Positions 1 to 64,000 of a stretch of 64,000 nucleotides of DNA are shown here, piece by piece. The notes beneath the pieces are model-generated. The model did no database searches, was not told the DNA's origin, and saw only the letters and a list, made by a program, of their open reading frames with translations. The stretch comes from an uncultured virus (IMG/VR IMGVR_UViG_3300028557_002174) (Duplodnaviria > Heunggongvirae > Uroviricota > Caudoviricetes), in IMG/VR virus record IMGVR_UViG_3300028557_002174, positions 1-64,000 of that record; one strand, written 5' to 3'. Numbering within the stretch: the first letter of the stretch is position 1; each line of letters begins with the position of its first letter. The translations under genes and the position numbers were made by a program.

Positions 1-1
1 T

Positions 2-469
2 GGTGGTGGAATTAATACCGGAGCTGGTACTATAACCCTTGTTGGTGGTGACATTGACATGAGTGCTGCGCCTGGTAACATCGAAGGTGGTGGTGTTGCA
101 AACCTTCTTAACTTTGATAACGTCACCGCAAACAGTAAGTCGTTTGATATTCCTCACCCAACAAAAGAAGGATGGAGATTGAGATACGGTAACTTGGAAG
201 GTCCTGAACACGGAGTTTACTTCAGAGGACACGCAACAAGTAAAGTGATTGAACTCCCTGATTATTGGATAGGACTTGTTCACGACACAGATTGGACAGT
301 TCAACTTACACCAATCTCAGGACCTTGTGTTCACTGGGTTGAGAAGATTGAAAACAATAAGGTTTACATTAACTGTCAAGATGGAACACCAAATTGTTAC
401 TTCACAGTCTTCGCAGAACGTAAGGATGTATCTAAAGTTCTGTTGGAATACAAACCGATAAAAGAATAA
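2..469 (+). CDS. 3' part of a probable tail-fibre/structural protein with a conserved C-terminal 'F-x-I-x-HP...LRYGNLEGPE' domain; 5' end lies outside the window
   Basis: Frame is open from position 2 (GGGINTGAGTITLVGGDIDM...). Gly-rich segment followed by KSFDIPHPTKEGWRLRYGNLEGPEHGVYFRG, a motif I recognise from C-termini of large-phage fibre proteins. Confidence 0.55.
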   Translation, partial: GGGINTGAGTITLVGGDIDMSAAPGNIEGGGVANLLNFDNVTANSKSFDIPHPTKEGWRLRYGNLEGPEHGVYFRGHATSKVIELPDYWIGLVHDTDWTVQLTPISGPCVHWVEKIENNKVYINCQDGTPNCYFTVFAERKDVSKVLLEYKPIKE

Positions 470-481
470 AGATTATAAAAG

Positions 482-509
482 AAAAGGGGGTTGAAAAACC
501 CCCTTTTTT
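482..509. terminator. Bidirectional intrinsic terminator between convergent genes
   Basis: aaaagggggtt-gaaa-aacccccttttt hairpin with A and T tracts on either side, between stops at 469(+) and 512(-). Confidence 0.85.
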
Positions 510-511
510 AT

Positions 512-1258
512 TTAACGATTGTCAATATAAATAATAACTTCATTATAATACTCTATAAAATGTTCGTTCCATAAGTCCCATTTTATATCAAAACCATCAA
601 TAGAGTATATTTCAAATTTTTTAAATTTAGTTAAGTAGTTGTCTCTAAAATTTCTAAATTTATTCTTATTCAGTGGGGTATTCAAATGCCACTCACCTGT
701 AATTTTTTTCACATTCAAAAGAATATACTCAATATTCTCATCGTTGAATATATCGTATTCACCACCTTCACAATCAGTTTTCATAAAATCTATCTTACCC
801 AATGAATATAAATCTATAAATGTTGAGAATTTAATAGACTCCATTTCATTTTCCCCACCAAAAAGTTGTGAATTTTCAATAATATTATTTTCGGGTCCAA
901 TCCCTTTGAATATTTGAGTTACAGGATTACCTATAGTGTTTTTAACTAAAGTTTTAAACTCTTTTTTACTTGGCTCAAAACAAAAAACGTGTTTTGGATT
1001 TTTATGTAAAATTGAATATGTGAAAGGACCAAGACTTGCCCCGATATCTAAAACAATATCACTTGGTTCCACTTCAAAAAATCTTTCATAAATCCTCCAT
1101 TCAAAAATTTCAGATATTAAAGAATTCTTATGAAACTCACTTATATGAATTGCAGAACCATCTTGATTTATGTGCCAAAGATATTGTGTCTCACCATCAA
1201 CGTCGTATTCAACAGGATTACTCATCCAACCCCAATCAAAATTTGAAATATCTATCAT
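512..1258 (-). CDS. FkbM-family SAM-dependent methyltransferase
   Basis: VLDIGASLG motif I, FEPS, and IDFMKTDCEGGEYDI motifs. Confidence 0.85.
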   Translation of the reverse strand: MIDISNFDWGWMSNPVEYDVDGETQYLWHINQDGSAIHISEFHKNSLISEIFEWRIYERFFEVEPSDIVLDIGASLGPFTYSILHKNPKHVFCFEPSKKEFKTLVKNTIGNPVTQIFKGIGPENNIIENSQLFGGENEMESIKFSTFIDLYSLGKIDFMKTDCEGGEYDIFNDENIEYILLNVKKITGEWHLNTPLNKNKFRNFRDNYLTKFKKFEIYSIDGFDIKWDLWNEHFIEYYNEVIIYIDNR

Positions 1259-3546
1259 ATTGGTAAACTATTGAACACTGTTAATGGTGAAATAGACTTT
1301 TCACAAATGTGTTGTTTATCCGTTCCTTTCCAAACAGGACACCAATCCCAATCACCTGGGTCAAACTTAAAGTTGGTATTTGCCCAACAAGAGTTACAAG
1401 CGTTTTCGTTGATTATTCTTGTGATGTTGGTTTGAAACTCGTGGTGTTTGGGGGTGAATCCACTAATCATTACGGTATGTTTACCAACACCCCAATTCAT
1501 CCAAGCCATGCCTGAACTTGGGGATACTAAGAATTCTGAATGATAAAGGATGTTAAGTGCATCATTGAGAGATTTTCCGTAAATACATTTCGCACCTTTA
1601 ACAGAGTATGGTTTTGTTGTAAGAATTACAACTTCATAACCTTTTTTAATTAATTGGTCTGTTAAGTAACACCATCCTTCATAAGTCCATTCTTTACAAC
1701 CCGCTGTTGATTCGGGAGCCAAGACAACGTATTTGTTTTTGAATGGTCTTTCCTTTACATCAAAGAAAATACCATAATTACGTTCAACATAATCAAGACC
1801 TAAAATATCTGTTGCGGTTTGTTGAAGTGGTAGTGTTTGAATATAGTTCGGATAACTGTCTAACTTATTCCATTTTCCTTCTTCAGACATAAACCAACCA
1901 ACTCTATAAAGTGCGTGACAGTTTGTAGAACGTCCTGGTTCAATAAATTCAATACTTTCATAGTTAGGGTTATTTTTAAACCAACTATTGTGGAAGGTAC
2001 TCAAAACTACCTGACAGTTATGTTTTTTCTGAAATTCTATTGCATATGGTGCCCAAGCAATTGTATCACCAATTGATTTTGATTCAAATGAAATAAGAAC
2101 TCTTTTTCCTGTTAAATCAAGTTCCCCAACAATTTTACCATTAACTCTAATCCTCCACTTTGTATAATATTTTCTACCACATTGAACCCAATGATTGTTT
2201 TTCATGGTATGAGAATGAATTACATTATCTTTCTCATCTAAAAACTCAACAAAATAAGTTCTATCTTCATCACCTGATATATCAACCTTTGGGCCGTCAA
2301 GATAAAAAACAGAAATTTTATTATTGTCAACGTCGGTCTTTTTATGGTTTTTCATGAACTCAACAACGGTATTATAACCGATTTCACCAATTCTTTCCCA
2401 AGAGAATTCTTTATGAATCTCAATAGCATCTTTAATTGCGTCTAATTTACATTGTTTGTAATTTTTATAAACAAACCTCATCTTTTCTGATAAATCATTG
2501 AAATCAGGTTCATAATAGTTTCCTGGTAAATCGCTCATTGTGTATCTACCGTAGTCATTTGAATTCGCCGGTTTTTCACCAATAATCTTTACAGGAATAC
2601 CCTTACCTTCGGCAAACTCCATTTGAGCGCAACACTCAGAATAAATTGACGGGGTACCACAAGCCATGGCTTCGATAAGTGGTAAGTTCCATCCTTCAGA
2701 CCTTGCACAAGAAACAAACACGTGACCTGTTTTAAGGTATTTGATATAATCTTCTCTTGTTGGGAAGTGAATCATTTTGATTCTTGGGTCAGTTAGACCG
2801 TAAGCCTCCAATCGTTCCTCAGTGGTTTTATAACCATCCATTTCTTCACCCCACATATTGTCAATCGACACAACCAAATCTACGGGTTCGTCAGGTGAGA
2901 ACGTCTTTAAGAATGTTTGAATTATTTCCTTGGTTGATTTTCTGTAATCCCAACGACCAAACAATAGAAACTTGAACCGACCATCATTATATTGTTCCAA
3001 CTTTTCAACTTCTTCAGGAAAGAATGTATGAATATCAACACCTTCAGGTACAACTTTAACTTTGTTTGGGTTAGCGCCTTGGTTGATAGTACATTCTCTT
3101 TGCCATTTACTTGGAACCCAAATCTCGTCGTACTTTAAAAGTTCGTTGAAGAACTCTTCAGGTTGTAAAGTTGATTCCCAAACGTTATACGCTATTTTTG
3201 GACCAACATAATCTTGATAGAAGATATGATGGTTTGTTTCACTTAATACAATGTTAACGTCTTGAAAAAACTCTTTTGACTTGTCAGGGTAAATTAGAAA
3301 GTCCTCTAACTTACCTTCAGAGTTATACAAAATCTGTTTGTATAACATTGATTTATCGACATCATTAATGTAAGGTTCGTTATCATGGGGGGTTAAGTTA
3401 TAACCATTCCAACTGTTACCAACAGTAAAGTTTCTTACTTTAACTTTTGTGTGTTTTGATAGTTCTCTTAAAAAATCTCTTGTGTGGTTATTATACCCTG
3501 TTGTTCCGATGTAAGACCCATGAACATAAATTTTTGGTTTTTCCAT
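1255..3546 (-). CDS. Two-domain glycosyltransferase: N-terminal GT4 (GT-B) fused to a C-terminal Aah/TibC-like (BAHT, GT9-related) protein O-heptosyltransferase
   Basis: GT4 signature RSEGWNLPLIEAMACGTP. C-terminal SIGDTIAWAPYAIEFQKKHNC, SSGMAWMNW..GKHTVMISGF and CNSCW-(x)-C-x11-C (C-x2-C-x15-C-x11-C) iron-finger pattern. Confidence 0.85.
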   Translation of the reverse strand: MEKPKIYVHGSYIGTTGYNNHTRDFLRELSKHTKVKVRNFTVGNSWNGYNLTPHDNEPYINDVDKSMLYKQILYNSEGKLEDFLIYPDKSKEFFQDVNIVLSETNHHIFYQDYVGPKIAYNVWESTLQPEEFFNELLKYDEIWVPSKWQRECTINQGANPNKVKVVPEGVDIHTFFPEEVEKLEQYNDGRFKFLLFGRWDYRKSTKEIIQTFLKTFSPDEPVDLVVSIDNMWGEEMDGYKTTEERLEAYGLTDPRIKMIHFPTREDYIKYLKTGHVFVSCARSEGWNLPLIEAMACGTPSIYSECCAQMEFAEGKGIPVKIIGEKPANSNDYGRYTMSDLPGNYYEPDFNDLSEKMRFVYKNYKQCKLDAIKDAIEIHKEFSWERIGEIGYNTVVEFMKNHKKTDVDNNKISVFYLDGPKVDISGDEDRTYFVEFLDEKDNVIHSHTMKNNHWVQCGRKYYTKWRIRVNGKIVGELDLTGKRVLISFESKSIGDTIAWAPYAIEFQKKHNCQVVLSTFHNSWFKNNPNYESIEFIEPGRSTNCHALYRVGWFMSEEGKWNKLDSYPNYIQTLPLQQTATDILGLDYVERNYGIFFDVKERPFKNKYVVLAPESTAGCKEWTYEGWCYLTDQLIKKGYEVVILTTKPYSVKGAKCIYGKSLNDALNILYHSEFLVSPSSGMAWMNWGVGKHTVMISGFTPKHHEFQTNITRIINENACNSCWANTNFKFDPGDWDWCPVWKGTDKQHICEKSISPLTVFNSLPI

Positions 3547-3602
3547 ATAAAGTGTTAAGTTGATTATTGAAAATATATTATTTTATTCTATTTTTTCAAC
3601 AT

Positions 3603-4247
3603 ATGGCAAATGGTATTTATAAAATTACAGAAGATTTTGAGAAAGCTCTTTCAGATTATACGGGTGCACCATATGTGATTACCGTAGATAATATGAGTAA
3701 TGCTTTGTTTTTGGCGTTGTATTATGAAAAAAACGTTAAAAAAAGTATTACTGATGATAAAGTAGGAATTCCTTGTAGAACATATCCTTCGGTTCCGTGT
3801 GAGATTATTCATGCGGGTCTTAAAGTTGATTTTGAACCTATTGAAGGTAAAACAATTAAAGGTATGTACCAACTCAAGGGAAGTAATGTTTGGGATTCGG
3901 CATTAAGTTTTACAGCTGATATGTATAAACCAAACCAACACATTTGTGTTTCATTCACAGGTCCTTACAAACATTTCAAATTAAGTAAGGGTGGTGCAAT
4001 ATTGACAGATAGTCTTGAGGCGTATCACTGGTTTAAAAGAGCGAGATATAGTGGAAGACGTGAATGTTCTTATCATGACGATTACTTAGATATGATAGGG
4101 TGGAACTTCTACATGATGCCTGAATTGGCTGCAAGAGGATTACTTCTTATGAACCAATTCTACAATCTTGATGGTAGTAAAAAACATAACGAGGATTTGG
4201 AATTACCATATCCTGATTTATCAAAGTTTGATGTTTATAAACAATGA
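3603..4247 (+). CDS. DegT/DnrJ/EryC1/StrS-like PLP-dependent sugar aminotransferase (short form)
   Basis: FEKALSDYTGAPY..VDNMSNALFLAL, WDSA, SFTGPYKHFKLSKGGAILTD (Schiff-base Lys region), GWNFYM. ATG at 3603 is more likely than TTG at 3567. Confidence 0.75.
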   Translation: MANGIYKITEDFEKALSDYTGAPYVITVDNMSNALFLALYYEKNVKKSITDDKVGIPCRTYPSVPCEIIHAGLKVDFEPIEGKTIKGMYQLKGSNVWDSALSFTADMYKPNQHICVSFTGPYKHFKLSKGGAILTDSLEAYHWFKRARYSGRRECSYHDDYLDMIGWNFYMMPELAARGLLLMNQFYNLDGSKKHNEDLELPYPDLSKFDVYKQ

Positions 4248-4822
4248 AAAAAGCTTTGATTGGGTATGGGGGACACGCTCGTGAGGTTATGGCTCAAATG
4301 GGAGTTAAACTTACTTGTTTTGTTGACGATGAATATGTTGTTGAAGGAACACTACCATTATCAAAGTTTAACCCAAAAAAATATGCTTTGATGGTTGCAG
4401 TTGCAGACTCAAAGGATAGGTTTGATATAGTTCAAAGATTACCAAAAGAAACAAAATATTTTACTTGGATTCACCCAACTGCTTTAATCATGAGTGATGA
4501 TGTTGAAATTGGTGAAGGTAGTTTTATAGGTGCTCATTCAATCTTAACAACTAATATAAAAATAGGTAAACATGCGTTACTAAATAGAGGTAACCATATT
4601 GGTCACGATTGTGAAATTGGTAATTATTTTAGTGCGATGCCAGGAGCAATTGTTTCAGGTAATGTTACAATTCATGATTTAGTTTATATGGGTAATAATT
4701 CATCAATTAAGGAAAAATTATCAATTCATTCATTAACAACTATAGGTATGAATGGTGCGGTTGTTAAAGACATAGAAGAACTAGGAATTTATGTCGGTGT
4801 CCCAACAAAAAAAATATTATAA
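4244..4822 (+). CDS. NeuD/PglD-family sugar N/O-acetyltransferase (hexapeptide repeat)
   Basis: IGYGGHAREV N-terminus, IHPTA, IGHDC, left-handed beta-helix repeats, YVGVP. Confidence 0.9.
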   Translation: MKKALIGYGGHAREVMAQMGVKLTCFVDDEYVVEGTLPLSKFNPKKYALMVAVADSKDRFDIVQRLPKETKYFTWIHPTALIMSDDVEIGEGSFIGAHSILTTNIKIGKHALLNRGNHIGHDCEIGNYFSAMPGAIVSGNVTIHDLVYMGNNSSIKEKLSIHSLTTIGMNGAVVKDIEELGIYVGVPTKKIL

Positions 4823-5823
4823 TGAAAGATTTAATCTTAATTACCGCTTATTGTCCTGACGAACATAGAGAAAATATTCTAAGAAATTTAGTAAATTCAC
4901 TCTTAAAATTTAAAGATACTTTTGATACTTTAATTGTTAGTCATACACCAATCCCTTTTGATATTCAAAATAAAGTTAATTATTGTTTTTATGATAGTAA
5001 AAATGAGATACTTACTGATTGGGATTTACTTAACCAACCTTGGTTTAATCCAAATAATGAAAGAAGAATTCAGTCTTCATTTTTAACTGGAAAAAATACA
5101 CATCTTGCAATATGGAGAATGATGATATTGGGATTTTCGTTAGCAAAAAATATGGGATATAACAAAGTTCACCACATTGAGTACGATTGTAATATTGAAA
5201 ACATTGAAGAGTTTAAAAATAACTCTGTATTATTAGATGAATTTGATTCTGTAATTTATATTGATAGTAGAGAAAATGTTGATGACATTTTATTCGGAAG
5301 TTTCCAATCATATTTGTTACCAACATTAGATAAGTTTCTGATTAATTTAGATGAGGGAAAAATAGTTGAGATGATTAGACAATCAGAAACTAAATCACCT
5401 GAATTGATGCTTCAGAAAATATTGGAAGATAGTGGAAAAGTTTTTAAAAAAGACAGACATAGTCTCGAAGTAAATGGAAATAAATTCGGTATAATTGATG
5501 GACAAGTTGGTGTTAAGTTTATACCATGGGCGGTACCTTTTTACGATAAATTAAACGATACTATTGGATTTGTTGTTTGGAATACAAAAAATCAAAATGG
5601 TGTTGAACACATTATAATTCTTAATAATGATAGGATTGTTAATATACCAACAACATTATTAAACCATTGGAGATTAGTTAATTTAGGTAATGTAAATGAA
5701 ATCCAAAGTATATTAATAATTGAAAATGGTGAAATTAGAAATAAATTTAAATTAAATAGTAATGAAGAAATTGATATCTTCAAAAAAAGTAGTTTCAGAT
5801 ATAAAGAATCATTTCAAATATGA
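4822..5823 (+). CDS. Hypothetical protein, putative glycosyltransferase (GT-A-like)
   Basis: LILITAY N-terminal strand, HIEYD acidic motif; translationally coupled within the glycosylation operon; resembles the N-terminus of 7854..9653. Confidence 0.45.
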   Translation: MKDLILITAYCPDEHRENILRNLVNSLLKFKDTFDTLIVSHTPIPFDIQNKVNYCFYDSKNEILTDWDLLNQPWFNPNNERRIQSSFLTGKNTHLAIWRMMILGFSLAKNMGYNKVHHIEYDCNIENIEEFKNNSVLLDEFDSVIYIDSRENVDDILFGSFQSYLLPTLDKFLINLDEGKIVEMIRQSETKSPELMLQKILEDSGKVFKKDRHSLEVNGNKFGIIDGQVGVKFIPWAVPFYDKLNDTIGFVVWNTKNQNGVEHIIILNNDRIVNIPTTLLNHWRLVNLGNVNEIQSILIIENGEIRNKFKLNSNEEIDIFKKSSFRYKESFQI

Positions 5824-6374
5824 ATATAGAAAACATACATCTTTGGCATGCAGATAGGGGTACCTATTTTGACCGACATGTAAACATAATTTCATGGAGT
5901 GACCAATACAATGTTAGGGTTGGTAAATACAATTCAATTGGTAGGGATTGTAATTTTTTCTTACACGCTAATCACAGACCTGACTGGGTTACAACCTCAT
6001 CACAACTTTGGGGTCCTGTAAATCACGAGATTGCTCAAATGCATATGGATATGGGCCACCCATCCTGCAAAGGTGACATTATTATTGAAAATGACGTATG
6101 GATTGGTGCTAACTCAACGATTATGTCAGGTATAAAAATTGGTAATGGTGCTATAGTGGCGGCTGGTTCTACAGTTACTAAAGATGTTCCTCCATACGCA
6201 ATTGTTGCCGGTAATCCTGCTAAAGTTGTTAAGTATAGATTTACCGAAGAGCAAATTGAAAAACTATTATCAATTTCTTGGTGGGATTGGGATGAACAAA
6301 AAATTAGAGACAATGCAATGGATATGTGGTCCGATGATATAGATGGGTTTATTAATAAGTTTTATGGAAATTAA
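5820..6374 (+). CDS. CatB/Vat-like hexapeptide O-acetyltransferase
   Basis: KGDIIIENDVWIG...GAIVAAGSTVTKDVPPYAIVAGNPAKVVKYRF...WWDW. Confidence 0.9.
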   Translation: MNIENIHLWHADRGTYFDRHVNIISWSDQYNVRVGKYNSIGRDCNFFLHANHRPDWVTTSSQLWGPVNHEIAQMHMDMGHPSCKGDIIIENDVWIGANSTIMSGIKIGNGAIVAAGSTVTKDVPPYAIVAGNPAKVVKYRFTEEQIEKLLSISWWDWDEQKIRDNAMDMWSDDIDGFINKFYGN

Positions 6375-7857
6375 AAAAATAATATTTGCAAGTGATGACT
6401 CTTATTTCTTAGAGTTTTGGCCAATTCAGGCTAAATTGTGTCGAGAAATATTTGGTTGGGAACCAGTCCTTTTTAAAATTTCTGATGAAGATAGTGAGTT
6501 CTATGATGATGGAAACGGATTGGTAAAAAATGTTAAATTTGTTGAAGGAATACACACAGCAATTCAAGCCTGTACCGTTAGAATGTTCGGTACCAAATAC
6601 TTTCCTGATGATGTTTGTATTTGTGGTGATTTAGATATGTTGATGATTAATAAAAATTATTTTGTCGAACAACTAAAACACTACTCAGAAGATTCTTTAG
6701 TTATCATGTCGAGTGATGCATATGACTTAAGCAGACCTGAATCAAATGACTTGTTTCAAGAAGAACCACTACCATTCAAACAAGAGATGTATGGTTATAT
6801 CTACAACGCAGGTAAGGGTAAAACTTTTACAAAAATTTTAAATTCTGATTGTTCTTTTGACGAATTTATGAATAGACACTCAAACTACAAAGATGGTTAT
6901 AAAATTATGTGGTTGATTGATGAGTTCTATTTTTCAGATTGTGTAAATACCAATCAACACGATGTTGAAATCATCAAATTAAAACGAGGGCATTATAGTA
7001 AATTTTTAACCCCAAGGAGAATTGAAAGACATAACTTTCCTGTAGAATTAAAATGGGACGGTGAAATAGAAAACCAAAAAAAATATGGGGTGTATGATTT
7101 AGATAAGTTGAAACAAGGTTTTTATATTGATGTTAATTGTGTTAGACCTTACAGTGATTATAAAGATGCTATTGATGAGGTTGTAAATATTATTCTTGAA
7201 AATCAGAACAATAGTGATATGTATGGTCTGGGTCTAAAATACAATACAGACAAAGTATTGGAACATAGATATGATAGAATTTATGAAAAGTTTTTGGAAC
7301 CATTAAGTAATAAAAAAATAAAATTATTTGAAATTGGTTCTGGTAGCGAAGCGGCGTCTTTTAGAATGTGGATTGAATATTTTAAAAACGGTATGATTTA
7401 CGCTATGGATATCTCTGAAGAAAGAAATCAAGAAAGAGGTATTATGTATAAAGGTGACCAAAGTAAAATCGAAGACTTGGAAAGAATGTTTAATTTGATA
7501 GGTCAGTGTGATGTTATTATTGATGACGGAAGTCACCAACCACAACACCAAATAGAAACATTTAATTACCTATTTGAAAATATGTTAAAAGAAGGTGGAG
7601 TTTACATCATTGAAGATATTGAATGTAACTATTGGAATCCCAAAGAAACCATATATGGATATGAGATTGGTAATTATAATGTTATTGATTATTTTTCTTC
7701 AGTCCCACACAAAATAAACTCTAACTTTAGTAGGGTTAAAAATCACCAAAATATTGAATCAATTACGCATTATAAGAATTGTATTATTATAACTAAAAAA
7801 AGTGTTGAAGAAATTTTAGGTGTTAAAAAAGATTATAGATTTGGATTTATGTTATGA
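6364..7857 (+). CDS. Fusion of a putative glycosyltransferase and a class I SAM sugar O-methyltransferase
   Basis: N-terminal GDLDML (DxD). C-terminal TDK..HRY...Y, LFEIG, IIDDGSH, GGVYIIEDI. ATG at 6364 preferred. Confidence 0.7.
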   Translation: MEIKKIIFASDDSYFLEFWPIQAKLCREIFGWEPVLFKISDEDSEFYDDGNGLVKNVKFVEGIHTAIQACTVRMFGTKYFPDDVCICGDLDMLMINKNYFVEQLKHYSEDSLVIMSSDAYDLSRPESNDLFQEEPLPFKQEMYGYIYNAGKGKTFTKILNSDCSFDEFMNRHSNYKDGYKIMWLIDEFYFSDCVNTNQHDVEIIKLKRGHYSKFLTPRRIERHNFPVELKWDGEIENQKKYGVYDLDKLKQGFYIDVNCVRPYSDYKDAIDEVVNIILENQNNSDMYGLGLKYNTDKVLEHRYDRIYEKFLEPLSNKKIKLFEIGSGSEAASFRMWIEYFKNGMIYAMDISEERNQERGIMYKGDQSKIEDLERMFNLIGQCDVIIDDGSHQPQHQIETFNYLFENMLKEGGVYIIEDIECNYWNPKETIYGYEIGNYNVIDYFSSVPHKINSNFSRVKNHQNIESITHYKNCIIITKKSVEEILGVKKDYRFGFML

Positions 7858-9653
7858 AAAAAATAGTTTTAATTAGTACATATTGTGACACAATAGAAAA
7901 AATTGAAATTCTAAAAGAAAATATTATTAAAATAAAATCTTTTGGATTAGATGTTTTAGTAATAAGTCCATTAACATTACCATCAGAAATTATTGAATTG
8001 TCTGATTTTGTTTTCTTTACTAAAGAAAATCCTTTATTGCTTTGGCCTGTTCGTTCTTTTACTTTTTGGAAGTCAGTCTATACTGATGAAGGGTGGGTTA
8101 AAATGCACCACAATTTGGCGGATTATGGATGGGCTGGATTATACCAAGTTAAAAAGTTATCTCAAATTGCATTATCTTATGATTATGACATTTTTTATCA
8201 TATGATATATGACTTAGTAATTGATGACGTTGTAGAAAACGAACTAACTAACGACACTACAAATATCATCCACCCAAGAAGAGACCCACATAATCCTGAT
8301 ACGTTATGGGAAACAACTTTACACTTTATGGTTTTTGATAGACCTATGATGGAAAAAATTGTTAGTGAAATAGAACTTGATGAGTATTTGAGAACAAATG
8401 GTGTCGCAGAAGGTGAAGTTTTAAAATGGAAAAATAAATACAATATACCAACATCAAACCAACCCGTTAAAGACCTAATTTATTATTGGGAGGACACAGA
8501 TTTTTTTAATTACTCTAAGAATGAGAAGTATAAATTATACTTTAATAAGAACGATGATGGGGAAATTTGGTTAGAAGATGGACCAACAAAAGGATGGATT
8601 AACGGTAAATTAAAAATTTTCTTCTATGATGTCAAAGAAAATATTGATTTTAGTTTAAATATTAACGGAGATACACATAACTTCAAGATTAATGACACGG
8701 TGGTAATTGAATTAGATTACGACTCAACTAAAATAGATGAATTTGTAATTTTTGATGGTGAAATGACTTATGATTATTCGGATACCATAAAAAAAACAAA
8801 TCGTAACATATTTTACTACGATGAAATACCTTTTGAAATAGATTACTCACACGAAATACGTATAAACACTAAAGATTTGATTAGAGTATTTAATAAAGAT
8901 AAACTACCATTTTCATTTGAATTTAAAAGACAAATTAACCAGCGTAAAATTTGGGATGTAAAATTATATTCAGATTCTTGGGCAACATTTCCTGATACTG
9001 AAATTGTCGATGTTGTTGTCAAAGACAATCAAGATGAACTGGTGTATCATAGAAAATGGGATGTAAATACTGATGGTGATTTTATTTACAAAAAGTTGTG
9101 GAACTATTGTAAAAACAAAGAAAAATCTAAAGGTGTTGTTGTTGGAACTCATAATGGTGAATTTGGTGAATGGGTTCCTGTTGCGATTGATAAGTTATCC
9201 GAAATAACACTTATTGAGGTTAGTAAAAAACAATTCAATGAGTTAATTAAAAATTACTCGTCATTTGAGAATCTAAAATTTATAAATCAACTAGTTACTA
9301 AAGATGGAACTGATACGGTCTTTTACGAAGGTGGTAAAGGGTATACAAACACTGTTGTAAAAAGAGTTATTGATTATTGGGAGACAGAACCAATAACTGA
9401 AACTGTTAGAGAATCAATTAAATTTTCTGAATTAATAACACCTGATGTTAATTGGGTTCACACTGATGTGGAAGGTATTGATTTTGAATTAATAATGTCA
9501 TTAACGGATGAACAATTATCACATCTTGACATTATTATTTATGAATATAATAACTCAAGTGACAAGGAGAGAGAATTGATTAATAACTTTTTAATTGAAA
9601 AGGGATTTCAAACCTATAGAGAAAAAGGTGTCTCAATTGCCTTTAAGAAATAA
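7854..9653 (+). CDS. Multidomain protein: putative glycosyltransferase plus C-terminal FkbM-like methyltransferase
   Basis: IVLISTYCD..HMIYD N-terminus; C-terminal VVVGTHNG, LIE, HTDVEGID, IIYE. Confidence 0.6.
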   Translation: MKKIVLISTYCDTIEKIEILKENIIKIKSFGLDVLVISPLTLPSEIIELSDFVFFTKENPLLLWPVRSFTFWKSVYTDEGWVKMHHNLADYGWAGLYQVKKLSQIALSYDYDIFYHMIYDLVIDDVVENELTNDTTNIIHPRRDPHNPDTLWETTLHFMVFDRPMMEKIVSEIELDEYLRTNGVAEGEVLKWKNKYNIPTSNQPVKDLIYYWEDTDFFNYSKNEKYKLYFNKNDDGEIWLEDGPTKGWINGKLKIFFYDVKENIDFSLNINGDTHNFKINDTVVIELDYDSTKIDEFVIFDGEMTYDYSDTIKKTNRNIFYYDEIPFEIDYSHEIRINTKDLIRVFNKDKLPFSFEFKRQINQRKIWDVKLYSDSWATFPDTEIVDVVVKDNQDELVYHRKWDVNTDGDFIYKKLWNYCKNKEKSKGVVVGTHNGEFGEWVPVAIDKLSEITLIEVSKKQFNELIKNYSSFENLKFINQLVTKDGTDTVFYEGGKGYTNTVVKRVIDYWETEPITETVRESIKFSELITPDVNWVHTDVEGIDFELIMSLTDEQLSHLDIIIYEYNNSSDKERELINNFLIEKGFQTYREKGVSIAFKK

Positions 9654-10050
9654 CCTCTATTGATGTCCTACCATCGTTCCAATAGTTAACATCACCATAC
9701 CAAACAAAAATTTCTTCTTCTGGTTCAATATCACGATGTGCAACAAATTTAAATGTTCTTGTTTCGTTATCTGAAAACCAATAAGCGTTTGGACTTTCAC
9801 TGTGATTATAAAGACTACCGAACCCTAAAGAAATAACTTGTTCTTTCCAATCTGAAGTTCCCGATGGCCAATTGAATCTATAGTCAATAAACAAAGGACT
9901 TACTTCACCGAATTTCATTGGTAGTGACAAAATTGGACATACTTCAAAAATTTCATCTTTGTTAATTTTTTCACTTGCAAAAACACCTAATCCGTGTACA
10001 GGTGAATTTTTTACATAAATTTTTTGGGGAGGGTGAATATTCAATGTCAT
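9643..10050 (-). CDS. SET-domain protein-lysine methyltransferase
   Basis: SPVHGLGVFA, LYNHSESPNA, RDIEPEEEIFVWYG are the canonical SET motifs. Confidence 0.92.
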   Translation of the reverse strand: MTLNIHPPQKIYVKNSPVHGLGVFASEKINKDEIFEVCPILSLPMKFGEVSPLFIDYRFNWPSGTSDWKEQVISLGFGSLYNHSESPNAYWFSDNETRTFKFVAHRDIEPEEEIFVWYGDVNYWNDGRTSIEVIS

Positions 10051-10102
10051 AATATTACTTTTTTAAAAAAATAGTTTATAATTATGTTATTGAAAATAGA
10101 TT

Positions 10103-10921
10103 ATGAAAAAAGTTATTGTTACAGGAACAAGAGGTTTCATCGGGAAATCATTAGCATTTCAACTTGAAAGAGATGGTTATTTAGTCACTCAATTTGATGA
10201 TTCATATTTTTTAAACTTAAATTGGGGTGAAAAATTATTACAAATACTTGAAAGTATGAATTATGATGCGGTATTCCATGTTGGAGCGTGTTCAGATACT
10301 TTAGAAACCAATGTTGATTATATGATGACTCGTAATTACGAATCAACTAAAATCATAATGGATTGGTGTGTTAAGAATAACAAACCAATGATTTACTCAT
10401 CATCTGCTGCGAATTATGGAACTAATAATTTATATCCATCAAACTTATATGGTTGGAGTAAATATGTTGGTGAGGGATATGTAATATCCAATGGAGGCAT
10501 TGCTCTTAGATATTTCAATGTCTATGGACCAGGAGAAGAAGACAAAGGTAAAATGGCGTCCGTTGCTTATCAGATGTTTATAAAGAATACTAAAGGTGAA
10601 AAAATAACACTGTTCCCGAAAAAACCACAAAGAGATTTTGTTTACATCAAAGATATTGTTTCAGCCAACATTCATGCGTTGGAAAACTATGAAGAATTGG
10701 GTAGTAAATACTATGAAGTAGGTAGTGGTACCGCAAGAACCTTTGAAGATGTCCTTAATAATATGGGTATTGAATATGGTTATACATCAGAAGATGTAAT
10801 TCCAAATGGATATCAATTCTATACGTGTAGTAATAAATCAAAATGGATGAATGGTTGGGAATCCAAGTGGGATTTAGAAATGGGAATAAAAGATTACAAA
10901 GAATATCTTGAGAAAAAATGA
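10103..10921 (+). CDS. hldD: ADP-L-glycero-D-manno-heptose 6-epimerase (HldD/RfaD-like extended SDR)
   Basis: TGTRGFIG, FHVGACSDT, YMMTRNY, YSSSAANYG, YGWSK (YxxxK), RYFNVYGPGEEDKGKMASVA. Confidence 0.85.
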   Translation: MKKVIVTGTRGFIGKSLAFQLERDGYLVTQFDDSYFLNLNWGEKLLQILESMNYDAVFHVGACSDTLETNVDYMMTRNYESTKIIMDWCVKNNKPMIYSSSAANYGTNNLYPSNLYGWSKYVGEGYVISNGGIALRYFNVYGPGEEDKGKMASVAYQMFIKNTKGEKITLFPKKPQRDFVYIKDIVSANIHALENYEELGSKYYEVGSGTARTFEDVLNNMGIEYGYTSEDVIPNGYQFYTCSNKSKWMNGWESKWDLEMGIKDYKEYLEKK

Positions 10922-11670
10922 GAATGTACGAAACAATGGCATTAAGCCGTTCAGGACACCACTCAATTAAAAATTGGATTATTAGAAATTTAGTTGGTTT
11001 CCAATTAGAGTGGAAATTCAAAATGATTAATGCTTCAGGAACTAATTTTTTTCATTTAGGTGAGGCAAACCACGATATACCATTAAGTTTTAAATTTTTA
11101 GATGAACATAAAGAATCTATTGGTTTAATTTTTGTCAATTATGAAGACGCTCCTTATGATTATACTATCTTTAATGAAGATAGAATTTATAAGGCACCAT
11201 TATCACTTGAAAAAAGAAACGAATATAATATAGACCATTTAGGTCGGGTTTGTTTTTTAAGAGATTTTTATAATAATTTATCATCACGTATTCGTTCAAA
11301 TGAGAGAACCATTTTTACAAAATGGGACACTCAAGAACCACATCTTTTTAAAGTTGATGAGATATTCATTGAACGTTGGAAGAGTCATGCAAGGGCTTGT
11401 GCAAACAACCAAGTATCTTTTTTAAAGTTTGAAGATTGGATTAGTAATAAAGAAGTTCGTGATAAATTTTTGTTTGAAACTTTTGGTGTCAAAGACCATT
11501 ATGGGTTAGACGGTATTAAAGGAAGTCAAAGTTCTTTTCAAACATGGGATAAAGTTGAAGAAAGATATCATGAATTAAACTTAAGTGATAAGATGAAAGA
11601 CTTGATTTCATCTGATGATGAATTACATCATTTAATTAGTGACTTAGGTTATAAAAAAATAAATTTGTAA
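10918..11670 (+). CDS. Putative sulfotransferase-fold (P-loop) protein
   Basis: N-terminal SRSGHHSIKNWI resembles a 5'-PSB loop; LRDFYNNLSS resembles a 3'-PB motif. Confidence 0.5.
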   Translation: MRMYETMALSRSGHHSIKNWIIRNLVGFQLEWKFKMINASGTNFFHLGEANHDIPLSFKFLDEHKESIGLIFVNYEDAPYDYTIFNEDRIYKAPLSLEKRNEYNIDHLGRVCFLRDFYNNLSSRIRSNERTIFTKWDTQEPHLFKVDEIFIERWKSHARACANNQVSFLKFEDWISNKEVRDKFLFETFGVKDHYGLDGIKGSQSSFQTWDKVEERYHELNLSDKMKDLISSDDELHHLISDLGYKKINL

Positions 11671-11671
11671 A

Positions 11672-12061
11672 ATGGAAAAACCAAAGGTAATTAACGCAAT
11701 TGAATGTGAAGGGTGTAATGTTCCCAAAGGATGGGGACATGAAGTGATATTCGTGAATAACGAATTATATTGTGGTAAACTATTAGTGTTCAAAAAAGGT
11801 GCGAAATTTTCAATGCACTACCACCTAATAAAAGATGAGACTTGGTATGTTGATGAAGGTGAATTTATCTATAGATGGATAGACACCAAAACCGCTGAAG
11901 TCATTGAGCAACATTTAAAAGTTGGTGATACTGTAAGACAATTACCAGGTCAACCACACCAGTTGGAGGCTTTGACCGATGGAACCGTATTTGAAGTGTC
12001 AACACAACATTTTGATTCTGATTCTTATCGCGTATGGAAGGGAGACAGTCAACCGAAATAA
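11672..12061 (+). CDS. Cupin-fold sugar isomerase/epimerase-like protein
   Basis: KGWGHE, SMHYHLIKDETWYV, PGQPHQL, EVST metal-binding cupin motifs. Confidence 0.8.
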   Translation: MEKPKVINAIECEGCNVPKGWGHEVIFVNNELYCGKLLVFKKGAKFSMHYHLIKDETWYVDEGEFIYRWIDTKTAEVIEQHLKVGDTVRQLPGQPHQLEALTDGTVFEVSTQHFDSDSYRVWKGDSQPK

Positions 12062-12441
12062 AGGTTTGGGTTAATGGTTCTTTTGATGTTCTTCACAGAG
12101 GGCACATTGAACTCATTCAATTTGCGTCAAAGTTTGGTACTTTAAGAGTAGGGATTGACACTGATGAAAGAATAAAAGAATTTAAGGGACATAATAGACC
12201 CTTCAATTCTTTTGAGGACAGAGAATATTTTATGTCTAAGATTAAAGGTGTTAATAGTGTGGTTGGATTTGGAACAAGGGAAGAACTTGAAAGACAAATT
12301 AAAGAATGGAATCCTGATATCTTAGTTGTTGGTAGTGAATACGAAACTAAAGAAGTTATTGGTGGTCAGTTCGCAAAACAAGTTATCTTTTTTCCAAAAG
12401 TAGGAGAGTTCTCTACAACAAAAATATTGAGAGATAGATGA
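12034..12441 (+). CDS. hldC: Heptose-1-phosphate nucleotidyltransferase (HldE C-terminal domain, HldC/RfaE2-like)
   Basis: NGSFDVLHRGH (HxGH), VGIDTD, KGHNRP, PDILVVGSEY, C-terminal STT; located between hldD and the heptose kinase. Confidence 0.75.
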   Translation: MEGRQSTEIKVWVNGSFDVLHRGHIELIQFASKFGTLRVGIDTDERIKEFKGHNRPFNSFEDREYFMSKIKGVNSVVGFGTREELERQIKEWNPDILVVGSEYETKEVIGGQFAKQVIFFPKVGEFSTTKILRDR

Positions 12442-13070
12442 AAATTAATGAGATACCAGTAATATTACATTCAATGGATTCATATTCCAAATTTTGGAAT
12501 CCATGGTATCACTTATTTAATTTACATTGTAAAAATCACGGACCAATTATCTTTTTATCTGAAGAAAAAGAACCTGATTTTGTGAATGATGTTACTCACA
12601 TTAAAACTGGTAAAGGTGAGTGGGGTGAAAGACTATTAATTGCTTTAGAACAAATTGAATCTGAACTTGTATTTTATATGCAAGAGGATTTTTGGTGTAT
12701 TAAAGATTTTGAATTAAAGGATAATATTCTTGAAATGTTTGAAGAATATAAAATGGACCAATTACATATTAAGGAAAATATTAATCTAATAAAAACCATT
12801 AAAATTAAAGATAATTTATTAAAGTTTGCTCAAGATTCTGAATATACTCAGAACCATCAATTTGGTCTTTGGAGAAAAAGTAAATTAAAAGATAATGTTT
12901 TACCTAACGAGAATCCTTGGGAAAATGAAATAAATGGTAGTATTCGTTTGAATAAAAATCCACATAATATTTATCTATTAGATTATCACTGGTATATTAG
13001 TGTTTGTCGTAGAGGTGAAATAATGCCTCGGGGACAAAAAATTATTGAAAAATATGGTATCAACTTCTAA
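12438..13070 (+). CDS. Putative GT-A-fold glycosyltransferase
   Basis: WGERLLIAL, VFYMQEDFW, LWRK, PWENE pattern typical of GT-like ORFs in polysaccharide loci. Confidence 0.55.
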   Translation: MKINEIPVILHSMDSYSKFWNPWYHLFNLHCKNHGPIIFLSEEKEPDFVNDVTHIKTGKGEWGERLLIALEQIESELVFYMQEDFWCIKDFELKDNILEMFEEYKMDQLHIKENINLIKTIKIKDNLLKFAQDSEYTQNHQFGLWRKSKLKDNVLPNENPWENEINGSIRLNKNPHNIYLLDYHWYISVCRRGEIMPRGQKIIEKYGINF

Positions 13071-13833
13071 CCTGAATTACATTACACCAAACAAAACTAT
13101 TGAGGAAACAATTGGGATTATTAAAGATAAAATCTTAAATAAAACACCGTTTGCATTAACAAGATTTGGTGATGGTGAAATTTATATTTTAAACCGTTCA
13201 GGTGGTGGTGGTTTTGAGGAAAAAAATTGCAAACTTTGGGGATATAAATACCCTCAAGAAGTTAATCAATTTTATGGTGATGCTGGTGATATAATAAAAA
13301 ACGCTTTTGTTAAATCCGACATAATTGGGTTGATGGACCCGAAGACAAAAATTGTTAATATTGCGTACAATTACAATACTTGGTCTATTGAAAAGTTTAA
13401 AGCTGAGTTGTGGGGAACTAATTTAAAAAACATACAAGTATGTGACCACATGATTGCACGTAGTCCACAACTTGGGAATGTTAATCAATTAAAAGACATA
13501 CTTGATGGTGTATCTGTAAACATTGTCTCACCTAATACCGAATTATTATCAACAAAAAAACTTGAAGAAAAGTTACAAACAACTGTAAACTTTACAACAC
13601 ACTCTAAAGAGATTAACTTTAGAAATAGAGATGAGTTTTTAAAATCTTTTGAGAATATTAAAGAAGATGTTGTGTTGTTAGGTGTTGGTTTACAAAAAGA
13701 TTATGGGGTAATTCTCAGAGATGAGTTTGGTAAGATAGCTCTTGACATGGGAGCAACTATGGATGCTTGGGCTGGCATAATAAGTAGACCTTGGTTTAAT
13801 AAAGGTCAATCTCAAGAATATTTGTTAATGTAA
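13054..13833 (+). CDS. GT-D fold (DUF1792-like) glycosyltransferase
   Basis: ALTRFGDGE signature and C-terminal ALDMGATMD. Confidence 0.75.
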   Translation: MVSTSNLNYITPNKTIEETIGIIKDKILNKTPFALTRFGDGEIYILNRSGGGGFEEKNCKLWGYKYPQEVNQFYGDAGDIIKNAFVKSDIIGLMDPKTKIVNIAYNYNTWSIEKFKAELWGTNLKNIQVCDHMIARSPQLGNVNQLKDILDGVSVNIVSPNTELLSTKKLEEKLQTTVNFTTHSKEINFRNRDEFLKSFENIKEDVVLLGVGLQKDYGVILRDEFGKIALDMGATMDAWAGIISRPWFNKGQSQEYLLM

Positions 13834-14609
13834 TGGCAAAAATTTTAGTTATAGGTGAACTTTGTGTTGACCGATTTGTGTATTGTGAAATAAAAAGATT
13901 GTGTCCTGAGGCACCTGTTCCGGTATTGAACCCGATTCAAACAACCACCAACAATGGTATGGCGGGTAATGTTGTTGAAAACTTAAAAACTCTATTACCT
14001 GAGGGTGATATTGTTCATTGGTATCAACACAATAAAATTGAAAAAACAAGATATGTTGAGAAAAAAAGTAATCAAATGATTACACGTGTTGATGAGGGTG
14101 AATTACAACCATGTGAAAGTTTGAATTTTCTTTCACCTGAACAGAAAAAAACTATCATGGAATCCGATGTTGTTATAATAAGTGATTATAATAAGGGATA
14201 TGTTAGTGAACAAATGATTCGTGATATAAGTAAAATTGCTAGTTTATCTATTTTAGATACTAAGAAGAAATTGAGTTGGGATATTATTGAAAATATTTCT
14301 TTTGTCAAACAAAATGAAATAGAATATAATAACAATAAAAATTTGGTTGACGAACATCCCGATAAATTTATAATAACTTTGGGTTCTAAAGGAGCGATGT
14401 ATATGGGTAGTATTTATAGGTCACCAAAACCACAAGATACTATAGATGTTAGTGGCGCTGGTGATACTTTTGTTGCATCATTTGTATCCTACTATATCAA
14501 AACAAATGACTTAATTCAATCAATATCTTTTGCAAACGAGGTTTGTTCAGATGTGGTAAGTAAAAAAGGAGTATCCTTACCCGATGAGAAATTTAAGATT
14601 TCTTTTTGA
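13833..14609 (+). CDS. hldA: D-glycero-D-manno-heptose-7-phosphate kinase (HldE N-terminal domain, HldA/RfaE1-like, PfkB family)
   Basis: RLCPEAPVPV, GMAGNV, KTR, ISDYNKG, DVSGAGDTF. Confidence 0.88.
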   Translation: MAKILVIGELCVDRFVYCEIKRLCPEAPVPVLNPIQTTTNNGMAGNVVENLKTLLPEGDIVHWYQHNKIEKTRYVEKKSNQMITRVDEGELQPCESLNFLSPEQKKTIMESDVVIISDYNKGYVSEQMIRDISKIASLSILDTKKKLSWDIIENISFVKQNEIEYNNNKNLVDEHPDKFIITLGSKGAMYMGSIYRSPKPQDTIDVSGAGDTFVASFVSYYIKTNDLIQSISFANEVCSDVVSKKGVSLPDEKFKISF

Positions 14610-14778
14610 TTGTTTTTTCAGGAGATTTTGTTTCTAACATCTCCATTAACTTTAGTGATTTTTTATAATTCTCCTCAAGTTTGTCCAACTCTTTTAATGG
14701 AACATTATTTTCACATGCTGAGAGATATCTATCCTCAGCCTCCTCAATTACTTTCTTGATTGTTTTTAAAAGTCTCAC
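14593..14778 (-). CDS. Small hypothetical protein
   Basis: Charged helical ORF. Likely GTG start at 14778, just downstream of a minus-strand TATTTAT motif. Confidence 0.5.
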   Translation of the reverse strand: MRLLKTIKKVIEEAEDRYLSACENNVPLKELDKLEENYKKSLKLMEMLETKSPEKTIKKKS

Positions 14779-14856
14779 AATTATAAATATATTGAAGAAT
14801 TCCTTTATTAATCTCATAATAACTATATCTTTTTTTGATGAAAAATATCATTTGGG

Positions 14857-14863
14857 TATTTAT
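14857..14863 (+). promoter_or_regulatory. TATTTAT motif (candidate phage late promoter element)
   Basis: Recurs shortly upstream of many structural-type genes in the window. Confidence 0.55.
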
Positions 14864-14881
14864 TAGGTAGAGATTTCTTAG

Positions 14882-17800
14882 ATGGCAACCGCATATATTC
14901 AATTACAGTGTTGTAAAAACCCTTTTAATATTGTTACTCTTAACAGTGTATCAAGTCCGTTATATCCATCGGGAATTATTTCTGTTGGTGATGTTTTCAG
15001 GGCTGTAGGCGGCGGTGGTGTTTGTTTTGAGATTGTATACGGACCATCTTTAGTTAATCCTGGTTCTGGAAATAGTACTTTTGTTGGAACAGTAACATCA
15101 TTACAGTTAGTCGCAACTGATTGTACTGACCCTGCGTGTGGTCTTGGTGCATGTTCATTGGCGGTTACTTTAATTCCTTCACCAACACCAACACCAACTC
15201 AAACAAAAACACCTACTGTAACACCAACAAGAACACCAACAAGAACACCAACAACAACACCTTCAGTTACACCCACTCAAACAAAAACGCCAACTGTAAC
15301 ACCAACGGTTACAAAAACTCCTACACAAACTCCAACACCAACAATATCTCCTGGACAAACTCTAACTGATGTTTTAGTAGAAGACTGTTGTACTGGTACT
15401 GTACAATTAACCATTACGGTACCAAATGCGAGTTCAAGTGTTGGACTTGTATATGATGTTGATGGATGTTGTTTTGAAATTATTTCAGGAACACCAGGGG
15501 CTTCTATTGGTGTTTACAAGACTTTTCATAATTCTTGTGTTGAGTGTGAAGGAGTTAATCCTTGTTTTGATTGGACAGCAACGTTAATAGATTGTTGTGA
15601 TGGTACAAATACATCATCAATTGATGCTGCGGGATGTACGGTACCAATAAATGGTAATGTTATTTCTTATTTAGGCACTTGTTGGGAAGTTCAGAGTGTT
15701 ACTTTAGGTGGTACAGGTTCTGTTTTAATACAATCTACCGAAATTTTCTCAAATTGTTCTGAGTGTGTTATTTGTCCATCTCCAACACCAACATTAACAC
15801 CAACACCGACTGAAACACCAACAAATACTCCAACCATCACACCTACCAATACACCAACAAATAGTTTAACACCAACAAATACTCCTACAAATTCACCAAC
15901 CAATACTCCTACAAATTCACCAACACTTACACCAACAAATACTCCAACCATCACACCTACCAATACACCAACAAATAGTTTAACACCAACAAATACTCCT
16001 ACAAATTCACCAACCAATACTCCTACAAATTCACCAACACTTACACCAACAAATACTCCTACAAATACACCAACCAATACTCCTACAAATACACCTTCAC
16101 TTACGCCAACAAGTTCTTTAACACCGTCAGTTACTGTGACACCAACAGAATCCGTAACTCCAACGGTGACTCCTACAAATAGTACTACACCAACCAACAC
16201 TGTTACCCCAACAATTACACCAACTAATACCATAACTCCAACGTCTTCTGTTACACCAACAGGTACACCACCATTAACGCCATCAACAACACCAACCAAT
16301 ACACCGTCAGTAACTCCGACAGAATCTTTAACACCAACAGTTACTCCAACTAATACAATTACTCCAACTAATACAATAACTCCAACTAATACAATAACTC
16401 CAACGTCTTCTGTTACACCAACAGTCACACCATCGGTTACTCCAACAGACACACCAACTTCTACACCTACTAATACACCATCAATTACGGCATCGGTAAC
16501 TCCATCGGATACACCGACATCAACGCCAACAATTACACCAACTCCAACAGAGTCTGTAACACCAACACATACTCCCACAAATACGCCAACAACGACTCCA
16601 ACGGTAACTCCTACAAACACGCCTTCTATTACACCAAGTATATCAGTAACTCCAACGGTAACTCCTACGGTTACTCCATCGGAACCTTATGACATTTATT
16701 TATTTCAAGATTGTTGTAACCCAAGTAACGTATTTAGATTCCAAAATGTTTCGGGTATTTTAAATGAGGGTGATACCTATGGTATTACAGGACCTTCATT
16801 TACAGGGTGTGCGACAGTAATACCATATGTTGCAAGTGGTCCAATTTATAATGCTGTTGGACATACACTTACGTTTTATTTAACTTGTAATGATTGTTTT
16901 ACGTTACAACCATACGTATGTCCCTCTTTGACACCAACCCCAACTATAACCCCAACCAACACTCCAACAACAACGCCAACTTCAAGTGTTACACCGACAC
17001 TAACACCTACATCATCAGTTACACCTTCTGTGTCGGTAACTCCTTCGGTTTCTGTTACGCCATCAGTATCTGTTACACCAACAGTTACAAAAACACCAAC
17101 AGTTACTCCAACAACAACTCCAACCGTTACACCATCAGTATCTATAACACCAAGTGTTTCGGTTACACCAACTATCACACCTTCAGTAACAGATACCCCA
17201 ACAATTCTTTGTAATTGTTTGGAATATGATATAACAAACACTAGTGACACTACCTTTGCTGAAGTTAGTTACATTGATTGTTATGGAAATGAATTGACCG
17301 TTGAATTGGCACCTTTAGAGGTAACAACATATTGTGTTTGTGAAGATACTATAATTGCACCTTCTGAGGTAATTGTGGTTCAAACAGGTATTTGTGTAAT
17401 TAATCCAACACCAAGTCCAACAAGAACCCCAAATGCTACTCCAACACCAACACCATCGGTGGGTGTGTGTGCAACTACAGAATTTTGCTTGAGAACCAGT
17501 CTACCTGATTTGGTAGATTACTCAGGTAACTATGAAATTGGGGGAACATATAACTCAAGATATTATTATACAGGAGATAGTGTTACAACAGGTTACATTT
17601 ACTACACAGGTTCGTTTTGGTGTTTAAGTGATACTTTGGGTGGTAGTTGTTTATTAGAGGGAGCACACCCATGTTATAATCCTTGTCCTGACATTTCAGC
17701 CAACTACTTTACAACAGGAATTTGTCCAACACCAACGCCTTCGCCGATAAATTGTAACACTTTAGATTTTGTTGCGTATTTTGATTGTGACTATGTTCCA

Positions 17801-18985
17801 TATCCATCACCAACACCATCAATAACTTGTGACGTAGTTAATTTTGAATTTACTAAGTTTGCGGTTACGCCAACACCGACACCATCAACACCTACATGTA
17901 ATACGGGTATTGATTTTGATTTTGAAAGATTCTTACCTGAAACTCCATCACCAACCCCAACATTATCTTTAAGTCCAACAAGAACTGTGGATGTTGCTGG
18001 GGCTGTGACATACAGATTTGTGGATGATGCATTTACTTGTGTAACCACAAAAGTATTGAAGGATTGTCAAAGTGACCTTGAGTTCTATACAAATGATTCA
18101 CTTGTGTTTAGTGGAACACCTTTAGTTGCTGGTACAACATTCTTAGGAGTACTTAACGGGGATATCTTCTGTTTAACTTATGTTAGAAATGATGAGAATT
18201 TATCTTCTAACTCAACCGTTAGTGAAGTTAAAGCCATGTATGGTAATTGTGTGGATTGTGAAGTTGCGTTTACACCAACACCAACATTAACACCAACAAT
18301 GACACCAACACCTTCAATTACACCGACATTAACACCAACACCATCATCAACTAACGTGGCATGGATATATGTATTCCAATCTTGTTCTCAGAATAGTTTT
18401 GGATATTCTCAGACAACAGTTCTTCAAACTTCATTTGTTGAATTTGCATTAACACCAACTAAATCATTCAAAGACTCAGAAGGTAATTGTTGGGTATATG
18501 TTGGACAATACCAAAGTTACTACCCTGTGGGTAATACCAACATCATAAACTACAGTGGTGATTATTTCGCGGGACTACAAACAGTTGTTTACCAAGATTG
18601 TGAAACTTGTGTTGGTTCAACAGGTACTAATAGTCAAATCGCTTGTATTTCTTGGGATGATGCGAATTATAATAATAACTTACCTGACCAGTGTGGAGGA
18701 TATACAAGAACAGAAAATAAAATAACGGTTACATTATTAAATAACGGAATTCCTGTAGCTGCAACACAAACCGTACAAGTGGTATTTGAAATGGAAACTT
18801 TTGACTGTTTAGGTAACAGTACTACTGAACTTACAGTAACAATCCAACAAGGTCAAACAACAGGTTCTAAAGTATACAACTCGTCAACTTGTGATATTTG
18901 TCCTTACACTTCATTACCTGATACGGTATCAACAAGTCCTTTGATGGTTAAAAGTATTACACCATCAACAATAACCGAATGTTAA
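14882..18985 (+). CDS. Large mucin-like Thr/Pro/Ser-rich, Cys-rich putative virion protein
   Basis: 1367 aa. Long (T/S)P(T/S) tracts separate repeated Cys-rich modules (DCC...C..C). Confidence 0.75.
15815..16042 (+). repeat. Exact 114-bp tandem duplication (38 aa) within the Thr/Pro tract
   Basis: Unit [38 protein letters not shown] starts at 15815 and 15929; a partial third copy starts at 16043. Confidence 0.85.
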
Positions 18986-18986
18986 A

Positions 18987-20246
18987 ATGGCAATAAAAGT
19001 TACAATCAATTCTCTTACAGGAACGTCACCATATGATGTTTATATCTGTCAAAGTGGTGGTACCTCATGCTTTTACATATCAACTATTGTGACTGGCGAT
19101 TTACCATACATATTTGATATACCATCACCGTACAACAATGGTGATAGTTACATGGTTAAAGTTGTGGATGATGAAAATTGTGTGATAACAGGTATCACAT
19201 CAATTGCATATACCGTAACTCCAACACCAACGCCGACTGTTACACCGTCAATAAGTTTAACTCCATCACTCACACCAACAAACACTGTAACACCAACTAG
19301 TACTACAACACAAACACCGACACCAACTGTAACCAAAACTTCAACTCCAACCGTTACACCTACTAAAACTTCAACCCCCACGAACTCGTTAACACCTACA
19401 GTAACGCCAACAAACTCACTTACTCCAACAACAAGTAAGACACCAACTCCTACAGTTACTCCAACATACACACCAACTAACACACCTTCACAAACAGCGA
19501 CTCAAACCCCAACCCCAACTGAAACTCCAACTCAAACACCAACATCAACTCAAACACCAACTCCAACAATAACGACAACTTCAACAGTTACAGTAACACC
19601 AACAGTAACTCCGACAAATTCTTTAACACCAACTCAAACAATTACACCGAGTATAACAGTAAGTCCATCAGTTACTCCAACAAACACTATTACTCCGACT
19701 AGTTCCTTGATTGTTAGTCCTACACCAACATCTTCGGTAACACCTTCAATAACTCCTGAGGCGACTCAATCGCCCACACCAACACCGTCAGTAACACCTG
19801 GTCTTAGTCCGAGTACTACACCAACACCAACGGTAACTCCATCAGGAGGACCATTACTTGGTTTTGCGTATGATTTGAATACGAATTTTAACACTCCACC
19901 TACCGGTGAAACAGTGTTCTTAAACTACATAACATCAACAGGTATTACAACACCAAATCAATTCGGAATTTCTGATAGAGCGGTTTATTGGAGTTATGTT
20001 GACATTAGTGGTACAAGCAGATACAGTTATTATTCCAACTTGTTAACAACAAGTTCTTATTCAATATCATTCTCTCAAAGTGGTGCTACGGCAACTTATA
20101 GTGGTAATACAAATAGTTTCGCGGTTGATGGTTCTAACTTCTTCCATGATGAAACAGCACCACTTCAAGCGGGACAACTTGTATTGATTTCGGGTTCACC
20201 AATAAATTTTGTTGTTAATCAACCGGTATACATAAAATACCAATAA
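18987..20246 (+). CDS. Thr/Pro-rich mucin-like putative virion protein
   Basis: ~70-aa beta-rich N-domain, ~210-aa TPT tract, C-terminal beta domain. Confidence 0.7.
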
Positions 20247-20263
20247 AATATTATTTATAACTG

Positions 20264-20911
20264 ATGCCAGTTAATATAGAAATAACTACAATTACAGCTA
20301 ACACACCTTTTGATGTGTATGTTTGTGATGCTTTAAGTGGTAGTTGTACCTATGTCTCAACTGTTGCAAATGCACCATATGTGTTTGAAGTTGATGACAC
20401 ATATGCTACAGAAAATTTTATAATTAAAGTTGTGGACGTTGCTGGTTGTATAGTTTATCATACAGTTGCCATAACACCAACTCCAACGCCCACACAAACG
20501 CCAACACCAACTAAGACGGCAACTCCAACACCAACTAAAACGGTGACACCAACTGTTACACCAACTGTATCAACCAGTGTAGTTGCATCACCGACTCCAA
20601 CGCCAACTAAAACACCTACTCCAACTCCAACTCCATTAGTTTATGGACACACCATAGGTGCTAATTTATATGTTGGTTCTTCAGGTGTTTGTGATGATTC
20701 ACTTTTGGTGACTCAATACTATACTTATTATGTTGATACACCAACAATACCTGTATTGGGTGCGGAGGTTTATTCAACAAATCTTGGGGGTGTTTTATAC
20801 AATCCGGTAAATCAAATTAATAGGTGGAGAAAAATGACATTTGGTGCTAATACATACGCGGTACAAATAGATTCAACAGGAATCATAATTGACTTTATTA
20901 TTTGTCCCTGA
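20264..20911 (+). CDS. Thr/Pro-rich putative virion protein, N-domain paralogous to 18987..20246
   Basis: PFDVYVC...C.YVST...PYVF...KVVD..C is shared with the previous gene; TATTTAT at 20252. Confidence 0.7.
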
Positions 20912-22899
20912 TGGCTTGTACAACTTGTGTTAGATGGATGGTATGGAATAATTCTGATGTAAATCAGATTTATTATACCTATAATTGTACCACCTTATCT
21001 CTTGAAAGTCATGTTATTGGTGCGGGACAATTTTCAAGTGTTTGTGGTTGTTTAGAGAACGGTGCTTACTCAGATTCTGAGGATGTCTATATTGAAAATG
21101 GTGGAACAGGTTATATTAATTTTGAGGGTATATTACTTTATCCTTGTGAGGAAACTCCTGAACCTTCGTTTACCCCAAGTCCATTCCCAACAAGAACCCC
21201 AAACCACACACCAACACCAACATTAATAGTTTGTGGTTCAGGTTATACAACAGGACAATACTATTATTATGATTGTTGTGGAGTGTTTCAAGAAGGAAAC
21301 GGAGAAGAAACCGCAATTATTTTTGATTACACAAAGCCATACAACGGTGTTGTTAAATTGGGGGTACCAGCGTCAACGTCTTGTGTAACACCAACACCCA
21401 CACCTTCAATAACGGCAACAAATACTCTTACACCAACACCGACAAATACAAAGACACCAACACCCACACCAACTTTAACACCTACTCCAACGATTACTCC
21501 AAGTAATCAATCCTTTACAAAATTAGCGAACAATTGTGATGTAATTACATTGTTTCCACTTGGGGTTGAATGTTATGGAACCAACCCATCGTCTTCAACA
21601 AGTTACGATGGAAAATTATATTTGAGAATAACAGGTGGAACTGCTCCTTATAATATTACTTGGGAGGGTGGACAAAAAACACCATACCTATTTAATTTAG
21701 ATGGGGGTGAATACACAGTAACTGTTGTTGATTTTTATGGTGATTTTACAGCGACTACAACATGTTCAATGATAGTTCCGTCACCAACACCAACGCCAAC
21801 ACTTACACCAACAAATACACCAACACCATCACCAGTTTATCCAACACTTTGTTTTAATATTATTTGGCAAGAACAAGTTCCTGTTCAAATTGAATTTACA
21901 CCAAATGGTGTTGTCAATGGTAAACCATCATGGACAAATGGTTCAGGATACAATGTTGTATGGAACCCAACTCAAGGTGTGTGGGTAACGAGTGGATACA
22001 CAGCATATGGTGGAACACTTAACTCACAATCACCAACAGTACCACCATTGAGTGGTTGGTATTCAGTTGGTTCAGAAATTCCTGCAACTGTTAGTGTTCA
22101 GGATGAATCATGTGCAACTGCGGTATTCTTATCGGCACAAATTCTTACAAGTTTGGCAGACTGTGAAGCAGTTTGTAACGGTTCAATCTTAATTAATCCG
22201 ATTGGAGGAACAGGACCTTACCAATATTCTATTAACAATGGAACAACATACCAAACATCAAACATATTCTCTGATTTGTGTGGTGGAAGTTATAGTGTTG
22301 TGGTAAAAGATTCAAATGGTGATGAGTACTCTCAAGTAACAACAGTTGCAAACCAAGCATCGGTTACAACTTATAGTATTGGTGTTCAGAAACTATCAAA
22401 TCCAATTGGAGTAAATCAAGAGTCAATGACTTGGAAGGTTAATATTATACCACCAATCCCACAAGGTACACAAATCACATTTGATTTGTTAATTAATAAC
22501 GACCAATTGGTTCAAAGACCTGGTGACGGTATAATTGATTATACAAATGTGGTTAAGAAAAACAACACAACATTAACAACTACACCAGTATCAAGTTCAT
22601 CAACAACTAATAGACCATATTGTTCACCAAATACACAAACTCAAACCGTTGATGTTTCAACCTATACAACAATTACGATGGGTTATAATGATGTTGTTAG
22701 CGGTACATCAGTATCTGACATGGAAGTTACTCTACCAAGAAATGTCCAAGGATGTTCAACAGTTATTAAACAAAATGTGACAGTATCAACCACAAATCAA
22801 TCTATCTCAGGATGTATTTGTTGTTCAGTTGTGAATAGTGAAGGAACGGCAATAATGCAACATGCTCTTGGGGCTAATCAAGCTGGCGGTGGGGTATAA
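20911..22899 (+). CDS. Thr/Pro-rich putative virion/adhesin protein with SprB-like repeats
   Basis: TGGTAPYNITW...L.GGEYTVTVVD and GGTGPYQYSINNG...FSDLCGGSYSVVVKDSNG (SprB-type). TGATG overlap gives ATG at 20911. Confidence 0.7.
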   Translation: MACTTCVRWMVWNNSDVNQIYYTYNCTTLSLESHVIGAGQFSSVCGCLENGAYSDSEDVYIENGGTGYINFEGILLYPCEETPEPSFTPSPFPTRTPNHTPTPTLIVCGSGYTTGQYYYYDCCGVFQEGNGEETAIIFDYTKPYNGVVKLGVPASTSCVTPTPTPSITATNTLTPTPTNTKTPTPTPTLTPTPTITPSNQSFTKLANNCDVITLFPLGVECYGTNPSSSTSYDGKLYLRITGGTAPYNITWEGGQKTPYLFNLDGGEYTVTVVDFYGDFTATTTCSMIVPSPTPTPTLTPTNTPTPSPVYPTLCFNIIWQEQVPVQIEFTPNGVVNGKPSWTNGSGYNVVWNPTQGVWVTSGYTAYGGTLNSQSPTVPPLSGWYSVGSEIPATVSVQDESCATAVFLSAQILTSLADCEAVCNGSILINPIGGTGPYQYSINNGTTYQTSNIFSDLCGGSYSVVVKDSNGDEYSQVTTVANQASVTTYSIGVQKLSNPIGVNQESMTWKVNIIPPIPQGTQITFDLLINNDQLVQRPGDGIIDYTNVVKKNNTTLTTTPVSSSSTTNRPYCSPNTQTQTVDVSTYTTITMGYNDVVSGTSVSDMEVTLPRNVQGCSTVIKQNVTVSTTNQSISGCICCSVVNSEGTAIMQHALGANQAGGGV

Positions 22900-22925
22900 A
22901 ATTTCTTTGTAAGTATTTAATATAG

Positions 22926-25115
22926 ATGGCATACATTATCAAAAATACCGCGGGGTTAATCAACACAAGAATCACTGATGTTGGTAGAAGAAATATATCG
23001 CAGGGTAATTTCGTAGTATCATATTTTTCAATCGGTGATAGTGAGGTTAATTATACTGCAGTACCGAATTATAATTTAACAAATAATAGTATTTTAATGC
23101 CGGCATTTAATGCTCAAAATGATACCGGTTCACCACAATCAAACAAACAAAATATTAAATACCCGTTATATGTTGATGGTACTTCAGGTAACACATATGG
23201 TATTCCATTTATGGATGCTCAAGTTGAACCTATTTACAATTCACAATCGCCTTTAGGATTTTTCACAGGTTCATCATATCCCTTCTCAGCACAAACTTCA
23301 TCGGCCTATACCGTAACATCAAATTATATTGTTGATATGGGAACCTTAACGGGTCAAACAAGTGGTGTAACTATTAATTATGATTTTGCGGCGACCACAT
23401 CAGGAACACCAAGTATTGGTGATATCATCGTTATGTATTTGGATGGTAATGGTAGTAATACTGGAGAATTCACAACATCACCAATTTTAACTTATCAAAT
23501 TGTTAGTTTAAACCCTACGACAGGAACTACAGGAACAACAACTTGGAATTTGACTTTGGATAGGTCGGTACCTGATTATTCAAGTTTACCTGGCGGAACC
23601 ATTGGTAGAGTTTTAATTTACCCTTCAGGAATGACTCAGTTGTATGATACTGTAACACCGGCACCTTATTGGCAAAACGATTCATTTAATTTTGAAAGTC
23701 CGTGTGATGTATCCCAACGTGAGATAACACCTATTTGGAATATGAATATTCCATGGAGTGAAAGCCCTGCGGGTGTATTCTCAAACATTTATGAGTCATA
23801 TCCATATTATGGTTCGGTGGATTATATTGGGACTAAAGAATATTTGGGTTACCAACAAAATAGTGGTCAAACTGATACAAGTTCTACGTTCTACTACAAT
23901 TCATTTAACGATAAAATTATTGTTGAACCAAGAGAACAAAAAGCCATTGCAATTATTCACTACACAAATCAATCTATTGATAATGTTTATGGTGAGAAAT
24001 TTGCAACAAATCCGTTTGACCCACAGAACCCAACAACTGACCCAGGATTAGCAAGAAGTTTTAAATTGACAATTCCAACATTGATGTGGCACAAAACCAC
24101 AGGAACTACAATTGGTGAAGTGTTTTATATTGACCCTCCAGGTTATGACTTGTGTTATCCTCAATACATAAAGTCAACTGAGAATCTTGACATGAATGAC
24201 CCGGGTATTAGATACTATCATTTATATGATTTAAATGCAAATGCTAATGGTAATTTGAATCGTATTGGTAAAGTCTTCCCTGACCAAGAAATTGTGATTA
24301 TTGATGATGAGGAAGTTATTGCTGCGATGTCATATAAAGCAAATAGAAATTGGACATTACCCGCACCACAATTAAGTTTATTAACACCAAACTCTTGTTT
24401 CACTGATGAGACATCTACAGGTATATTAAATAACGAAGCTGATAAACTATGGTTAACATATAGATTTGATACCACAGGATTCACAGACTCATTACATTGT
24501 AATTACTACTCTAAGATTTCAGGACCTATTAAAACTGTTGGTACAATTTCACAGAATGTTGCAGTTAGATTCGGAGATGAGTTTCCGTTTATGGGTGAAG
24601 ACCCACTAACAGGATTTACCGCAACTTCAATGAAGTTGTTGGTTCAGAAAATATCGGGTGACACAAAACCAAGTGCTACTGCATGGAAAGAAATTGATGT
24701 AACAAGTCAGATAACTTTGGTTAATGGATTTATTCCTGTAAGTGGTGTGACAGGTCAAGTGTTCCAAGTATCACTTGAAGATTACACAGGAGCAACAACT
24801 TACAACTTGGCAAACTATATTGACTTACCTGAGTTAAATGAACCAAATGTTTTGAACTTTGGTGATGAGTATTTCTTCTATGGTAATTTAGAAACGGATA
24901 TTCAAGCAACCATTTATGAAATGAAGTATTTGATTAATTTGGGACAAAATCAGTTCACTTCTTCATCAAATCCATCGTATGTGTTAGGTACAAATCCATA
25001 TATTACGGAAATTGGACTTTACGATTCCGCCAAAGACCTTATAGTTATTTCTAAGCTACAATCTCCCGTTAAAAGACAGGGTATTCAACAGTTTGTAGTG
25101 AAGTTAGACTTTTAA
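22926..25115 (+). CDS. Putative baseplate/tail structural protein
   Basis: N-terminal INTRITDVGRR..F.IGDSEVNY and C-terminal PYITEIGLYD...LIVISKLQSPVKR...VKLDF, resembling large-phage tail-collar/baseplate proteins. Confidence 0.55.
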   Translation: MAYIIKNTAGLINTRITDVGRRNISQGNFVVSYFSIGDSEVNYTAVPNYNLTNNSILMPAFNAQNDTGSPQSNKQNIKYPLYVDGTSGNTYGIPFMDAQVEPIYNSQSPLGFFTGSSYPFSAQTSSAYTVTSNYIVDMGTLTGQTSGVTINYDFAATTSGTPSIGDIIVMYLDGNGSNTGEFTTSPILTYQIVSLNPTTGTTGTTTWNLTLDRSVPDYSSLPGGTIGRVLIYPSGMTQLYDTVTPAPYWQNDSFNFESPCDVSQREITPIWNMNIPWSESPAGVFSNIYESYPYYGSVDYIGTKEYLGYQQNSGQTDTSSTFYYNSFNDKIIVEPREQKAIAIIHYTNQSIDNVYGEKFATNPFDPQNPTTDPGLARSFKLTIPTLMWHKTTGTTIGEVFYIDPPGYDLCYPQYIKSTENLDMNDPGIRYYHLYDLNANANGNLNRIGKVFPDQEIVIIDDEEVIAAMSYKANRNWTLPAPQLSLLTPNSCFTDETSTGILNNEADKLWLTYRFDTTGFTDSLHCNYYSKISGPIKTVGTISQNVAVRFGDEFPFMGEDPLTGFTATSMKLLVQKISGDTKPSATAWKEIDVTSQITLVNGFIPVSGVTGQVFQVSLEDYTGATTYNLANYIDLPELNEPNVLNFGDEYFFYGNLETDIQATIYEMKYLINLGQNQFTSSSNPSYVLGTNPYITEIGLYDSAKDLIVISKLQSPVKRQGIQQFVVKLDF

Positions 25116-25116
25116 T

Positions 25117-25713
25117 ATGGCAAAATTCCAAAACACACCAAAAGTACTTGGTTTAGATGTAAGTACTAAAACAATCGGTATTGCACTTTTTGATATACCA
25201 TCCCAACAATTATTGGAATTAACGCACGTATCACCGGTACCAAAACCAAAGAGTGAAAATAAGATTGAAGAACTAATTCGTAAGAGTGAAATTGTTCGTC
25301 AAAAATTAATTGAGTATAAAGATTTTGGTATTACCAAAGTTATTATTGAGGAACCATTGTTGAACTCAAATAATGTTTATACTGTAGGAACTCTTATGAG
25401 ATACAATACTCTAATCTGTAAAGAGGTTTGGGATGTGTTGGGTGTTATACCTGAACTTATTTCAACTTACAATGCTCGTAAGGCGGCATTTCCTGAATTA
25501 GTTCAAAAGAACGATAAGAACAAGTTTGTTTTATTTGGCGGGTATCCCAAAAACGCCGACAAGAAAGAAATCATTTGGCAACAAGTTGCCAAAAAAGAAC
25601 CACAAATTACTTGGCTCTATACTAAGAACAACACACTTAAGAAAGAAAATTTTGATATGAGCGATTCATATACCTGTGTTCTTGGTTATATGAATACAGA
25701 AAAAATTTGGTAG
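25117..25713 (+). CDS. RuvC-like Holliday junction resolvase
   Basis: VLGLDVSTKTIG, VIIEE, and C-terminal FDMSDSY acidic residues (RNase H fold). Confidence 0.75.
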   Translation: MAKFQNTPKVLGLDVSTKTIGIALFDIPSQQLLELTHVSPVPKPKSENKIEELIRKSEIVRQKLIEYKDFGITKVIIEEPLLNSNNVYTVGTLMRYNTLICKEVWDVLGVIPELISTYNARKAAFPELVQKNDKNKFVLFGGYPKNADKKEIIWQQVAKKEPQITWLYTKNNTLKKENFDMSDSYTCVLGYMNTEKIW

Positions 25714-25737
25714 TTTAACAAACTTGGCATACCTTTG
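25706..25737 (+). promoter_or_regulatory. Bacteroidota-type sigma-A promoter
   Basis: TTTG (25706-09), 20-nt spacer, TACCTTTG (25730-37), 4 nt before ATG 25742. Confidence 0.6.
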
Positions 25738-25741
25738 AGGT

Positions 25742-26122
25742 ATGAAAAAAGAACTCATTAAGGACCAAAAACTAAACACTCTGATTCAAAAAATAAACAG
25801 AAGAGGTGTTATGGTTAGTAACAGTCATGTCGATGGTAAACTTAAAATTAAAAAAGTTCGTAAGTACAAAACCGAATGGAGTTGGGCGCCTTTTTTTCAT
25901 GAGGTGGACATAATTTTTGAAGGTAAAATTTATGCTAGTGTGGGTAGTGGAAGTAATTGGTTAAGTAGTGAGATTCTTAGTCAAAATGGTATATCCAAGG
26001 TTAAACTGAATAAATTTTTTAGAAGGAGACTTGAAGATTCAGTAGAGTCATTTTGTGAGCTTGTTGGTTTGGATGTGAAATCGTATGGTACAATCAAAAT
26101 CAAAAATATTATTTGGAATTGA
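25742..26122 (+). CDS. Hypothetical basic protein
   Basis: 126-aa ORF downstream of a host-type promoter. Confidence 0.6.
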   Translation: MKKELIKDQKLNTLIQKINRRGVMVSNSHVDGKLKIKKVRKYKTEWSWAPFFHEVDIIFEGKIYASVGSGSNWLSSEILSQNGISKVKLNKFFRRRLEDSVESFCELVGLDVKSYGTIKIKNIIWN

Positions 26123-26144
26123 TAGTGAAGTTTACTATCTTTAA

Positions 26145-27059
26145 ATGATGACTCAAGAAAACGAGGTAATAGTAGAACTTCTCATTGACGTATTAGGTAA
26201 TGAGAAACAGCACTATGAGTCAAAGGGACAGATATCTTTTGACTGTCCCGTATGTGCCCAAGAAAAGGGTCTTGAGTCTGATGGTAAGGGTAACTTGGAA
26301 ATCAATTACATCCGAGGGGTTTACAAATGTTGGGCTTGTTCCGAAACTAACGGAACCCAAGGACCCCTCGGTAAGTTACTTGACCATTTTGGAACCAAAC
26401 AACAAAAGAAGACATACGAACTTATCCGTCCATCTGAAGAGTTTGTTAGAGAAAAACCAAAAGTATGGGCACGACTCCCTGAAGGTTATAAAAAGTTTGA
26501 AGACTCTAACATAAGGTTTATACCACACCGTGAGGCGATTACCTATCTTTATTCTCGTGGTATCACTGATGAGATAATTCAGAAATACGACATTGGATAT
26601 ACAGTTACCGGTGATTATGCCTACAGGATTATTGTTCCGTCATATGACATGGATGGCAAATTGAATTACTTTATTGCCAGGGCGTGGACACCAAAGAAAA
26701 TGAAATACAAAAACCCATCAGTTCCAAAAGATGAAATTATTTTTAACGAAAGTAGAATAGATTGGACAAAAGATGTGTATCTTTGTGAAGGTGTGTTTGA
26801 CGGTTTCTTTTTACCCAACCCAATCCCTATGCTAGGAAAGATGTTATCTGAGAATTTGTTTACCACCCTATATGAAAAGGTACAGGGTGATATTCATATT
26901 TGTTTGGATGGTGACGCTTGGGAGAACGCACTTAGAGTCTATCACAATTTAAATGGTGGACGCTTGTATAATAAAATTAAAATCCTTAAATTGCCGAAGG
27001 ATAAGGACGTATGTGACTTAAAAGGCAAGATTGACGAATACTACTACGAAATAAAATGA
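26145..27059 (+). CDS. dnaG: DNA primase (zinc-binding domain plus Toprim)
   Basis: CPVC...CWAC zinc finger, YLYSRGI, RIIVP, LCEGVFD, CLDGDA, KDVCD. Confidence 0.85.
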   Translation: MMTQENEVIVELLIDVLGNEKQHYESKGQISFDCPVCAQEKGLESDGKGNLEINYIRGVYKCWACSETNGTQGPLGKLLDHFGTKQQKKTYELIRPSEEFVREKPKVWARLPEGYKKFEDSNIRFIPHREAITYLYSRGITDEIIQKYDIGYTVTGDYAYRIIVPSYDMDGKLNYFIARAWTPKKMKYKNPSVPKDEIIFNESRIDWTKDVYLCEGVFDGFFLPNPIPMLGKMLSENLFTTLYEKVQGDIHICLDGDAWENALRVYHNLNGGRLYNKIKILKLPKDKDVCDLKGKIDEYYYEIK

Positions 27060-27916
27060 TAAACCTAAACGAGACTGCGGAAGACATCCGTTTGATTATT
27101 GAGAAGAAACGAGAAGAATTTGGATTAGAGTTCTTTGAAGATGAACACAAATACTTGATGAAAGATTTGGATGGTAACGTCCGTGATAACTTCCCATCAG
27201 TATCAAAGGTGTTAAAGAAGTTTTATGATGAGTTCCCAACTGAAGAAGCTGCTTTGAAAAAGGCTGGTGGTGATTACATTGAATCCGAACGTTTGATGGA
27301 AGAGTGGAAACAACTTGGACTTGAATCCACCAACTTGGGAAGTAGAACTCACTTTCATTTGGAAACTGAGACCATCGCCCGAAATGGGGGTTATAAGGAA
27401 GTTCGTCAACCTGTTTTTGAATGTGACATTTTTGCTCAAGCGAAAAGTGACTCCATGATTCGTGCTGGTAAACATTACCTTGATTTGTCAGAACAACGAG
27501 GTTTGGTTTTGTTAGATACGGAAATGGTGTTGGGTCATCCTGAGTTGGGATATACAGGGCAACCTGACAAGGTATGGTTGACTACGAATGCTAAAGGTGA
27601 TGAGTTTGGTTTGTTGATTACGGATTGGAAGACAAATAAAGAAAAAAACTTTGAAACCAATAGGTTTACAAAATCAATGTATGCTCCGTTTGATTCATAC
27701 CCAAACAACGCATTGGGTCACTACTATCTTCAACTACCTTTTTACGGTAAGTTATTGGTTAAGATGTTGGAAGGGACAAAATATGAGAACATCAAACTAC
27801 TGGGATGTATTGTGGTATTACTCAAGGACGATGAGACCTATCAAGAGTTCCGAGTTCCAAAAGATATTATGTCAACGATTATGAACATGAATATGAAAAC
27901 AATACTTGGTAAGTAA
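27056..27916 (+). CDS. PD-(D/E)XK nuclease (phage exonuclease-like)
   Basis: PSVSKVL, GSRTH, E...GQPD...DWKTNK, YYLQL..Y. Confidence 0.8.
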   Translation: MINLNETAEDIRLIIEKKREEFGLEFFEDEHKYLMKDLDGNVRDNFPSVSKVLKKFYDEFPTEEAALKKAGGDYIESERLMEEWKQLGLESTNLGSRTHFHLETETIARNGGYKEVRQPVFECDIFAQAKSDSMIRAGKHYLDLSEQRGLVLLDTEMVLGHPELGYTGQPDKVWLTTNAKGDEFGLLITDWKTNKEKNFETNRFTKSMYAPFDSYPNNALGHYYLQLPFYGKLLVKMLEGTKYENIKLLGCIVVLLKDDETYQEFRVPKDIMSTIMNMNMKTILGK

Positions 27917-27951
27917 AAAAAAGTTTTGTATTTTTTATAAAAAATTAAGTT

Positions 27952-28824
27952 ATGTCTAAGAGAGATGAATTAAGACAACAATATGAGTCACAGATTGGGA
28001 AGGTGATGTTTAATAAGTTTTCCAATGCAGACTACACTCAAACCACAAAGTATTTGAGATACTTTTGTAGTATGTGGGTCAATAGAAAAAACGAAAATCT
28101 AAACTATGTTAGTAGAGAAATTATTGATACGGTAAAAGATTTTGAATTATACATTCATTTGATTGAAGAAAAAGATTTGTATCATGAAAAATATAAATCT
28201 TGGCAAACATTATTGTCTGTTGTTGAAACTGCTAGAAATAAAAAATTTGATTCTGAGTTCAATCGTGATGAACACATACGTATTCTCTATGAGGATAAGA
28301 ATTATTTGTTTTTGGAGCCTTTAACTAAAATAGGTTCTTTAAAATATGGTTCTAATACAAAGTGGTGTACTGCGGCAAAAACTGATAACTTTTCTTTTGT
28401 AAGATATTCTAAGAATGGTTTCTTAGCTTATCTAATTAGAAAGGGTGAGCAGAAGAATAGTAATTACAATAAATTGGCATTCTTTACCGAGGAAACTCAA
28501 AATGCTCTTGGTGGTACTGTCCAAATATACAATCAGATAGATAGTGCGATTGAAGACCATTTGGTTAACAAAAACGGGTGGGAATATGAAGACTTGTCTA
28601 AATTCATTTTTATATTTCGTGTGGAGGCTCTTAATAGGTTTCAATATCGTAAGGCTAAGAATAATGTTGACAAGAAAATTGGACTGATTAAAAATTTGGA
28701 TTTGGATGAACTTAAAAAAGATTTGAAAATTGTAACACGACACGATGGTGAGAACCAAGATAATGTTATTAATATGATTGAGCAAGTCATGAAACAAATG
28801 ATAACAAAAATTGAAAATTTCTAA
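27952..28824 (+). CDS. Hypothetical protein with a 'YG..TKWCT' domain
   Basis: SLKYGSNTKWCTAA; shares this motif with 47172..48503. Confidence 0.6.
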   Translation: MSKRDELRQQYESQIGKVMFNKFSNADYTQTTKYLRYFCSMWVNRKNENLNYVSREIIDTVKDFELYIHLIEEKDLYHEKYKSWQTLLSVVETARNKKFDSEFNRDEHIRILYEDKNYLFLEPLTKIGSLKYGSNTKWCTAAKTDNFSFVRYSKNGFLAYLIRKGEQKNSNYNKLAFFTEETQNALGGTVQIYNQIDSAIEDHLVNKNGWEYEDLSKFIFIFRVEALNRFQYRKAKNNVDKKIGLIKNLDLDELKKDLKIVTRHDGENQDNVINMIEQVMKQMITKIENF

Positions 28825-28828
28825 TAAT

Positions 28829-29035
28829 ATGGAACAAAAATTAACTATAAATCTAAAAACCGCTGAAACACTTAAATGTGAACAGTGTGAAAACACCACT
28901 TTTGTTGAAGCATTCCAATTCAAAAAAGTGTCTAAACTTATGACTGGTTCAATGAACGACGGAATTGTGCCGTTCCCAATCTATAAGTGTGACAGTTGTG
29001 GTCACATCAACTCAGAATTTGCAATGCCAGAATGA
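28829..29035 (+). CDS. Small zinc-ribbon protein
   Basis: CEQC...CDSC; ATG at 28829. Confidence 0.7.
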   Translation: MEQKLTINLKTAETLKCEQCENTTFVEAFQFKKVSKLMTGSMNDGIVPFPIYKCDSCGHINSEFAMPE

Positions 29036-29811
29036 TAAAAAGATTAATTCACTTTTCGGATTTACACGTGCGTCTATTTAAAGACCACGACTTGTATAAA
29101 CAAATCTTAACACAAGCTTTGAGTGAGTGGAAAGCTTTAAAACCTGACCGTATTGTTTTTACTGGTGATTTGGTACATTCAAAGAATCAAATGACACCTG
29201 AATTGGTAGAGTTTGTTGCTTGGATTTTAACCGAATGTGCATCAATTACTAAAACCATTCTAATTATTGGTAATCACGACTTCCTTGAAAATAACCAATC
29301 AAGGTTGGATGCTTTGTCTCCGATTATTGATTCACTTAAGAATGAAAACATTGTATACTATAAAAACAGAGGTTCTTACGAAGATGAGAACATTGAATGG
29401 GTGGTTTACTCGCTTATGGACCACAACATTAAACCTGAGATTCCTCAAACTGATAGGGTTAAGATTGGATTATTTCATGGACCTGTTATCGGGCTTTCAA
29501 CAGACATTGGTTACAAATTTGAAGATGGTTTTGAGGCTTCGAAGTTTGAAGGGTGTGATTTGGTACTCTGCGGTGATATTCACAAACGTCAAGTATTTGA
29601 TATCCCAGGGGGTAAGAAAGCATATATGATAGGTTCAACTGTACAACAAAATTTTGGGGAAAGTATTACAAAGCATGGTTATGGTGTTTATGACTTGGAA
29701 TCCGATGAATACACCTTCGTTGATTTGCCAAATCCAAAACCTTTTTTGTCATTCAAGATATCTTCTTACGAAGACTTAGAGACGGGTAAGGAAAAGTTAG
29801 CAAACGTCTAA
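29032..29811 (+). CDS. sbcD: Mre11/SbcD-like metallophosphoesterase nuclease (T4 gp47-like)
   Basis: FSDLH, TGDLVH, IGNHD, FHG, GDIH..Q, GS..QQNFGE. Confidence 0.85.
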   Translation: MIKRLIHFSDLHVRLFKDHDLYKQILTQALSEWKALKPDRIVFTGDLVHSKNQMTPELVEFVAWILTECASITKTILIIGNHDFLENNQSRLDALSPIIDSLKNENIVYYKNRGSYEDENIEWVVYSLMDHNIKPEIPQTDRVKIGLFHGPVIGLSTDIGYKFEDGFEASKFEGCDLVLCGDIHKRQVFDIPGGKKAYMIGSTVQQNFGESITKHGYGVYDLESDEYTFVDLPNPKPFLSFKISSYEDLETGKEKLANV

Positions 29812-30632
29812 TGAGTTTTGGAGTACAGAAGGCAATAGTATTAACTAAGGAAGAGTTAAAAGACTTAGAATCCTTCTGTGCTTTAAACGGTTTGGATATT
29901 GATACTTTAATAAAGGATTCATTCAAACAAGGTTACCGTATTGAAAAGTATGGACTTTTGGGAAATATGGGTGGGATTCAAGAAAAATGGGTGGAAAAAG
30001 AGGTAATTCGTGAAAAACGGGTGGAAATACCTGTTGAGGTTATCAAAGAAGTGGTTAAGATTGAATACGTTGAGGTCCCCGTTGAAAAAGTTGTAACCGT
30101 TGAAAAATTGGTTGAGGTTATCAAAGAGGTTCCCGTTGACAAAGTAGTTATCAAGGAAATTATCAAAGAGGTTCCTGTCGAAAAAATTGTAACAATTTAC
30201 GACAACAGTAGTGAAAATGAACTGTTGTTAAAAATACAACAGTTGGAAAATGGAATGTCTAAAAAGGATAGTGAACTAGATGAACTTAGACGAAAATTTT
30301 CCACTAAAGAGGGTGAAATTACCGATAAAGAGCGAGAATTTTCCACTATAACCACAGAAAACGAAAATATTTTCCACTATAAAATGTCTAAGAAAGATGA
30401 AGAACTAGATGAACTTAGACATTCTTTAGACATTCTTAAACAAAAGACCGACAATCCCGATAACACAAATAAACTTCAAGAGACTCTACAAAAAATTAGG
30501 CAACAAGTAATTGATAGAGATGTTGAAATTTCTGAATTAAAAAGTAAAATTAACGAACTAAATAAGTTACAACAAGACCAAAAAGCCTTATATTTAAAAG
30601 GGTCCAACTTGGACAATAAACTTTATAAATAA
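29811..30632 (+). CDS. Coiled-coil protein with V-P-V-E-K (articulin/alveolin-like) repeats
   Basis: VEIPVEVIKEVVKIEYVEVPVEKVVTVEK...EVPVDKVV..EVPVEKIV followed by heptad-rich C-terminus. Confidence 0.6.
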   Translation: MSFGVQKAIVLTKEELKDLESFCALNGLDIDTLIKDSFKQGYRIEKYGLLGNMGGIQEKWVEKEVIREKRVEIPVEVIKEVVKIEYVEVPVEKVVTVEKLVEVIKEVPVDKVVIKEIIKEVPVEKIVTIYDNSSENELLLKIQQLENGMSKKDSELDELRRKFSTKEGEITDKEREFSTITTENENIFHYKMSKKDEELDELRHSLDILKQKTDNPDNTNKLQETLQKIRQQVIDRDVEISELKSKINELNKLQQDQKALYLKGSNLDNKLYK

Positions 30633-30640
30633 AATAAATT

Positions 30641-30961
30641 ATGATAATATTCACTTGGATTATTTTAGCGTATGGACTGAGCCAAATTTTGGTTTACGGT
30701 TCTATCTTTGACACACAAAGACAATGGGTACACGCTTGGGCGGAACTTTCACCAATTTTGAAATTCATCTCAGGTTTGATTTCTTGTATGATGTGTACAT
30801 CAACATGGGTTGGATTCTTTTTGGGTCTAACTTTATTTTCACCTACAAGTTTCTTGTATGACACACCAACATGGATTTCATGGTTCTTTGACGGACTATT
30901 GGCATCGGGAGGTGTATGGGCGGTGAACTCAATTATTGAATGGTTTGAAAACGAAAAATAA
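30641..30961 (+). CDS. Small membrane protein (DUF1360-like)
   Basis: Hydrophobic segments and LISCMMCTSTWVG (CxxC..W). Confidence 0.6.
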   Translation: MIIFTWIILAYGLSQILVYGSIFDTQRQWVHAWAELSPILKFISGLISCMMCTSTWVGFFLGLTLFSPTSFLYDTPTWISWFFDGLLASGGVWAVNSIIEWFENEK

Positions 30962-30963
30962 AA

Positions 30964-31149
30964 ATGGGAAAAAGAGAAAAAGAACACAGAAAAAAAGTTG
31001 CTGCTCGCAACCAAAAAATCAAAAGTGCTCAACACACCTATGAAAAACTTTACAATGAGAAATTGAAGAAGTATTTGGAGGACCTAAGAGAACAAGCTTC
31101 AACGGGTACGACAGAAGAAAACACAGGATTTGTAATGTCAGGACAATAA
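30964..31149 (+). CDS. Small basic hypothetical protein
   Basis: 61-aa ORF tightly packed in the operon. Confidence 0.55.
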   Translation: MGKREKEHRKKVAARNQKIKSAQHTYEKLYNEKLKKYLEDLREQASTGTTEENTGFVMSGQ

Positions 31150-31153
31150 TGTT

Positions 31154-33526
31154 ATGGACTTATTTAATCCACCAATTAATTACGATTTAACTACTATGTC
31201 AGAAAAAATAAAATTAGAAGAATACGAAAATCCTTACATTCAGGTTGTTTGGGAAGACACGCCTGAAAACTTCACTCAAGAGAGAATTAAGAGTGTAAAA
31301 ACTTATTTTCAAAAGAAATACAATTCATTAAATGTTAATGTCATTACCAAGACAAAACAAACTGAAACAGGACAACAAACTGTGGATGTTTCATTTAACA
31401 TTATGGATAAGAACTATCAACGTGAGTTGATGAAATCTTTTTTGGAAAGTAAGGGTAGTGGTGATAAGTATGATGACATTGTAAAAATTGATGAGGCGGT
31501 TGAGAATAAGTTAATTCAACAGAATGTTGAGGTTACACCATTTCAAAAGTGGTATATTAAGAAGATTCACTTCTCTAACTTTTTGAGTTATGGTGACAAT
31601 CAAGTGTTGGACTTTGAGAAGTGTAACGGTATAACTGTTGTGGAATCAGACCCACCAAACTTTGGTGGTAAAACAGTTTTAACTGTGGACTTATTGATGT
31701 TTCTATTCTTTAACACCACCACTAAAACACAGAAGGCGGAAGAAATTTTCAATAGGTTCCGTGACTCTAATAAAGTACAGGTTAGGGGTGACATCGTTAT
31801 TGATGGCGATGAGTATGTGGTTTCTCGTACAATTGAAAGAAAGAAGTCTAAGTCTGGTGATTGGAATGTCAAAACCGAATTGGATTTCTTAAAAAAATTG
31901 GGGGATGGTTCTTACCAAAACTTTACAGGAGAACAAAGAAGAGAAACTGAGAAGTTTATTAAGAATTCTATTGGTGATATGGATGACTTCTTGATGACTA
32001 TTTTAACTACATCTACTAATTTGGAGGAACTCATTGATTCTAAACCAACTGCTCGTGGACAAGTCCTGAGTAGGTTTATGGGTCTTGAATTCTTGAAAAT
32101 AAAAGAAGAGACGGGTAAAGAAATCGTTTCTACCTTTACCAAAAGTATGATGTCTAATGTCTACAATACTGAGACATTAAAGGGTGATATTGATTTATTG
32201 AAAGAAAAAATCACCACCCTTAAACAGACTAATGTTGATGTTGAAAAGGAGATTGTTGATGTTACCGAAAGATTATCAACTGGTCAAGAATATAAAGACG
32301 GTTTGTTAAATGCGAAATACTCTGACATAGATAAAGAACTTTTAGGTTTAAACCCAATCAACATACAAAGTGAAATTTCAAACTCAGAAAGGGAATGTGA
32401 AAAAATTAAAACCCAAATCAATGGTGTTATAATTAAGGAACCCACATCATACTATCATGAGGACAAACATGATGAGATTAGAAATGAGATGAAAACCACA
32501 AACGGTGAACTTATTCTTGCTCAGAAAAAAGTTGAAGATATTGAAGAATTGGTTAAGAAGTTTGGAGATGGGATTCAGTGTGAGCACTGTGGAATCAAAT
32601 TGATGGAAGCCGCACTGACAAAGAAAAAGATTGATGAGTTGGGTGATTGTGAGAAGAAGGTTGACAAGTTATCAAAACAGTGGAAAGACCTTGATTTCAA
32701 AGAAAAGTCCTACACGCAACTCAAAAAAGACTTTGATGAGTATGAACGTAACAAACTCATTAAGGAAAAATTTGAGGTTGGATTGGAAGCAGAAAAACTT
32801 AAACTTGAGAAAAAACAAGATGTACTTAAAAGATACATTGAGTCTCAAGAAAAGATTAAGAAGAACCAAGAACTTGAGGCAAAGATTATTAAGGCTCAAT
32901 TACGTATTGATGAATTGATTAACCGAAAGAGAGAACTTGAAAGAGCCCAAATCAATAACAACAATGATATTAATTCAGCAACGGCCAAGATTCAAACAAA
33001 TTCTGAAATCATTGAAAAGATTAAAGTTGAATTTGAGAAGGAAAAGATTTATAAAATCTACTTGGAATTGTTTGGTAAGAACGGTATTTCAAAAATCATC
33101 ATGAAAACCATGATGCCATTGATTAATCAAGAACTTCAAAGATTGTTACAAGATTCTTGTTACTTTAACTTGGAGATTAGAATCAATGATAAGAATGAAG
33201 TGGAGTTCATCATGATTGACAATTCAACGGGTATTGAAAAGTTGATGTCATCAGGTTCAGGTTATGAAAGAACAATTGCGAGTATGGCACTTAGAGCCGT
33301 GTTGAGTAAGATATGTTCATTACCAAAACCAAATATCATTGTTTGGGATGAGGTGTTTGGAAAAATTTCAAACGATAACTTAGAATTAGTTGGAGAGTTC
33401 TTCACTAAGATTAAAGATTACTTTGAAAAGGTATTTGTAATCACACACAATCCTTTGGTTACGAACTGGGCTGACAATGTTGTTAGAATTAAAAAAGAAG
33501 AAAACGTATCAAGAGTCATACAATAA
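31154..33526 (+). CDS. sbcC: SbcC/Rad50-like SMC ATPase (T4 gp46-like) with N-terminal extension
   Basis: IHFSNFLSYG, Walker A-like PNFGGKT, CEHC zinc hook between coiled coils, SGSGYER signature, Walker B IIVWDE, VITH. Confidence 0.9.
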   Translation: MDLFNPPINYDLTTMSEKIKLEEYENPYIQVVWEDTPENFTQERIKSVKTYFQKKYNSLNVNVITKTKQTETGQQTVDVSFNIMDKNYQRELMKSFLESKGSGDKYDDIVKIDEAVENKLIQQNVEVTPFQKWYIKKIHFSNFLSYGDNQVLDFEKCNGITVVESDPPNFGGKTVLTVDLLMFLFFNTTTKTQKAEEIFNRFRDSNKVQVRGDIVIDGDEYVVSRTIERKKSKSGDWNVKTELDFLKKLGDGSYQNFTGEQRRETEKFIKNSIGDMDDFLMTILTTSTNLEELIDSKPTARGQVLSRFMGLEFLKIKEETGKEIVSTFTKSMMSNVYNTETLKGDIDLLKEKITTLKQTNVDVEKEIVDVTERLSTGQEYKDGLLNAKYSDIDKELLGLNPINIQSEISNSERECEKIKTQINGVIIKEPTSYYHEDKHDEIRNEMKTTNGELILAQKKVEDIEELVKKFGDGIQCEHCGIKLMEAALTKKKIDELGDCEKKVDKLSKQWKDLDFKEKSYTQLKKDFDEYERNKLIKEKFEVGLEAEKLKLEKKQDVLKRYIESQEKIKKNQELEAKIIKAQLRIDELINRKRELERAQINNNNDINSATAKIQTNSEIIEKIKVEFEKEKIYKIYLELFGKNGISKIIMKTMMPLINQELQRLLQDSCYFNLEIRINDKNEVEFIMIDNSTGIEKLMSSGSGYERTIASMALRAVLSKICSLPKPNIIVWDEVFGKISNDNLELVGEFFTKIKDYFEKVFVITHNPLVTNWADNVVRIKKEENVSRVIQ

Positions 33527-34053
33527 TGAAAGATTATACTGAGATTAAAGGGTGGTTTAATCACCTTAAGAGTTATGACTACCTAATAGAACAATGTCCT
33601 GAGGGTGGTACAATGGTTGAATTAGGTGCGTGGCTTGGTAAGTCATCATCTTATTTAGTTGACAAAGCCATTAATCGTAATGTAATCATTATTGACTCAT
33701 GGAAGGGTTCCCCTAATGAGTTAACCTCTACACATAAGTTGGCAACTGAAGTTGATATCTATGAAGTTTTTAAAAAAAACATGGGGGAAAGAACCTACAA
33801 ATCAATCAGAGGGTTGTCTTCAGAAGTTGTAAGTCAATTTGAAGATGAAAGTTTGGATGTCGTGTTCATTGACTTAACACACACTTACGAATCTGTTAAA
33901 GAAGATATCGGTTTGTGGTTACCAAAAGTTAAAAGGGGGGGAATACTATCAGGTCATGATTATGAGGATTCATGGCCTGGTGTTGTTAAAGCGGTAGACG
34001 AAATGTTACCCACACGAACAATCATGGAAAACTGTTGGATTTTTCGTAAATAA
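33526..34053 (+). CDS. Class I SAM methyltransferase (Methyltransf_24-like)
   Basis: VELGAWLGKS, IDSW, VFIDLTHTY, GGILSGHDY..WPGV. Confidence 0.85.
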   Translation: MKDYTEIKGWFNHLKSYDYLIEQCPEGGTMVELGAWLGKSSSYLVDKAINRNVIIIDSWKGSPNELTSTHKLATEVDIYEVFKKNMGERTYKSIRGLSSEVVSQFEDESLDVVFIDLTHTYESVKEDIGLWLPKVKRGGILSGHDYEDSWPGVVKAVDEMLPTRTIMENCWIFRK

Positions 34054-34054
34054 G

Positions 34055-34087
34055 TTTGGTTCTATTACCATTTTGGTATTACATTTG
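34055..34087 (+). promoter_or_regulatory. Bacteroidota-type sigma-A promoter
   Basis: TTTG (34055-58), 21-nt spacer, TACATTTG (34080-87), upstream of the 34106 and sigma-factor genes. Confidence 0.6.
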
Positions 34088-34105
34088 TAGTAAATAAAAA
34101 GACAT

Positions 34106-34645
34106 ATGAATTATTTAATTACAATGTTGGGTGATTTCCAAGTCAATGATAGAGTTAGGGCGATTAATATTTGTCTCGCACCTATGGTTAGCTCAAAAAA
34201 GTTAAAACTTTCAAATACGAATACCTTTATCATATCACATTTTGAATCTGACTGGAATTTAAACAATATAACCAGTTATGTTAAAGATGTTTTGAATAAC
34301 CATGTTGATATGGTTATAGTTTCACCTTCGGAAAATGTTAGCGTACTTGTCAATAATGACTTTGCAAGTAACTTAACGGATTTAGAACAAGAGAATGAAA
34401 ACTCCAATGTTCAATCCGACACTGTTAAAATTCATAGTGATTTTGAAAAATTACAACAGGAGATTATTGACATGATGGAAGAGGATGATGATGACGATGA
34501 TGATGAGGATGAAATTAAAACAATTATTCAAAAGTCTAAAAAGAAAACATTATCTTTGGATGACTTATTGGATAAAATCACAGAATTTGGTTTTAACTCT
34601 TTAACTGAAAACGAAAAAAAATTACTACAAAAACTATCTAAATAA
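34106..34645 (+). CDS. Hypothetical protein with an acidic tract and C-terminal 'LDxLLDKI...SLT..EK' helical motif
   Basis: Poly-Asp tract and LDDLLDKITEFGFNSLTENEKKLL; directly upstream of the sigma factor. Confidence 0.6.
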   Translation: MNYLITMLGDFQVNDRVRAINICLAPMVSSKKLKLSNTNTFIISHFESDWNLNNITSYVKDVLNNHVDMVIVSPSENVSVLVNNDFASNLTDLEQENENSNVQSDTVKIHSDFEKLQQEIIDMMEEDDDDDDDEDEIKTIIQKSKKKTLSLDDLLDKITEFGFNSLTENEKKLLQKLSK

Positions 34646-34646
34646 C

Positions 34647-35447
34647 ATGAAAGACAAAATATCTACAATTCCAATCAATCAAGAAGAAATTGCAACATAT
34701 CTTAAAGATATTCGCAAGATTAAAGTAATGACAGTTGAGCGAGAACGTGAATTGGCTCAAAAAATTCTATCAGGTGATATTACAGAATCAGAAAAGAAAC
34801 AAATTGAACAGGAACTTTTAATTGGTAACTTGAGATTTGTTATAACTGTGGCTAAACAGTATCAAAACCAAGGGCTTGAATTATCAGATTTGATTGCTGA
34901 GGGTAATTTGGGACTATTAAAGGCGGTTGGGAATTTTGATTGGACTAAACAACTACGTTTTATTTCATACGCAGTTTGGTGGATTCGTCAATCAATTCTT
35001 CAATCTCTAAATGAAAATGCTCGTACTATCCGACTCCCGGTTAACGTCGTACAAGAACTTCAGAAGGCCAAGAAAGAAGTTGAAAAAAACGGGGCGGATT
35101 TACCTGATAAGTTTGTTAATCTCCCAACGACAATAAATTATGATGCACCTCTAAATGAAGAAGGTGATACGTTGTTGGATTTGATTAAGAATCCTGATGC
35201 AGAATTACCTGACTCAATATTTGACACAAAGGAAATACTCAAAGAGAAATTAAAAGAAATTTTGGGAATCTTGGATGATAGAGAAAAAATTATTATTGAA
35301 GATTACTTTGGTTTGTCAGGTCAAACAAGAACTTTAGAGGACATCGGTAATGACTTCAAACTGACAAAAGAACGTGTACGACAAATTAAAGAAAAGGCAT
35401 TACGTAAACTTCGTAATGAGTCTAACGACCTGTTTGAGTATCTATAA
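34647..35447 (+). CDS. RNA polymerase sigma-70 factor (RpoD/SigA-like, no region 1.1)
   Basis: YLKDI, NLRFVITVAKQY, DLIAEGNLGLLKA, RFISYAVWWIRQ, region 4 TLEDIG....LTKERVRQI. Confidence 0.95.
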   Translation: MKDKISTIPINQEEIATYLKDIRKIKVMTVERERELAQKILSGDITESEKKQIEQELLIGNLRFVITVAKQYQNQGLELSDLIAEGNLGLLKAVGNFDWTKQLRFISYAVWWIRQSILQSLNENARTIRLPVNVVQELQKAKKEVEKNGADLPDKFVNLPTTINYDAPLNEEGDTLLDLIKNPDAELPDSIFDTKEILKEKLKEILGILDDREKIIIEDYFGLSGQTRTLEDIGNDFKLTKERVRQIKEKALRKLRNESNDLFEYL

Positions 35448-35467
35448 TATTTATTAATAAAAAAACT

Positions 35468-35737
35468 ATGAAAGAATTTGTAAAAAAGAATTTTAACGTA
35501 ATTATTTTAGTAATTGCTGTTTTAGGTTTATTTAAAAGTTGCGGAGATACGAGACAATTATCAAAAATAAATAAACAAATGGAAACTTTGGTTACTAAAG
35601 AAGAAATGACTAAAGAGTTGAAAAGAAGTGGGTTAGAGGCTGAAAAAAGAATGATTCAGGCAACTGATAGAAAACTTTTAGATGTTAGAAGACAAACTGA
35701 AATTGACGAAGAAATAAAAAAACTTGATATTAAATAA
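35468..35737 (+). CDS. Small membrane-anchored protein
   Basis: N-terminal hydrophobic helix ending FKSCG; TATTTAT at 35448. Confidence 0.6.
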   Translation: MKEFVKKNFNVIILVIAVLGLFKSCGDTRQLSKINKQMETLVTKEEMTKELKRSGLEAEKRMIQATDRKLLDVRRQTEIDEEIKKLDIK

Positions 35738-36448
35738 ATGAATTGGTTTCAGAAAAACTTCAAAACCATAATCTATATTGCGTTTTTAGTACCAATATTA
35801 ACAGTTGCGTTTGTCTCAATATCTCACGTAACAACTTGGTATGGTATAACAAACCCAATTAGTTGGGCAATATATTTGTCAGTTGGTATTGAAATTGCGG
35901 CATTGGCAGCTCTTGCCGCAATATCGGCACAGATGGGAAATAAAGTATATTTTCCATTTGGTATTGTTACGTTAATTCAGTTCTTAGGTAATATCTTCTT
36001 TGCTTATCAGTACATAGATGTTAACTCAGCGTCATTCCAAAGTTGGGTGGAGATGGTTGACCCAATAGTTTCTTATATTGGTGTTGAGTCAGGTAGTATG
36101 GTTTCACATAAAAGATTCTTAGCGTTGTTTTCTGGTGGTATGTTACCACTTATTTCATTATCATTCTTACATATGTTAGTCAAGTTTGAAGAGACAGGGA
36201 AAAACAATGTTAATCCAAAAGAAGAAGTTGATATTGAGAAAATTTCTAAAGATGCGGGTAAGAAGGAAGGTGAGTTATTGAATGAAGAACCTGAAAAAAT
36301 TAACCCAACACCTGAAGATTTAGAAAAACTTGAAGACGTATTACAACATATTACATCCAATAAGTTTTCTGTATTAACAGAGGAAGAAGATGAAAACATT
36401 ACACAACCTGAGAAAAAAGTATTAAGATATACTGGTAGAAATGGTTGA
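35738..36448 (+). CDS. Multi-pass membrane protein (possible holin-like)
   Basis: About four hydrophobic helices and a charged C-tail, overlapping the start of the amidase gene. Confidence 0.5.
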   Translation: MNWFQKNFKTIIYIAFLVPILTVAFVSISHVTTWYGITNPISWAIYLSVGIEIAALAALAAISAQMGNKVYFPFGIVTLIQFLGNIFFAYQYIDVNSASFQSWVEMVDPIVSYIGVESGSMVSHKRFLALFSGGMLPLISLSFLHMLVKFEETGKNNVNPKEEVDIEKISKDAGKKEGELLNEEPEKINPTPEDLEKLEDVLQHITSNKFSVLTEEEDENITQPEKKVLRYTGRNG

Positions 36449-37058
36449 TATTATCAAATATGGTAATTTTAAAGGGTTTGGTAAACCCAAGAAAAAAAGA
36501 CAAATAATTCTTTGTCATACTTCAAGGGAGGTCGGTGAATACTTGACCTCTCTTAAATTTAGGTATAATGGTAAATACAAAAAGATACCTAACTATGTAA
36601 TTTCACAGGAAGGTGTGATTTATGAGTTGTTAAATCCGAAATACAGTTCAGAATTCTTTTCAGATAATTCAATGAAAAGTGCGGGGATTTCAATTGTCCT
36701 TGAAAATTTGGGTTGGTTAAATAAAAAACCATTATCATCGTTTTACCTTAATTGGTTTGGTAATATTTATAAACAAGAGGTTTACGAAAAAAAATGGAGA
36801 GATTATAATTTTTGGCAACCATATACAAACGAGCAGATTATCAAAACGGCTCAGTTGTGTAAGATGTTGTGTAAAGATTTTGAAATCCCTAATAAATTCG
36901 TTGGACACAATGTAAAAGTTGATGGTATAGAATTATTTCAAGGTGTAACAACAAGAAGTAATTACCATCAAAGATATACAGATGTTAGTCCGGCATTTGA
37001 TTTTGATAACTTTAAAAAAGAATTAGAAAATGAACAATTATATGAACGAAAGGTATGA
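36441..37058 (+). CDS. N-acetylmuramoyl-L-alanine amidase (Amidase_2), probable endolysin
   Basis: IILCHT, NYVISQEGVIY, ISIVLEN, YTNEQI, VGHN, TDVSPAFD. Confidence 0.7.
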   Translation: MVDIIKYGNFKGFGKPKKKRQIILCHTSREVGEYLTSLKFRYNGKYKKIPNYVISQEGVIYELLNPKYSSEFFSDNSMKSAGISIVLENLGWLNKKPLSSFYLNWFGNIYKQEVYEKKWRDYNFWQPYTNEQIIKTAQLCKMLCKDFEIPNKFVGHNVKVDGIELFQGVTTRSNYHQRYTDVSPAFDFDNFKKELENEQLYERKV

Positions 37059-37614
37059 CTCTATTAAAGATTTAGTCAAAAGAGCAAGACTAATCAACGA
37101 ACAACTTAATGCCGAAAAACTTGGACCAATAAATGTCGCAGCTGACATTGAAGCAAGTATTGATGACAATACATTTGAAACCGCCATTGAAAAACCAAAA
37201 AACAGAGGTGAGGAAGAAGAAACTAATTTTGTGCAGAGATATAAAATTTCTGGTTCAATAATGGCGATTCATGGTAAGACAAAGGCTGAAACCGATATTA
37301 CTTCAGATGATAAAGTTTCATTCCAAGACACCATTGATGAATTCACTGAAGAAGTATCTGACTTGGTTGATTTCAATCAATTGAACGTTTATCCAAACAC
37401 GGTAGAATGGTCAGGTAAAATCATTGACAGTGATGTTGAGTTCATTTATACTATTGGTGAGGACAGTGGAATCTATATTAATGGTAACATGTTAAAAATT
37501 GACGATTCAACTTTAGAGATGATTAATAAGTTGAAGACTTTTTATGAAAAGTTTAAATCCAAGTGGTCTAAAGTATTGGCGGCAAGAAAACAAGCTCCTG
37601 AAGATTATGATTAG
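37030..37614 (+). CDS. Hypothetical acidic protein
   Basis: 194-aa ORF overlapping both neighbours. Confidence 0.65.
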   Translation: MNNYMNERYDSIKDLVKRARLINEQLNAEKLGPINVAADIEASIDDNTFETAIEKPKNRGEEEETNFVQRYKISGSIMAIHGKTKAETDITSDDKVSFQDTIDEFTEEVSDLVDFNQLNVYPNTVEWSGKIIDSDVEFIYTIGEDSGIYINGNMLKIDDSTLEMINKLKTFYEKFKSKWSKVLAARKQAPEDYD

Positions 37615-37981
37615 TCCTAATCAAATATTTGATAAAAAAGATTTAACCTTGAAAAATGTTCTCAAGGTTATTCTTGTTTTAGTAATACTTTGGTATTTGA
37701 TACAAATAACAACGGTAGTTAAGATATCAAAAGAAAGTAAAAGAGAACTTGATTCTTTACAGTCCCATATAGAAATGGTTGAGTTTAACCAACAACTAAT
37801 TCAATCGGACATTGATAAAGTAAGTGAAGAAATTAAGGTAGTGGAGACAAGAGTTGAAACCATAAAAGAAACAAAAACCCAAATAGGAAATGAGTTTAGT
37901 AAAAAAATTAGTGATGCTTCTAAGTATGGTCATGTTGAGCTCGACATGTTTTTCGCAGACCGTTACAAAGAGTTATACTGA
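37607..37981 (+). CDS. Membrane-anchored coiled-coil protein (possible i-spanin)
   Basis: VILVLVILWYLIQI TM segment then coiled coil; ATG at 37607. Confidence 0.5.
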   Translation: MISPNQIFDKKDLTLKNVLKVILVLVILWYLIQITTVVKISKESKRELDSLQSHIEMVEFNQQLIQSDIDKVSEEIKVVETRVETIKETKTQIGNEFSKKISDASKYGHVELDMFFADRYKELY

Positions 37982-38321
37982 TACACAAAAGATAGTTTTG
38001 CCAGTCCCTGTGGCAAAACAAATAGTAATTGATTTATTGAGGGGGGATTCGGCATTTGCTCAATTGAAAATGTCCAATCAACACATTATTGAACTTGAGA
38101 ACATTGTTTCTTTAAAAGATTCTGTAATTGATAAGATGAAGTTGAAAGAAGAAAATTACAATTTGATTATATCAGATGAAAAAAAGAAGACAGAAATTTA
38201 TCAAAAAGAACTCAAGATTACCCAAAAGGAATTAAAGAGAATCAAAGCTAAAAGAACTTTTACTAATATAATTTCAGGAGTTTTAATTGGTACATTAACC
38301 TATTTATACATAACAAAATAA
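37890..38321 (+). CDS. Signal-peptide coiled-coil protein with C-terminal TM (possible spanin component)
   Basis: KKLVMLLSMVMLSSTCFSQ signal peptide and C-terminal hydrophobic helix; overlaps the upstream gene by 92 bp. Confidence 0.5.
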   Translation: MSLVKKLVMLLSMVMLSSTCFSQTVTKSYTDTQKIVLPVPVAKQIVIDLLRGDSAFAQLKMSNQHIIELENIVSLKDSVIDKMKLKEENYNLIISDEKKKTEIYQKELKITQKELKRIKAKRTFTNIISGVLIGTLTYLYITK

Positions 38322-38323
38322 CT

Positions 38324-38569
38324 ATGGCACTAACTAGTTCAGAAGTAAAAGAAGTTGAAGTATTGATTAGAAAAGAGATGAAAAGTTTCTTGGAGAGCAA
38401 TACATTAAAACAATTTGAAGATAAGTTAATTGATAAGATTGCTAAAGAAATTAAACGAGGTAAACTTGAGGGTGATATTAAAGACATTACACTTAGAATG
38501 TTCCGAGAATTCTACCAATTCATGTGGATGAATAGAAGTTATTGGGAACCAAGATTAAAGAACGCATAA
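38324..38569 (+). CDS. Hypothetical protein
   Basis: 81-aa ORF with TATTTAT at 38301. Confidence 0.65.
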   Translation: MALTSSEVKEVEVLIRKEMKSFLESNTLKQFEDKLIDKIAKEIKRGKLEGDIKDITLRMFREFYQFMWMNRSYWEPRLKNA

Positions 38570-38573
38570 TCAA

Positions 38574-39314
38574 ATGAAATCATCATCTAATTTATTCAAA
38601 CAGAGTCTTGAAAAGGCTTACATAAACGACCCAACAATATCAAAAGATATTGATGTTGTGTCAGATTTAGATAAGTATTCTGATGAGATGACTGAAAATG
38701 AAGAAACCACTGAAGCTACAGGGGCGGCTTCTGCGGGAGCATTTTCGGCACCATTATTTGCCAAGGAAGAAACTAAAGAAGAGGAAAAAATACCTGGAGG
38801 TCTTTCAAAAAACAAGACATTAAAAGACATTGCAAAAAAACACGACAAGAAAGGATATGACCATATTGATGATATGGTAAAACATTTGAAGAGTCAATTG
38901 GTGAAAGGTATTAAAGTTGAAATGGAACATACCAATAGTGTTGATGTTGCAATGGAAATTGCTAAAGACCATCTTTTTGAAGACCCAAATTATTACGATA
39001 ATTTAAAGAAAATTGAAGCAACGGAAGCAACTACCACAGCGTCTTCGGGTCAATATTCAACACCGGCATTTGTTGCTAAAAACGATAAGAATTGGAGAGG
39101 TGGTAAAAAACCAATTTACAAAGGTGGTAAGTTCGCACAAGTTAAAAAGAAATGTTTAACATTCCCATATTGTAATCAAGGAGCTGGTGCTGTTGTTTAC
39201 AAAAATAAGTCATCTTTAGATGAAGCAATTAAAAATGTGAGTACAAGATTGGGTGTTGAAGAACAAATAATAAAAAGGATTCTTTATAATCATTTTAAAA
39301 AGAAGAAAAAGTAA
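38574..39314 (+). CDS. Hypothetical protein with a DUF5661-like 'GIKVEMEH...DHL.EDP.YY' domain
   Basis: KGIKVEMEHTNSVDVAMEIAKDHLFEDPNYYDNLKKIE; internal repeat EAT(G/T)xAS(A/S)G. Confidence 0.6.
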   Translation: MKSSSNLFKQSLEKAYINDPTISKDIDVVSDLDKYSDEMTENEETTEATGAASAGAFSAPLFAKEETKEEEKIPGGLSKNKTLKDIAKKHDKKGYDHIDDMVKHLKSQLVKGIKVEMEHTNSVDVAMEIAKDHLFEDPNYYDNLKKIEATEATTTASSGQYSTPAFVAKNDKNWRGGKKPIYKGGKFAQVKKKCLTFPYCNQGAGAVVYKNKSSLDEAIKNVSTRLGVEEQIIKRILYNHFKKKKK

Positions 39315-39356
39315 TCATTCTGTAAGTTTAGATATTTATAGATTAAAACGACCGTT

Positions 39357-40925
39357 ATGGATAGATTTGAAAAATATTTGGATAAAGTTGTGAAACAAGT
39401 CCTTGATGAAACTTTAAATAAAAAAGTTGGAAATCTTGTATCTGAGATTGAAAAAAAATCTAAGTTACATGGTGGACAACACAAAATTGATGTTGCCGAA
39501 CCAAAAGGTAAAATTACCGCCGATGACTTCAAAAAATTAAGAACTAAAAAAGATATGAAAGAATACACTATGGGTGATGACCAAATTGAAAAGGTTGAAC
39601 CCTATGGAGATTTCTCAACAGATAGTCCTAAAAAAGTTGGTAAAGTGAAGAACGTAGGATATAACTATGAAAGGAAAGTTGCGAAAGAGTTCAATGAAAA
39701 TGATATGGAAGAAGGTAATGCGTTTTCAGGAGCGTTAGCAAAAGCTAAAAAAGACGGTAAATCGTCTTTTGAAGTTGACGGTAAAACTTATGAAGTTAAA
39801 GAAGGTCAAGTTTATCCTGAGAAAACTGATGATGGAGATTTTTTATCCAATTTCATAAAAAATGCTTTAAAAAGAAATACGGGATTATATCCTAAAAAAG
39901 ACAAAGAACAAACTATGGTTCCAAAAAAGGATTATAATGATTTTGACGAGTACAAAGATGATGATGATGAATATTCATCACATATGTTTATTGGTGAAGA
40001 AGGTGAAAAAGATAATTTTATTCAAAAAGTAACCAAAAAAATGGAAAAGAAAGGTACTTCAGGTAAATTTGGTCAGTGGTGTAAAAAAGAAGGTTTAGAT
40101 AAAGACGGTGAAGTTACTAAAAAATGTATTGATAAAGCAATGAAGTCAGATGACAGTAAAGTTGTTAAAATGGCTAATTTTGCTAAAAACATTGGAGGAT
40201 TCAAAGGTGCTAAACACGAAAGTGTTCAAATGACAGAATCTGAAGTTATTGAATTAATTGAAAGACTTGTTATGGAACAAAATAAAATAGCTGCAGATGC
40301 TGACTTGAAAAAAGTATCTAAACAGAACAAAAATACAAACCAAGAAAGTTTAAAGGCAACTAAAGAGAAACTTGAAAAATGGTCTAAAGATAGTAATGTT
40401 GAGGGATATACAACAGAACCTAAACATTTCCCTAAAGGTAATGGTGAAATGAAGGAAATGGATAAGAAAGCTTACAAACCTTCAGACGCGGTTGAAGAGT
40501 ATATTGATGCATTTGCTTACCCAGGTCAAACAAATTTGGTTTATGATGAAATCAAACCAAATGATGAGTGGATTGAGGCAAATTTGAAAGGTTCTTCAAA
40601 AACAGGAAACGCTACAAAAGACAAAGATGGTAATGACTTAGGTAATGTTGTATCATCTGAACTTGGTGAAAAAATGTATAAAAATTTCAAGGATAACGTA
40701 TATGGTGCAGAACAAATGAATGCATCTTATAAGAGATATCCTCAACCTGTTGACCAAGCTGGTGAAGGAACTGAAGATGGTGATTTGAAATTGAAAAAAG
40801 GTTCTCAAAAATCCGAAAAGATTTTTAAACAATTGGAATCTAAAGAAGATAAGAAAACAAATCTTATGAATGAACAGATTTCAAGAATGATGAATATCGT
40901 TGGATACAACCAAAAAACTCAATAA
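39357..40925 (+). CDS. Large charged hypothetical protein (possible internal head protein)
   Basis: 522-aa Lys/Glu/Asp-rich ORF; TATTTAT at 39333. Confidence 0.6.
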   Translation: MDRFEKYLDKVVKQVLDETLNKKVGNLVSEIEKKSKLHGGQHKIDVAEPKGKITADDFKKLRTKKDMKEYTMGDDQIEKVEPYGDFSTDSPKKVGKVKNVGYNYERKVAKEFNENDMEEGNAFSGALAKAKKDGKSSFEVDGKTYEVKEGQVYPEKTDDGDFLSNFIKNALKRNTGLYPKKDKEQTMVPKKDYNDFDEYKDDDDEYSSHMFIGEEGEKDNFIQKVTKKMEKKGTSGKFGQWCKKEGLDKDGEVTKKCIDKAMKSDDSKVVKMANFAKNIGGFKGAKHESVQMTESEVIELIERLVMEQNKIAADADLKKVSKQNKNTNQESLKATKEKLEKWSKDSNVEGYTTEPKHFPKGNGEMKEMDKKAYKPSDAVEEYIDAFAYPGQTNLVYDEIKPNDEWIEANLKGSSKTGNATKDKDGNDLGNVVSSELGEKMYKNFKDNVYGAEQMNASYKRYPQPVDQAGEGTEDGDLKLKKGSQKSEKIFKQLESKEDKKTNLMNEQISRMMNIVGYNQKTQ

Positions 40926-40970
40926 TCTTTAATAATTTTAATTTTATATTAAATTCTCCATAGAGACCCT

Positions 40971-41438
40971 ATGGAGAATTTTTATAATTGGATGTCCAAG
41001 TCACTTCCGTTTAGTGAAGTTGATATATGGTTCAGCGTGCATAACATCATCCCGGAAAGAGTTGAACTTTTCGGCGATATCTTCAACTCTTTAGCGATTT
41101 TAATAATTGATACATATTTTGGTGAGGAAAGTCACGAAACTAAAGTAGTATTATCCAACCACGATAAGAAGAACCATTTTGATTGGTGTTGGAGTAAAAT
41201 GATAAAAGATTATGAAAAAGAAAACATATTGATTGACTCTGATGGTGAGCACAAAGAATATTTGTGGAATTTCTTTCACGATAGTTTTTACTCACAATCT
41301 CAAGGTAATTATCGGGAAGCAATTCCTGAATTTATTGAGGAGTTGTTTGATTTAAATAAACCGTTCGCAAAATCTGATTTAGATATTTTAACCGAATTAT
41401 ACAAAACATTACAAAATAAAGTAATTCATATTGGTTAA
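40971..41438 (+). CDS. Hypothetical protein
   Basis: 155-aa ORF. Confidence 0.65.
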   Translation: MENFYNWMSKSLPFSEVDIWFSVHNIIPERVELFGDIFNSLAILIIDTYFGEESHETKVVLSNHDKKNHFDWCWSKMIKDYEKENILIDSDGEHKEYLWNFFHDSFYSQSQGNYREAIPEFIEELFDLNKPFAKSDLDILTELYKTLQNKVIHIG

Positions 41439-41486
41439 TCTATTGACGAGAGAACATAATCCACTATTTTTAATTTAAAATAATTT

Positions 41487-41660
41487 ATGGAAACATTACA
41501 AAAAATTAAGGAAGCTTGTGAAACTCTATCTGTTGATTCAGAAAAGTTCTACAAAGGTAACAAGAGCGCTGGTACAAGAGCTCGTAAATCTGCTCAAGAA
41601 CTTAAGAGTTTACTACAACAATTAAGAGCTGAAATTTTGGAACATTCAAAAAAAGACTAA
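41487..41660 (+). CDS. Histone H1-like (Hc1-family) nucleoid protein, 57 aa, absent from the ORF track
   Basis: Hand translation METLQKIKEACETLSVDSEKFYKGNKSAGTRARKSAQELKSLLQQLRAEILEHSKKD; GNK.AGTRARK is the Hc1-type motif. Confidence 0.8.
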   Translation: METLQKIKEACETLSVDSEKFYKGNKSAGTRARKSAQELKSLLQQLRAEILEHSKKD

Positions 41661-41661
41661 T

Positions 41662-41841
41662 ATGTTTAATACGGACACACTGTTCTTATTTATTTTTATT
41701 TTTTCATTGTTTGTCCTATTCAAAAATTTCATTAAGCTCATGGGTATCCTATTGGGGAAAGAAATTGATTTCTCCAGTAGGGACCTTTTGTTTTTTGGAC
41801 TTTCCTTGAGTTATATTATCACTTATATTATTAGGACATGA
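41662..41841 (+). CDS. Small two-TM membrane protein, 59 aa, absent from the ORF track
   Basis: MFNTDTLFLFIFIFSLFVLFKNF...LLFFGLSLSYIITYIIRT; ATGA overlap with the next gene. Confidence 0.6.
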   Translation: MFNTDTLFLFIFIFSLFVLFKNFIKLMGILLGKEIDFSSRDLLFFGLSLSYIITYIIRT

Positions 41842-42266
41842 CACTTTATACAGTATTAAATCAGTTTGAAAATTTTTTCGTTGCAATAAGACGACTTGAG
41901 ACTCATATGAGTCTAGATGTTAAATTCCCAGCTAACTGGTCAATGCCAAAGAGTACTACAACAGAATTTCAAGTAGTTCCTTTTGATTATAAAGAAGAAG
42001 GTTGGAGAGGAATGAGTTTTGTTTGTGAGTTTGATGAAAAGACTGTTCAGAAAAACGTTGAAATGATTCTCAAGGTAATTAAGTTGAACCGAGAAAGAGA
42101 AGAGAAAGAGAGACTATTTCATAATGTAGTCGCAGAGTTGAAAAAGACTTTTGAAAAAACTGATTTGAAACATTTACAAAATCTTTCAATTGGATTTGAT
42201 GAAACCGCAAATTTAAATGTTGAGACAGATGAACCACAAGGAGAAACTATTGGACTGGCTGAATAA
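41838..42266 (+). CDS. Hypothetical protein
   Basis: 142-aa ORF, translationally coupled. Confidence 0.65.
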   Translation: MTLYTVLNQFENFFVAIRRLETHMSLDVKFPANWSMPKSTTTEFQVVPFDYKEEGWRGMSFVCEFDEKTVQKNVEMILKVIKLNREREEKERLFHNVVAELKKTFEKTDLKHLQNLSIGFDETANLNVETDEPQGETIGLAE

Positions 42267-42411
42267 GGAAAAACAAAAAGACCAAGCTGAGTTGATGAGG
42301 GAAAAGGAAAGATTTACTCAACAACTCATTCAAATGAAAAAAACTGATTTATTTCAAAAACCGAAAAATTCAATATGGAACAGAATACAGAAGCTCCTTT
42401 GGGGGAATTAG
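42229..42411 (+). CDS. Small hypothetical protein
   Basis: Overlapping chain of short ORFs; ATG at 42229. Confidence 0.5.
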   Translation: MNHKEKLLDWLNKEKQKDQAELMREKERFTQQLIQMKKTDLFQKPKNSIWNRIQKLLWGN

Positions 42412-42650
42412 AAAAATTAGCGTTGTTATCTGACGCAATCAATGACCTATTTCCAAATTATGATAGGATGATGGTTTTTGAATTAGATAAACCCGAATAC
42501 GACAAAATCTTAGGTCATTTCAGGGAGATTGATAGACATCACAAACAGTTCTTGATTGATATCTCAGGTGTTGAATTTTACTTCATGTTGAAAAAAGAGG
42601 TTGAGGAAACTCCCAAAGAAACTCTTGAGGAGCCTACCGAGGAAAAGTAG
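42375..42650 (+). CDS. Hypothetical protein
   Basis: 91-aa acidic ORF. Confidence 0.6.
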   Translation: MEQNTEAPLGELEKLALLSDAINDLFPNYDRMMVFELDKPEYDKILGHFREIDRHHKQFLIDISGVEFYFMLKKEVEETPKETLEEPTEEK

Positions 42651-43281
42651 TGTATTGTCTGTAAAGTAGTTTTTTATCAAACCCATTACTATTTAAAAAA
42701 TCTATTAAATATTTTTTCTGAGCCGTTGATGTGTCTTTTACAATAAGACAGTCTTTCTTTTGTGATTTTATAAAGTGTTCGGTAAGACAATCAAGTAATC
42801 TTGATGTCTCAGATGGTGACTTAGTTGTAAATACTGAAAAATCATCATCTTTTTGTATGATGATTTTATTGTGTAGTGAGTTAATCATCTTTAGACCGTC
42901 ACCCCTTAAATGTTTTGAAATTAATTGTGATACTGTGACCTTCTTTTTGTTTTTGATATCGTAAATCTTTTCTTCTTGATTGTATATGGATACCTTAATT
43001 AGTCCCCATTTATTATCAATCAATTGTATTTTGACATTCCTACCAAATTCATCGGTGGTGTATTGTGGAATATCAGACTTATAACCATCTTGGAGTATAC
43101 CCAATTCAAATTTACATTCTACAGTACCCTCAATTTGTTTTGGGAAGATAACTTTGTCAGATTCTTCCAATAATAAATTAAAAAAGTTTTCACAATTTTT
43201 GAAATTGTTAAACTTCTTTATTATCTTTTTCTTAACCTTATCTTTGAAAAGAACTATTTGATACTTTGGATTTACTAACAT
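42634..43281 (-). CDS. Hypothetical basic protein
   Basis: 215-aa ORF, divergent from dnaJ with overlapping starts. Confidence 0.6.
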
Positions 43282-44206
43282 GAAAGATTACTATGAAATA
43301 TTAGGTGTGCAGGACAATGCCACTGATGAAGAACTTAAACGTGCTTATAGAAAATTGTCTAAACAATACCATCCTGATGTTAATCCTGAGGGTGGTGAAA
43401 AATTTCGTGAAATAGCCGAAGCCTACGACGTTCTTTCAGACCCTACTAAAAAGAATAACTACTTAAGCCAGAAAAACAACCCATTTAATGGAACTGAATT
43501 TGAGGATTTCTTTAAAAACATGTTTAGTGGGGGTCAAAGACCACAAAGTCCAAGAAAAAATGCCGATAAGATTGTCAAACTAAACCTCACACCGATAGAT
43601 TCGTATAAGGGTGTGGAGAAAGACTTAAACTTCCAACGAAACCATCCGTGTGGTGATTGTAGGGGTAGTGGTGGTGATAGAGTCACGTGTCATCACTGTC
43701 AAGGTCAAGGATTCACTACTCAAGTTATGGGTTCAGGATTCTTACAACAAGTTGTTAGACGTGGATGTGGACACTGTGGTACGACAGGTTCAATCCTAAC
43801 AAAATATTGTAATTCATGTAGTGGTGTTGGTACCAAACCAAAATTTGAAACCATTAAAATTACCATCCCAAAGAATGTTGATGACGGTCAGTTCCTACGT
43901 ATTTCTCAAAAGGGTGATTTCTCATATGGTTTCTATGGTGATTTGATAATTCAGGTTGTTATGGACAACACAAAAGAGTTTCAAAAGATGGGTAATGATT
44001 TGATTTATAATTTAGAGTTCAATTATGATGAACTTAAAAATGATGTATATCATATCCCACACCCTGATGGTGATATTAAAATTCCGTCACCAAATGAATT
44101 TGATACAAACAAACCTTTAAGACTTAAAGGTAAAGGTTACCCAACAGGGGATATGTATGTCAAATTGAGAGTTAAGTTCAACAAATCTGATTTGAATTCT
44201 AATTGA
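43280..44206 (+). CDS. dnaJ: DnaJ (type I) co-chaperone
   Basis: J domain with HPD, four CxxCxGxG-type repeats, C-terminal GDL/GDM domains. Confidence 0.95.
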
Positions 44207-44222
44207 TGGTATTTATGATTGT

Positions 44223-45110
44223 ATGAAAACAATCAACGAGGGTTCCAAAAGAGTTAAGTTAAATCAAAGAACCATATCCGACATCAAAAATGTTATTGAT
44301 GTTATTTGGAAAGACTATGAAGACTTGGATGATGAAAATCCGTTGAAAGGTACAATTTATGTCAATGACCCATCGGGTGCTGAGTTTGATATACCAGTTT
44401 ATTATTTAAGTGACTTTAGTGAACAGGGGGCAGTTTTTCAACACGACCCAACCAAACCACGTTCTTTAGATAACCTTTTTATGGTTGTCAATCCTGATAA
44501 AGTTTTAATACCAAATAAGAAGTCCCTATACAATGTAATCTATCACGAAATTCAACACGTTAATGATTTGAACACGACTCTTTATTTAAGTCCTAAACAA
44601 ATAGAAAAATATAAAAGTGCTGGTAGTGATGAATATTGGGGGCATGATTTTGAATTTAGAGCGTACAGTAATGAAATCTTAGAGGGGATTGTCAATGAGT
44701 ATAAAAGTCTTTTAGGTGTTAAAACAAAACAAGAGTTACTCAACAGTTTAAAATCCTTGGTGAAATATTTTGCAGCTAAAGGTGAGGCTGATGAGATTGC
44801 TAAAAATGTTCTGTTAGATATTTCATCAGAATCCTTAGATGAAGAGTTACCACACGTAATTCAAGTTTTAATGCTCATCAAGACAAACAACCCTAAAATG
44901 TGGGGGGAATTTCTTAAGATGTTGTATTCAACCGTAATTGAAATTTCTACGGATATTAAAAATTATAAGACTGGCAATGAACTTAAAGAAGACAGTAAGT
45001 TCAAGAAACCAAGAAAGTATGGTAAGTCATATTGTGAAAAAACCCCATGTGGGGACATGGGGTTCAGTCAAAAAGCCTCTTGTAGACCTTATAAGAACTG
45101 TTATGACTAA
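44223..45110 (+). CDS. Hypothetical protein with an HExxH (zincin-like) motif and a C-terminal four-Cys module
   Basis: IYHEIQHVND...EFRAY; tail YCEKTPC..MGFSQKASCRPYKNC; TATTTAT at 44210. Confidence 0.55.
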   Translation: MKTINEGSKRVKLNQRTISDIKNVIDVIWKDYEDLDDENPLKGTIYVNDPSGAEFDIPVYYLSDFSEQGAVFQHDPTKPRSLDNLFMVVNPDKVLIPNKKSLYNVIYHEIQHVNDLNTTLYLSPKQIEKYKSAGSDEYWGHDFEFRAYSNEILEGIVNEYKSLLGVKTKQELLNSLKSLVKYFAAKGEADEIAKNVLLDISSESLDEELPHVIQVLMLIKTNNPKMWGEFLKMLYSTVIEISTDIKNYKTGNELKEDSKFKKPRKYGKSYCEKTPCGDMGFSQKASCRPYKNCYD

Positions 45111-45341
45111 TTACTTATTGTTTTGGATTCTTCTATAATCCTCCTCAGTAATAGTGGTTCTTGATACAATTACGTAAAAATCACCGTTTCGTTCAACCCA
45201 ACGTTCTCTGTGAATTGGTCGCACTGGAGACATCACTTCTGTATTGTGTTGTCTTTTGTGTTTCTTCTTTCCTTTTCCGCCTTGAGCGAATGATGGTAAT
45301 ATCATTAATCCCATCATCATAACCAAAAATATTTTTTTCAT
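45111..45341 (-). CDS. Small secreted protein
   Basis: MKKIFLVMMMGLMILPSFA-Q signal peptide with Gln at +1. Confidence 0.6.
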   Translation of the reverse strand: MKKIFLVMMMGLMILPSFAQGGKGKKKHKRQHNTEVMSPVRPIHRERWVERNGDFYVIVSRTTITEEDYRRIQNNK

Positions 45342-45521
45342 GTGTTTATAGATTTATTGGTTTATGAAAAGTGTTAACACTCTCTTAACATAAATATAAC
45401 ATTTACTACACATAATACAAGTCAGATGAAAAATTTAACATTGGAAACTTGCTTTTGGTTTTTTGTTAGATAAATTTGATTTTTGACGCACTTTTATTAT
45501 ATTTTGTAATATTTATACTAT

Positions 45522-45680
45522 ATGACAAAAATTGGAAGACCTAATAAAGAAGATAAAGATAAAAAAGTAAAATACGGAATTAGTATTGATAAACATCTTT
45601 TTGACAAATTAAAAAACGAAAAAGTTAGTATATCTAAATTCATTCAAAACTTAGTTAAAGAATATTATGAGAAAATATAA
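45522..45680 (+). CDS. Small ribbon-helix-helix-like DNA-binding protein, 52 aa, absent from the ORF track
   Basis: MTKIGRPNKEDKDKKVKYGISIDKHLFDKLKNEKVSISKFIQNLVKEYYEKI; TATTTAT at 45510; overlaps the endonuclease start. Confidence 0.6.
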   Translation: MTKIGRPNKEDKDKKVKYGISIDKHLFDKLKNEKVSISKFIQNLVKEYYEKI

Positions 45681-46278
45681 TTTTAATGAGTGTTTTTTTC
45701 ATGATTTAAATGAAAAATCGGCGTATTGGTTGGGGTTTTTATATGCCGATGGTTACGTAAGAATGAAAGATGGTAAAAGTGGTGAGATAAAATTAAAACT
45801 AAAAAATACTGATAAAAACCACATTGAAAAATTTCTTAAAGACATAGAATGTGAAAAACCAATAAAATGTGGTGTTGACGGTAAATCTGAATATTGTATG
45901 GTTACGTTATATTCAAATTTATTAGTTAATAAACTATTTGAGTTAGGATGTGTTAATAATAAAACTCAAAAAATATTGTTACCAAAATTAGATGAGCCAC
46001 ACATGTCTCATTTTATTAGGGGATATTTTGACGGAGATGGAAGTATTCACAAAGTAAAAAACAGAACTAATTCATTTTCTGTTAGTATATGTTCAAATAA
46101 TAATTTCAATGATGATATAGTTAATTTTTTTGGATATGGTAAATCGTATAAATATGAAAATTATTCTATCGTAAAAATTAGTAAAATTATGGATATTATG
46201 AAATTTAGAGATTATATTTACTCAAACGCGGTGACCTTCTTAGAAAGAAAATTTATAAAATTCAAACAAATAATATAA
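45667..46278 (+). CDS. Free-standing LAGLIDADG homing endonuclease
   Basis: Two motifs: AYWLGFLYADG and FIRGYFDGDG. No intein splice residues. Confidence 0.88.
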   Translation: MRKYNFNECFFHDLNEKSAYWLGFLYADGYVRMKDGKSGEIKLKLKNTDKNHIEKFLKDIECEKPIKCGVDGKSEYCMVTLYSNLLVNKLFELGCVNNKTQKILLPKLDEPHMSHFIRGYFDGDGSIHKVKNRTNSFSVSICSNNNFNDDIVNFFGYGKSYKYENYSIVKISKIMDIMKFRDYIYSNAVTFLERKFIKFKQII

Positions 46279-46279
46279 A

Positions 46280-47128
46280 ATGGCATTATCATATATTGGT
46301 GGAAAATCTAAAATAGGTAAATGGATTGTACCATTTATTCCTAAAGACATTGAAACATATGTTGAACCTTTTTCAGGTATGTTTTGGGTATTTTTTAATA
46401 TGGAATTAAAAGAATACCCTAATTTAAAGAAAGTTGTTTATAATGACTTTAATCCTCTTAATTACAATTTATTTCAGTGTTTAAGTAATCCTGATAAATT
46501 ATTAAAAGAATGTGAAAAAATAGAAGTCCAAAAAAAAGGTGTAACACCAACTAATTCTATTTGCGAACAACAATTTGTAAGTTTTCAAATCGAAATATTT
46601 GCTAAAAATTTTATTATAAAACAATTTGATTATGAGGTTGCTGCTAAATATGCTTATGTAATATCTCAAGTATTTTCAGGTGCAAATCCTGAAAAATCAA
46701 AATTTATTGATTTAAAAGGTAAATACCATTCAAAATTCACTTCTTTCAAAAATAAATTAAGTAAACCAATTTGGATTGAACATTTTTTGAAAATAACCCA
46801 TATTGAAAATATGGATTTTCAAACTGTTATTGAAAAATATGATTCACCCGAAACATATTTTTACACAGACCCACCATATTATATTGTTGGCGAAGGTTCA
46901 TATTATTCTAATCATGACTTTGATAGGAAAGACCACGAAAGATTGGCAAATGTTCTCCAAAAAGTTCAAGGTAAGTTCTCGTTGTCTTACTATGACTTTG
47001 AATTATTACACGATTGGTTTCCTGAAAACCAATATCGTTGGGTAAAAAAAGAGTTTGCCAAAGCGGCAGCGGCAAAAAAAGGTAAAACACAAAATATGGG
47101 AGAAGAGTTATTAATAATGAATTATTAA
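46280..47128 (+). CDS. dam: DNA adenine methyltransferase (Dam/D12 class)
   Basis: YIGGKS, YVEPFSG, VYND, FYTDPPY, ELLIMNY. Confidence 0.9.
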   Translation: MALSYIGGKSKIGKWIVPFIPKDIETYVEPFSGMFWVFFNMELKEYPNLKKVVYNDFNPLNYNLFQCLSNPDKLLKECEKIEVQKKGVTPTNSICEQQFVSFQIEIFAKNFIIKQFDYEVAAKYAYVISQVFSGANPEKSKFIDLKGKYHSKFTSFKNKLSKPIWIEHFLKITHIENMDFQTVIEKYDSPETYFYTDPPYYIVGEGSYYSNHDFDRKDHERLANVLQKVQGKFSLSYYDFELLHDWFPENQYRWVKKEFAKAAAAKKGKTQNMGEELLIMNY

Positions 47129-47171
47129 TATTTCTTGTAAGGTTGTATATTTATTATTAAACATAATAACG

Positions 47172-48503
47172 ATGAAATTCACGTCAGTATTAAAACAAAT
47201 AATTTTAGAACAGTCAAGATTTGAAATCTTGATGAACAAGTATGTAAAACCTAATAAAAAGGGTGAGAACGTTATTGCTCCAAAAATGAAAAAAGATGAG
47301 CTTTACAAACTTATCAATGCCGACCCTACATCAAGATTGAATAATGTTAATTTAGACAATGCAACTAAAGAAGAATTGGAAAAGGTTAAAGTTGGTGAAT
47401 ACACACCGTGGTTAATCAAACAATATTTAAATCCTACAACAGAACGTGCATTTGGTGATTATGGTTTTGACCAGGAAGTAAAGGTCATGAAAGACCGTTT
47501 CATGGAAGACCTTTATAAGGTTACTGATGACTTGAAAAAGTTTCACAGATTTAAGGGTAGAGTTCCTGTTGAACAAAGAGATATTAATAAATTGAGTGTG
47601 GATGCATTATATGATGCGATTAAGGACTTTGATTTAACTTTGGCGGTAACAACAAAGGCTGAAAGAAAGAGTCTTCCTGTTCACCCTGGTGCTGACTCAA
47701 GTTATGATGGTGAAACATGGAAAGTTGTAAAAATTGAAGATAAGGGTGAAAGAGGTAAAGAAGCTGCATGTTTCTATGGTGGTAATCAACAAGAGACGAG
47801 ATGGTGTACTTCTGCACCTGGTTTAAGTTGGTTTAACAATTACATCAAGGACGGACCTTTATATGTTGTGTACAATCCAAATGACCCTAAGATATCTGCA
47901 CAAACAGGATTACCAATTGAAAGATACCAATTTCACTTCCCTTCTAATCAGTTTATGGATAAAGATGATAGAAGTGTTAATTTGGTGGACTTATTAAACG
48001 GTCCTATGGCAGAACTTAAGCAATACTTCAAACCTGAATTTGCAAAAGGTTTGACGGCAGGTTCTGGTAAAGATTTGAAGATTGATGGATTTGGTTCAGG
48101 TTCTGTTGGTAAGTTTGTAGGTCTTTATGGATTGGAAGAATTGTTTAATTCATTACCTGATACATTAGAACAAATCAAAATTAAGAATAAAGACAACGCT
48201 GGTACTATTATCACTATCCCACCTTCAATTACAAGGTTCAAAAATCTTAAACACTTGGTGTTGGTAAATTGTATTAATAATGTACCTGATTACATTTGTC
48301 AGTTGAACAACTTGAATATTTTAGGTGTTATGAGTAATCCTCAACTAACAAGTCTACCTGAATGTTTAGGAACCATGGAAAACTTGGAATTCATTAACTT
48401 TAAGGACACAGGAGTATCTGCACCAAAGTCATTAGAGGCGAATGGTTGGTCTGAAATGGAAACAGGTATGTGGGATAAGTTCTCACAAGATGATGAAGTC
48501 TAA
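47172..48503 (+). CDS. 'WCT'-domain protein with C-terminal leucine-rich repeats
   Basis: YGG...TRWCTSAP, YQFHF...QFMD; C-terminal IPPSITRFKNLKHLVL, VPDYICQLNNLNILGV, LPECLGTMENLEFINF; TATTTAT at 47148. Confidence 0.7.
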   Translation: MKFTSVLKQIILEQSRFEILMNKYVKPNKKGENVIAPKMKKDELYKLINADPTSRLNNVNLDNATKEELEKVKVGEYTPWLIKQYLNPTTERAFGDYGFDQEVKVMKDRFMEDLYKVTDDLKKFHRFKGRVPVEQRDINKLSVDALYDAIKDFDLTLAVTTKAERKSLPVHPGADSSYDGETWKVVKIEDKGERGKEAACFYGGNQQETRWCTSAPGLSWFNNYIKDGPLYVVYNPNDPKISAQTGLPIERYQFHFPSNQFMDKDDRSVNLVDLLNGPMAELKQYFKPEFAKGLTAGSGKDLKIDGFGSGSVGKFVGLYGLEELFNSLPDTLEQIKIKNKDNAGTIITIPPSITRFKNLKHLVLVNCINNVPDYICQLNNLNILGVMSNPQLTSLPECLGTMENLEFINFKDTGVSAPKSLEANGWSEMETGMWDKFSQDDEV

Positions 48504-48520
48504 TATTTGATTTTTGTATT

Positions 48521-48799
48521 ATGAACGTAGATGTTCAAATCTATTTATCTGAATTTAAAAGGTTCTTTAATCAGAACCCTGATGATTTGGCAAATCTCAT
48601 ACCTTTAAATCTAAAAGATGATTTTTATGAAAAGGTCAGGGAGGTTGCAGATTCTAACGTTGAAGATGGTAGAGAAATATCTCTTACTCAAAAACAACTT
48701 ATTGACATTTGTGTAATGATTAATGGTGGTTCTAAAAAGAAATCAAAAATTGAGTCATTCATACTTGAAACAAAATTCGGAAATATTTTCCTAAACTAA
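48521..48799 (+). CDS. Hypothetical protein
   Basis: 92-aa ORF. Confidence 0.65.
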   Translation: MNVDVQIYLSEFKRFFNQNPDDLANLIPLNLKDDFYEKVREVADSNVEDGREISLTQKQLIDICVMINGGSKKKSKIESFILETKFGNIFLN

Positions 48800-48835
48800 G
48801 TTTTTCATTTAATTTTTTAATTTAAATTTAACAGT

Positions 48836-49150
48836 ATGTTTCCAAAACACCATTTCGTTGTACGAAAAATTGAAGAGTCTACCGATAAAATATTTTCGGT
48901 GATAAGAAGTATAAATTGTGGTTTACCAAATACAGACAATGGTAAAATTACCTGTCTTTATTTTGATAAGGTTCACACTTCAGAGGAATATCGTGAGATT
49001 ATTTACAAGACCATCAACGGATTTATATTACATTACGTAAGAGGTGGGGGTCCGACATATACTATGGATATTTATTTTTATCCTGAACAAACAACAGATG
49101 TAAATTTCTTTATTAAAAGTCTAATAACAAAAAAAAATACAAATATTTAA
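48836..49150 (+). CDS. Hypothetical protein
   Basis: 104-aa ORF. Confidence 0.55.
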   Translation: MFPKHHFVVRKIEESTDKIFSVIRSINCGLPNTDNGKITCLYFDKVHTSEEYREIIYKTINGFILHYVRGGGPTYTMDIYFYPEQTTDVNFFIKSLITKKNTNI

Positions 49151-49154
49151 AATT

Positions 49155-49466
49155 ATGAAACAACTTACCGCAGAGGAGATTAAAGTAAAAATTGCAAACA
49201 AAGAGACTTTCTTTTTGGATATGTACGCCACTTGGTGTGGACCATGTAAAGTATTAATGGGTAACATGCAAAAACTTGCAGACAGTGGTCAAGAACTCCC
49301 AATGGAGATGTTCAAATATGATGTGGACTCAAACCGTGAATTAACATCAGAGATGGGAATCCGTTCAGTACCCACAGTAAAAATTTTCAAAGATGGTGAA
49401 GTAGTTAAAACTAATTCAGGAGTTTTGACACAACAACAGATAATGGAACTTATGGGACAGTATTAA
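49155..49466 (+). CDS. trxA: Thioredoxin
   Basis: YATWCGPCK, DVD, IRSVPT. Confidence 0.93.
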   Translation: MKQLTAEEIKVKIANKETFFLDMYATWCGPCKVLMGNMQKLADSGQELPMEMFKYDVDSNRELTSEMGIRSVPTVKIFKDGEVVKTNSGVLTQQQIMELMGQY

Positions 49467-49747
49467 TGACTACGGTTGTTGTTTATACTATGAAGGGATG
49501 TCCTTTCTGCACGGAGTTTAAGGACTTACTTAAAGAAAATAAGATTAAGTTTGTTGACAGAGATATTGACAAATATTCGGAAGAGTATGATTTATTTATT
49601 AAAGCCACTGAAAATGAATACATACCTGCTTTAATGATAATTAAAGATGGTGGTGAAAAACGTAAATCATTTTTATACGCACCCGAAAGAGATTATAATG
49701 AGCTCACCGAGGCATTGGACATAGTAAAAAAACATTTAATAAAATAA
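49466..49747 (+). CDS. Glutaredoxin-like protein
   Basis: VYTMKGCPFC, cis-Pro motif YIPA. Confidence 0.85.
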   Translation: MTTVVVYTMKGCPFCTEFKDLLKENKIKFVDRDIDKYSEEYDLFIKATENEYIPALMIIKDGGEKRKSFLYAPERDYNELTEALDIVKKHLIK

Positions 49748-49750
49748 TTT

Positions 49751-49774
49751 AAGGATGGGTGACCATCCTTTTTT
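49751..49774 (+). terminator. Intrinsic terminator
   Basis: aaggatgg-gtga-ccatcctt hairpin followed by a T-run, just after the glutaredoxin stop. Confidence 0.85.
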
Positions 49775-49841
49775 ATTTTATTGTTTTTTCCTTGATTTGT
49801 TTTAGAACTCATTGTATTTATAGAGAGTATAAAATCCAAAG

Positions 49842-52800
49842 ATGCCTAAAAATATTACTATTTATCCCGATGGGGATGGAGCAAGTATAACAGTTCCTTA
49901 TTTTTATTTTGATGGTGGAACTGCATCAATGACTGGTCGTGTGCTTGCAACAGGTGGAGCCACAACGAGTTTTCAATGGATTGTCGGTGCTAACACAATA
50001 TTCAAATTATCTGATACTGAATTCACAGTTAGAAATCTTAATGTTACAGATAATCTATCTGTCAATGGTGTCCAAGTTTTAAATGGTACTAAAGGATGGG
50101 TAGGTCCCACAACAAATATTGTTGGCGCTCAAGGTGCTACGGGTAATACAGGTGCTCAAGGTAATACAGGTAATATTGGTGCTCAGGGTAAGGTGGGCGA
50201 TACGGGTGCTCAAGGAAACGTTGGAGCTCAAGGTGCTCAAGGTAATACAGGACATACAGGTGCTCAAGGAGCTACGGGTAATACAGGTGCTCAAGGTAAC
50301 ATTGGTAATACAGGTGCTCAAGGAGCGGTAGGACCAACGGGTGCACAGGGTAATATAGGTGCTCAAGGTGCAATCGGTAATATTGGACCAACGGGTGCGG
50401 TAGGACCAACGGGTGCACAGGGTAATATAGGGGCTCAAGGAGCTCAAGGACTTACAGGAGCTCAAGGACCACAAGGTGCTCAAGGTAACGTAGGAGCACA
50501 AGGTAACACAGGTGCTCAAGGAGCCATAGGTAACACAGGTGCTCAAGGAGCCATAGGAGCTCAAGGTAAAATTGGTAACCAAGGTGCTCAAGGAGACCAA
50601 GGGGCTCAAGGTAAACAAGGTTCTACGGGCAATACAGGTGCTCAAGGTTCTACGGGTAATGCAGGTGCACAAGGTAATACAGGTGCTCAAGGACCTATTG
50701 GTCCTCCGGGTGCTACGGGTAATACAGGTGCTCAAGGCAATACCGGTGCTCAGGGTAATAAAGGTGCTCAAGGAGCTACGGGTAATACAGGTGCTCAAGG
50801 GGCTCAAGGTAATACGGGACATACAGGTGCTCAAGGAGCTACGGGTAATACCGGTGCTCAAGGAGCTCAAGGTAATATAGGACATACAGGAGCACAAGGA
50901 GCCACGGGTAACACGGGTGCACAAGGTAATATAGGAGCACAAGGTGCAGTAGGACCAACAGGGGCTACAGGACCGACCGGCTCCCAAGGTTCGACAGGTG
51001 CTCAAGGTGCTTTAGGACCACAAGGAAATACGGGACCACAAGGTGCTCAAGGACCACAAGGTGCTCAAGGTAATACCGGTGCTCAAGGAGCCACAGGTAC
51101 CACGGGAGCATTTGGTAATGAAGGTGCTCAAGGTGCGGTAGGACCTCAAGGTAATACAGGACCACAAGGTGCTCAAGGTAATATAGGTGCTCAAGGTAAT
51201 CTTGGACCCACAGGGAACACAGGACCAACAGGTTCTCAAGGTTCAACAGGAGCTCAAGGTCATACAGGTGCACAAGGTAATACAGGACCACAAGGTGCTC
51301 AAGGTAACACCGGTGCTCAAGGTAATCTTGGACCGACAGGAAACACAGGACCTACGGGTTCTCAAGGTAATACAGGAAGCCAAGGGTCAATTGGACCACA
51401 AGGACCTAAAGGTCCACAAGGAGCTCAAGGTTCAACGGGTGCTCAAGGTAATGTTGGACCACAAGGTGCCGTCGGACCACAAGGAGCTCAAGGTTCAACG
51501 GGTGCTCAAGGTAAAGTTGGACCACAAGGTGCCGTCGGACCACAAGGTTCTCAAGGTTCAACGGGTACTCAAGGTGCTATTGGACCACAAGGTGCTATTG
51601 GACCACAAGGAGCTAAAGGACCACAAGGTGCTCAAGGTAATACCGGAGCTCAAGGAGCAACGGGAAACACGGGTGCTCAAGGAGCTCAGGGTGGTACAGG
51701 GTCTATTGGACCTCAAGGAGCCACGGGTCCACAAGGTTCTCAAGGTTCAACGGGTGCTCAAGGACCAATAGGACCACAAGGAGCTACAGGACAAACAGGT
51801 GCATTTGGTAATGAAGGTGCTCAAGGGGCTGTTGGACCACAAGGAGCAACAGGACCTCAAGGTTCAACGGGTGCCCAAGGTAATACAGGTGCGATTGGAC
51901 CACAAGGTTCTACAGGTGCTCAAGGTTCTCAAGGTGGTGCCGGTGCAACAGGAAATACAGGTGCACAAGGTGCTACAGGAAATACGGGTGCTCAAGGTAA
52001 TGTTGGTGCTCAAGGTAATATAGGTCCGACAGGTGCTACAGGACCTGTAGGTTCACAAGGTAACGTAGGTGCTCAAGGACATACCGGTGCACAAGGTGCT
52101 ACGGGTGGTGGAGGTTCCACAGGAGCTCAGGGTGCTACAGGTCATTCAGGAGCACAAGGTGCTACGGGTGGTGGAGGTTCCACAGGAGCTCAGGGTGCTA
52201 CAGGTCACTCAGGTTCGCAAGGTGCAACAGGACCACAAGGTGCTCAAGGTAATACAGGTGCTACGGGTAATATAGGACCTCAAGGTAATACGGGTAATAC
52301 CGGAGCCCAAGGTAATACTGGTGCTACGGGTAATCTTGGACCTCAAGGTTCCACAGGAGCTCAGGGTTCTCAAGGTGGTACAGGTTCTGTAGGTGCGGTT
52401 GGTCCTACAGGTGGTGGAGGTGCCACAGGTTCACAAGGTGCTCAAGGTGGTAAAGGACCGACAGGTAATACAGGTAATCTTGGACCTCAAGGTAGTACAG
52501 GAGCGACAGGTGCTCAAGGAGGTTTTGGACCAACAGGAGGACAAGGTGCACAAGGAGGTACAGGAATTAGTCCTGGTGCTCAAGGTGCAACAGGAGGACA
52601 AGGTGCTCAAGGTCCTGAGGGATTACCATCACAAGGTTCACAAGGTGCTCAAGGTGTTGCAGTTGCTGGTCCTACAGGTGCTCAAGGTACTCAGGGTGGT
52701 GTGGGTGTTCCTGGTGCTCAAGGAGCTCAAGGGGCTCAAGGACAAACAGGAGGTCAAGGTTTTCAAGGGGCTCAAGGTGCAACGGGTATAACAGGTCCTC

Positions 52801-53411
52801 AAGGTGCTCAAGGTGCCCAAGGTGATACAGGTCCACCATCAGGACCTACATGTTATAATTTGGGTATGCATGAGCTTTATATGGATTGTACTTTAACTAA
52901 TCAGGTTGGTTCTTATACTGTTTATTCATCTACAATGAACCCACAATGTTTGTCTAATGATTCTGTATATGATAGGGGTGATTGTAATAGTTGTGACCCC
53001 TTCTTTGGAGGTGCATTTATGTCGTTTGGTGAGGCTCAAGTGAACCCTGAATGTATATTAATGTGTTGTGATGACTCATCAGATTTAAGACTTAAAAACG
53101 AAGTTATAACTTTAGAGGGTTCATTAACAAAATTGATGATGTTACAACCTGTTGAATTTGATTGGACCGAAGATACTCCTGAATACAATTATTATTTAGA
53201 AAATAACAAAACACACTCTTTAGGGTTTGTTGCTCAACAAGTTAGAGAACACATCCCTGAAGTAGTAAAAATGAGAGATAATGGATTTTATTATATCCTT
53301 TATCCCCAACTTAATGCATATTTAGTTGAAGGTATTAAAGAACATCAAAATAACATTGCATCTGTTGATGAAAGATTAACTATGTTAGAGGAATATATTG
53401 AGAATTACTAA
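49842..53411 (+). CDS. Collagen-like tail fibre 1 with C-terminal Cys-rich knot and peptidase S74 intramolecular chaperone domain
   Basis: About 900 aa of near-continuous Gly-X-Y ([12 protein letters not shown]), then SDLRLKNE...LQPVEFDW...GFVAQQV...PEVV...LVEGIKE; TATTTAT at 49815. Confidence 0.85.
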
Positions 53412-56400
53412 TGGCTAATGATATTATAATATACCCTTCAGGTAACACCTTTTCAGGTGGAGTACCTTTTATTATTTATGAGGATGCCACTGGTAATCAG
53501 TTGGTTCAAAAAGTTAATGCTAATGGTGATTTAACATTCTCATCATCCACGGATTCTTCTGTAGGTAGTATTGGTACTCAAGCAGTCACTTCTAATGGTT
53601 TTTCTGTTAATGACATAAGTAATGGTGAAGGTATTTATGCGTGGGATGGTAGTTCATCGTATGTTCAGATTATTAACTATCTTGGAGAATGGATAGGTTC
53701 ACAAGCCAATATTAAAGGAGCTCAAGGAGCTCAAGGTACTCAAGGACCAACGGGTGCTCAAGGGGCTCAAGGAGGTCAAGGTCCTCAAGGGGCTCAAGGT
53801 ACACAAGGTGGACAGGGAGCCCAAGGTACGCAAGGTGGACAGGGTGCCCAAGGGGCTAACACAGGGGCTCAAGGAGTTCAGGGTACACAAGGTGCTCAGG
53901 GTGCTCAGGGTGCGAACACAGGAGCTCAAGGTAATACAGGAGCTCAAGGTGCTCAAGGTGCTCAAGGAACTCAAGGTGCTCAAAGTTCAGTCCAAGGTGC
54001 CCAAGGAAAAACGGGTGCACAAGGTGCTCAAGGAACTCAAGGTGCTAATAGTACCACTCAAGGAGCTCAAGGTAATACAGGTGCTCAAGGTACTCAAGGA
54101 GCTCAAGGAGCTCAAGGTGCTAGCACGGGTGCTCAAGGTAACACAGGTGCTCAAGGAGCACAAGGTAGTCAGGGAACTGCAAGTAATGTAATCGGACCAA
54201 CAGGTGCACAAGGTTCTCAAGGACCGATAGGTGCTCAAGGTGCTCAAGGTGCAAACACAGGAGCTCAAGGTGCCCAAGGTGCTCAAGGAGCACAAGGTAC
54301 TCAGGGTGGTACGGATGATACTCCTGGTGCTCAAGGTGGACAAGGAGCTCAAGGTGGACAAGGGGCTCAAGGAGCACAAGGTGCTAGTACGGGTGCTCAA
54401 GGTGGACAAGGAGCTCAAGGACCTAAAGGTGCTCAAGGTGCTCAGGGTGCTAACACAGGTGCACAAGGTGCTCAAGGTGCTCAGGGACCAACAGGTTCTC
54501 AAGGAGCACAAGGTGCTAACACAGGTGCACAAGGTGCTCAGGGTGCCCAAGGTACTCAAGGTTCTGTGGGTGCTCAAAGTTCGGTTCAAGGTGACCAAGG
54601 AGCTACAGGCAAACAAGGTGCTCAAGGTGCTCAAGGTGCTCAAGGTGGTGTTACAGGTGCTCAAGGTAGTACGGGTGCACAAGGAGCTCAAGGATTTCAA
54701 GGAGCTCAAGGTGCTAATACAGGTGCTCAAGGAGCCGTCGGAAAACAAGGTGCTCAAGGAGCTCAAGGTGCTCAAGGTGGTGTTACGGGAGCTCAAGGAA
54801 AAACAGGTGCTCAAGGTGCTCAAGGAGCTCAAGGTGCTCAAAGTTCTGTTCAGGGTGCTCAAGGAGCTACGGGTAATACAGGTGCTCAAGGTGCTCAAGG
54901 AGCTCAAGGTGCTTCTCAAGGTGCCCAAGGTAATACAGGAGCTCAAGGAGCTCAAGGTGCTCAAGGTGCTCAAAGTTCTGTACAGGGTGCACAAGGTGCT
55001 ACAGGTAATACCGGTGCCCAAGGTAATATAGGTGCTCAAGGAGGAACCGCAGGAGCTACGGGAGTTACAGGTGCTCAAGGAGGACAAGGTGCTCAAGGGG
55101 CTCAAGGTGGAGTCACAGGTGCTCAAGGTGCAACAGGTAATACAGGTGCTCAAGGGGCTCAAGGAGCTCAAGGTGGAACCACGGGAGCACAAGGTGCGAC
55201 GGGTAATACAGGTGCTCAAGGTAGTACAGGTGCTCAAGGTGGAACTACGGGAGCTCAAGGAGCGACAGGTGCTCAAGGTGGTCAAGGGGCACAAGGTGCT
55301 CAAGGTGCTAATACGGGAGCCCAAGGGGCTCAAGGAGCTCAAGGTACTCAAGGTAGCACAGGTGCTCAAGGTGGTAATACAGGTGCTCAAGGAGCGACAG
55401 GTAATACAGGGGCTCAAGGTACTCAGGGTCCTCAAGGAGCAATTACAGGTGCTCAAGGTGCTGTTGGTAAACAAGGTGCTCAAGGAGCACAAGGTGCTCA
55501 AGGTGGAGTTACGGGTGCTCAAGGAAAAACAGGTGCTCAGGGTTCACAAGGAAATACTGGTGCTCAAAGTAGTGTCACGGGTGCTCAGGGTTCACAAGGT
55601 GGTGGTGGTTCAACAGGTGCTCAAGGTGCCCAAGGAGCTAATACAGGGGCTCAGGGTGGACAAGGGGCTCAGGGTGGACAAGGAGCTCAAGGTGCTCAAA
55701 GTTCGGTCCAAGGTGACCAAGGAGCTACGGGTAAACAAGGTGCTCAAGGAGCCCAAGGTGCTCAAGGAGCTAGTACCGGTGCTCAAGGTAATACAGGTGC
55801 CCAAGGTGCACAAGGTTCACAAGGAGCTCAAGGTGCTAGTACCGGTGCACAAGGTAACACAGGTGCCCAAGGGGCTCAGGGTTCACAAGGGGCTCAAGGT
55901 GCTAGTACAGGTGCACAAGGAGGTCAAGGTTCCCAAGGAGGACAAGGTGCTCAAGGAGCTCAAAGTTCTGTACAAGGTGCACAAGGAGGTCAAGGTTCTC
56001 AAGGAGGTCAAGGAGCTCAAGGTGCTCAAAGTAGTGTCACCGGTGCTCAAGGTTCACAAGGTGGTGGAGGTTCAACAGGAGCTCAAGGTGCTCAAGGTTC
56101 TACTCAAGGTGCAACAGGTGCTCAAGGTAATACAGGAGCTCAGGGAGCTAATAGCACAACTCAAGGAGCCCAAGGTGCTCAAAGTTCGGTACAAGGGGCT
56201 CAAGGAGCCCAAGGAACTCAAGGTGCTGCGTCATCCACACAAGGTGCTCAAGGAGCCGCGGGAAATACAGGAGTTGCAGGAAACCAAGGGGCTCAAGGAA
56301 CTACAGGTGTTCTTGGTGCCACAGGTCCTCCAACACCAGGTGCTCAAGGTGCTCAAGGTCCAAAAGGGCCGGCAGGTGCACAAGGTTCTCAAGGTGCCAC

Positions 56401-56884
56401 TGGTACAAAAGGACCGAGTGGTAACGGAGCTCAAGGAGCCGAGGGTTCTCAAGGCCAAAGAGGACCGCAAGGAGGTACAGGTGCTCAAGGTGGTAAAGGA
56501 CCACAGGGTACTCAAGGTGCTAAAGGTGCTCAAGGACCACCATCAGATGCCAGATATAAAACAAACATTAAACCTCTTACAGACGTTAGACAAAACATTG
56601 TTAGCATGAGAGGTGTTAAATTTGATTGGGTTGAGGACATTCCTCAATTGTCAGATTATTTACCAGAACACAAATACCTAATTACAGGTGTAAACCTTGG
56701 ATTTATTGCTCAAGAAATTGAAGAAAAATATCCAGATTTAGTTTGGACAGATAAATATGGTTATAAGAATTTACAATATGAGCTATTGGTTTCGGTTGGC
56801 ATATCGGCATTAATTGAAAACCAAAAAAGAGTTGAAGTATTGAATAATTTTCTTAAAGATTTAAGTATAAAAATAGGTGGCTAA
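53411..56884 (+). CDS. Collagen-like tail fibre 2 (regularly interrupted Gly-X-Y) with S74 chaperone domain
   Basis: GAQ tracts broken by GANT/GGVT/SSVQ units; SDARYKTNI...GVKFDW...[10 protein letters not shown]. Confidence 0.85.
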
Positions 56885-59800
56885 GGATATCGTTATATTA
56901 CCAGGTAGTGCAACTGTTGAGTTGTATGATACAAATAATACTAAGGCAACTTGGGTTTACTCCAGTGCTGTACTTGATTGGAAAGTTAGTACTACTGTTT
57001 ATTTTAAAGTTATTAATACCTCACCTAAATTTAGGTTATTTTTTAACAATCTTTATGTTTTTAGTACTATTGCAACAACTGCAGGTACTGTAGTTAATAA
57101 TGCTCTTTGGGCTGGCACAACAAATACCGGACCAACAGGTGCTCAGGGTGCTGCGGGTGCTCAGGGAACTCAAGGAGGTCAAGGAAAACAAGGTGATTTT
57201 GGGTCTACAGGTCCACAAGGTTCGGTTGGTTCACAAGGTGCAACAGGTAATGTTGGTTCTCAAGGAGGACAAGGTGCCCAAGGTGGAAAAGGACCTCAAG
57301 GTTCACAAGGTACTCAGGGAGGGCAGGGTTCTCAAGGGACTCAAGGTTCACAAGGTGCTGTTGGTGGTGTAGGTTCACAAGGTGCTCAGGGAGGACAGGG
57401 TTCTCAAGGAGGACAAGGAGCTCAAGGTACTCAGGGAGGACAGGGTTCTCAAGGAGGACAAGGAGCTCAGGGTGTTCAAGGTTCTCAGGGTAATACAGGT
57501 TCACAAGGTTCTCAAGGAGGACAAGGTTCTCAAGGAGGACAAGGTTCTCAGGGTAATACAGGTGCTCAAGGTGCGGTAGGCGCTGATGGTGTTCAAGGTT
57601 CACAGGGTGCTGTTGGACCTGTAGGTTCTCAAGGTACTCAAGGAGGTCAAGGTTTTCAAGGAGGACAAGGAAGTCAAGGTAATGTAGGTCCTCAAGGTGC
57701 TAAAGGTGCTCAGGGTGTTCAAGGTCCTATTGGTGCTCAAGGTAATACAGGTTCACAAGGTTCTCAAGGAGGACAAGGTTCGCAAGGTGCCGTTGGTTCA
57801 CAAGGAGCGACAGGTAATCAAGGTGCTCAAGGGGGACAAGGTTCTCAAGGTGCCGTTGGTTCACAAGGAGCAACAGGTAATCAAGGTGCTCAAGGGGGGC
57901 AAGGTTCGCAAGGTGCCGTTGGTTCGCAAGGTGCCGTTGGTGCTCAAGGTTCTCAGGGAGGAAAAGGTGCTCAAGGTTCGCAAGGAGTACAAGGTTCCCA
58001 AGGAGCGGTTGGAGCTCAAGGAGGACAGGGTACTCAAGGAGGACAAGGTTCACAAGGTAGTCCCGGTTCAGTTGGGGCTCAAGGAGGTCAAGGTGCTCAA
58101 GGTTCACAAGGAGGTCAAGGTTCCCAAGGAGCAGTTGGGGCTCAAGGAGGACAGGGAGCTCAAGGAGGACAGGGTACTCAAGGTAATACAGGTTCACAAG
58201 GAGCTCAAGGTGGTCAAGGTGTTCAGGGAACTCAGGGAGGACAAGGTGCTCAAGGAGCAACAGGTTCTCAAGGAGGACAAGGTGCACAAGGAACTCAAGG
58301 TACTCAAGGTAATACAGGTTCACAAGGAGCTCAAGGGGGTCAAGGAGTTCAAGGTTCACAAGGAGGACAGGGTGCTCAGGGTGCTCAAGGGGCTCAAGGA
58401 GGTCAAGGAGTACAGGGAGCTCAAGGTTCCCAAGGTAACACAGGTTCACAAGGTTCACAAGGAGGACAAGGTGCTCAGGGTACCCAAGGAGGACAAGGTG
58501 CTCAAGGAGCTACAGGTTCACAAGGAGGGCAAGGCGCTCAGGGTACTCAAGGAGGACAAGGTGCTCAGGGAGGACAAGGTGCTCAGGGAGGACAAGGTAC
58601 TCAAGGAGGACAAGGTTCGCAAGGAGCGGTTGGTTCACAAGGCTCACAAGGAGGACAAGGTTCTCAAGGAGCTGTCGGTTCGCAAGGAGCTACTGGTAAT
58701 CAAGGGGCTCAAGGAGGACAAGGTTTCCAAGGTGCTCAGGGTGGTCAGGGTGCTCAAGGTTCGTTAGGTGCTGTTGGTAGCCAGGGTGCTCAAGGTTCAC
58801 AAGGTACTCAAGGAGGACAAGGTGCTCAGGGTTCTCAAGGAGGTCAAGGAGCTCAAGGAGGACAAGGTTCACAAGGTGGTGCGGGGGCACAAGGTTCACA
58901 AGGAGGACAAGGTTCTCAGGGTGGTGGTGGTTCCACAGGTGCTCAAGGTTCACAAGGTTCACAAGGAGGACAAGGTTCGCAAGGTGGTACTGGTGGTGGA
59001 GGTGCCACAGGTTCACAAGGTTCTCAAGGTGGTAAAGGAGCTCAAGGTTCTCAAGGAGGTCAAGGAGCTCAAGGTTCTCAAGGGTCTACAGGAGGTCAGG
59101 GTTCACAAGGAGGACAAGGTTCACAAGGAGGTAAAGGTGCCACAGGTCCGACAGGAGGACAAGGTTCTCAGGGAGGACAAGGTTCTCAAGGAGGTAAAGG
59201 TGCCACAGGTCCGACAGGAGGTCAAGGTGCACAAGGTGGTACTGGTGGTGGAGGTGCCACAGGTTCACAAGGTTCTCAAGGAGGACAAGGTTCACAAGGT
59301 GGCGGTGGAGGTAAAGGTGCCACAGGTTCGCAAGGTTCTCAGGGAGGACAAGGTTCTCAGGGTGGTGGTGGTTCCACAGGTGCTCAAGGTTCACAAGGTT
59401 CACAAGGAGGACAAGGTTCGCAAGGTGGTACTGGTGGTGGAGGTGCCACAGGTTCACAAGGAGGACAAGGTGCTCAGGGTACACAAGGGGGACAAGGTTC
59501 TCAGGGTGGAGGTGGCTCAACAGGTGCTGCGGGTGGCCAAGGTTCACAAGGACCACAAGGTGCTCAAGGACCACAAGGAGGACAAGGAGCTCAAGGTGCT
59601 GTTGGTTCGCAAGGTGCTCAAGGTTTCCCTTCTGAAGGAGCTGGTGCTCAAGGAGCTCAAGGTGCTCCAAATCCGACTACAGGTTCACAAGGTGCTCAAG
59701 GTTCTCAAGGACCTGGTGCTGGAGGCGCTCAAGGTGCTACAGGGGCTCAAGGAAAGGCGGGCAGTGGTTTTGGCGCTCAAGGTGCTACAGGGGCTACAGG

Positions 59801-60173
59801 TTCTGCAGGACCACAAGGTGCTCAAGGTGCTACAGGACCTAAAGGACCATCTGATATTAGATTAAAGACAAATATCGAACCTATTGAATCTGCACTTGAA
59901 AGTTTAATTAAAATTCGTGGTGTTGAATTCTATTATAATTGGGATGATAAAGAAAAACTTGGACACAAAAACATTGGTTTCATTGCTCAAGAAGTTTTAC
60001 CATATTTCCCTGAACTTGTATTCGGTAGTGAAGAGACCAACTACACCATGAAGTACAAAGAGATGATTGCCGTGTGTATTGAGGCTTTGAAAGAGCAAGA
60101 AGTCATTATCAATTCAATTGAAGACAGAGCTCAAAAACTTGTAGTAAAGGCGAAAGAAAAAAGATTACTTTAA
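56877..60173 (+). CDS. Collagen-like tail fibre 3 (GSQ/GGQ-rich) with S74 chaperone domain
   Basis: GTG start overlapping the previous stop; SDIRLKTNI...GVEFYY...GFIAQEV..FPELV. Confidence 0.85.
58902..59461 (+). repeat. Dispersed 119-bp exact direct repeat within collagen fibre 3
   Basis: 58902-59020 matches 59343-59461 ([39 protein letters not shown]). Confidence 0.75.
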
Positions 60174-61159
60174 GAAATGTAATCGTTGTAAAGAGAATTG
60201 ATATTTTGTTTGGTTTCAGTCCAATCTGCATATTCAGGTACTCTAACTCTTAAACACTCATGTGTATCATCAATTATATTAATAATATTACCCCAATACT
60301 CCAAGGTTCTATCTTTATATCTAAGATTATCTTCAAGATAATCTTTTACAATTGACTCTAAATCTATAAAAGGTATTTGAAATTTTTGGGTAAATTTATT
60401 TTTATCATAAGGGGAAGGTGTTTGAGTCCATTCACCATTACCTTCAAATATAGAATCAAGTTCACTCCAAATAGATTCGTAGAGTTCATCTTCATATGCC
60501 ACATTATAGGCACTCCAGTATAAACTCACCAACTCACTTTCTAAATCATCGGGTAAGATTTCTTTAATAGATTTTTTATCATTGATTATTCTACTTAATG
60601 TTTCAGTGTCTAAAGATACATACTCATCATGACCTTGAGACGATGCAATTTCTTTTAGTAAATCTGTTGATGGTAAGATTTCTTCATCTTTCAATTCCTC
60701 TAATAATCTTTCAATTAAAGTTTGTTTGTTTTGGTCGTTTAAATCATCAATTACGTTGTCATAGACATCTATTCCTGAATCCCAATAATCAGAACTATCA
60801 TATTCACCTGACAATATAGATTCTATTGTGTTACGACCAATATCTCTATCATCACAATAAAGTTTGGATAAATCCCCTCTATCAGATGTTATAAAATACC
60901 ATTTACCATCAATGTATGTTACATCGGATAATTTATCTTCAATAAGTTTACGGAAAATTTCTGGTTTGTTATTAGAAACCCACAGAATGTAATCGTTTTC
61001 ATAATCGTTATGATTATAATCATCGGCAATTATCTCTTCAAATTTACCTTTTTTATTAACATAATTAAAAAATGTGTTGACATCCCCATTAAATGCGGTT
61101 TCTAAAAGGTCATAATCACCTTCATTAAAATCTTGAATTACTAAGTCAATAAACGCCAT
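60170..61159 (-). CDS. Highly acidic hypothetical protein
   Basis: 329-aa Asp/Glu-rich ORF; minus-strand TATTTAT at 61166-61172. Confidence 0.7.
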   Translation of the reverse strand: MAFIDLVIQDFNEGDYDLLETAFNGDVNTFFNYVNKKGKFEEIIADDYNHNDYENDYILWVSNNKPEIFRKLIEDKLSDVTYIDGKWYFITSDRGDLSKLYCDDRDIGRNTIESILSGEYDSSDYWDSGIDVYDNVIDDLNDQNKQTLIERLLEELKDEEILPSTDLLKEIASSQGHDEYVSLDTETLSRIINDKKSIKEILPDDLESELVSLYWSAYNVAYEDELYESIWSELDSIFEGNGEWTQTPSPYDKNKFTQKFQIPFIDLESIVKDYLEDNLRYKDRTLEYWGNIINIIDDTHECLRVRVPEYADWTETKQNINSLYNDYIS

Positions 61160-61173
61160 ATTTTCATAAATAT

Positions 61174-61200
61174 AAAAAAAGGGTAGATTTCTCTACCCTT
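61174..61200 (-). terminator. Intrinsic terminator (minus strand)
   Basis: aagggtaga-tttc-tctaccctt hairpin with an A7 tract on its left (U-tract on the minus strand). Confidence 0.8.
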
Positions 61201-61224
61201 CACTAAAAAACATCTCAGATTAGT

Positions 61225-61371
61225 TTATTTCTTTACGTAATACTTTTCTACTGTTCTTTTAATGGCATCTTTGATGTTTTCATTAACAGGTTGAGCCTGG
61301 GGTTTAACCACTGGCGCTTGAATCTGATTTGTGTTAGTGTTGTTTTTGTTTTTACAGCCGCATCCACCCAT
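61225..61371 (-). CDS. Small 48-aa protein with N-terminal GCGCK, absent from the ORF track
   Basis: Hand translation MGGCGCKNKNNTNTNQIQAPVVKPQAQPVNENIKDAIKRTVEKYYVKK; followed by the terminator. Confidence 0.6.
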   Translation of the reverse strand: MGGCGCKNKNNTNTNQIQAPVVKPQAQPVNENIKDAIKRTVEKYYVKK

Positions 61372-61389
61372 AATTTGTTAGTTTTAAAT

Positions 61390-61977
61390 TTAGTTTATTA
61401 TTTTGAATTTATGTTTATAACAAGTTTTTCTTATGGAACCGTTGTAACCATTATTAACTTTTTTCTCTCTTAATGAGTTTGAGATTTTCATTCTAACATT
61501 TCTTGGACTACCATTGGTAAATCCATTCATTATTAAATAGTTTGCGCCATCAACTAATGATTCAAAAATAAATGACTCGTTAGTTTCAATATTTGTTAAT
61601 GAATATTTATCAAAATTTCCGTTTTTTTCTAAATTATATTTTGATAATTTAATTTTAACTTCATCATTGTAGGTATTTCGTCTAAACTCATTTACGATAG
61701 CTAAATTGTAACCAAAACGACTATCGTTTGAATTATAATAATTAATATAATAATTTTCTTTATCAATCAATTTAAAAGACTCACAATACTCAATAACTTC
61801 AAATTTAAAACTATCTTTACCGTGTTTAGTATATGACTTTTGAATGTAAGAATTATCATGTAAACCTTTATCCAACATCCAAAAATGTTTGTACTCCCTT
61901 TTAGATAAATTCAAACTACTACCAATATAAACTTTATTGGTTACTACATTAGTTATTTTATAGATACCACAATTCAC
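61390..61977 (-). CDS. GIY-YIG homing endonuclease
   Basis: CGIYKITNVVTNKVYIGSS..L..R...H, E..YI, GYN; GTG start. Confidence 0.88.
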   Translation of the reverse strand: MNCGIYKITNVVTNKVYIGSSLNLSKREYKHFWMLDKGLHDNSYIQKSYTKHGKDSFKFEVIEYCESFKLIDKENYYINYYNSNDSRFGYNLAIVNEFRRNTYNDEVKIKLSKYNLEKNGNFDKYSLTNIETNESFIFESLVDGANYLIMNGFTNGSPRNVRMKISNSLREKKVNNGYNGSIRKTCYKHKFKIIN

Positions 61978-62043
61978 GAGTTTATCTAAATTAAAGGTTT
62001 ATTGACTATAAATATAGACATCTCCGAATATTTATCAATTGTA

Positions 62044-63072
62044 ATGAGTTCAGAAGTAAATAATATCAGTGCGGAATTAAGAAGAGACAAGGACCTTTGG
62101 AAATTGGGACCTGATTGTCCTAAAGAAGGGTTAATGGCGCACGCTTTATTTGACCATTTGGTCTATAGTAATGAGATAAATGCGTTGGATGAACAAGGTA
62201 AAGAAAGAAAAAGACAACTTGAGTTAAGAAAAAGTCAAATTGAAGATGAAATGCAAAATGACACCCAAGGGTTAAAGACTAGTTTACAACAACAGTTAGA
62301 ACAAATTGATGAAGAGTTATCTGAGTTTAATGATTATTATGATGTGTATGATATCATCCCAAAAAATGAAGAATTCTATAGTAATATGGAAATTTTTGAA
62401 ACTTCATGGGATAATAGCCAATATGCTATAGGTAATGAAAAAGAAGTGAAGTGGTCTGCTGAGGAATACGCAAAAGAAATGATTGAGAGTGAAGGTATAA
62501 ATTTTTTCTCAAACAATTTTCTTGAAAATTATATTGATGATGATAGTGTTCAAAGATATGCTGAGGACATGTATAATGACTTGATTTACCAAGACCCTGA
62601 AAGTTGGTTGGACAAGTCACAAAGAGAAACTTCATATGTTCAAGATAATGAAATAAAGTATTTGAATTATCAGATTGAAAAAGTTAGGGGTGAGATTGTT
62701 AATTTACAACAATTAATGGAAAAATCGCCAAGAGAATTACGTGGGGTATTTGAAAATAAAATATCCCAATTGGAAAATAATGCCATCTATGAGTTTGAGC
62801 AAAAGATAGAAGAAATAGAAGAAAGTCCCGAAGGTGATTTTCCTGATGATTTAATTAATCAAGTGATTGATGGGAGGGTAAGTGATGCTATGGACGATAC
62901 TTTAAGTTTTATTAGGGAATGGGATTTAGGACTTTCATACTTTATTTATGAAGATGATTTGATTGAAGGGTGGATTGATAGTGATGGTTATGAGATAATG
63001 TCTCTTTATGATGGTAAAGTTGATGAACAAAAAGTAGAGGGTGTTTATTATTTTATCATAAGAGTTGAATAA
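62044..63072 (+). CDS. Acidic coiled-coil hypothetical protein
   Basis: ATG at 62044 after TATTTAT (62029); very Asp/Glu-rich. Confidence 0.7.
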   Translation: MSSEVNNISAELRRDKDLWKLGPDCPKEGLMAHALFDHLVYSNEINALDEQGKERKRQLELRKSQIEDEMQNDTQGLKTSLQQQLEQIDEELSEFNDYYDVYDIIPKNEEFYSNMEIFETSWDNSQYAIGNEKEVKWSAEEYAKEMIESEGINFFSNNFLENYIDDDSVQRYAEDMYNDLIYQDPESWLDKSQRETSYVQDNEIKYLNYQIEKVRGEIVNLQQLMEKSPRELRGVFENKISQLENNAIYEFEQKIEEIEESPEGDFPDDLINQVIDGRVSDAMDDTLSFIREWDLGLSYFIYEDDLIEGWIDSDGYEIMSLYDGKVDEQKVEGVYYFIIRVE

Positions 63073-63099
63073 ATAAAATGGTGTTTTATTCTTATGTAA

Positions 63100-63885
63100 A
63101 TGGCGAGGAAGAAAAAATCATTTAAATTAAATCCTGATTGGATGCTCTCGCAACCAATAGATTTTGAATATAACAAATATACCTTACTTAATTACATTCA
63201 AAAATGTGAGGAAAATTTTGACGAGTTTAAAATTTATCCTGATTTTGTTGAGTTGGCACTTCACTTAGCAAATGTTCAATCTTTAGTTAAAGAAAAAAGA
63301 TTACTACAAACAAAAAAGAAATTTGAATCTTGTGATGATGAGATTCTTTTGAAAGAACTTCAACCACTTAAGTTACCCGAACTACAAGACAGTGATTTTG
63401 GTGAGTTAGAAAAGACATTGGTTTTTTCTGGTAACAGATTGATGGACACCTTTAATATTGGGAAGTCCATTTGGTCCATAGTATATGAATCAACAACCAT
63501 CAATCTAAAGAAAAACAAAGACAACATGGGGGTTGGTCACGGATACATCTATTATCCCAACAAAAGTAAGAAACAAGTATTTTTGTGGGAGTATTCAATC
63601 AGAAAGATGAAAAGAACCAAATCAGACGCCAAGATTTATTTTGATATGGTATGGAGTGGTGACCCTCAAGGTCAACGAGTTACCACGTTAGTTAAAGATG
63701 CAACATCGTGGAAGGACTTGGTGGATTTCACCAAGTTACCGATATTTGAGGTAAATACCAATGAGAATTTTCCATTTGAACAGACTTTGGTTCCGATGTT
63801 AAAGAGAAAACTATTGGCGTATATCCTTCAAAGTGTTCCAAAAGAAGATTGGGAATCGTTTGACAGTTTAAAAATTATTTCCTAA
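63100..63885 (+). CDS. Hypothetical protein
   Basis: 261-aa ORF containing PIDFEYNKYTLLNY and FPFEQTLVPMLKRK. Confidence 0.7.
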   Translation: MARKKKSFKLNPDWMLSQPIDFEYNKYTLLNYIQKCEENFDEFKIYPDFVELALHLANVQSLVKEKRLLQTKKKFESCDDEILLKELQPLKLPELQDSDFGELEKTLVFSGNRLMDTFNIGKSIWSIVYESTTINLKKNKDNMGVGHGYIYYPNKSKKQVFLWEYSIRKMKRTKSDAKIYFDMVWSGDPQGQRVTTLVKDATSWKDLVDFTKLPIFEVNTNENFPFEQTLVPMLKRKLLAYILQSVPKEDWESFDSLKIIS

Positions 63886-63890
63886 TTTTG
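63859..63890 (+). promoter_or_regulatory. Bacteroidota-type sigma-A promoter
   Basis: TTTG (63859-62), 20-nt spacer, TAATTTTG (63883-90), 4 nt before ATG 63895. Confidence 0.55.
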
Positions 63891-63894
63891 TTTC

Positions 63895-64000
63895 ATGGGA
63901 TTCACAAAACGATTCGTAGACCAAAAGAAAGTGAAAGTTCATTTGGAAAATTCCGATTTGAAGACTTTGTTCTCTCCGAGGGTTGATGCTTTTATTTTTA
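63895..64000 (+). CDS. 5' part of a hypothetical protein (runs off the window)
   Basis: MGFTKRFVDQKKVKVHLENSDLK... is open to the end of the window. Confidence 0.5.
   Translation, partial: MGFTKRFVDQKKVKVHLENSDLKTLFSPRVDAFIF

Follow-up and report, generated by a model that had tools for sequence, protein, structure and literature searches.

A mobile phage cassette with a TibC/Aah-type heptosyltransferase fusion that probably sugar-coats the virus particle

Known glycosylation systems and the phage island

ADP-L-glycero-beta-D-manno-heptose is made by GmhA, HldE (or HldA plus HldC), GmhB and HldD. The acceptors known so far for TibC/Aah-type (BAHT) O-heptosyltransferases are folded beta-helices, not disordered tracts. 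Glycosylated surface fibres include Bacillus anthracis BclA, the streptococcal serine-rich-repeat adhesins with their GT-D (DUF1792) enzymes, and modified Mimivirus collagen, and they share with the locus described here the pairing of a repetitive fibre, either Gly-X-Thr or rich in Ser, with dedicated transferases that act in the cytoplasm and are encoded nearby. To our knowledge, heptose is not the linking sugar in any of the three. In mycobacteriophages, virion glycosylation targets the C-terminal ends of the capsid and tail-tube subunits (Freeman et al. 2023, Cell Host Microbe, as relayed in PMC12619734). Phage heptosyl-5hmC clusters use heptose through kinase-like, nucleotidyltransferase and GT-B transferase enzymes and, in the available part of that study, have C5-methyltransferase/5mYOX or ThyS-family genes as anchors and T4 beta-GT-like enzymes as transferases (Pyle et al., Cell Rep 2024 / bioRxiv 2023.12.21.572611).

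Here we describe an island in a window of 64,000 nucleotides (the whole stretch of DNA analysed), which belongs to a 77.7-kb IMG/VR viral contig representing about 26% of a roughly 300-kb phage. The contig is viral rather than cellular, as indicated by its IMG/VR listing and by genes for primase, SbcCD, a sigma factor, collagen-like tail fibres and homing endonucleases. The original prediction, of a self-contained virion O-glycosylation system, had named a set of island genes, all of which we found in place (Table 1). The island (512-14609) encodes a GT4::BAHT fusion, an FkbM methyltransferase, HldE-kinase-like, HldE-adenylyltransferase-like and HldD-like enzymes, a GT-D-like protein and sugar-tailoring enzymes. 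Four Thr-Pro-rich (TP-rich) proteins follow it, and Ser/Thr-repeat proteins stand on both flanks; past the TP block come RuvC-like, primase and exonuclease genes. The G+C content of the island (0.30-0.31) is slightly under that of most of the window.

The locus would resemble the mycobacteriophage systems, as far as the available account of them goes, in the O-glycosylation of virion proteins by phage-encoded transferases near structural genes, and differs from them in its BAHT-family transferase, its donor-synthesis module and its repeat-rich fibres as candidate acceptors. It is similar to the heptosyl-5hmC clusters in its kinase-like, nucleotidyltransferase and GT-B genes; their anchor genes and T4 beta-GT-like transferases, however, were not found in or near the island.

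Table 1. Features of the island and of its surroundings in the window.
Position	Strand	Product	Support
2..469	+	fibre protein C-terminus (GSS fibre), 155 aa of 473-480 aa, cut by window start	(Gly-Ser/Thr-Ser)x75 repeat and C-terminal knob (phrog_17490/28536)
512..1258	-	FkbM-family methyltransferase, heptosyltransferase partner	PF05050 31.6 bits and TIGR01444 43.9 bits, both over cut-off
1255..3546	-	GT4::TibC/Aah-type (BAHT) O-heptosyltransferase fusion, 763 aa	TIGR04414; TibC 4rap match
3603..4247	+	compact DegT/PseC-like aminotransferase-like, 214 aa	PF01041 44.8 bits, N-terminal part only
4244..4822	+	NeuD/PglD/VioB-type sugar N-acetyltransferase-like	TIGR03570 152 bits (cut-off 160.8); Pfam Hexapep and PglD_N
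4822..5823	+	333-aa protein, family unknown, possible glycosyltransferase	no Pfam/NCBIfam match
5820..6374	+	hexapeptide-repeat O-acetyltransferase, Vat/CatB-like	NF000311 133.8 bits (cut-off 300); Pfam Hexapep 42.5 bits
6343..7857	+	504-aa protein, weak class-I SAM-methyltransferase-like C-terminus	PF13578 18.9 bits, under cut-off 26.3
7854..9653	+	599-aa protein, C-terminus possibly FkbM-like	no family match (Pfam, NCBIfam)
9643..10050	-	SET-domain protein (protein lysine methyltransferase fold), 135 aa	PF00856 55.5 bits
10103..10921	+	HldD-like ADP-heptose 6-epimerase-like SDR	TIGR02197 heptose_epim 193.7 bits (cut-off 274.6)
10918..11670	+	sulfotransferase-like protein, 250 aa, lead only	ESM-Atlas 0.96 and 0.95
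11672..12061	+	small cupin, possible sugar epimerase/isomerase	PF07883 29.2 bits; weak WbuC-family cupin match
12034..12441	+	HldE domain II-like heptose-1-phosphate adenylyltransferase-like	TIGR02199 rfaE_dom_II 84.6 bits (cut-off 181.5), E 5.7e-24; PF01467 46 bits
12438..13070	+	210-aa protein	no Pfam/NCBIfam family match
13045..13833	+	GT-D-fold-like glycosyltransferase	PF22882 37.2 bits (27); NF040628 GT-D_rel 31.2 (75)
13833..14609	+	HldE domain I-like heptose-7-phosphate kinase-like, PfkB family	TIGR02198 rfaE_dom_I 124.1 bits (cut-off 345), E 6.4e-36; PF00294 59.7 bits
14882..18985	+	TP-rich protein 1, 1367 aa	small Cys-containing domains on Thr-Pro tracts; 127 [ST]P[ST]
18987..20246	+	TP-rich protein 2, 419 aa	43 [ST]P[ST]
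20264..20911	+	TP-rich protein 3, 215 aa	16 [ST]P[ST]; beta-sandwich, ~55-aa TP linker, beta-sandwich
20902..22899	+	TP-rich protein 4, 665 aa	SprB repeats, PF13573 36.5 bits; 21 [ST]P[ST]
22926..25115	+	highly conserved lineage marker, 729 aa, downstream of TP block	2915 clusters at E <= 1e-5
49842..60173	+	three collagen-like tail-fibre proteins, further candidate acceptors	PHROG tail-fibre/collagen families, up to 624 bits

The heptosyltransferase fusion, donor supply and tailoring enzymes

The C-terminal 346 residues of the fusion score above the NCBIfam equivalog cut-off for the TibC/Aah enzymes (4RAP, 4RB4), with 215 bits against 200 for TIGR04414 hepto_Aah_TibC over residues 418-759, and match the TibC structure 4rap at E 1.6e-37; Pfam Glycos_transf_1 covers residues 186-311. 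In an alignment of phage homologues D494, T614, K618, W682, C717, C720, C736 and C748 are invariant in 8/8, and so is the GT4 pair E284 and E292. With the functional residues defined for TibC and AAH (eLife 2014, PMC4358343, in its available part), D494 corresponds to the catalytic base Asp-110 of TibC, and T614, K618 and W682 to the phosphate/sugar ligands Thr-226, Lys-230 and Trp-305, while all four iron-finger cysteines are kept. The position that sets stereoselectivity (TibC Pro-300, AAH Ser-294) is Ser in 8/8 phage homologues; this AAH-type residue is described there as the form accepting L,D-heptose, which fits the HldD-like epimerase encoded close by. The earlier call of an Aah/TibC-type heptosyltransferase is thereby borne out: both the score and the key residues mark the enzyme as a genuine BAHT-family member. 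Two features of TibC are, however, missing. The equivalent of Arg-286, a residue reported as essential, is Ala in the window's fusion and variable across the 8/8 homologues, and the beta-hairpin thumb required for the TibC dodecamer is deleted. A TibC-like dodecamer is therefore doubtful, and the fusion may depart from TibC in how it binds the donor, in its oligomer state and in how it recognises acceptors.

Further differences from TibC and Aah are that a phage encodes the enzyme, that a GT4 domain precedes it in the same polypeptide, and that collagen-like, GSS and TP-rich fibres are encoded around it instead of an autotransporter acceptor. The fusion is essentially phage-only: it has 1789 metagenomic clusters, against a single match among 185,579 species genomes, located on a MAG contig of 3.9 kb. 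The FkbM gene adjoins BAHT in G001, G003, G004, G006 and G008, and in another phage (L016) the alignment places an FkbM-type domain between the GT4 and BAHT parts of the fusion itself. Longer fusions with inserts are present in G006 (1229 aa) and in phage Mel-JY01 (1226 aa).

The heptose-donor genes are nearly unique to the window's phage. Each of the separate kinase-, adenylyltransferase- and epimerase-like genes has an ADP-heptose pathway enzyme as its top match by a wide margin (for the kinase, ribokinase comes next among unrelated families, at 1e-11; for the epimerase, GalE reaches just 52 bits), yet all three are under the equivalog cut-offs. The proposed RfaE domain I, RfaE domain II and HldD assignments are thus right as to best family and fall short of equivalog level. 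HldD-like orthologues are encoded by G003 (68%) and G004 (63%), and the kinase family was not found in 5/5 large BAHT-positive relatives. Because neither GmhA (isomerase) nor GmhB (phosphatase) was found in the 77.7 kb scanned, the pathway is not self-contained, contrary to what had been proposed.

As to the tailoring enzymes, the predicted amino-, acetyl- and methyl-type families were matched, whereas the sulfo type comes only from an ESM-Atlas lead: the protein had no Pfam or NCBIfam match, PF00685 occurs in 43% and 23% of the members of its ESM-Atlas clusters, and an N-terminal RSGHH motif is visible by eye. For the GT-D-like protein, PF22882 is above threshold but NCBIfam GT-D_rel is well below its cut-off; it has a GDGE (DXE-type) motif, by eye, and an orthologue in L032 (69%). 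Its comparison with the GT-D of serine-rich-repeat adhesins was by sequence, through the weak PF22882 match and not the DUF1792 model. Several further GT-like ORFs had been predicted, a claim that is weak for the 333-aa and 599-aa ORFs, whose relatives are viral only (ESM-Atlas clusters at 0.98 for the 333-aa ORF) and whose GT25/WavE leads (0.88-0.89 for the same ORF) are sub-threshold. The N-termini of the two are paralogous (E 7e-5). In relatives the 599-aa ORF is two genes (323 aa and 276 aa in G004), and it matches FkbM pairwise at E 0.04 at best.

Among the other island proteins, the DegT-like one has orthologues of the same 214-aa length in four other phage records (76-85% identity), the 504-aa one is 92% identical to its G004 orthologue, SET orthologues adjoin the island in G001 and G004 (62-63% identity), and no homologue of the 210-aa protein was found in G001, G003, G004 or G005. 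The longest ORF of the DegT-like gene begins at TTG 3567. None of the island proteins reaches a Kyte-Doolittle 19-residue mean of 1.6, our criterion for a membrane segment, and Pfam and NCBIfam found no flippase, polymerase, ligase, polyprenyl-phosphate/lipid-carrier transferase or export gene in the island, in line with the earlier statement that export genes are absent.

Cassette mobility and candidate acceptors

The core of GT4::BAHT fusion and FkbM is shared, at 56-92% identity, with three or more further phage lineages that are not otherwise related, and is a mobile cassette: strong matches between the window and G001, G003, G004 and G005 are confined to island genes, the few others being weak (27-48%) or repeat-driven. 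In G003, G005, L013, L014 and L016 the genes directly downstream of the cassette are those for tail sheath, tube and baseplate hub, and in G001 and G004 the cassette has terminase/sheath on one side and a GPT-repeat mini-fibre on the other. The GPT protein of G001, two genes from BAHT, is the sole flagged repeat ORF among 97 genes; BAHT-positive G003, with its upstream flank cut by the contig end, had no repeat ORF among 95 genes. In G005 and L016 the cassette clusters with collagen-like fibres and 2OG-Fe(II) oxygenase genes, which in G005 are a GT4-GT25-2OG oxygenase fusion and a separate oxygenase, a coupling with collagen-like fibres that recalls BclA and Mimivirus. In the cultured Microcystis phage Mel-JY01, a protein with 26% Ser+Thr and the annotation 'structural protein' is encoded two genes away from a 44%-identical fusion. 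The GSS-, GPT- and collagen-type neighbours bear phage tail-fibre N- or C-terminal domains.

The four TP-rich ORFs are real, with the [ST]P[ST] counts of Table 1 and conservation in relatives. The first has a longest Thr-Pro tract of 313 aa and 8 inter-tract segments of >20 aa, and its tract length varies among near-identical contigs (1367, 1329 and 1315 aa). In the third, length and alternating Thr positions are kept in 18 orthologues; its AF2 model (pLDDT 72.8, linker disordered) had fold matches to uncharacterised phage proteins only. The TP proteins were predicted to be virion structural components, but they match only PHROGs of function unknown. Co-occurrence of island and TP genes, expected from the same prediction, proved loose. 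TP-rich ORFs are core to the window's lineage: with or without island genes, 48/50 distinct relatives have them flanking the gene of the conserved 729-aa marker, while BAHT is accessory (6/10 large relatives). Three of the seven relatives that are at least 99% complete (G009, G011 and G012, 99-100%) have TP-rich ORFs and no BAHT, and three other phage lineages have the cassette without TP-rich ORFs. Within the window's lineage BAHT abuts Ser/Thr-rich ORFs in G006, G008, G010, L051 and L100-102. The 729-aa marker retrieved 79 viral loci; its AF2 model (pLDDT 41) is not usable.

The GSS fibre on the left flank, missed in the earlier reading, is a new acceptor candidate at least as good as the TP proteins. 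Its full gene, read in the identical contigs L004 and L005, scores 113.5 bits against Pfam Collagen and has 75 G-X-Y triplets, with Ser at X in 45, Thr at X in 23 and Ser at Y in 73. Homologues of its knob adjoin BAHT/FkbM in G006 and G008, and collagen-like fibres in G005. The collagen-like fibres of the window, 46 kb from the island, have 280-297 triplets each, 33-102 of them with Thr at Y.

Function of the cassette

Cytoplasmic O-glycosylation of Ser/Thr-rich fibrous virion proteins is the best reading of these data, and we judge it somewhat more probable than not. The BAHT identity, the solubility of the island proteins, the Ser/Thr-repeat flanks and the virion-module context all argue for it; the original prediction is supported in part, with self-containment failing and the tie to the TP genes proving loose. 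Alternatively, the cassette could act during infection as an auxiliary metabolic module on the surface glycans of the host, altering its LPS core, its capsule or one of its glycoprotein pathways, perhaps to block superinfection or aid release. HldE/HldD-like, DegT-like and NeuD-like acetyltransferase enzymes are typical of LPS and capsule loci, such genes are frequent in large aquatic phages, the island is horizontally mobile and slightly low in G+C, and its heptose pathway, being incomplete, must plug into host metabolism. We nevertheless consider this unlikely, as the island has no polyprenyl-phosphate transferase, flippase, polymerase, ligase or membrane protein, its sole transferase of confident family acts on proteins, and in four lineages the cassette is repeatedly found in virion modules or beside fibre genes, where such a module would not be predicted.

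The earlier reading left unweighed the hypermodification of phage DNA, in which heptose and further sugars would be placed onto a hydroxylated or hydroxymethylated base and block host nucleases. DNA heptosylation has since been demonstrated: according to the available text, a phage cluster of kinase-like enzyme, cytidylyltransferase and GT-B enzyme puts mono- and di-heptose on 5hmC (Pyle et al., bioRxiv 10.1101/2023.12.21.572611). Sugar kinase, nucleotidyltransferase and GT-B genes are likewise encoded in the window, the DNA-related genes come after the TP block, and complete relatives encode a thymidylate-synthase-family gene. That gene is, however, ~155 kb from the cassette in G006 and G008, while in known DNA-glycosylation clusters the two are contiguous. 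The transferase matches BAHT at equivalog level and is not T4 beta-GT-like, and the cassette accompanies fibre, sheath and terminase genes rather than nucleotide-metabolism genes. C5-methyltransferase, Tet/JBP and ThyS-family genes were not found in the 77.7 kb of this 26%-complete record (the control of the Tet_JBP search was silent), where the DNA methylases are N6/N4 only. Modification of DNA is, on balance, improbable. We give just as little weight to glycosylation of non-virion proteins (host adhesins such as T9SS/autotransporter cargo, or non-structural phage proteins) with the repeat neighbours as passengers of a variable region, for although bacterial BAHTs modify host adhesins (PMC4358343, available part), the TP block is present irrespective of BAHT and the SprB and CHU_C/PKD domains of the neighbours resemble Bacteroidota surface proteins, the TP and GSS proteins have no signal peptides by eye, the GSS-, GPT- and collagen-type neighbours have tail-fibre domains, and fibre adjacency recurs across lineages that otherwise share almost nothing.

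Under virion O-glycosylation, soluble Ser/Thr-rich fibrous phage proteins would be modified in the host cytoplasm, before or during virion assembly. The conserved core would act through a retaining GT4 and a TibC/Aah-type O-heptosyltransferase in one polypeptide, plus the FkbM methyltransferase: the BAHT domain would transfer heptose from ADP-heptose to Ser (or Thr) hydroxyls, the GT4 domain would add a second sugar, and FkbM would O-methylate the glycan. In the window's phage this core may be extended by the partial ADP-heptose supply (HldE-kinase-like, HldE-adenylyltransferase-like and HldD-like enzymes), and further by the amino-, acetyl-, methyl- and possibly sulfo-tailoring enzymes and the GT-D-like transferase, giving a decorated heptose-based glycan. 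The GSS fibre beside FkbM ranks first among the candidate acceptors; the Thr-Pro tracts of TP-rich proteins 1-4 come second and the collagen-like tail fibres third. From the family, residues, solubility, mobility and genomic contexts of the cassette we infer the donor, the acceptor and the location on the virion; the cassette probably sugar-coats the virus particle, and the coat may serve in shielding, stability or adhesion.

The GT4::BAHT fusion and its relatives

The transferase at the centre of the island (bases 512-14609 of the window) joins a GT4 glycosyltransferase to a domain resembling the BAHT family of TibC/Aah-type O-heptosyltransferases, and its sequence largely supports membership of that family. 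It scores 215 bits against TIGR04414, the NCBIfam model hepto_Aah_TibC (equivalog cut-off 200), 216.4 bits in a six-frame search, and aligns to the TibC structure 4rap with E 1.6e-37. We mapped functional residues, taken from the TibC structure paper (PMC4358343), onto an alignment of eight phage homologues. The TibC catalytic base Asp-110 and the ligands Thr-226, Lys-230 and Trp-305 (PMC4358343) correspond to D494, T614, K618 and W682 of the fusion, and the iron-finger cysteines 339, 342, 358 and 370 to C717, C720, C736 and C748; all of these are invariant in 8 of 8 homologues. Pro-300, which makes TibC specific for D,D-heptose, is replaced by Ser in all eight, as in AAH, which accepts L,D-heptose (PMC4358343), and this form fits the HldD-like epimerase of the island. 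Arg-286, which binds the sugar in TibC and whose alanine mutant has heptosylation abolished or greatly reduced (PMC4358343), is missing: the position is Ala in the window fusion and A, S, M, F or V across the eight homologues. The β-hairpin thumb (Phe-265/Val-266), which links TibC dimers into a dodecamer ring (PMC4358343), is also deleted in the window fusion, with a nine-residue gap precisely over TibC ~262-270. Since the key residues are kept while Arg-286 and the thumb are lost, the fusion probably shares its chemical step with BAHTs, but not the TibC-type ring. In the GT4 half, the pair E284-x7-E292, which we take to be the GT4 catalytic motif, is invariant in the eight homologues.

Longer fusions occur in the Microcystis phage Mel-JY01 (1226 aa) and in G006, a relative of the window phage (1229 aa), and in contig L016 an FkbM-type domain is inserted between the GT4 and BAHT halves. 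As FkbM is either adjacent or inserted across phages, GT4, BAHT and FkbM travel as a conserved trio. The fusion is essentially restricted to phages and abundant in metagenomes, where 1789 clusters (at 90% identity) matched it at E ≤ 1e-10 among 3322 candidates auto-named by JGI; cellular genomes gave a single match among 185,579 species, on a 3.9-kb MAG contig. This contig (JABMPP010000123.1, 68% identity), from a 'Candidatus Woesearchaeota' bin, is probably a mis-binned phage fragment.

The record, its island and the putative heptose supply

The window covers bases 1-64,000 of an IMG/VR virus record, which is 77,665 bases long, has no terminal repeats and is 26% complete by CheckV, which implies a genome of ~300 kb; complete relatives measure 309-322 kb. 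The rest of the record encodes a primase, an exonuclease, SbcC/SbcD, a sigma-70-type factor, Dam-type and N6/N4 DNA methylases, thioredoxin, glutaredoxin, DnaJ, an amidase, and LAGLIDADG and GIY-YIG endonucleases. The original prediction had allowed for a cellular contig; gene content such as the primase, SbcC/SbcD and the tail fibres identifies a phage. No tRNA genes were found in the window. Each of the collagen-like fibres contains 280-297 G-X-Y triplets, chiefly G-A-Q and G-x-T, and their genes have a local G+C of 0.45-0.54 against ~0.30-0.37 elsewhere. Outside the window, the record carries two further GT2-family glycosyltransferase genes at its far end (L003:11094-13497, record 75094-77497) and encodes, besides the full DnaJ, another protein that has a DnaJ-type CXXCXGXG domain (L003:8379-9155). 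The DnaJ proteins, thioredoxin and glutaredoxin may be relevant to the folding of Cys-rich fibre domains.

A Bacteroidota host is hinted at by the SprB repeats of one ORF downstream of the island, by CHU_C and PKD domains in a protein of a related island-carrying contig, and by one fold match to a Cellulophaga phage protein. Jumbo phages that encode DnaJ and have predicted Bacteroidota hosts were described in 2025 as 'moraphages' (PMC12619734), and the window phage resembles them in jumbo size, DnaJ and likely host.

Genes of the island and selected features of the window
Feature	Position	Strand	Remarks
FkbM methyltransferase	512-1258	minus	
GT4 + TibC/Aah-type heptosyltransferase fusion, 763 aa	1255-3546	minus	
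Compact DegT-like protein, 214 aa	3603-4247	plus	first in run
NeuD/PglD-type acetyltransferase		plus	after DegT-like gene; 152 bits, cut-off 160.8
333-aa protein without assigned family		plus	after NeuD/PglD-type gene
Vat/CatB-like hexapeptide acetyltransferase		plus	after 333-aa gene
504-aa protein, weak methyltransferase tail		plus	after Vat/CatB-like gene
599-aa protein without assigned family		plus	after 504-aa gene
SET-domain protein, 135 aa (protein lysine methyltransferase fold)	9643-10050	minus	within plus-strand run; PF00856 55.5 bits
HldD-like epimerase		plus	after 599-aa gene
250-aa protein, putative sulfotransferase		plus	after HldD-like gene
Cupin		plus	after 250-aa gene
HldE-domain-II-like nucleotidyltransferase		plus	after cupin
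210-aa protein without assigned family		plus	after nucleotidyltransferase
GT-D-like protein		plus	after 210-aa gene
HldE-domain-I-like kinase	ends 14609	plus	last in run
ORF with SprB repeats	20902-22899		
Full DnaJ (J domain, Zn-finger, C-terminal domain)	43280-44206		
Three tandem collagen-like tail-fibre proteins, ~1100-1190 aa	49842-60173		

The elements listed in the original prediction are all present in the island, whose plus-strand run (3567-14609) consists of overlapping, tightly packed genes. Its 'further GT-like ORFs', however, could not be established as such: the 333-aa protein is paralogous to the N-terminal part of the 599-aa protein, and both have viral relatives only and GT25/WavE leads that are sub-threshold. 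A reading of the 599-aa C-terminus as FkbM-like was dropped (pairwise E only 0.04). The proposed sulfo-tailoring enzyme is a putative assignment, made from an ESM-Atlas lead (0.95-0.96) and a motif seen by eye. The GT-D-like protein passes PF22882 'GT-D fold-like' (37.2, cut-off 27), scores 31.2 against a cut-off of 75 with NF040628, and has a GDGE motif by eye, the GT-D metal motif being DXE. DegT family members usually have ~360-380 aa; that the DegT-like ORF is a truncated pseudogene was rejected, as four other phage records retain 214-aa orthologues with 76-85% identity. By eye it preserves a Lys-containing SF..YK..GGA stretch, and it could be an aminotransferase in miniature or a fold turned to another use. 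The SET-domain gene moves with the cassette (the fusion and FkbM at its core), with 62-63% identity in the unrelated contigs G001 and G004; we also note the regular spacing of Lys residues in the Ser-rich fibre protein at the left flank of the island. The lack of export genes stated in the original prediction was borne out: Pfam and NCBIfam searches found no flippase, polymerase or lipid-carrier transferase in the island; its proteins also have no membrane segments (highest Kyte-Doolittle 19-residue mean 1.52).

The three enzymes of the heptose supply line match ADP-heptose families best by many orders of magnitude, all below the equivalog cut-offs: the kinase TIGR02198 (HldE domain I; 124 bits, E 6e-36, cut-off 345), the nucleotidyltransferase TIGR02199 (HldE domain II; 84.6 bits, cut-off 181.5, against 62 bits for glycerol-3-P cytidylyltransferase) and the epimerase TIGR02197 (HldD; 193.7 bits, cut-off 274.6). 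For the sedoheptulose-7-P isomerase GmhA and the bisphosphate phosphatase GmhB, we found no SIS or HAD family match in a Pfam scan of 72 ORFs from the window and the far end of the record, which is 26% complete. The pathway is accordingly incomplete and has to be fed with intermediates from the host, contrary to the 'self-contained' system originally proposed. The supply line is nearly unique to the window phage. Of 5 large BAHT-positive relatives, none has a member of the kinase family, and HldD finds only weak, distant SDR matches in them; phmmer gave no homologues of the kinase, nucleotidyltransferase, GT-D, cupin or 210-aa proteins in four contigs of other lineages; the close relative L032 alone has GT-D (69% identity) and the kinase (59%).

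Repeat-protein neighbours and the cassette in other phages

Four Thr-Pro-rich (TP-rich) proteins are encoded downstream of the island, with 127, 43, 16 and 21 [ST]P[ST] motifs and, by eye, no signal peptides. In the largest, small Cys-containing domains are set on Thr-Pro tracts, the longest of 313 aa. This ORF measures 1367 aa in the window (14882-18985), 1329 aa in L031 (2071-6060) and 1315 aa in L032 (1836-5783), with 127, 118 and 111 motifs and a neighbour gene that is 99-100% identical; by analogy with mucin-type repeats, the length differences suggest fast tract-length variation. The third TP-rich protein (215 aa) retains its length and alternating Thr positions in 18 orthologues and has no homologue in five cassette-carrying contigs of other lineages. 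Its AF2 model (pLDDT 72.8) predicts two β-sandwiches separated by a disordered linker; Foldseek gave no PDB match at E ≤ 0.001 (best, an FN3 pair, E 0.05), and 10 BFVD matches at this threshold, all uncharacterised phage proteins. The window starts inside the gene at the left flank (ending at 469), so that the original prediction could not take this flank into account. The whole gene is present in L004 and L005, contigs identical to the window, and encodes 473-480 aa, comprising 75 consecutive Gly-Ser/Thr-Ser triplets and a C-terminal knob (phrog_17490/28536), which also terminates collagen-like, tail-fibre-type proteins in relatives. With this GSS fibre upstream and the TP-rich proteins downstream, both flanks of the island are Ser/Thr-repeat proteins.

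Close relatives of the fusion were found at 13 viral loci, two of them identical to the window. When four of these contigs were compared in full length, strong matches were to island genes only (56-92% identity, the highest being the 504-aa protein); other matches were few, and weak (27-48%) or repeat-driven, and phmmer found no homologue there of the TP-rich proteins or of the 729-aa protein encoded 3′ of them (22926-25115). The cassette is thus mobile, and it keeps company with virion genes. In one lineage (G003, G005, L013, L014 and L016, with sheaths mutually 65-68% identical) the order is fusion, 83-aa ORF, tail sheath, tail tube, baseplate hub, and in G005 and L016 the cluster also includes collagen-like fibres and genes for 2OG-Fe(II) oxygenases, putative ones in L016. 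The G005 locus (L029:11835-14921) encodes an 823-aa fusion of GT4, GT25 and 2OG-Fe(II) oxygenase besides a separate 2OG-Fe(II) oxygenase, an arrangement with a parallel in collagen hydroxylase/glycosyltransferase pairs; ORFs of 786 and 202 aa occupy the matching positions in L016 (5503-8474). A partial counter-example is G003 (75 kb), which carries the cassette although none of its 95 genes is a repeat ORF; its contig begins at the island and so lacks the upstream flank. G001 and G004 form a second lineage, with terminase/sheath genes on one side of the island and, on the other, a small GPT-repeat fibre protein, which in G001 is the only flagged repeat ORF of 97 genes and two genes from the fusion. 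Adjoining the G001 island is a protein of 1557 aa and 45 Cys (L017:13584-18257) whose PKD and CHU_C (type IX secretion signal) domains make up a Bacteroidota-type surface-protein architecture in a phage. In the cultured phage Mel-JY01 the fusion (44% identity, TIGR04414 317 bits) has, two genes upstream, a protein that is 26% Ser+Thr and carries the annotation 'structural protein', with terminase and capsid genes near.

To follow the cassette within the lineage of the window, the 729-aa protein was used as a marker, and 79 viral loci were retrieved. The marker itself occurs at ~70% identity over thousands of metagenomic clusters (2915); its AF2 model (15-sequence alignment) has a pLDDT of 41, and it belongs to no family, does not resemble the G003 tail sheath and has no match in cultured phages. 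The counts for 50 of 57 distinct homologues, those with at least 8 kb upstream, include island-gene homologues that are undercounted because the TP block occupies most of the 10-kb flank.

Neighbours of distinct marker homologues with at least 8 kb upstream
Marker identity	n	TP-rich upstream	TP-rich on either side	Island-gene homologue in 10-kb flank
All	50	44	48	17
≥ 60%	24	24	24	14
< 60%	26	20	24	3

BAHT exceeds the cut-off in 6 of 10 large relatives and, among the seven that are at least 99% complete, in four (G006, G007, G008 and G010). Taken with TP-rich ORFs in 48 of 50 loci, this makes the TP block core and the cassette accessory and exchangeable. Where the cassette is present, its surroundings resemble those in the window; G009, G011 and G012 (each at least 99% complete) have TP-rich ORFs, one in G012 with 247 motifs, and no BAHT. 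The order in G006 is TP block, one ORF, fusion, FkbM, knob protein, and in G008 TP block, tailoring genes, fusion, second BAHT domain, FkbM and a knob-bearing fibre (G-X-Y x132, 48% Ser+Thr). In G010 the fusion is 87 kb from the marker with a TP-rich ORF one gene away, and in L051 and L100-102 a TP-rich ORF immediately abuts the fusion. The cassette is consistently beside Ser/Thr-rich fibres, and is not tied to the TP-rich proteins in particular. At the corresponding locus of G012 (L121:6531-9372; genome 99% complete), another glycosyltransferase (phrog_24687, 550 bits) and a Nol-like carbamoyltransferase (406 bits) sit between a knob-bearing fibre and the TP block, suggesting a hot-spot for exchanged sugar cassettes.

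Candidate targets and meaning of the cassette

The whole case is built from sequence and genomic context. The best reading, towards which we lean narrowly, is glycosylation of virion-fibre proteins. The known BAHT acceptor is the passenger β-helix of an autotransporter and the donor ADP-heptose, and BAHTs are so far known from bacterial autotransporter (virulence) adhesins alone (PMC4358343); no autotransporter is encoded in the record. In relatives the transferase genes lie amid virion structural genes (sheath/tube/hub, terminase/sheath, fibres), and the window flanks appear fibre-like. The observation behind the original prediction holds up and its interpretation does so in part; the system is not self-contained. 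That the TP-rich proteins are the specific acceptors is doubtful, and we would tentatively rank them no better in this role than the GSS fibre.

Remodelling of host glycans would fit the nucleotide-sugar enzymes of the island; we consider it improbable, as the island encodes no membrane step and the cassette is repeatedly placed in virion modules. Hypermodification of phage DNA is a serious alternative, with a precedent in a phage cluster of a kinase-like enzyme, a cytidylyltransferase and a GT-B transferase that puts heptose on 5hmC, although the known DNA-glycosylation clusters are contiguous with C5-methyltransferase/TET or ThyS-family genes (bioRxiv 10.1101/2023.12.21.572611). No C5-methyltransferase or ThyS-family gene was found in the 77.7 kb (the Tet_JBP profile was silent even on its control), and the ThyS-family gene that G006, G008 and G010 do have is ~155 kb from the cassette in G006 and G008, so a DNA target appears unlikely. 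Modification of non-virion proteins by the fusion we regard as improbable.

Virion-fibre glycosylation could form part of a wider picture, which we put forward as a possibility. Probably Bacteroidota-infecting jumbo phages may keep a 'glycotype' hot-spot between fibre genes, where sugar cassettes would be swapped horizontally, in an exchange resembling bacterial O-antigen islands. The phage-specific GT4::BAHT cassette would be one option and the G012 transferase with its carbamoyltransferase another, and the window phage would additionally carry its own ADP-heptose supply. The product might be a mucin-like, heptose-based, methylated, acetylated and possibly sulfated coat on hundreds of Ser/Thr fibre sites, a true phage glycocalyx whose chemistry would vary among otherwise near-identical phages.

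To our knowledge, demonstrated cases of virion glycosylation in phages are very few. Virion glycosylation is established for mycobacteriophages (as cited in PMC12619734). In the literature searched, largely outside subscription journals, neither a phage BAHT nor heptosylated virion proteins turned up, nor did a phage ADP-heptose module serving proteins. If true, our reading would extend virion glycosylation by an enzyme family, BAHT, and by heptose as a linking sugar, both new to it, and the thumb-less phage BAHT with GT4 (and an FkbM-type domain in at least one phage) would provide a compact protein O-heptosylation tool. The hypothesis is cheap to test, because the donor is made by E. coli laboratory strains and the carrier Mel-JY01 is in culture. 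It would also explain the purpose of the large Ser/Thr-rich repeat proteins in aquatic jumbo phages, for which a variable glycan coat could affect adsorption, stability, grazing and recognition by host defences.
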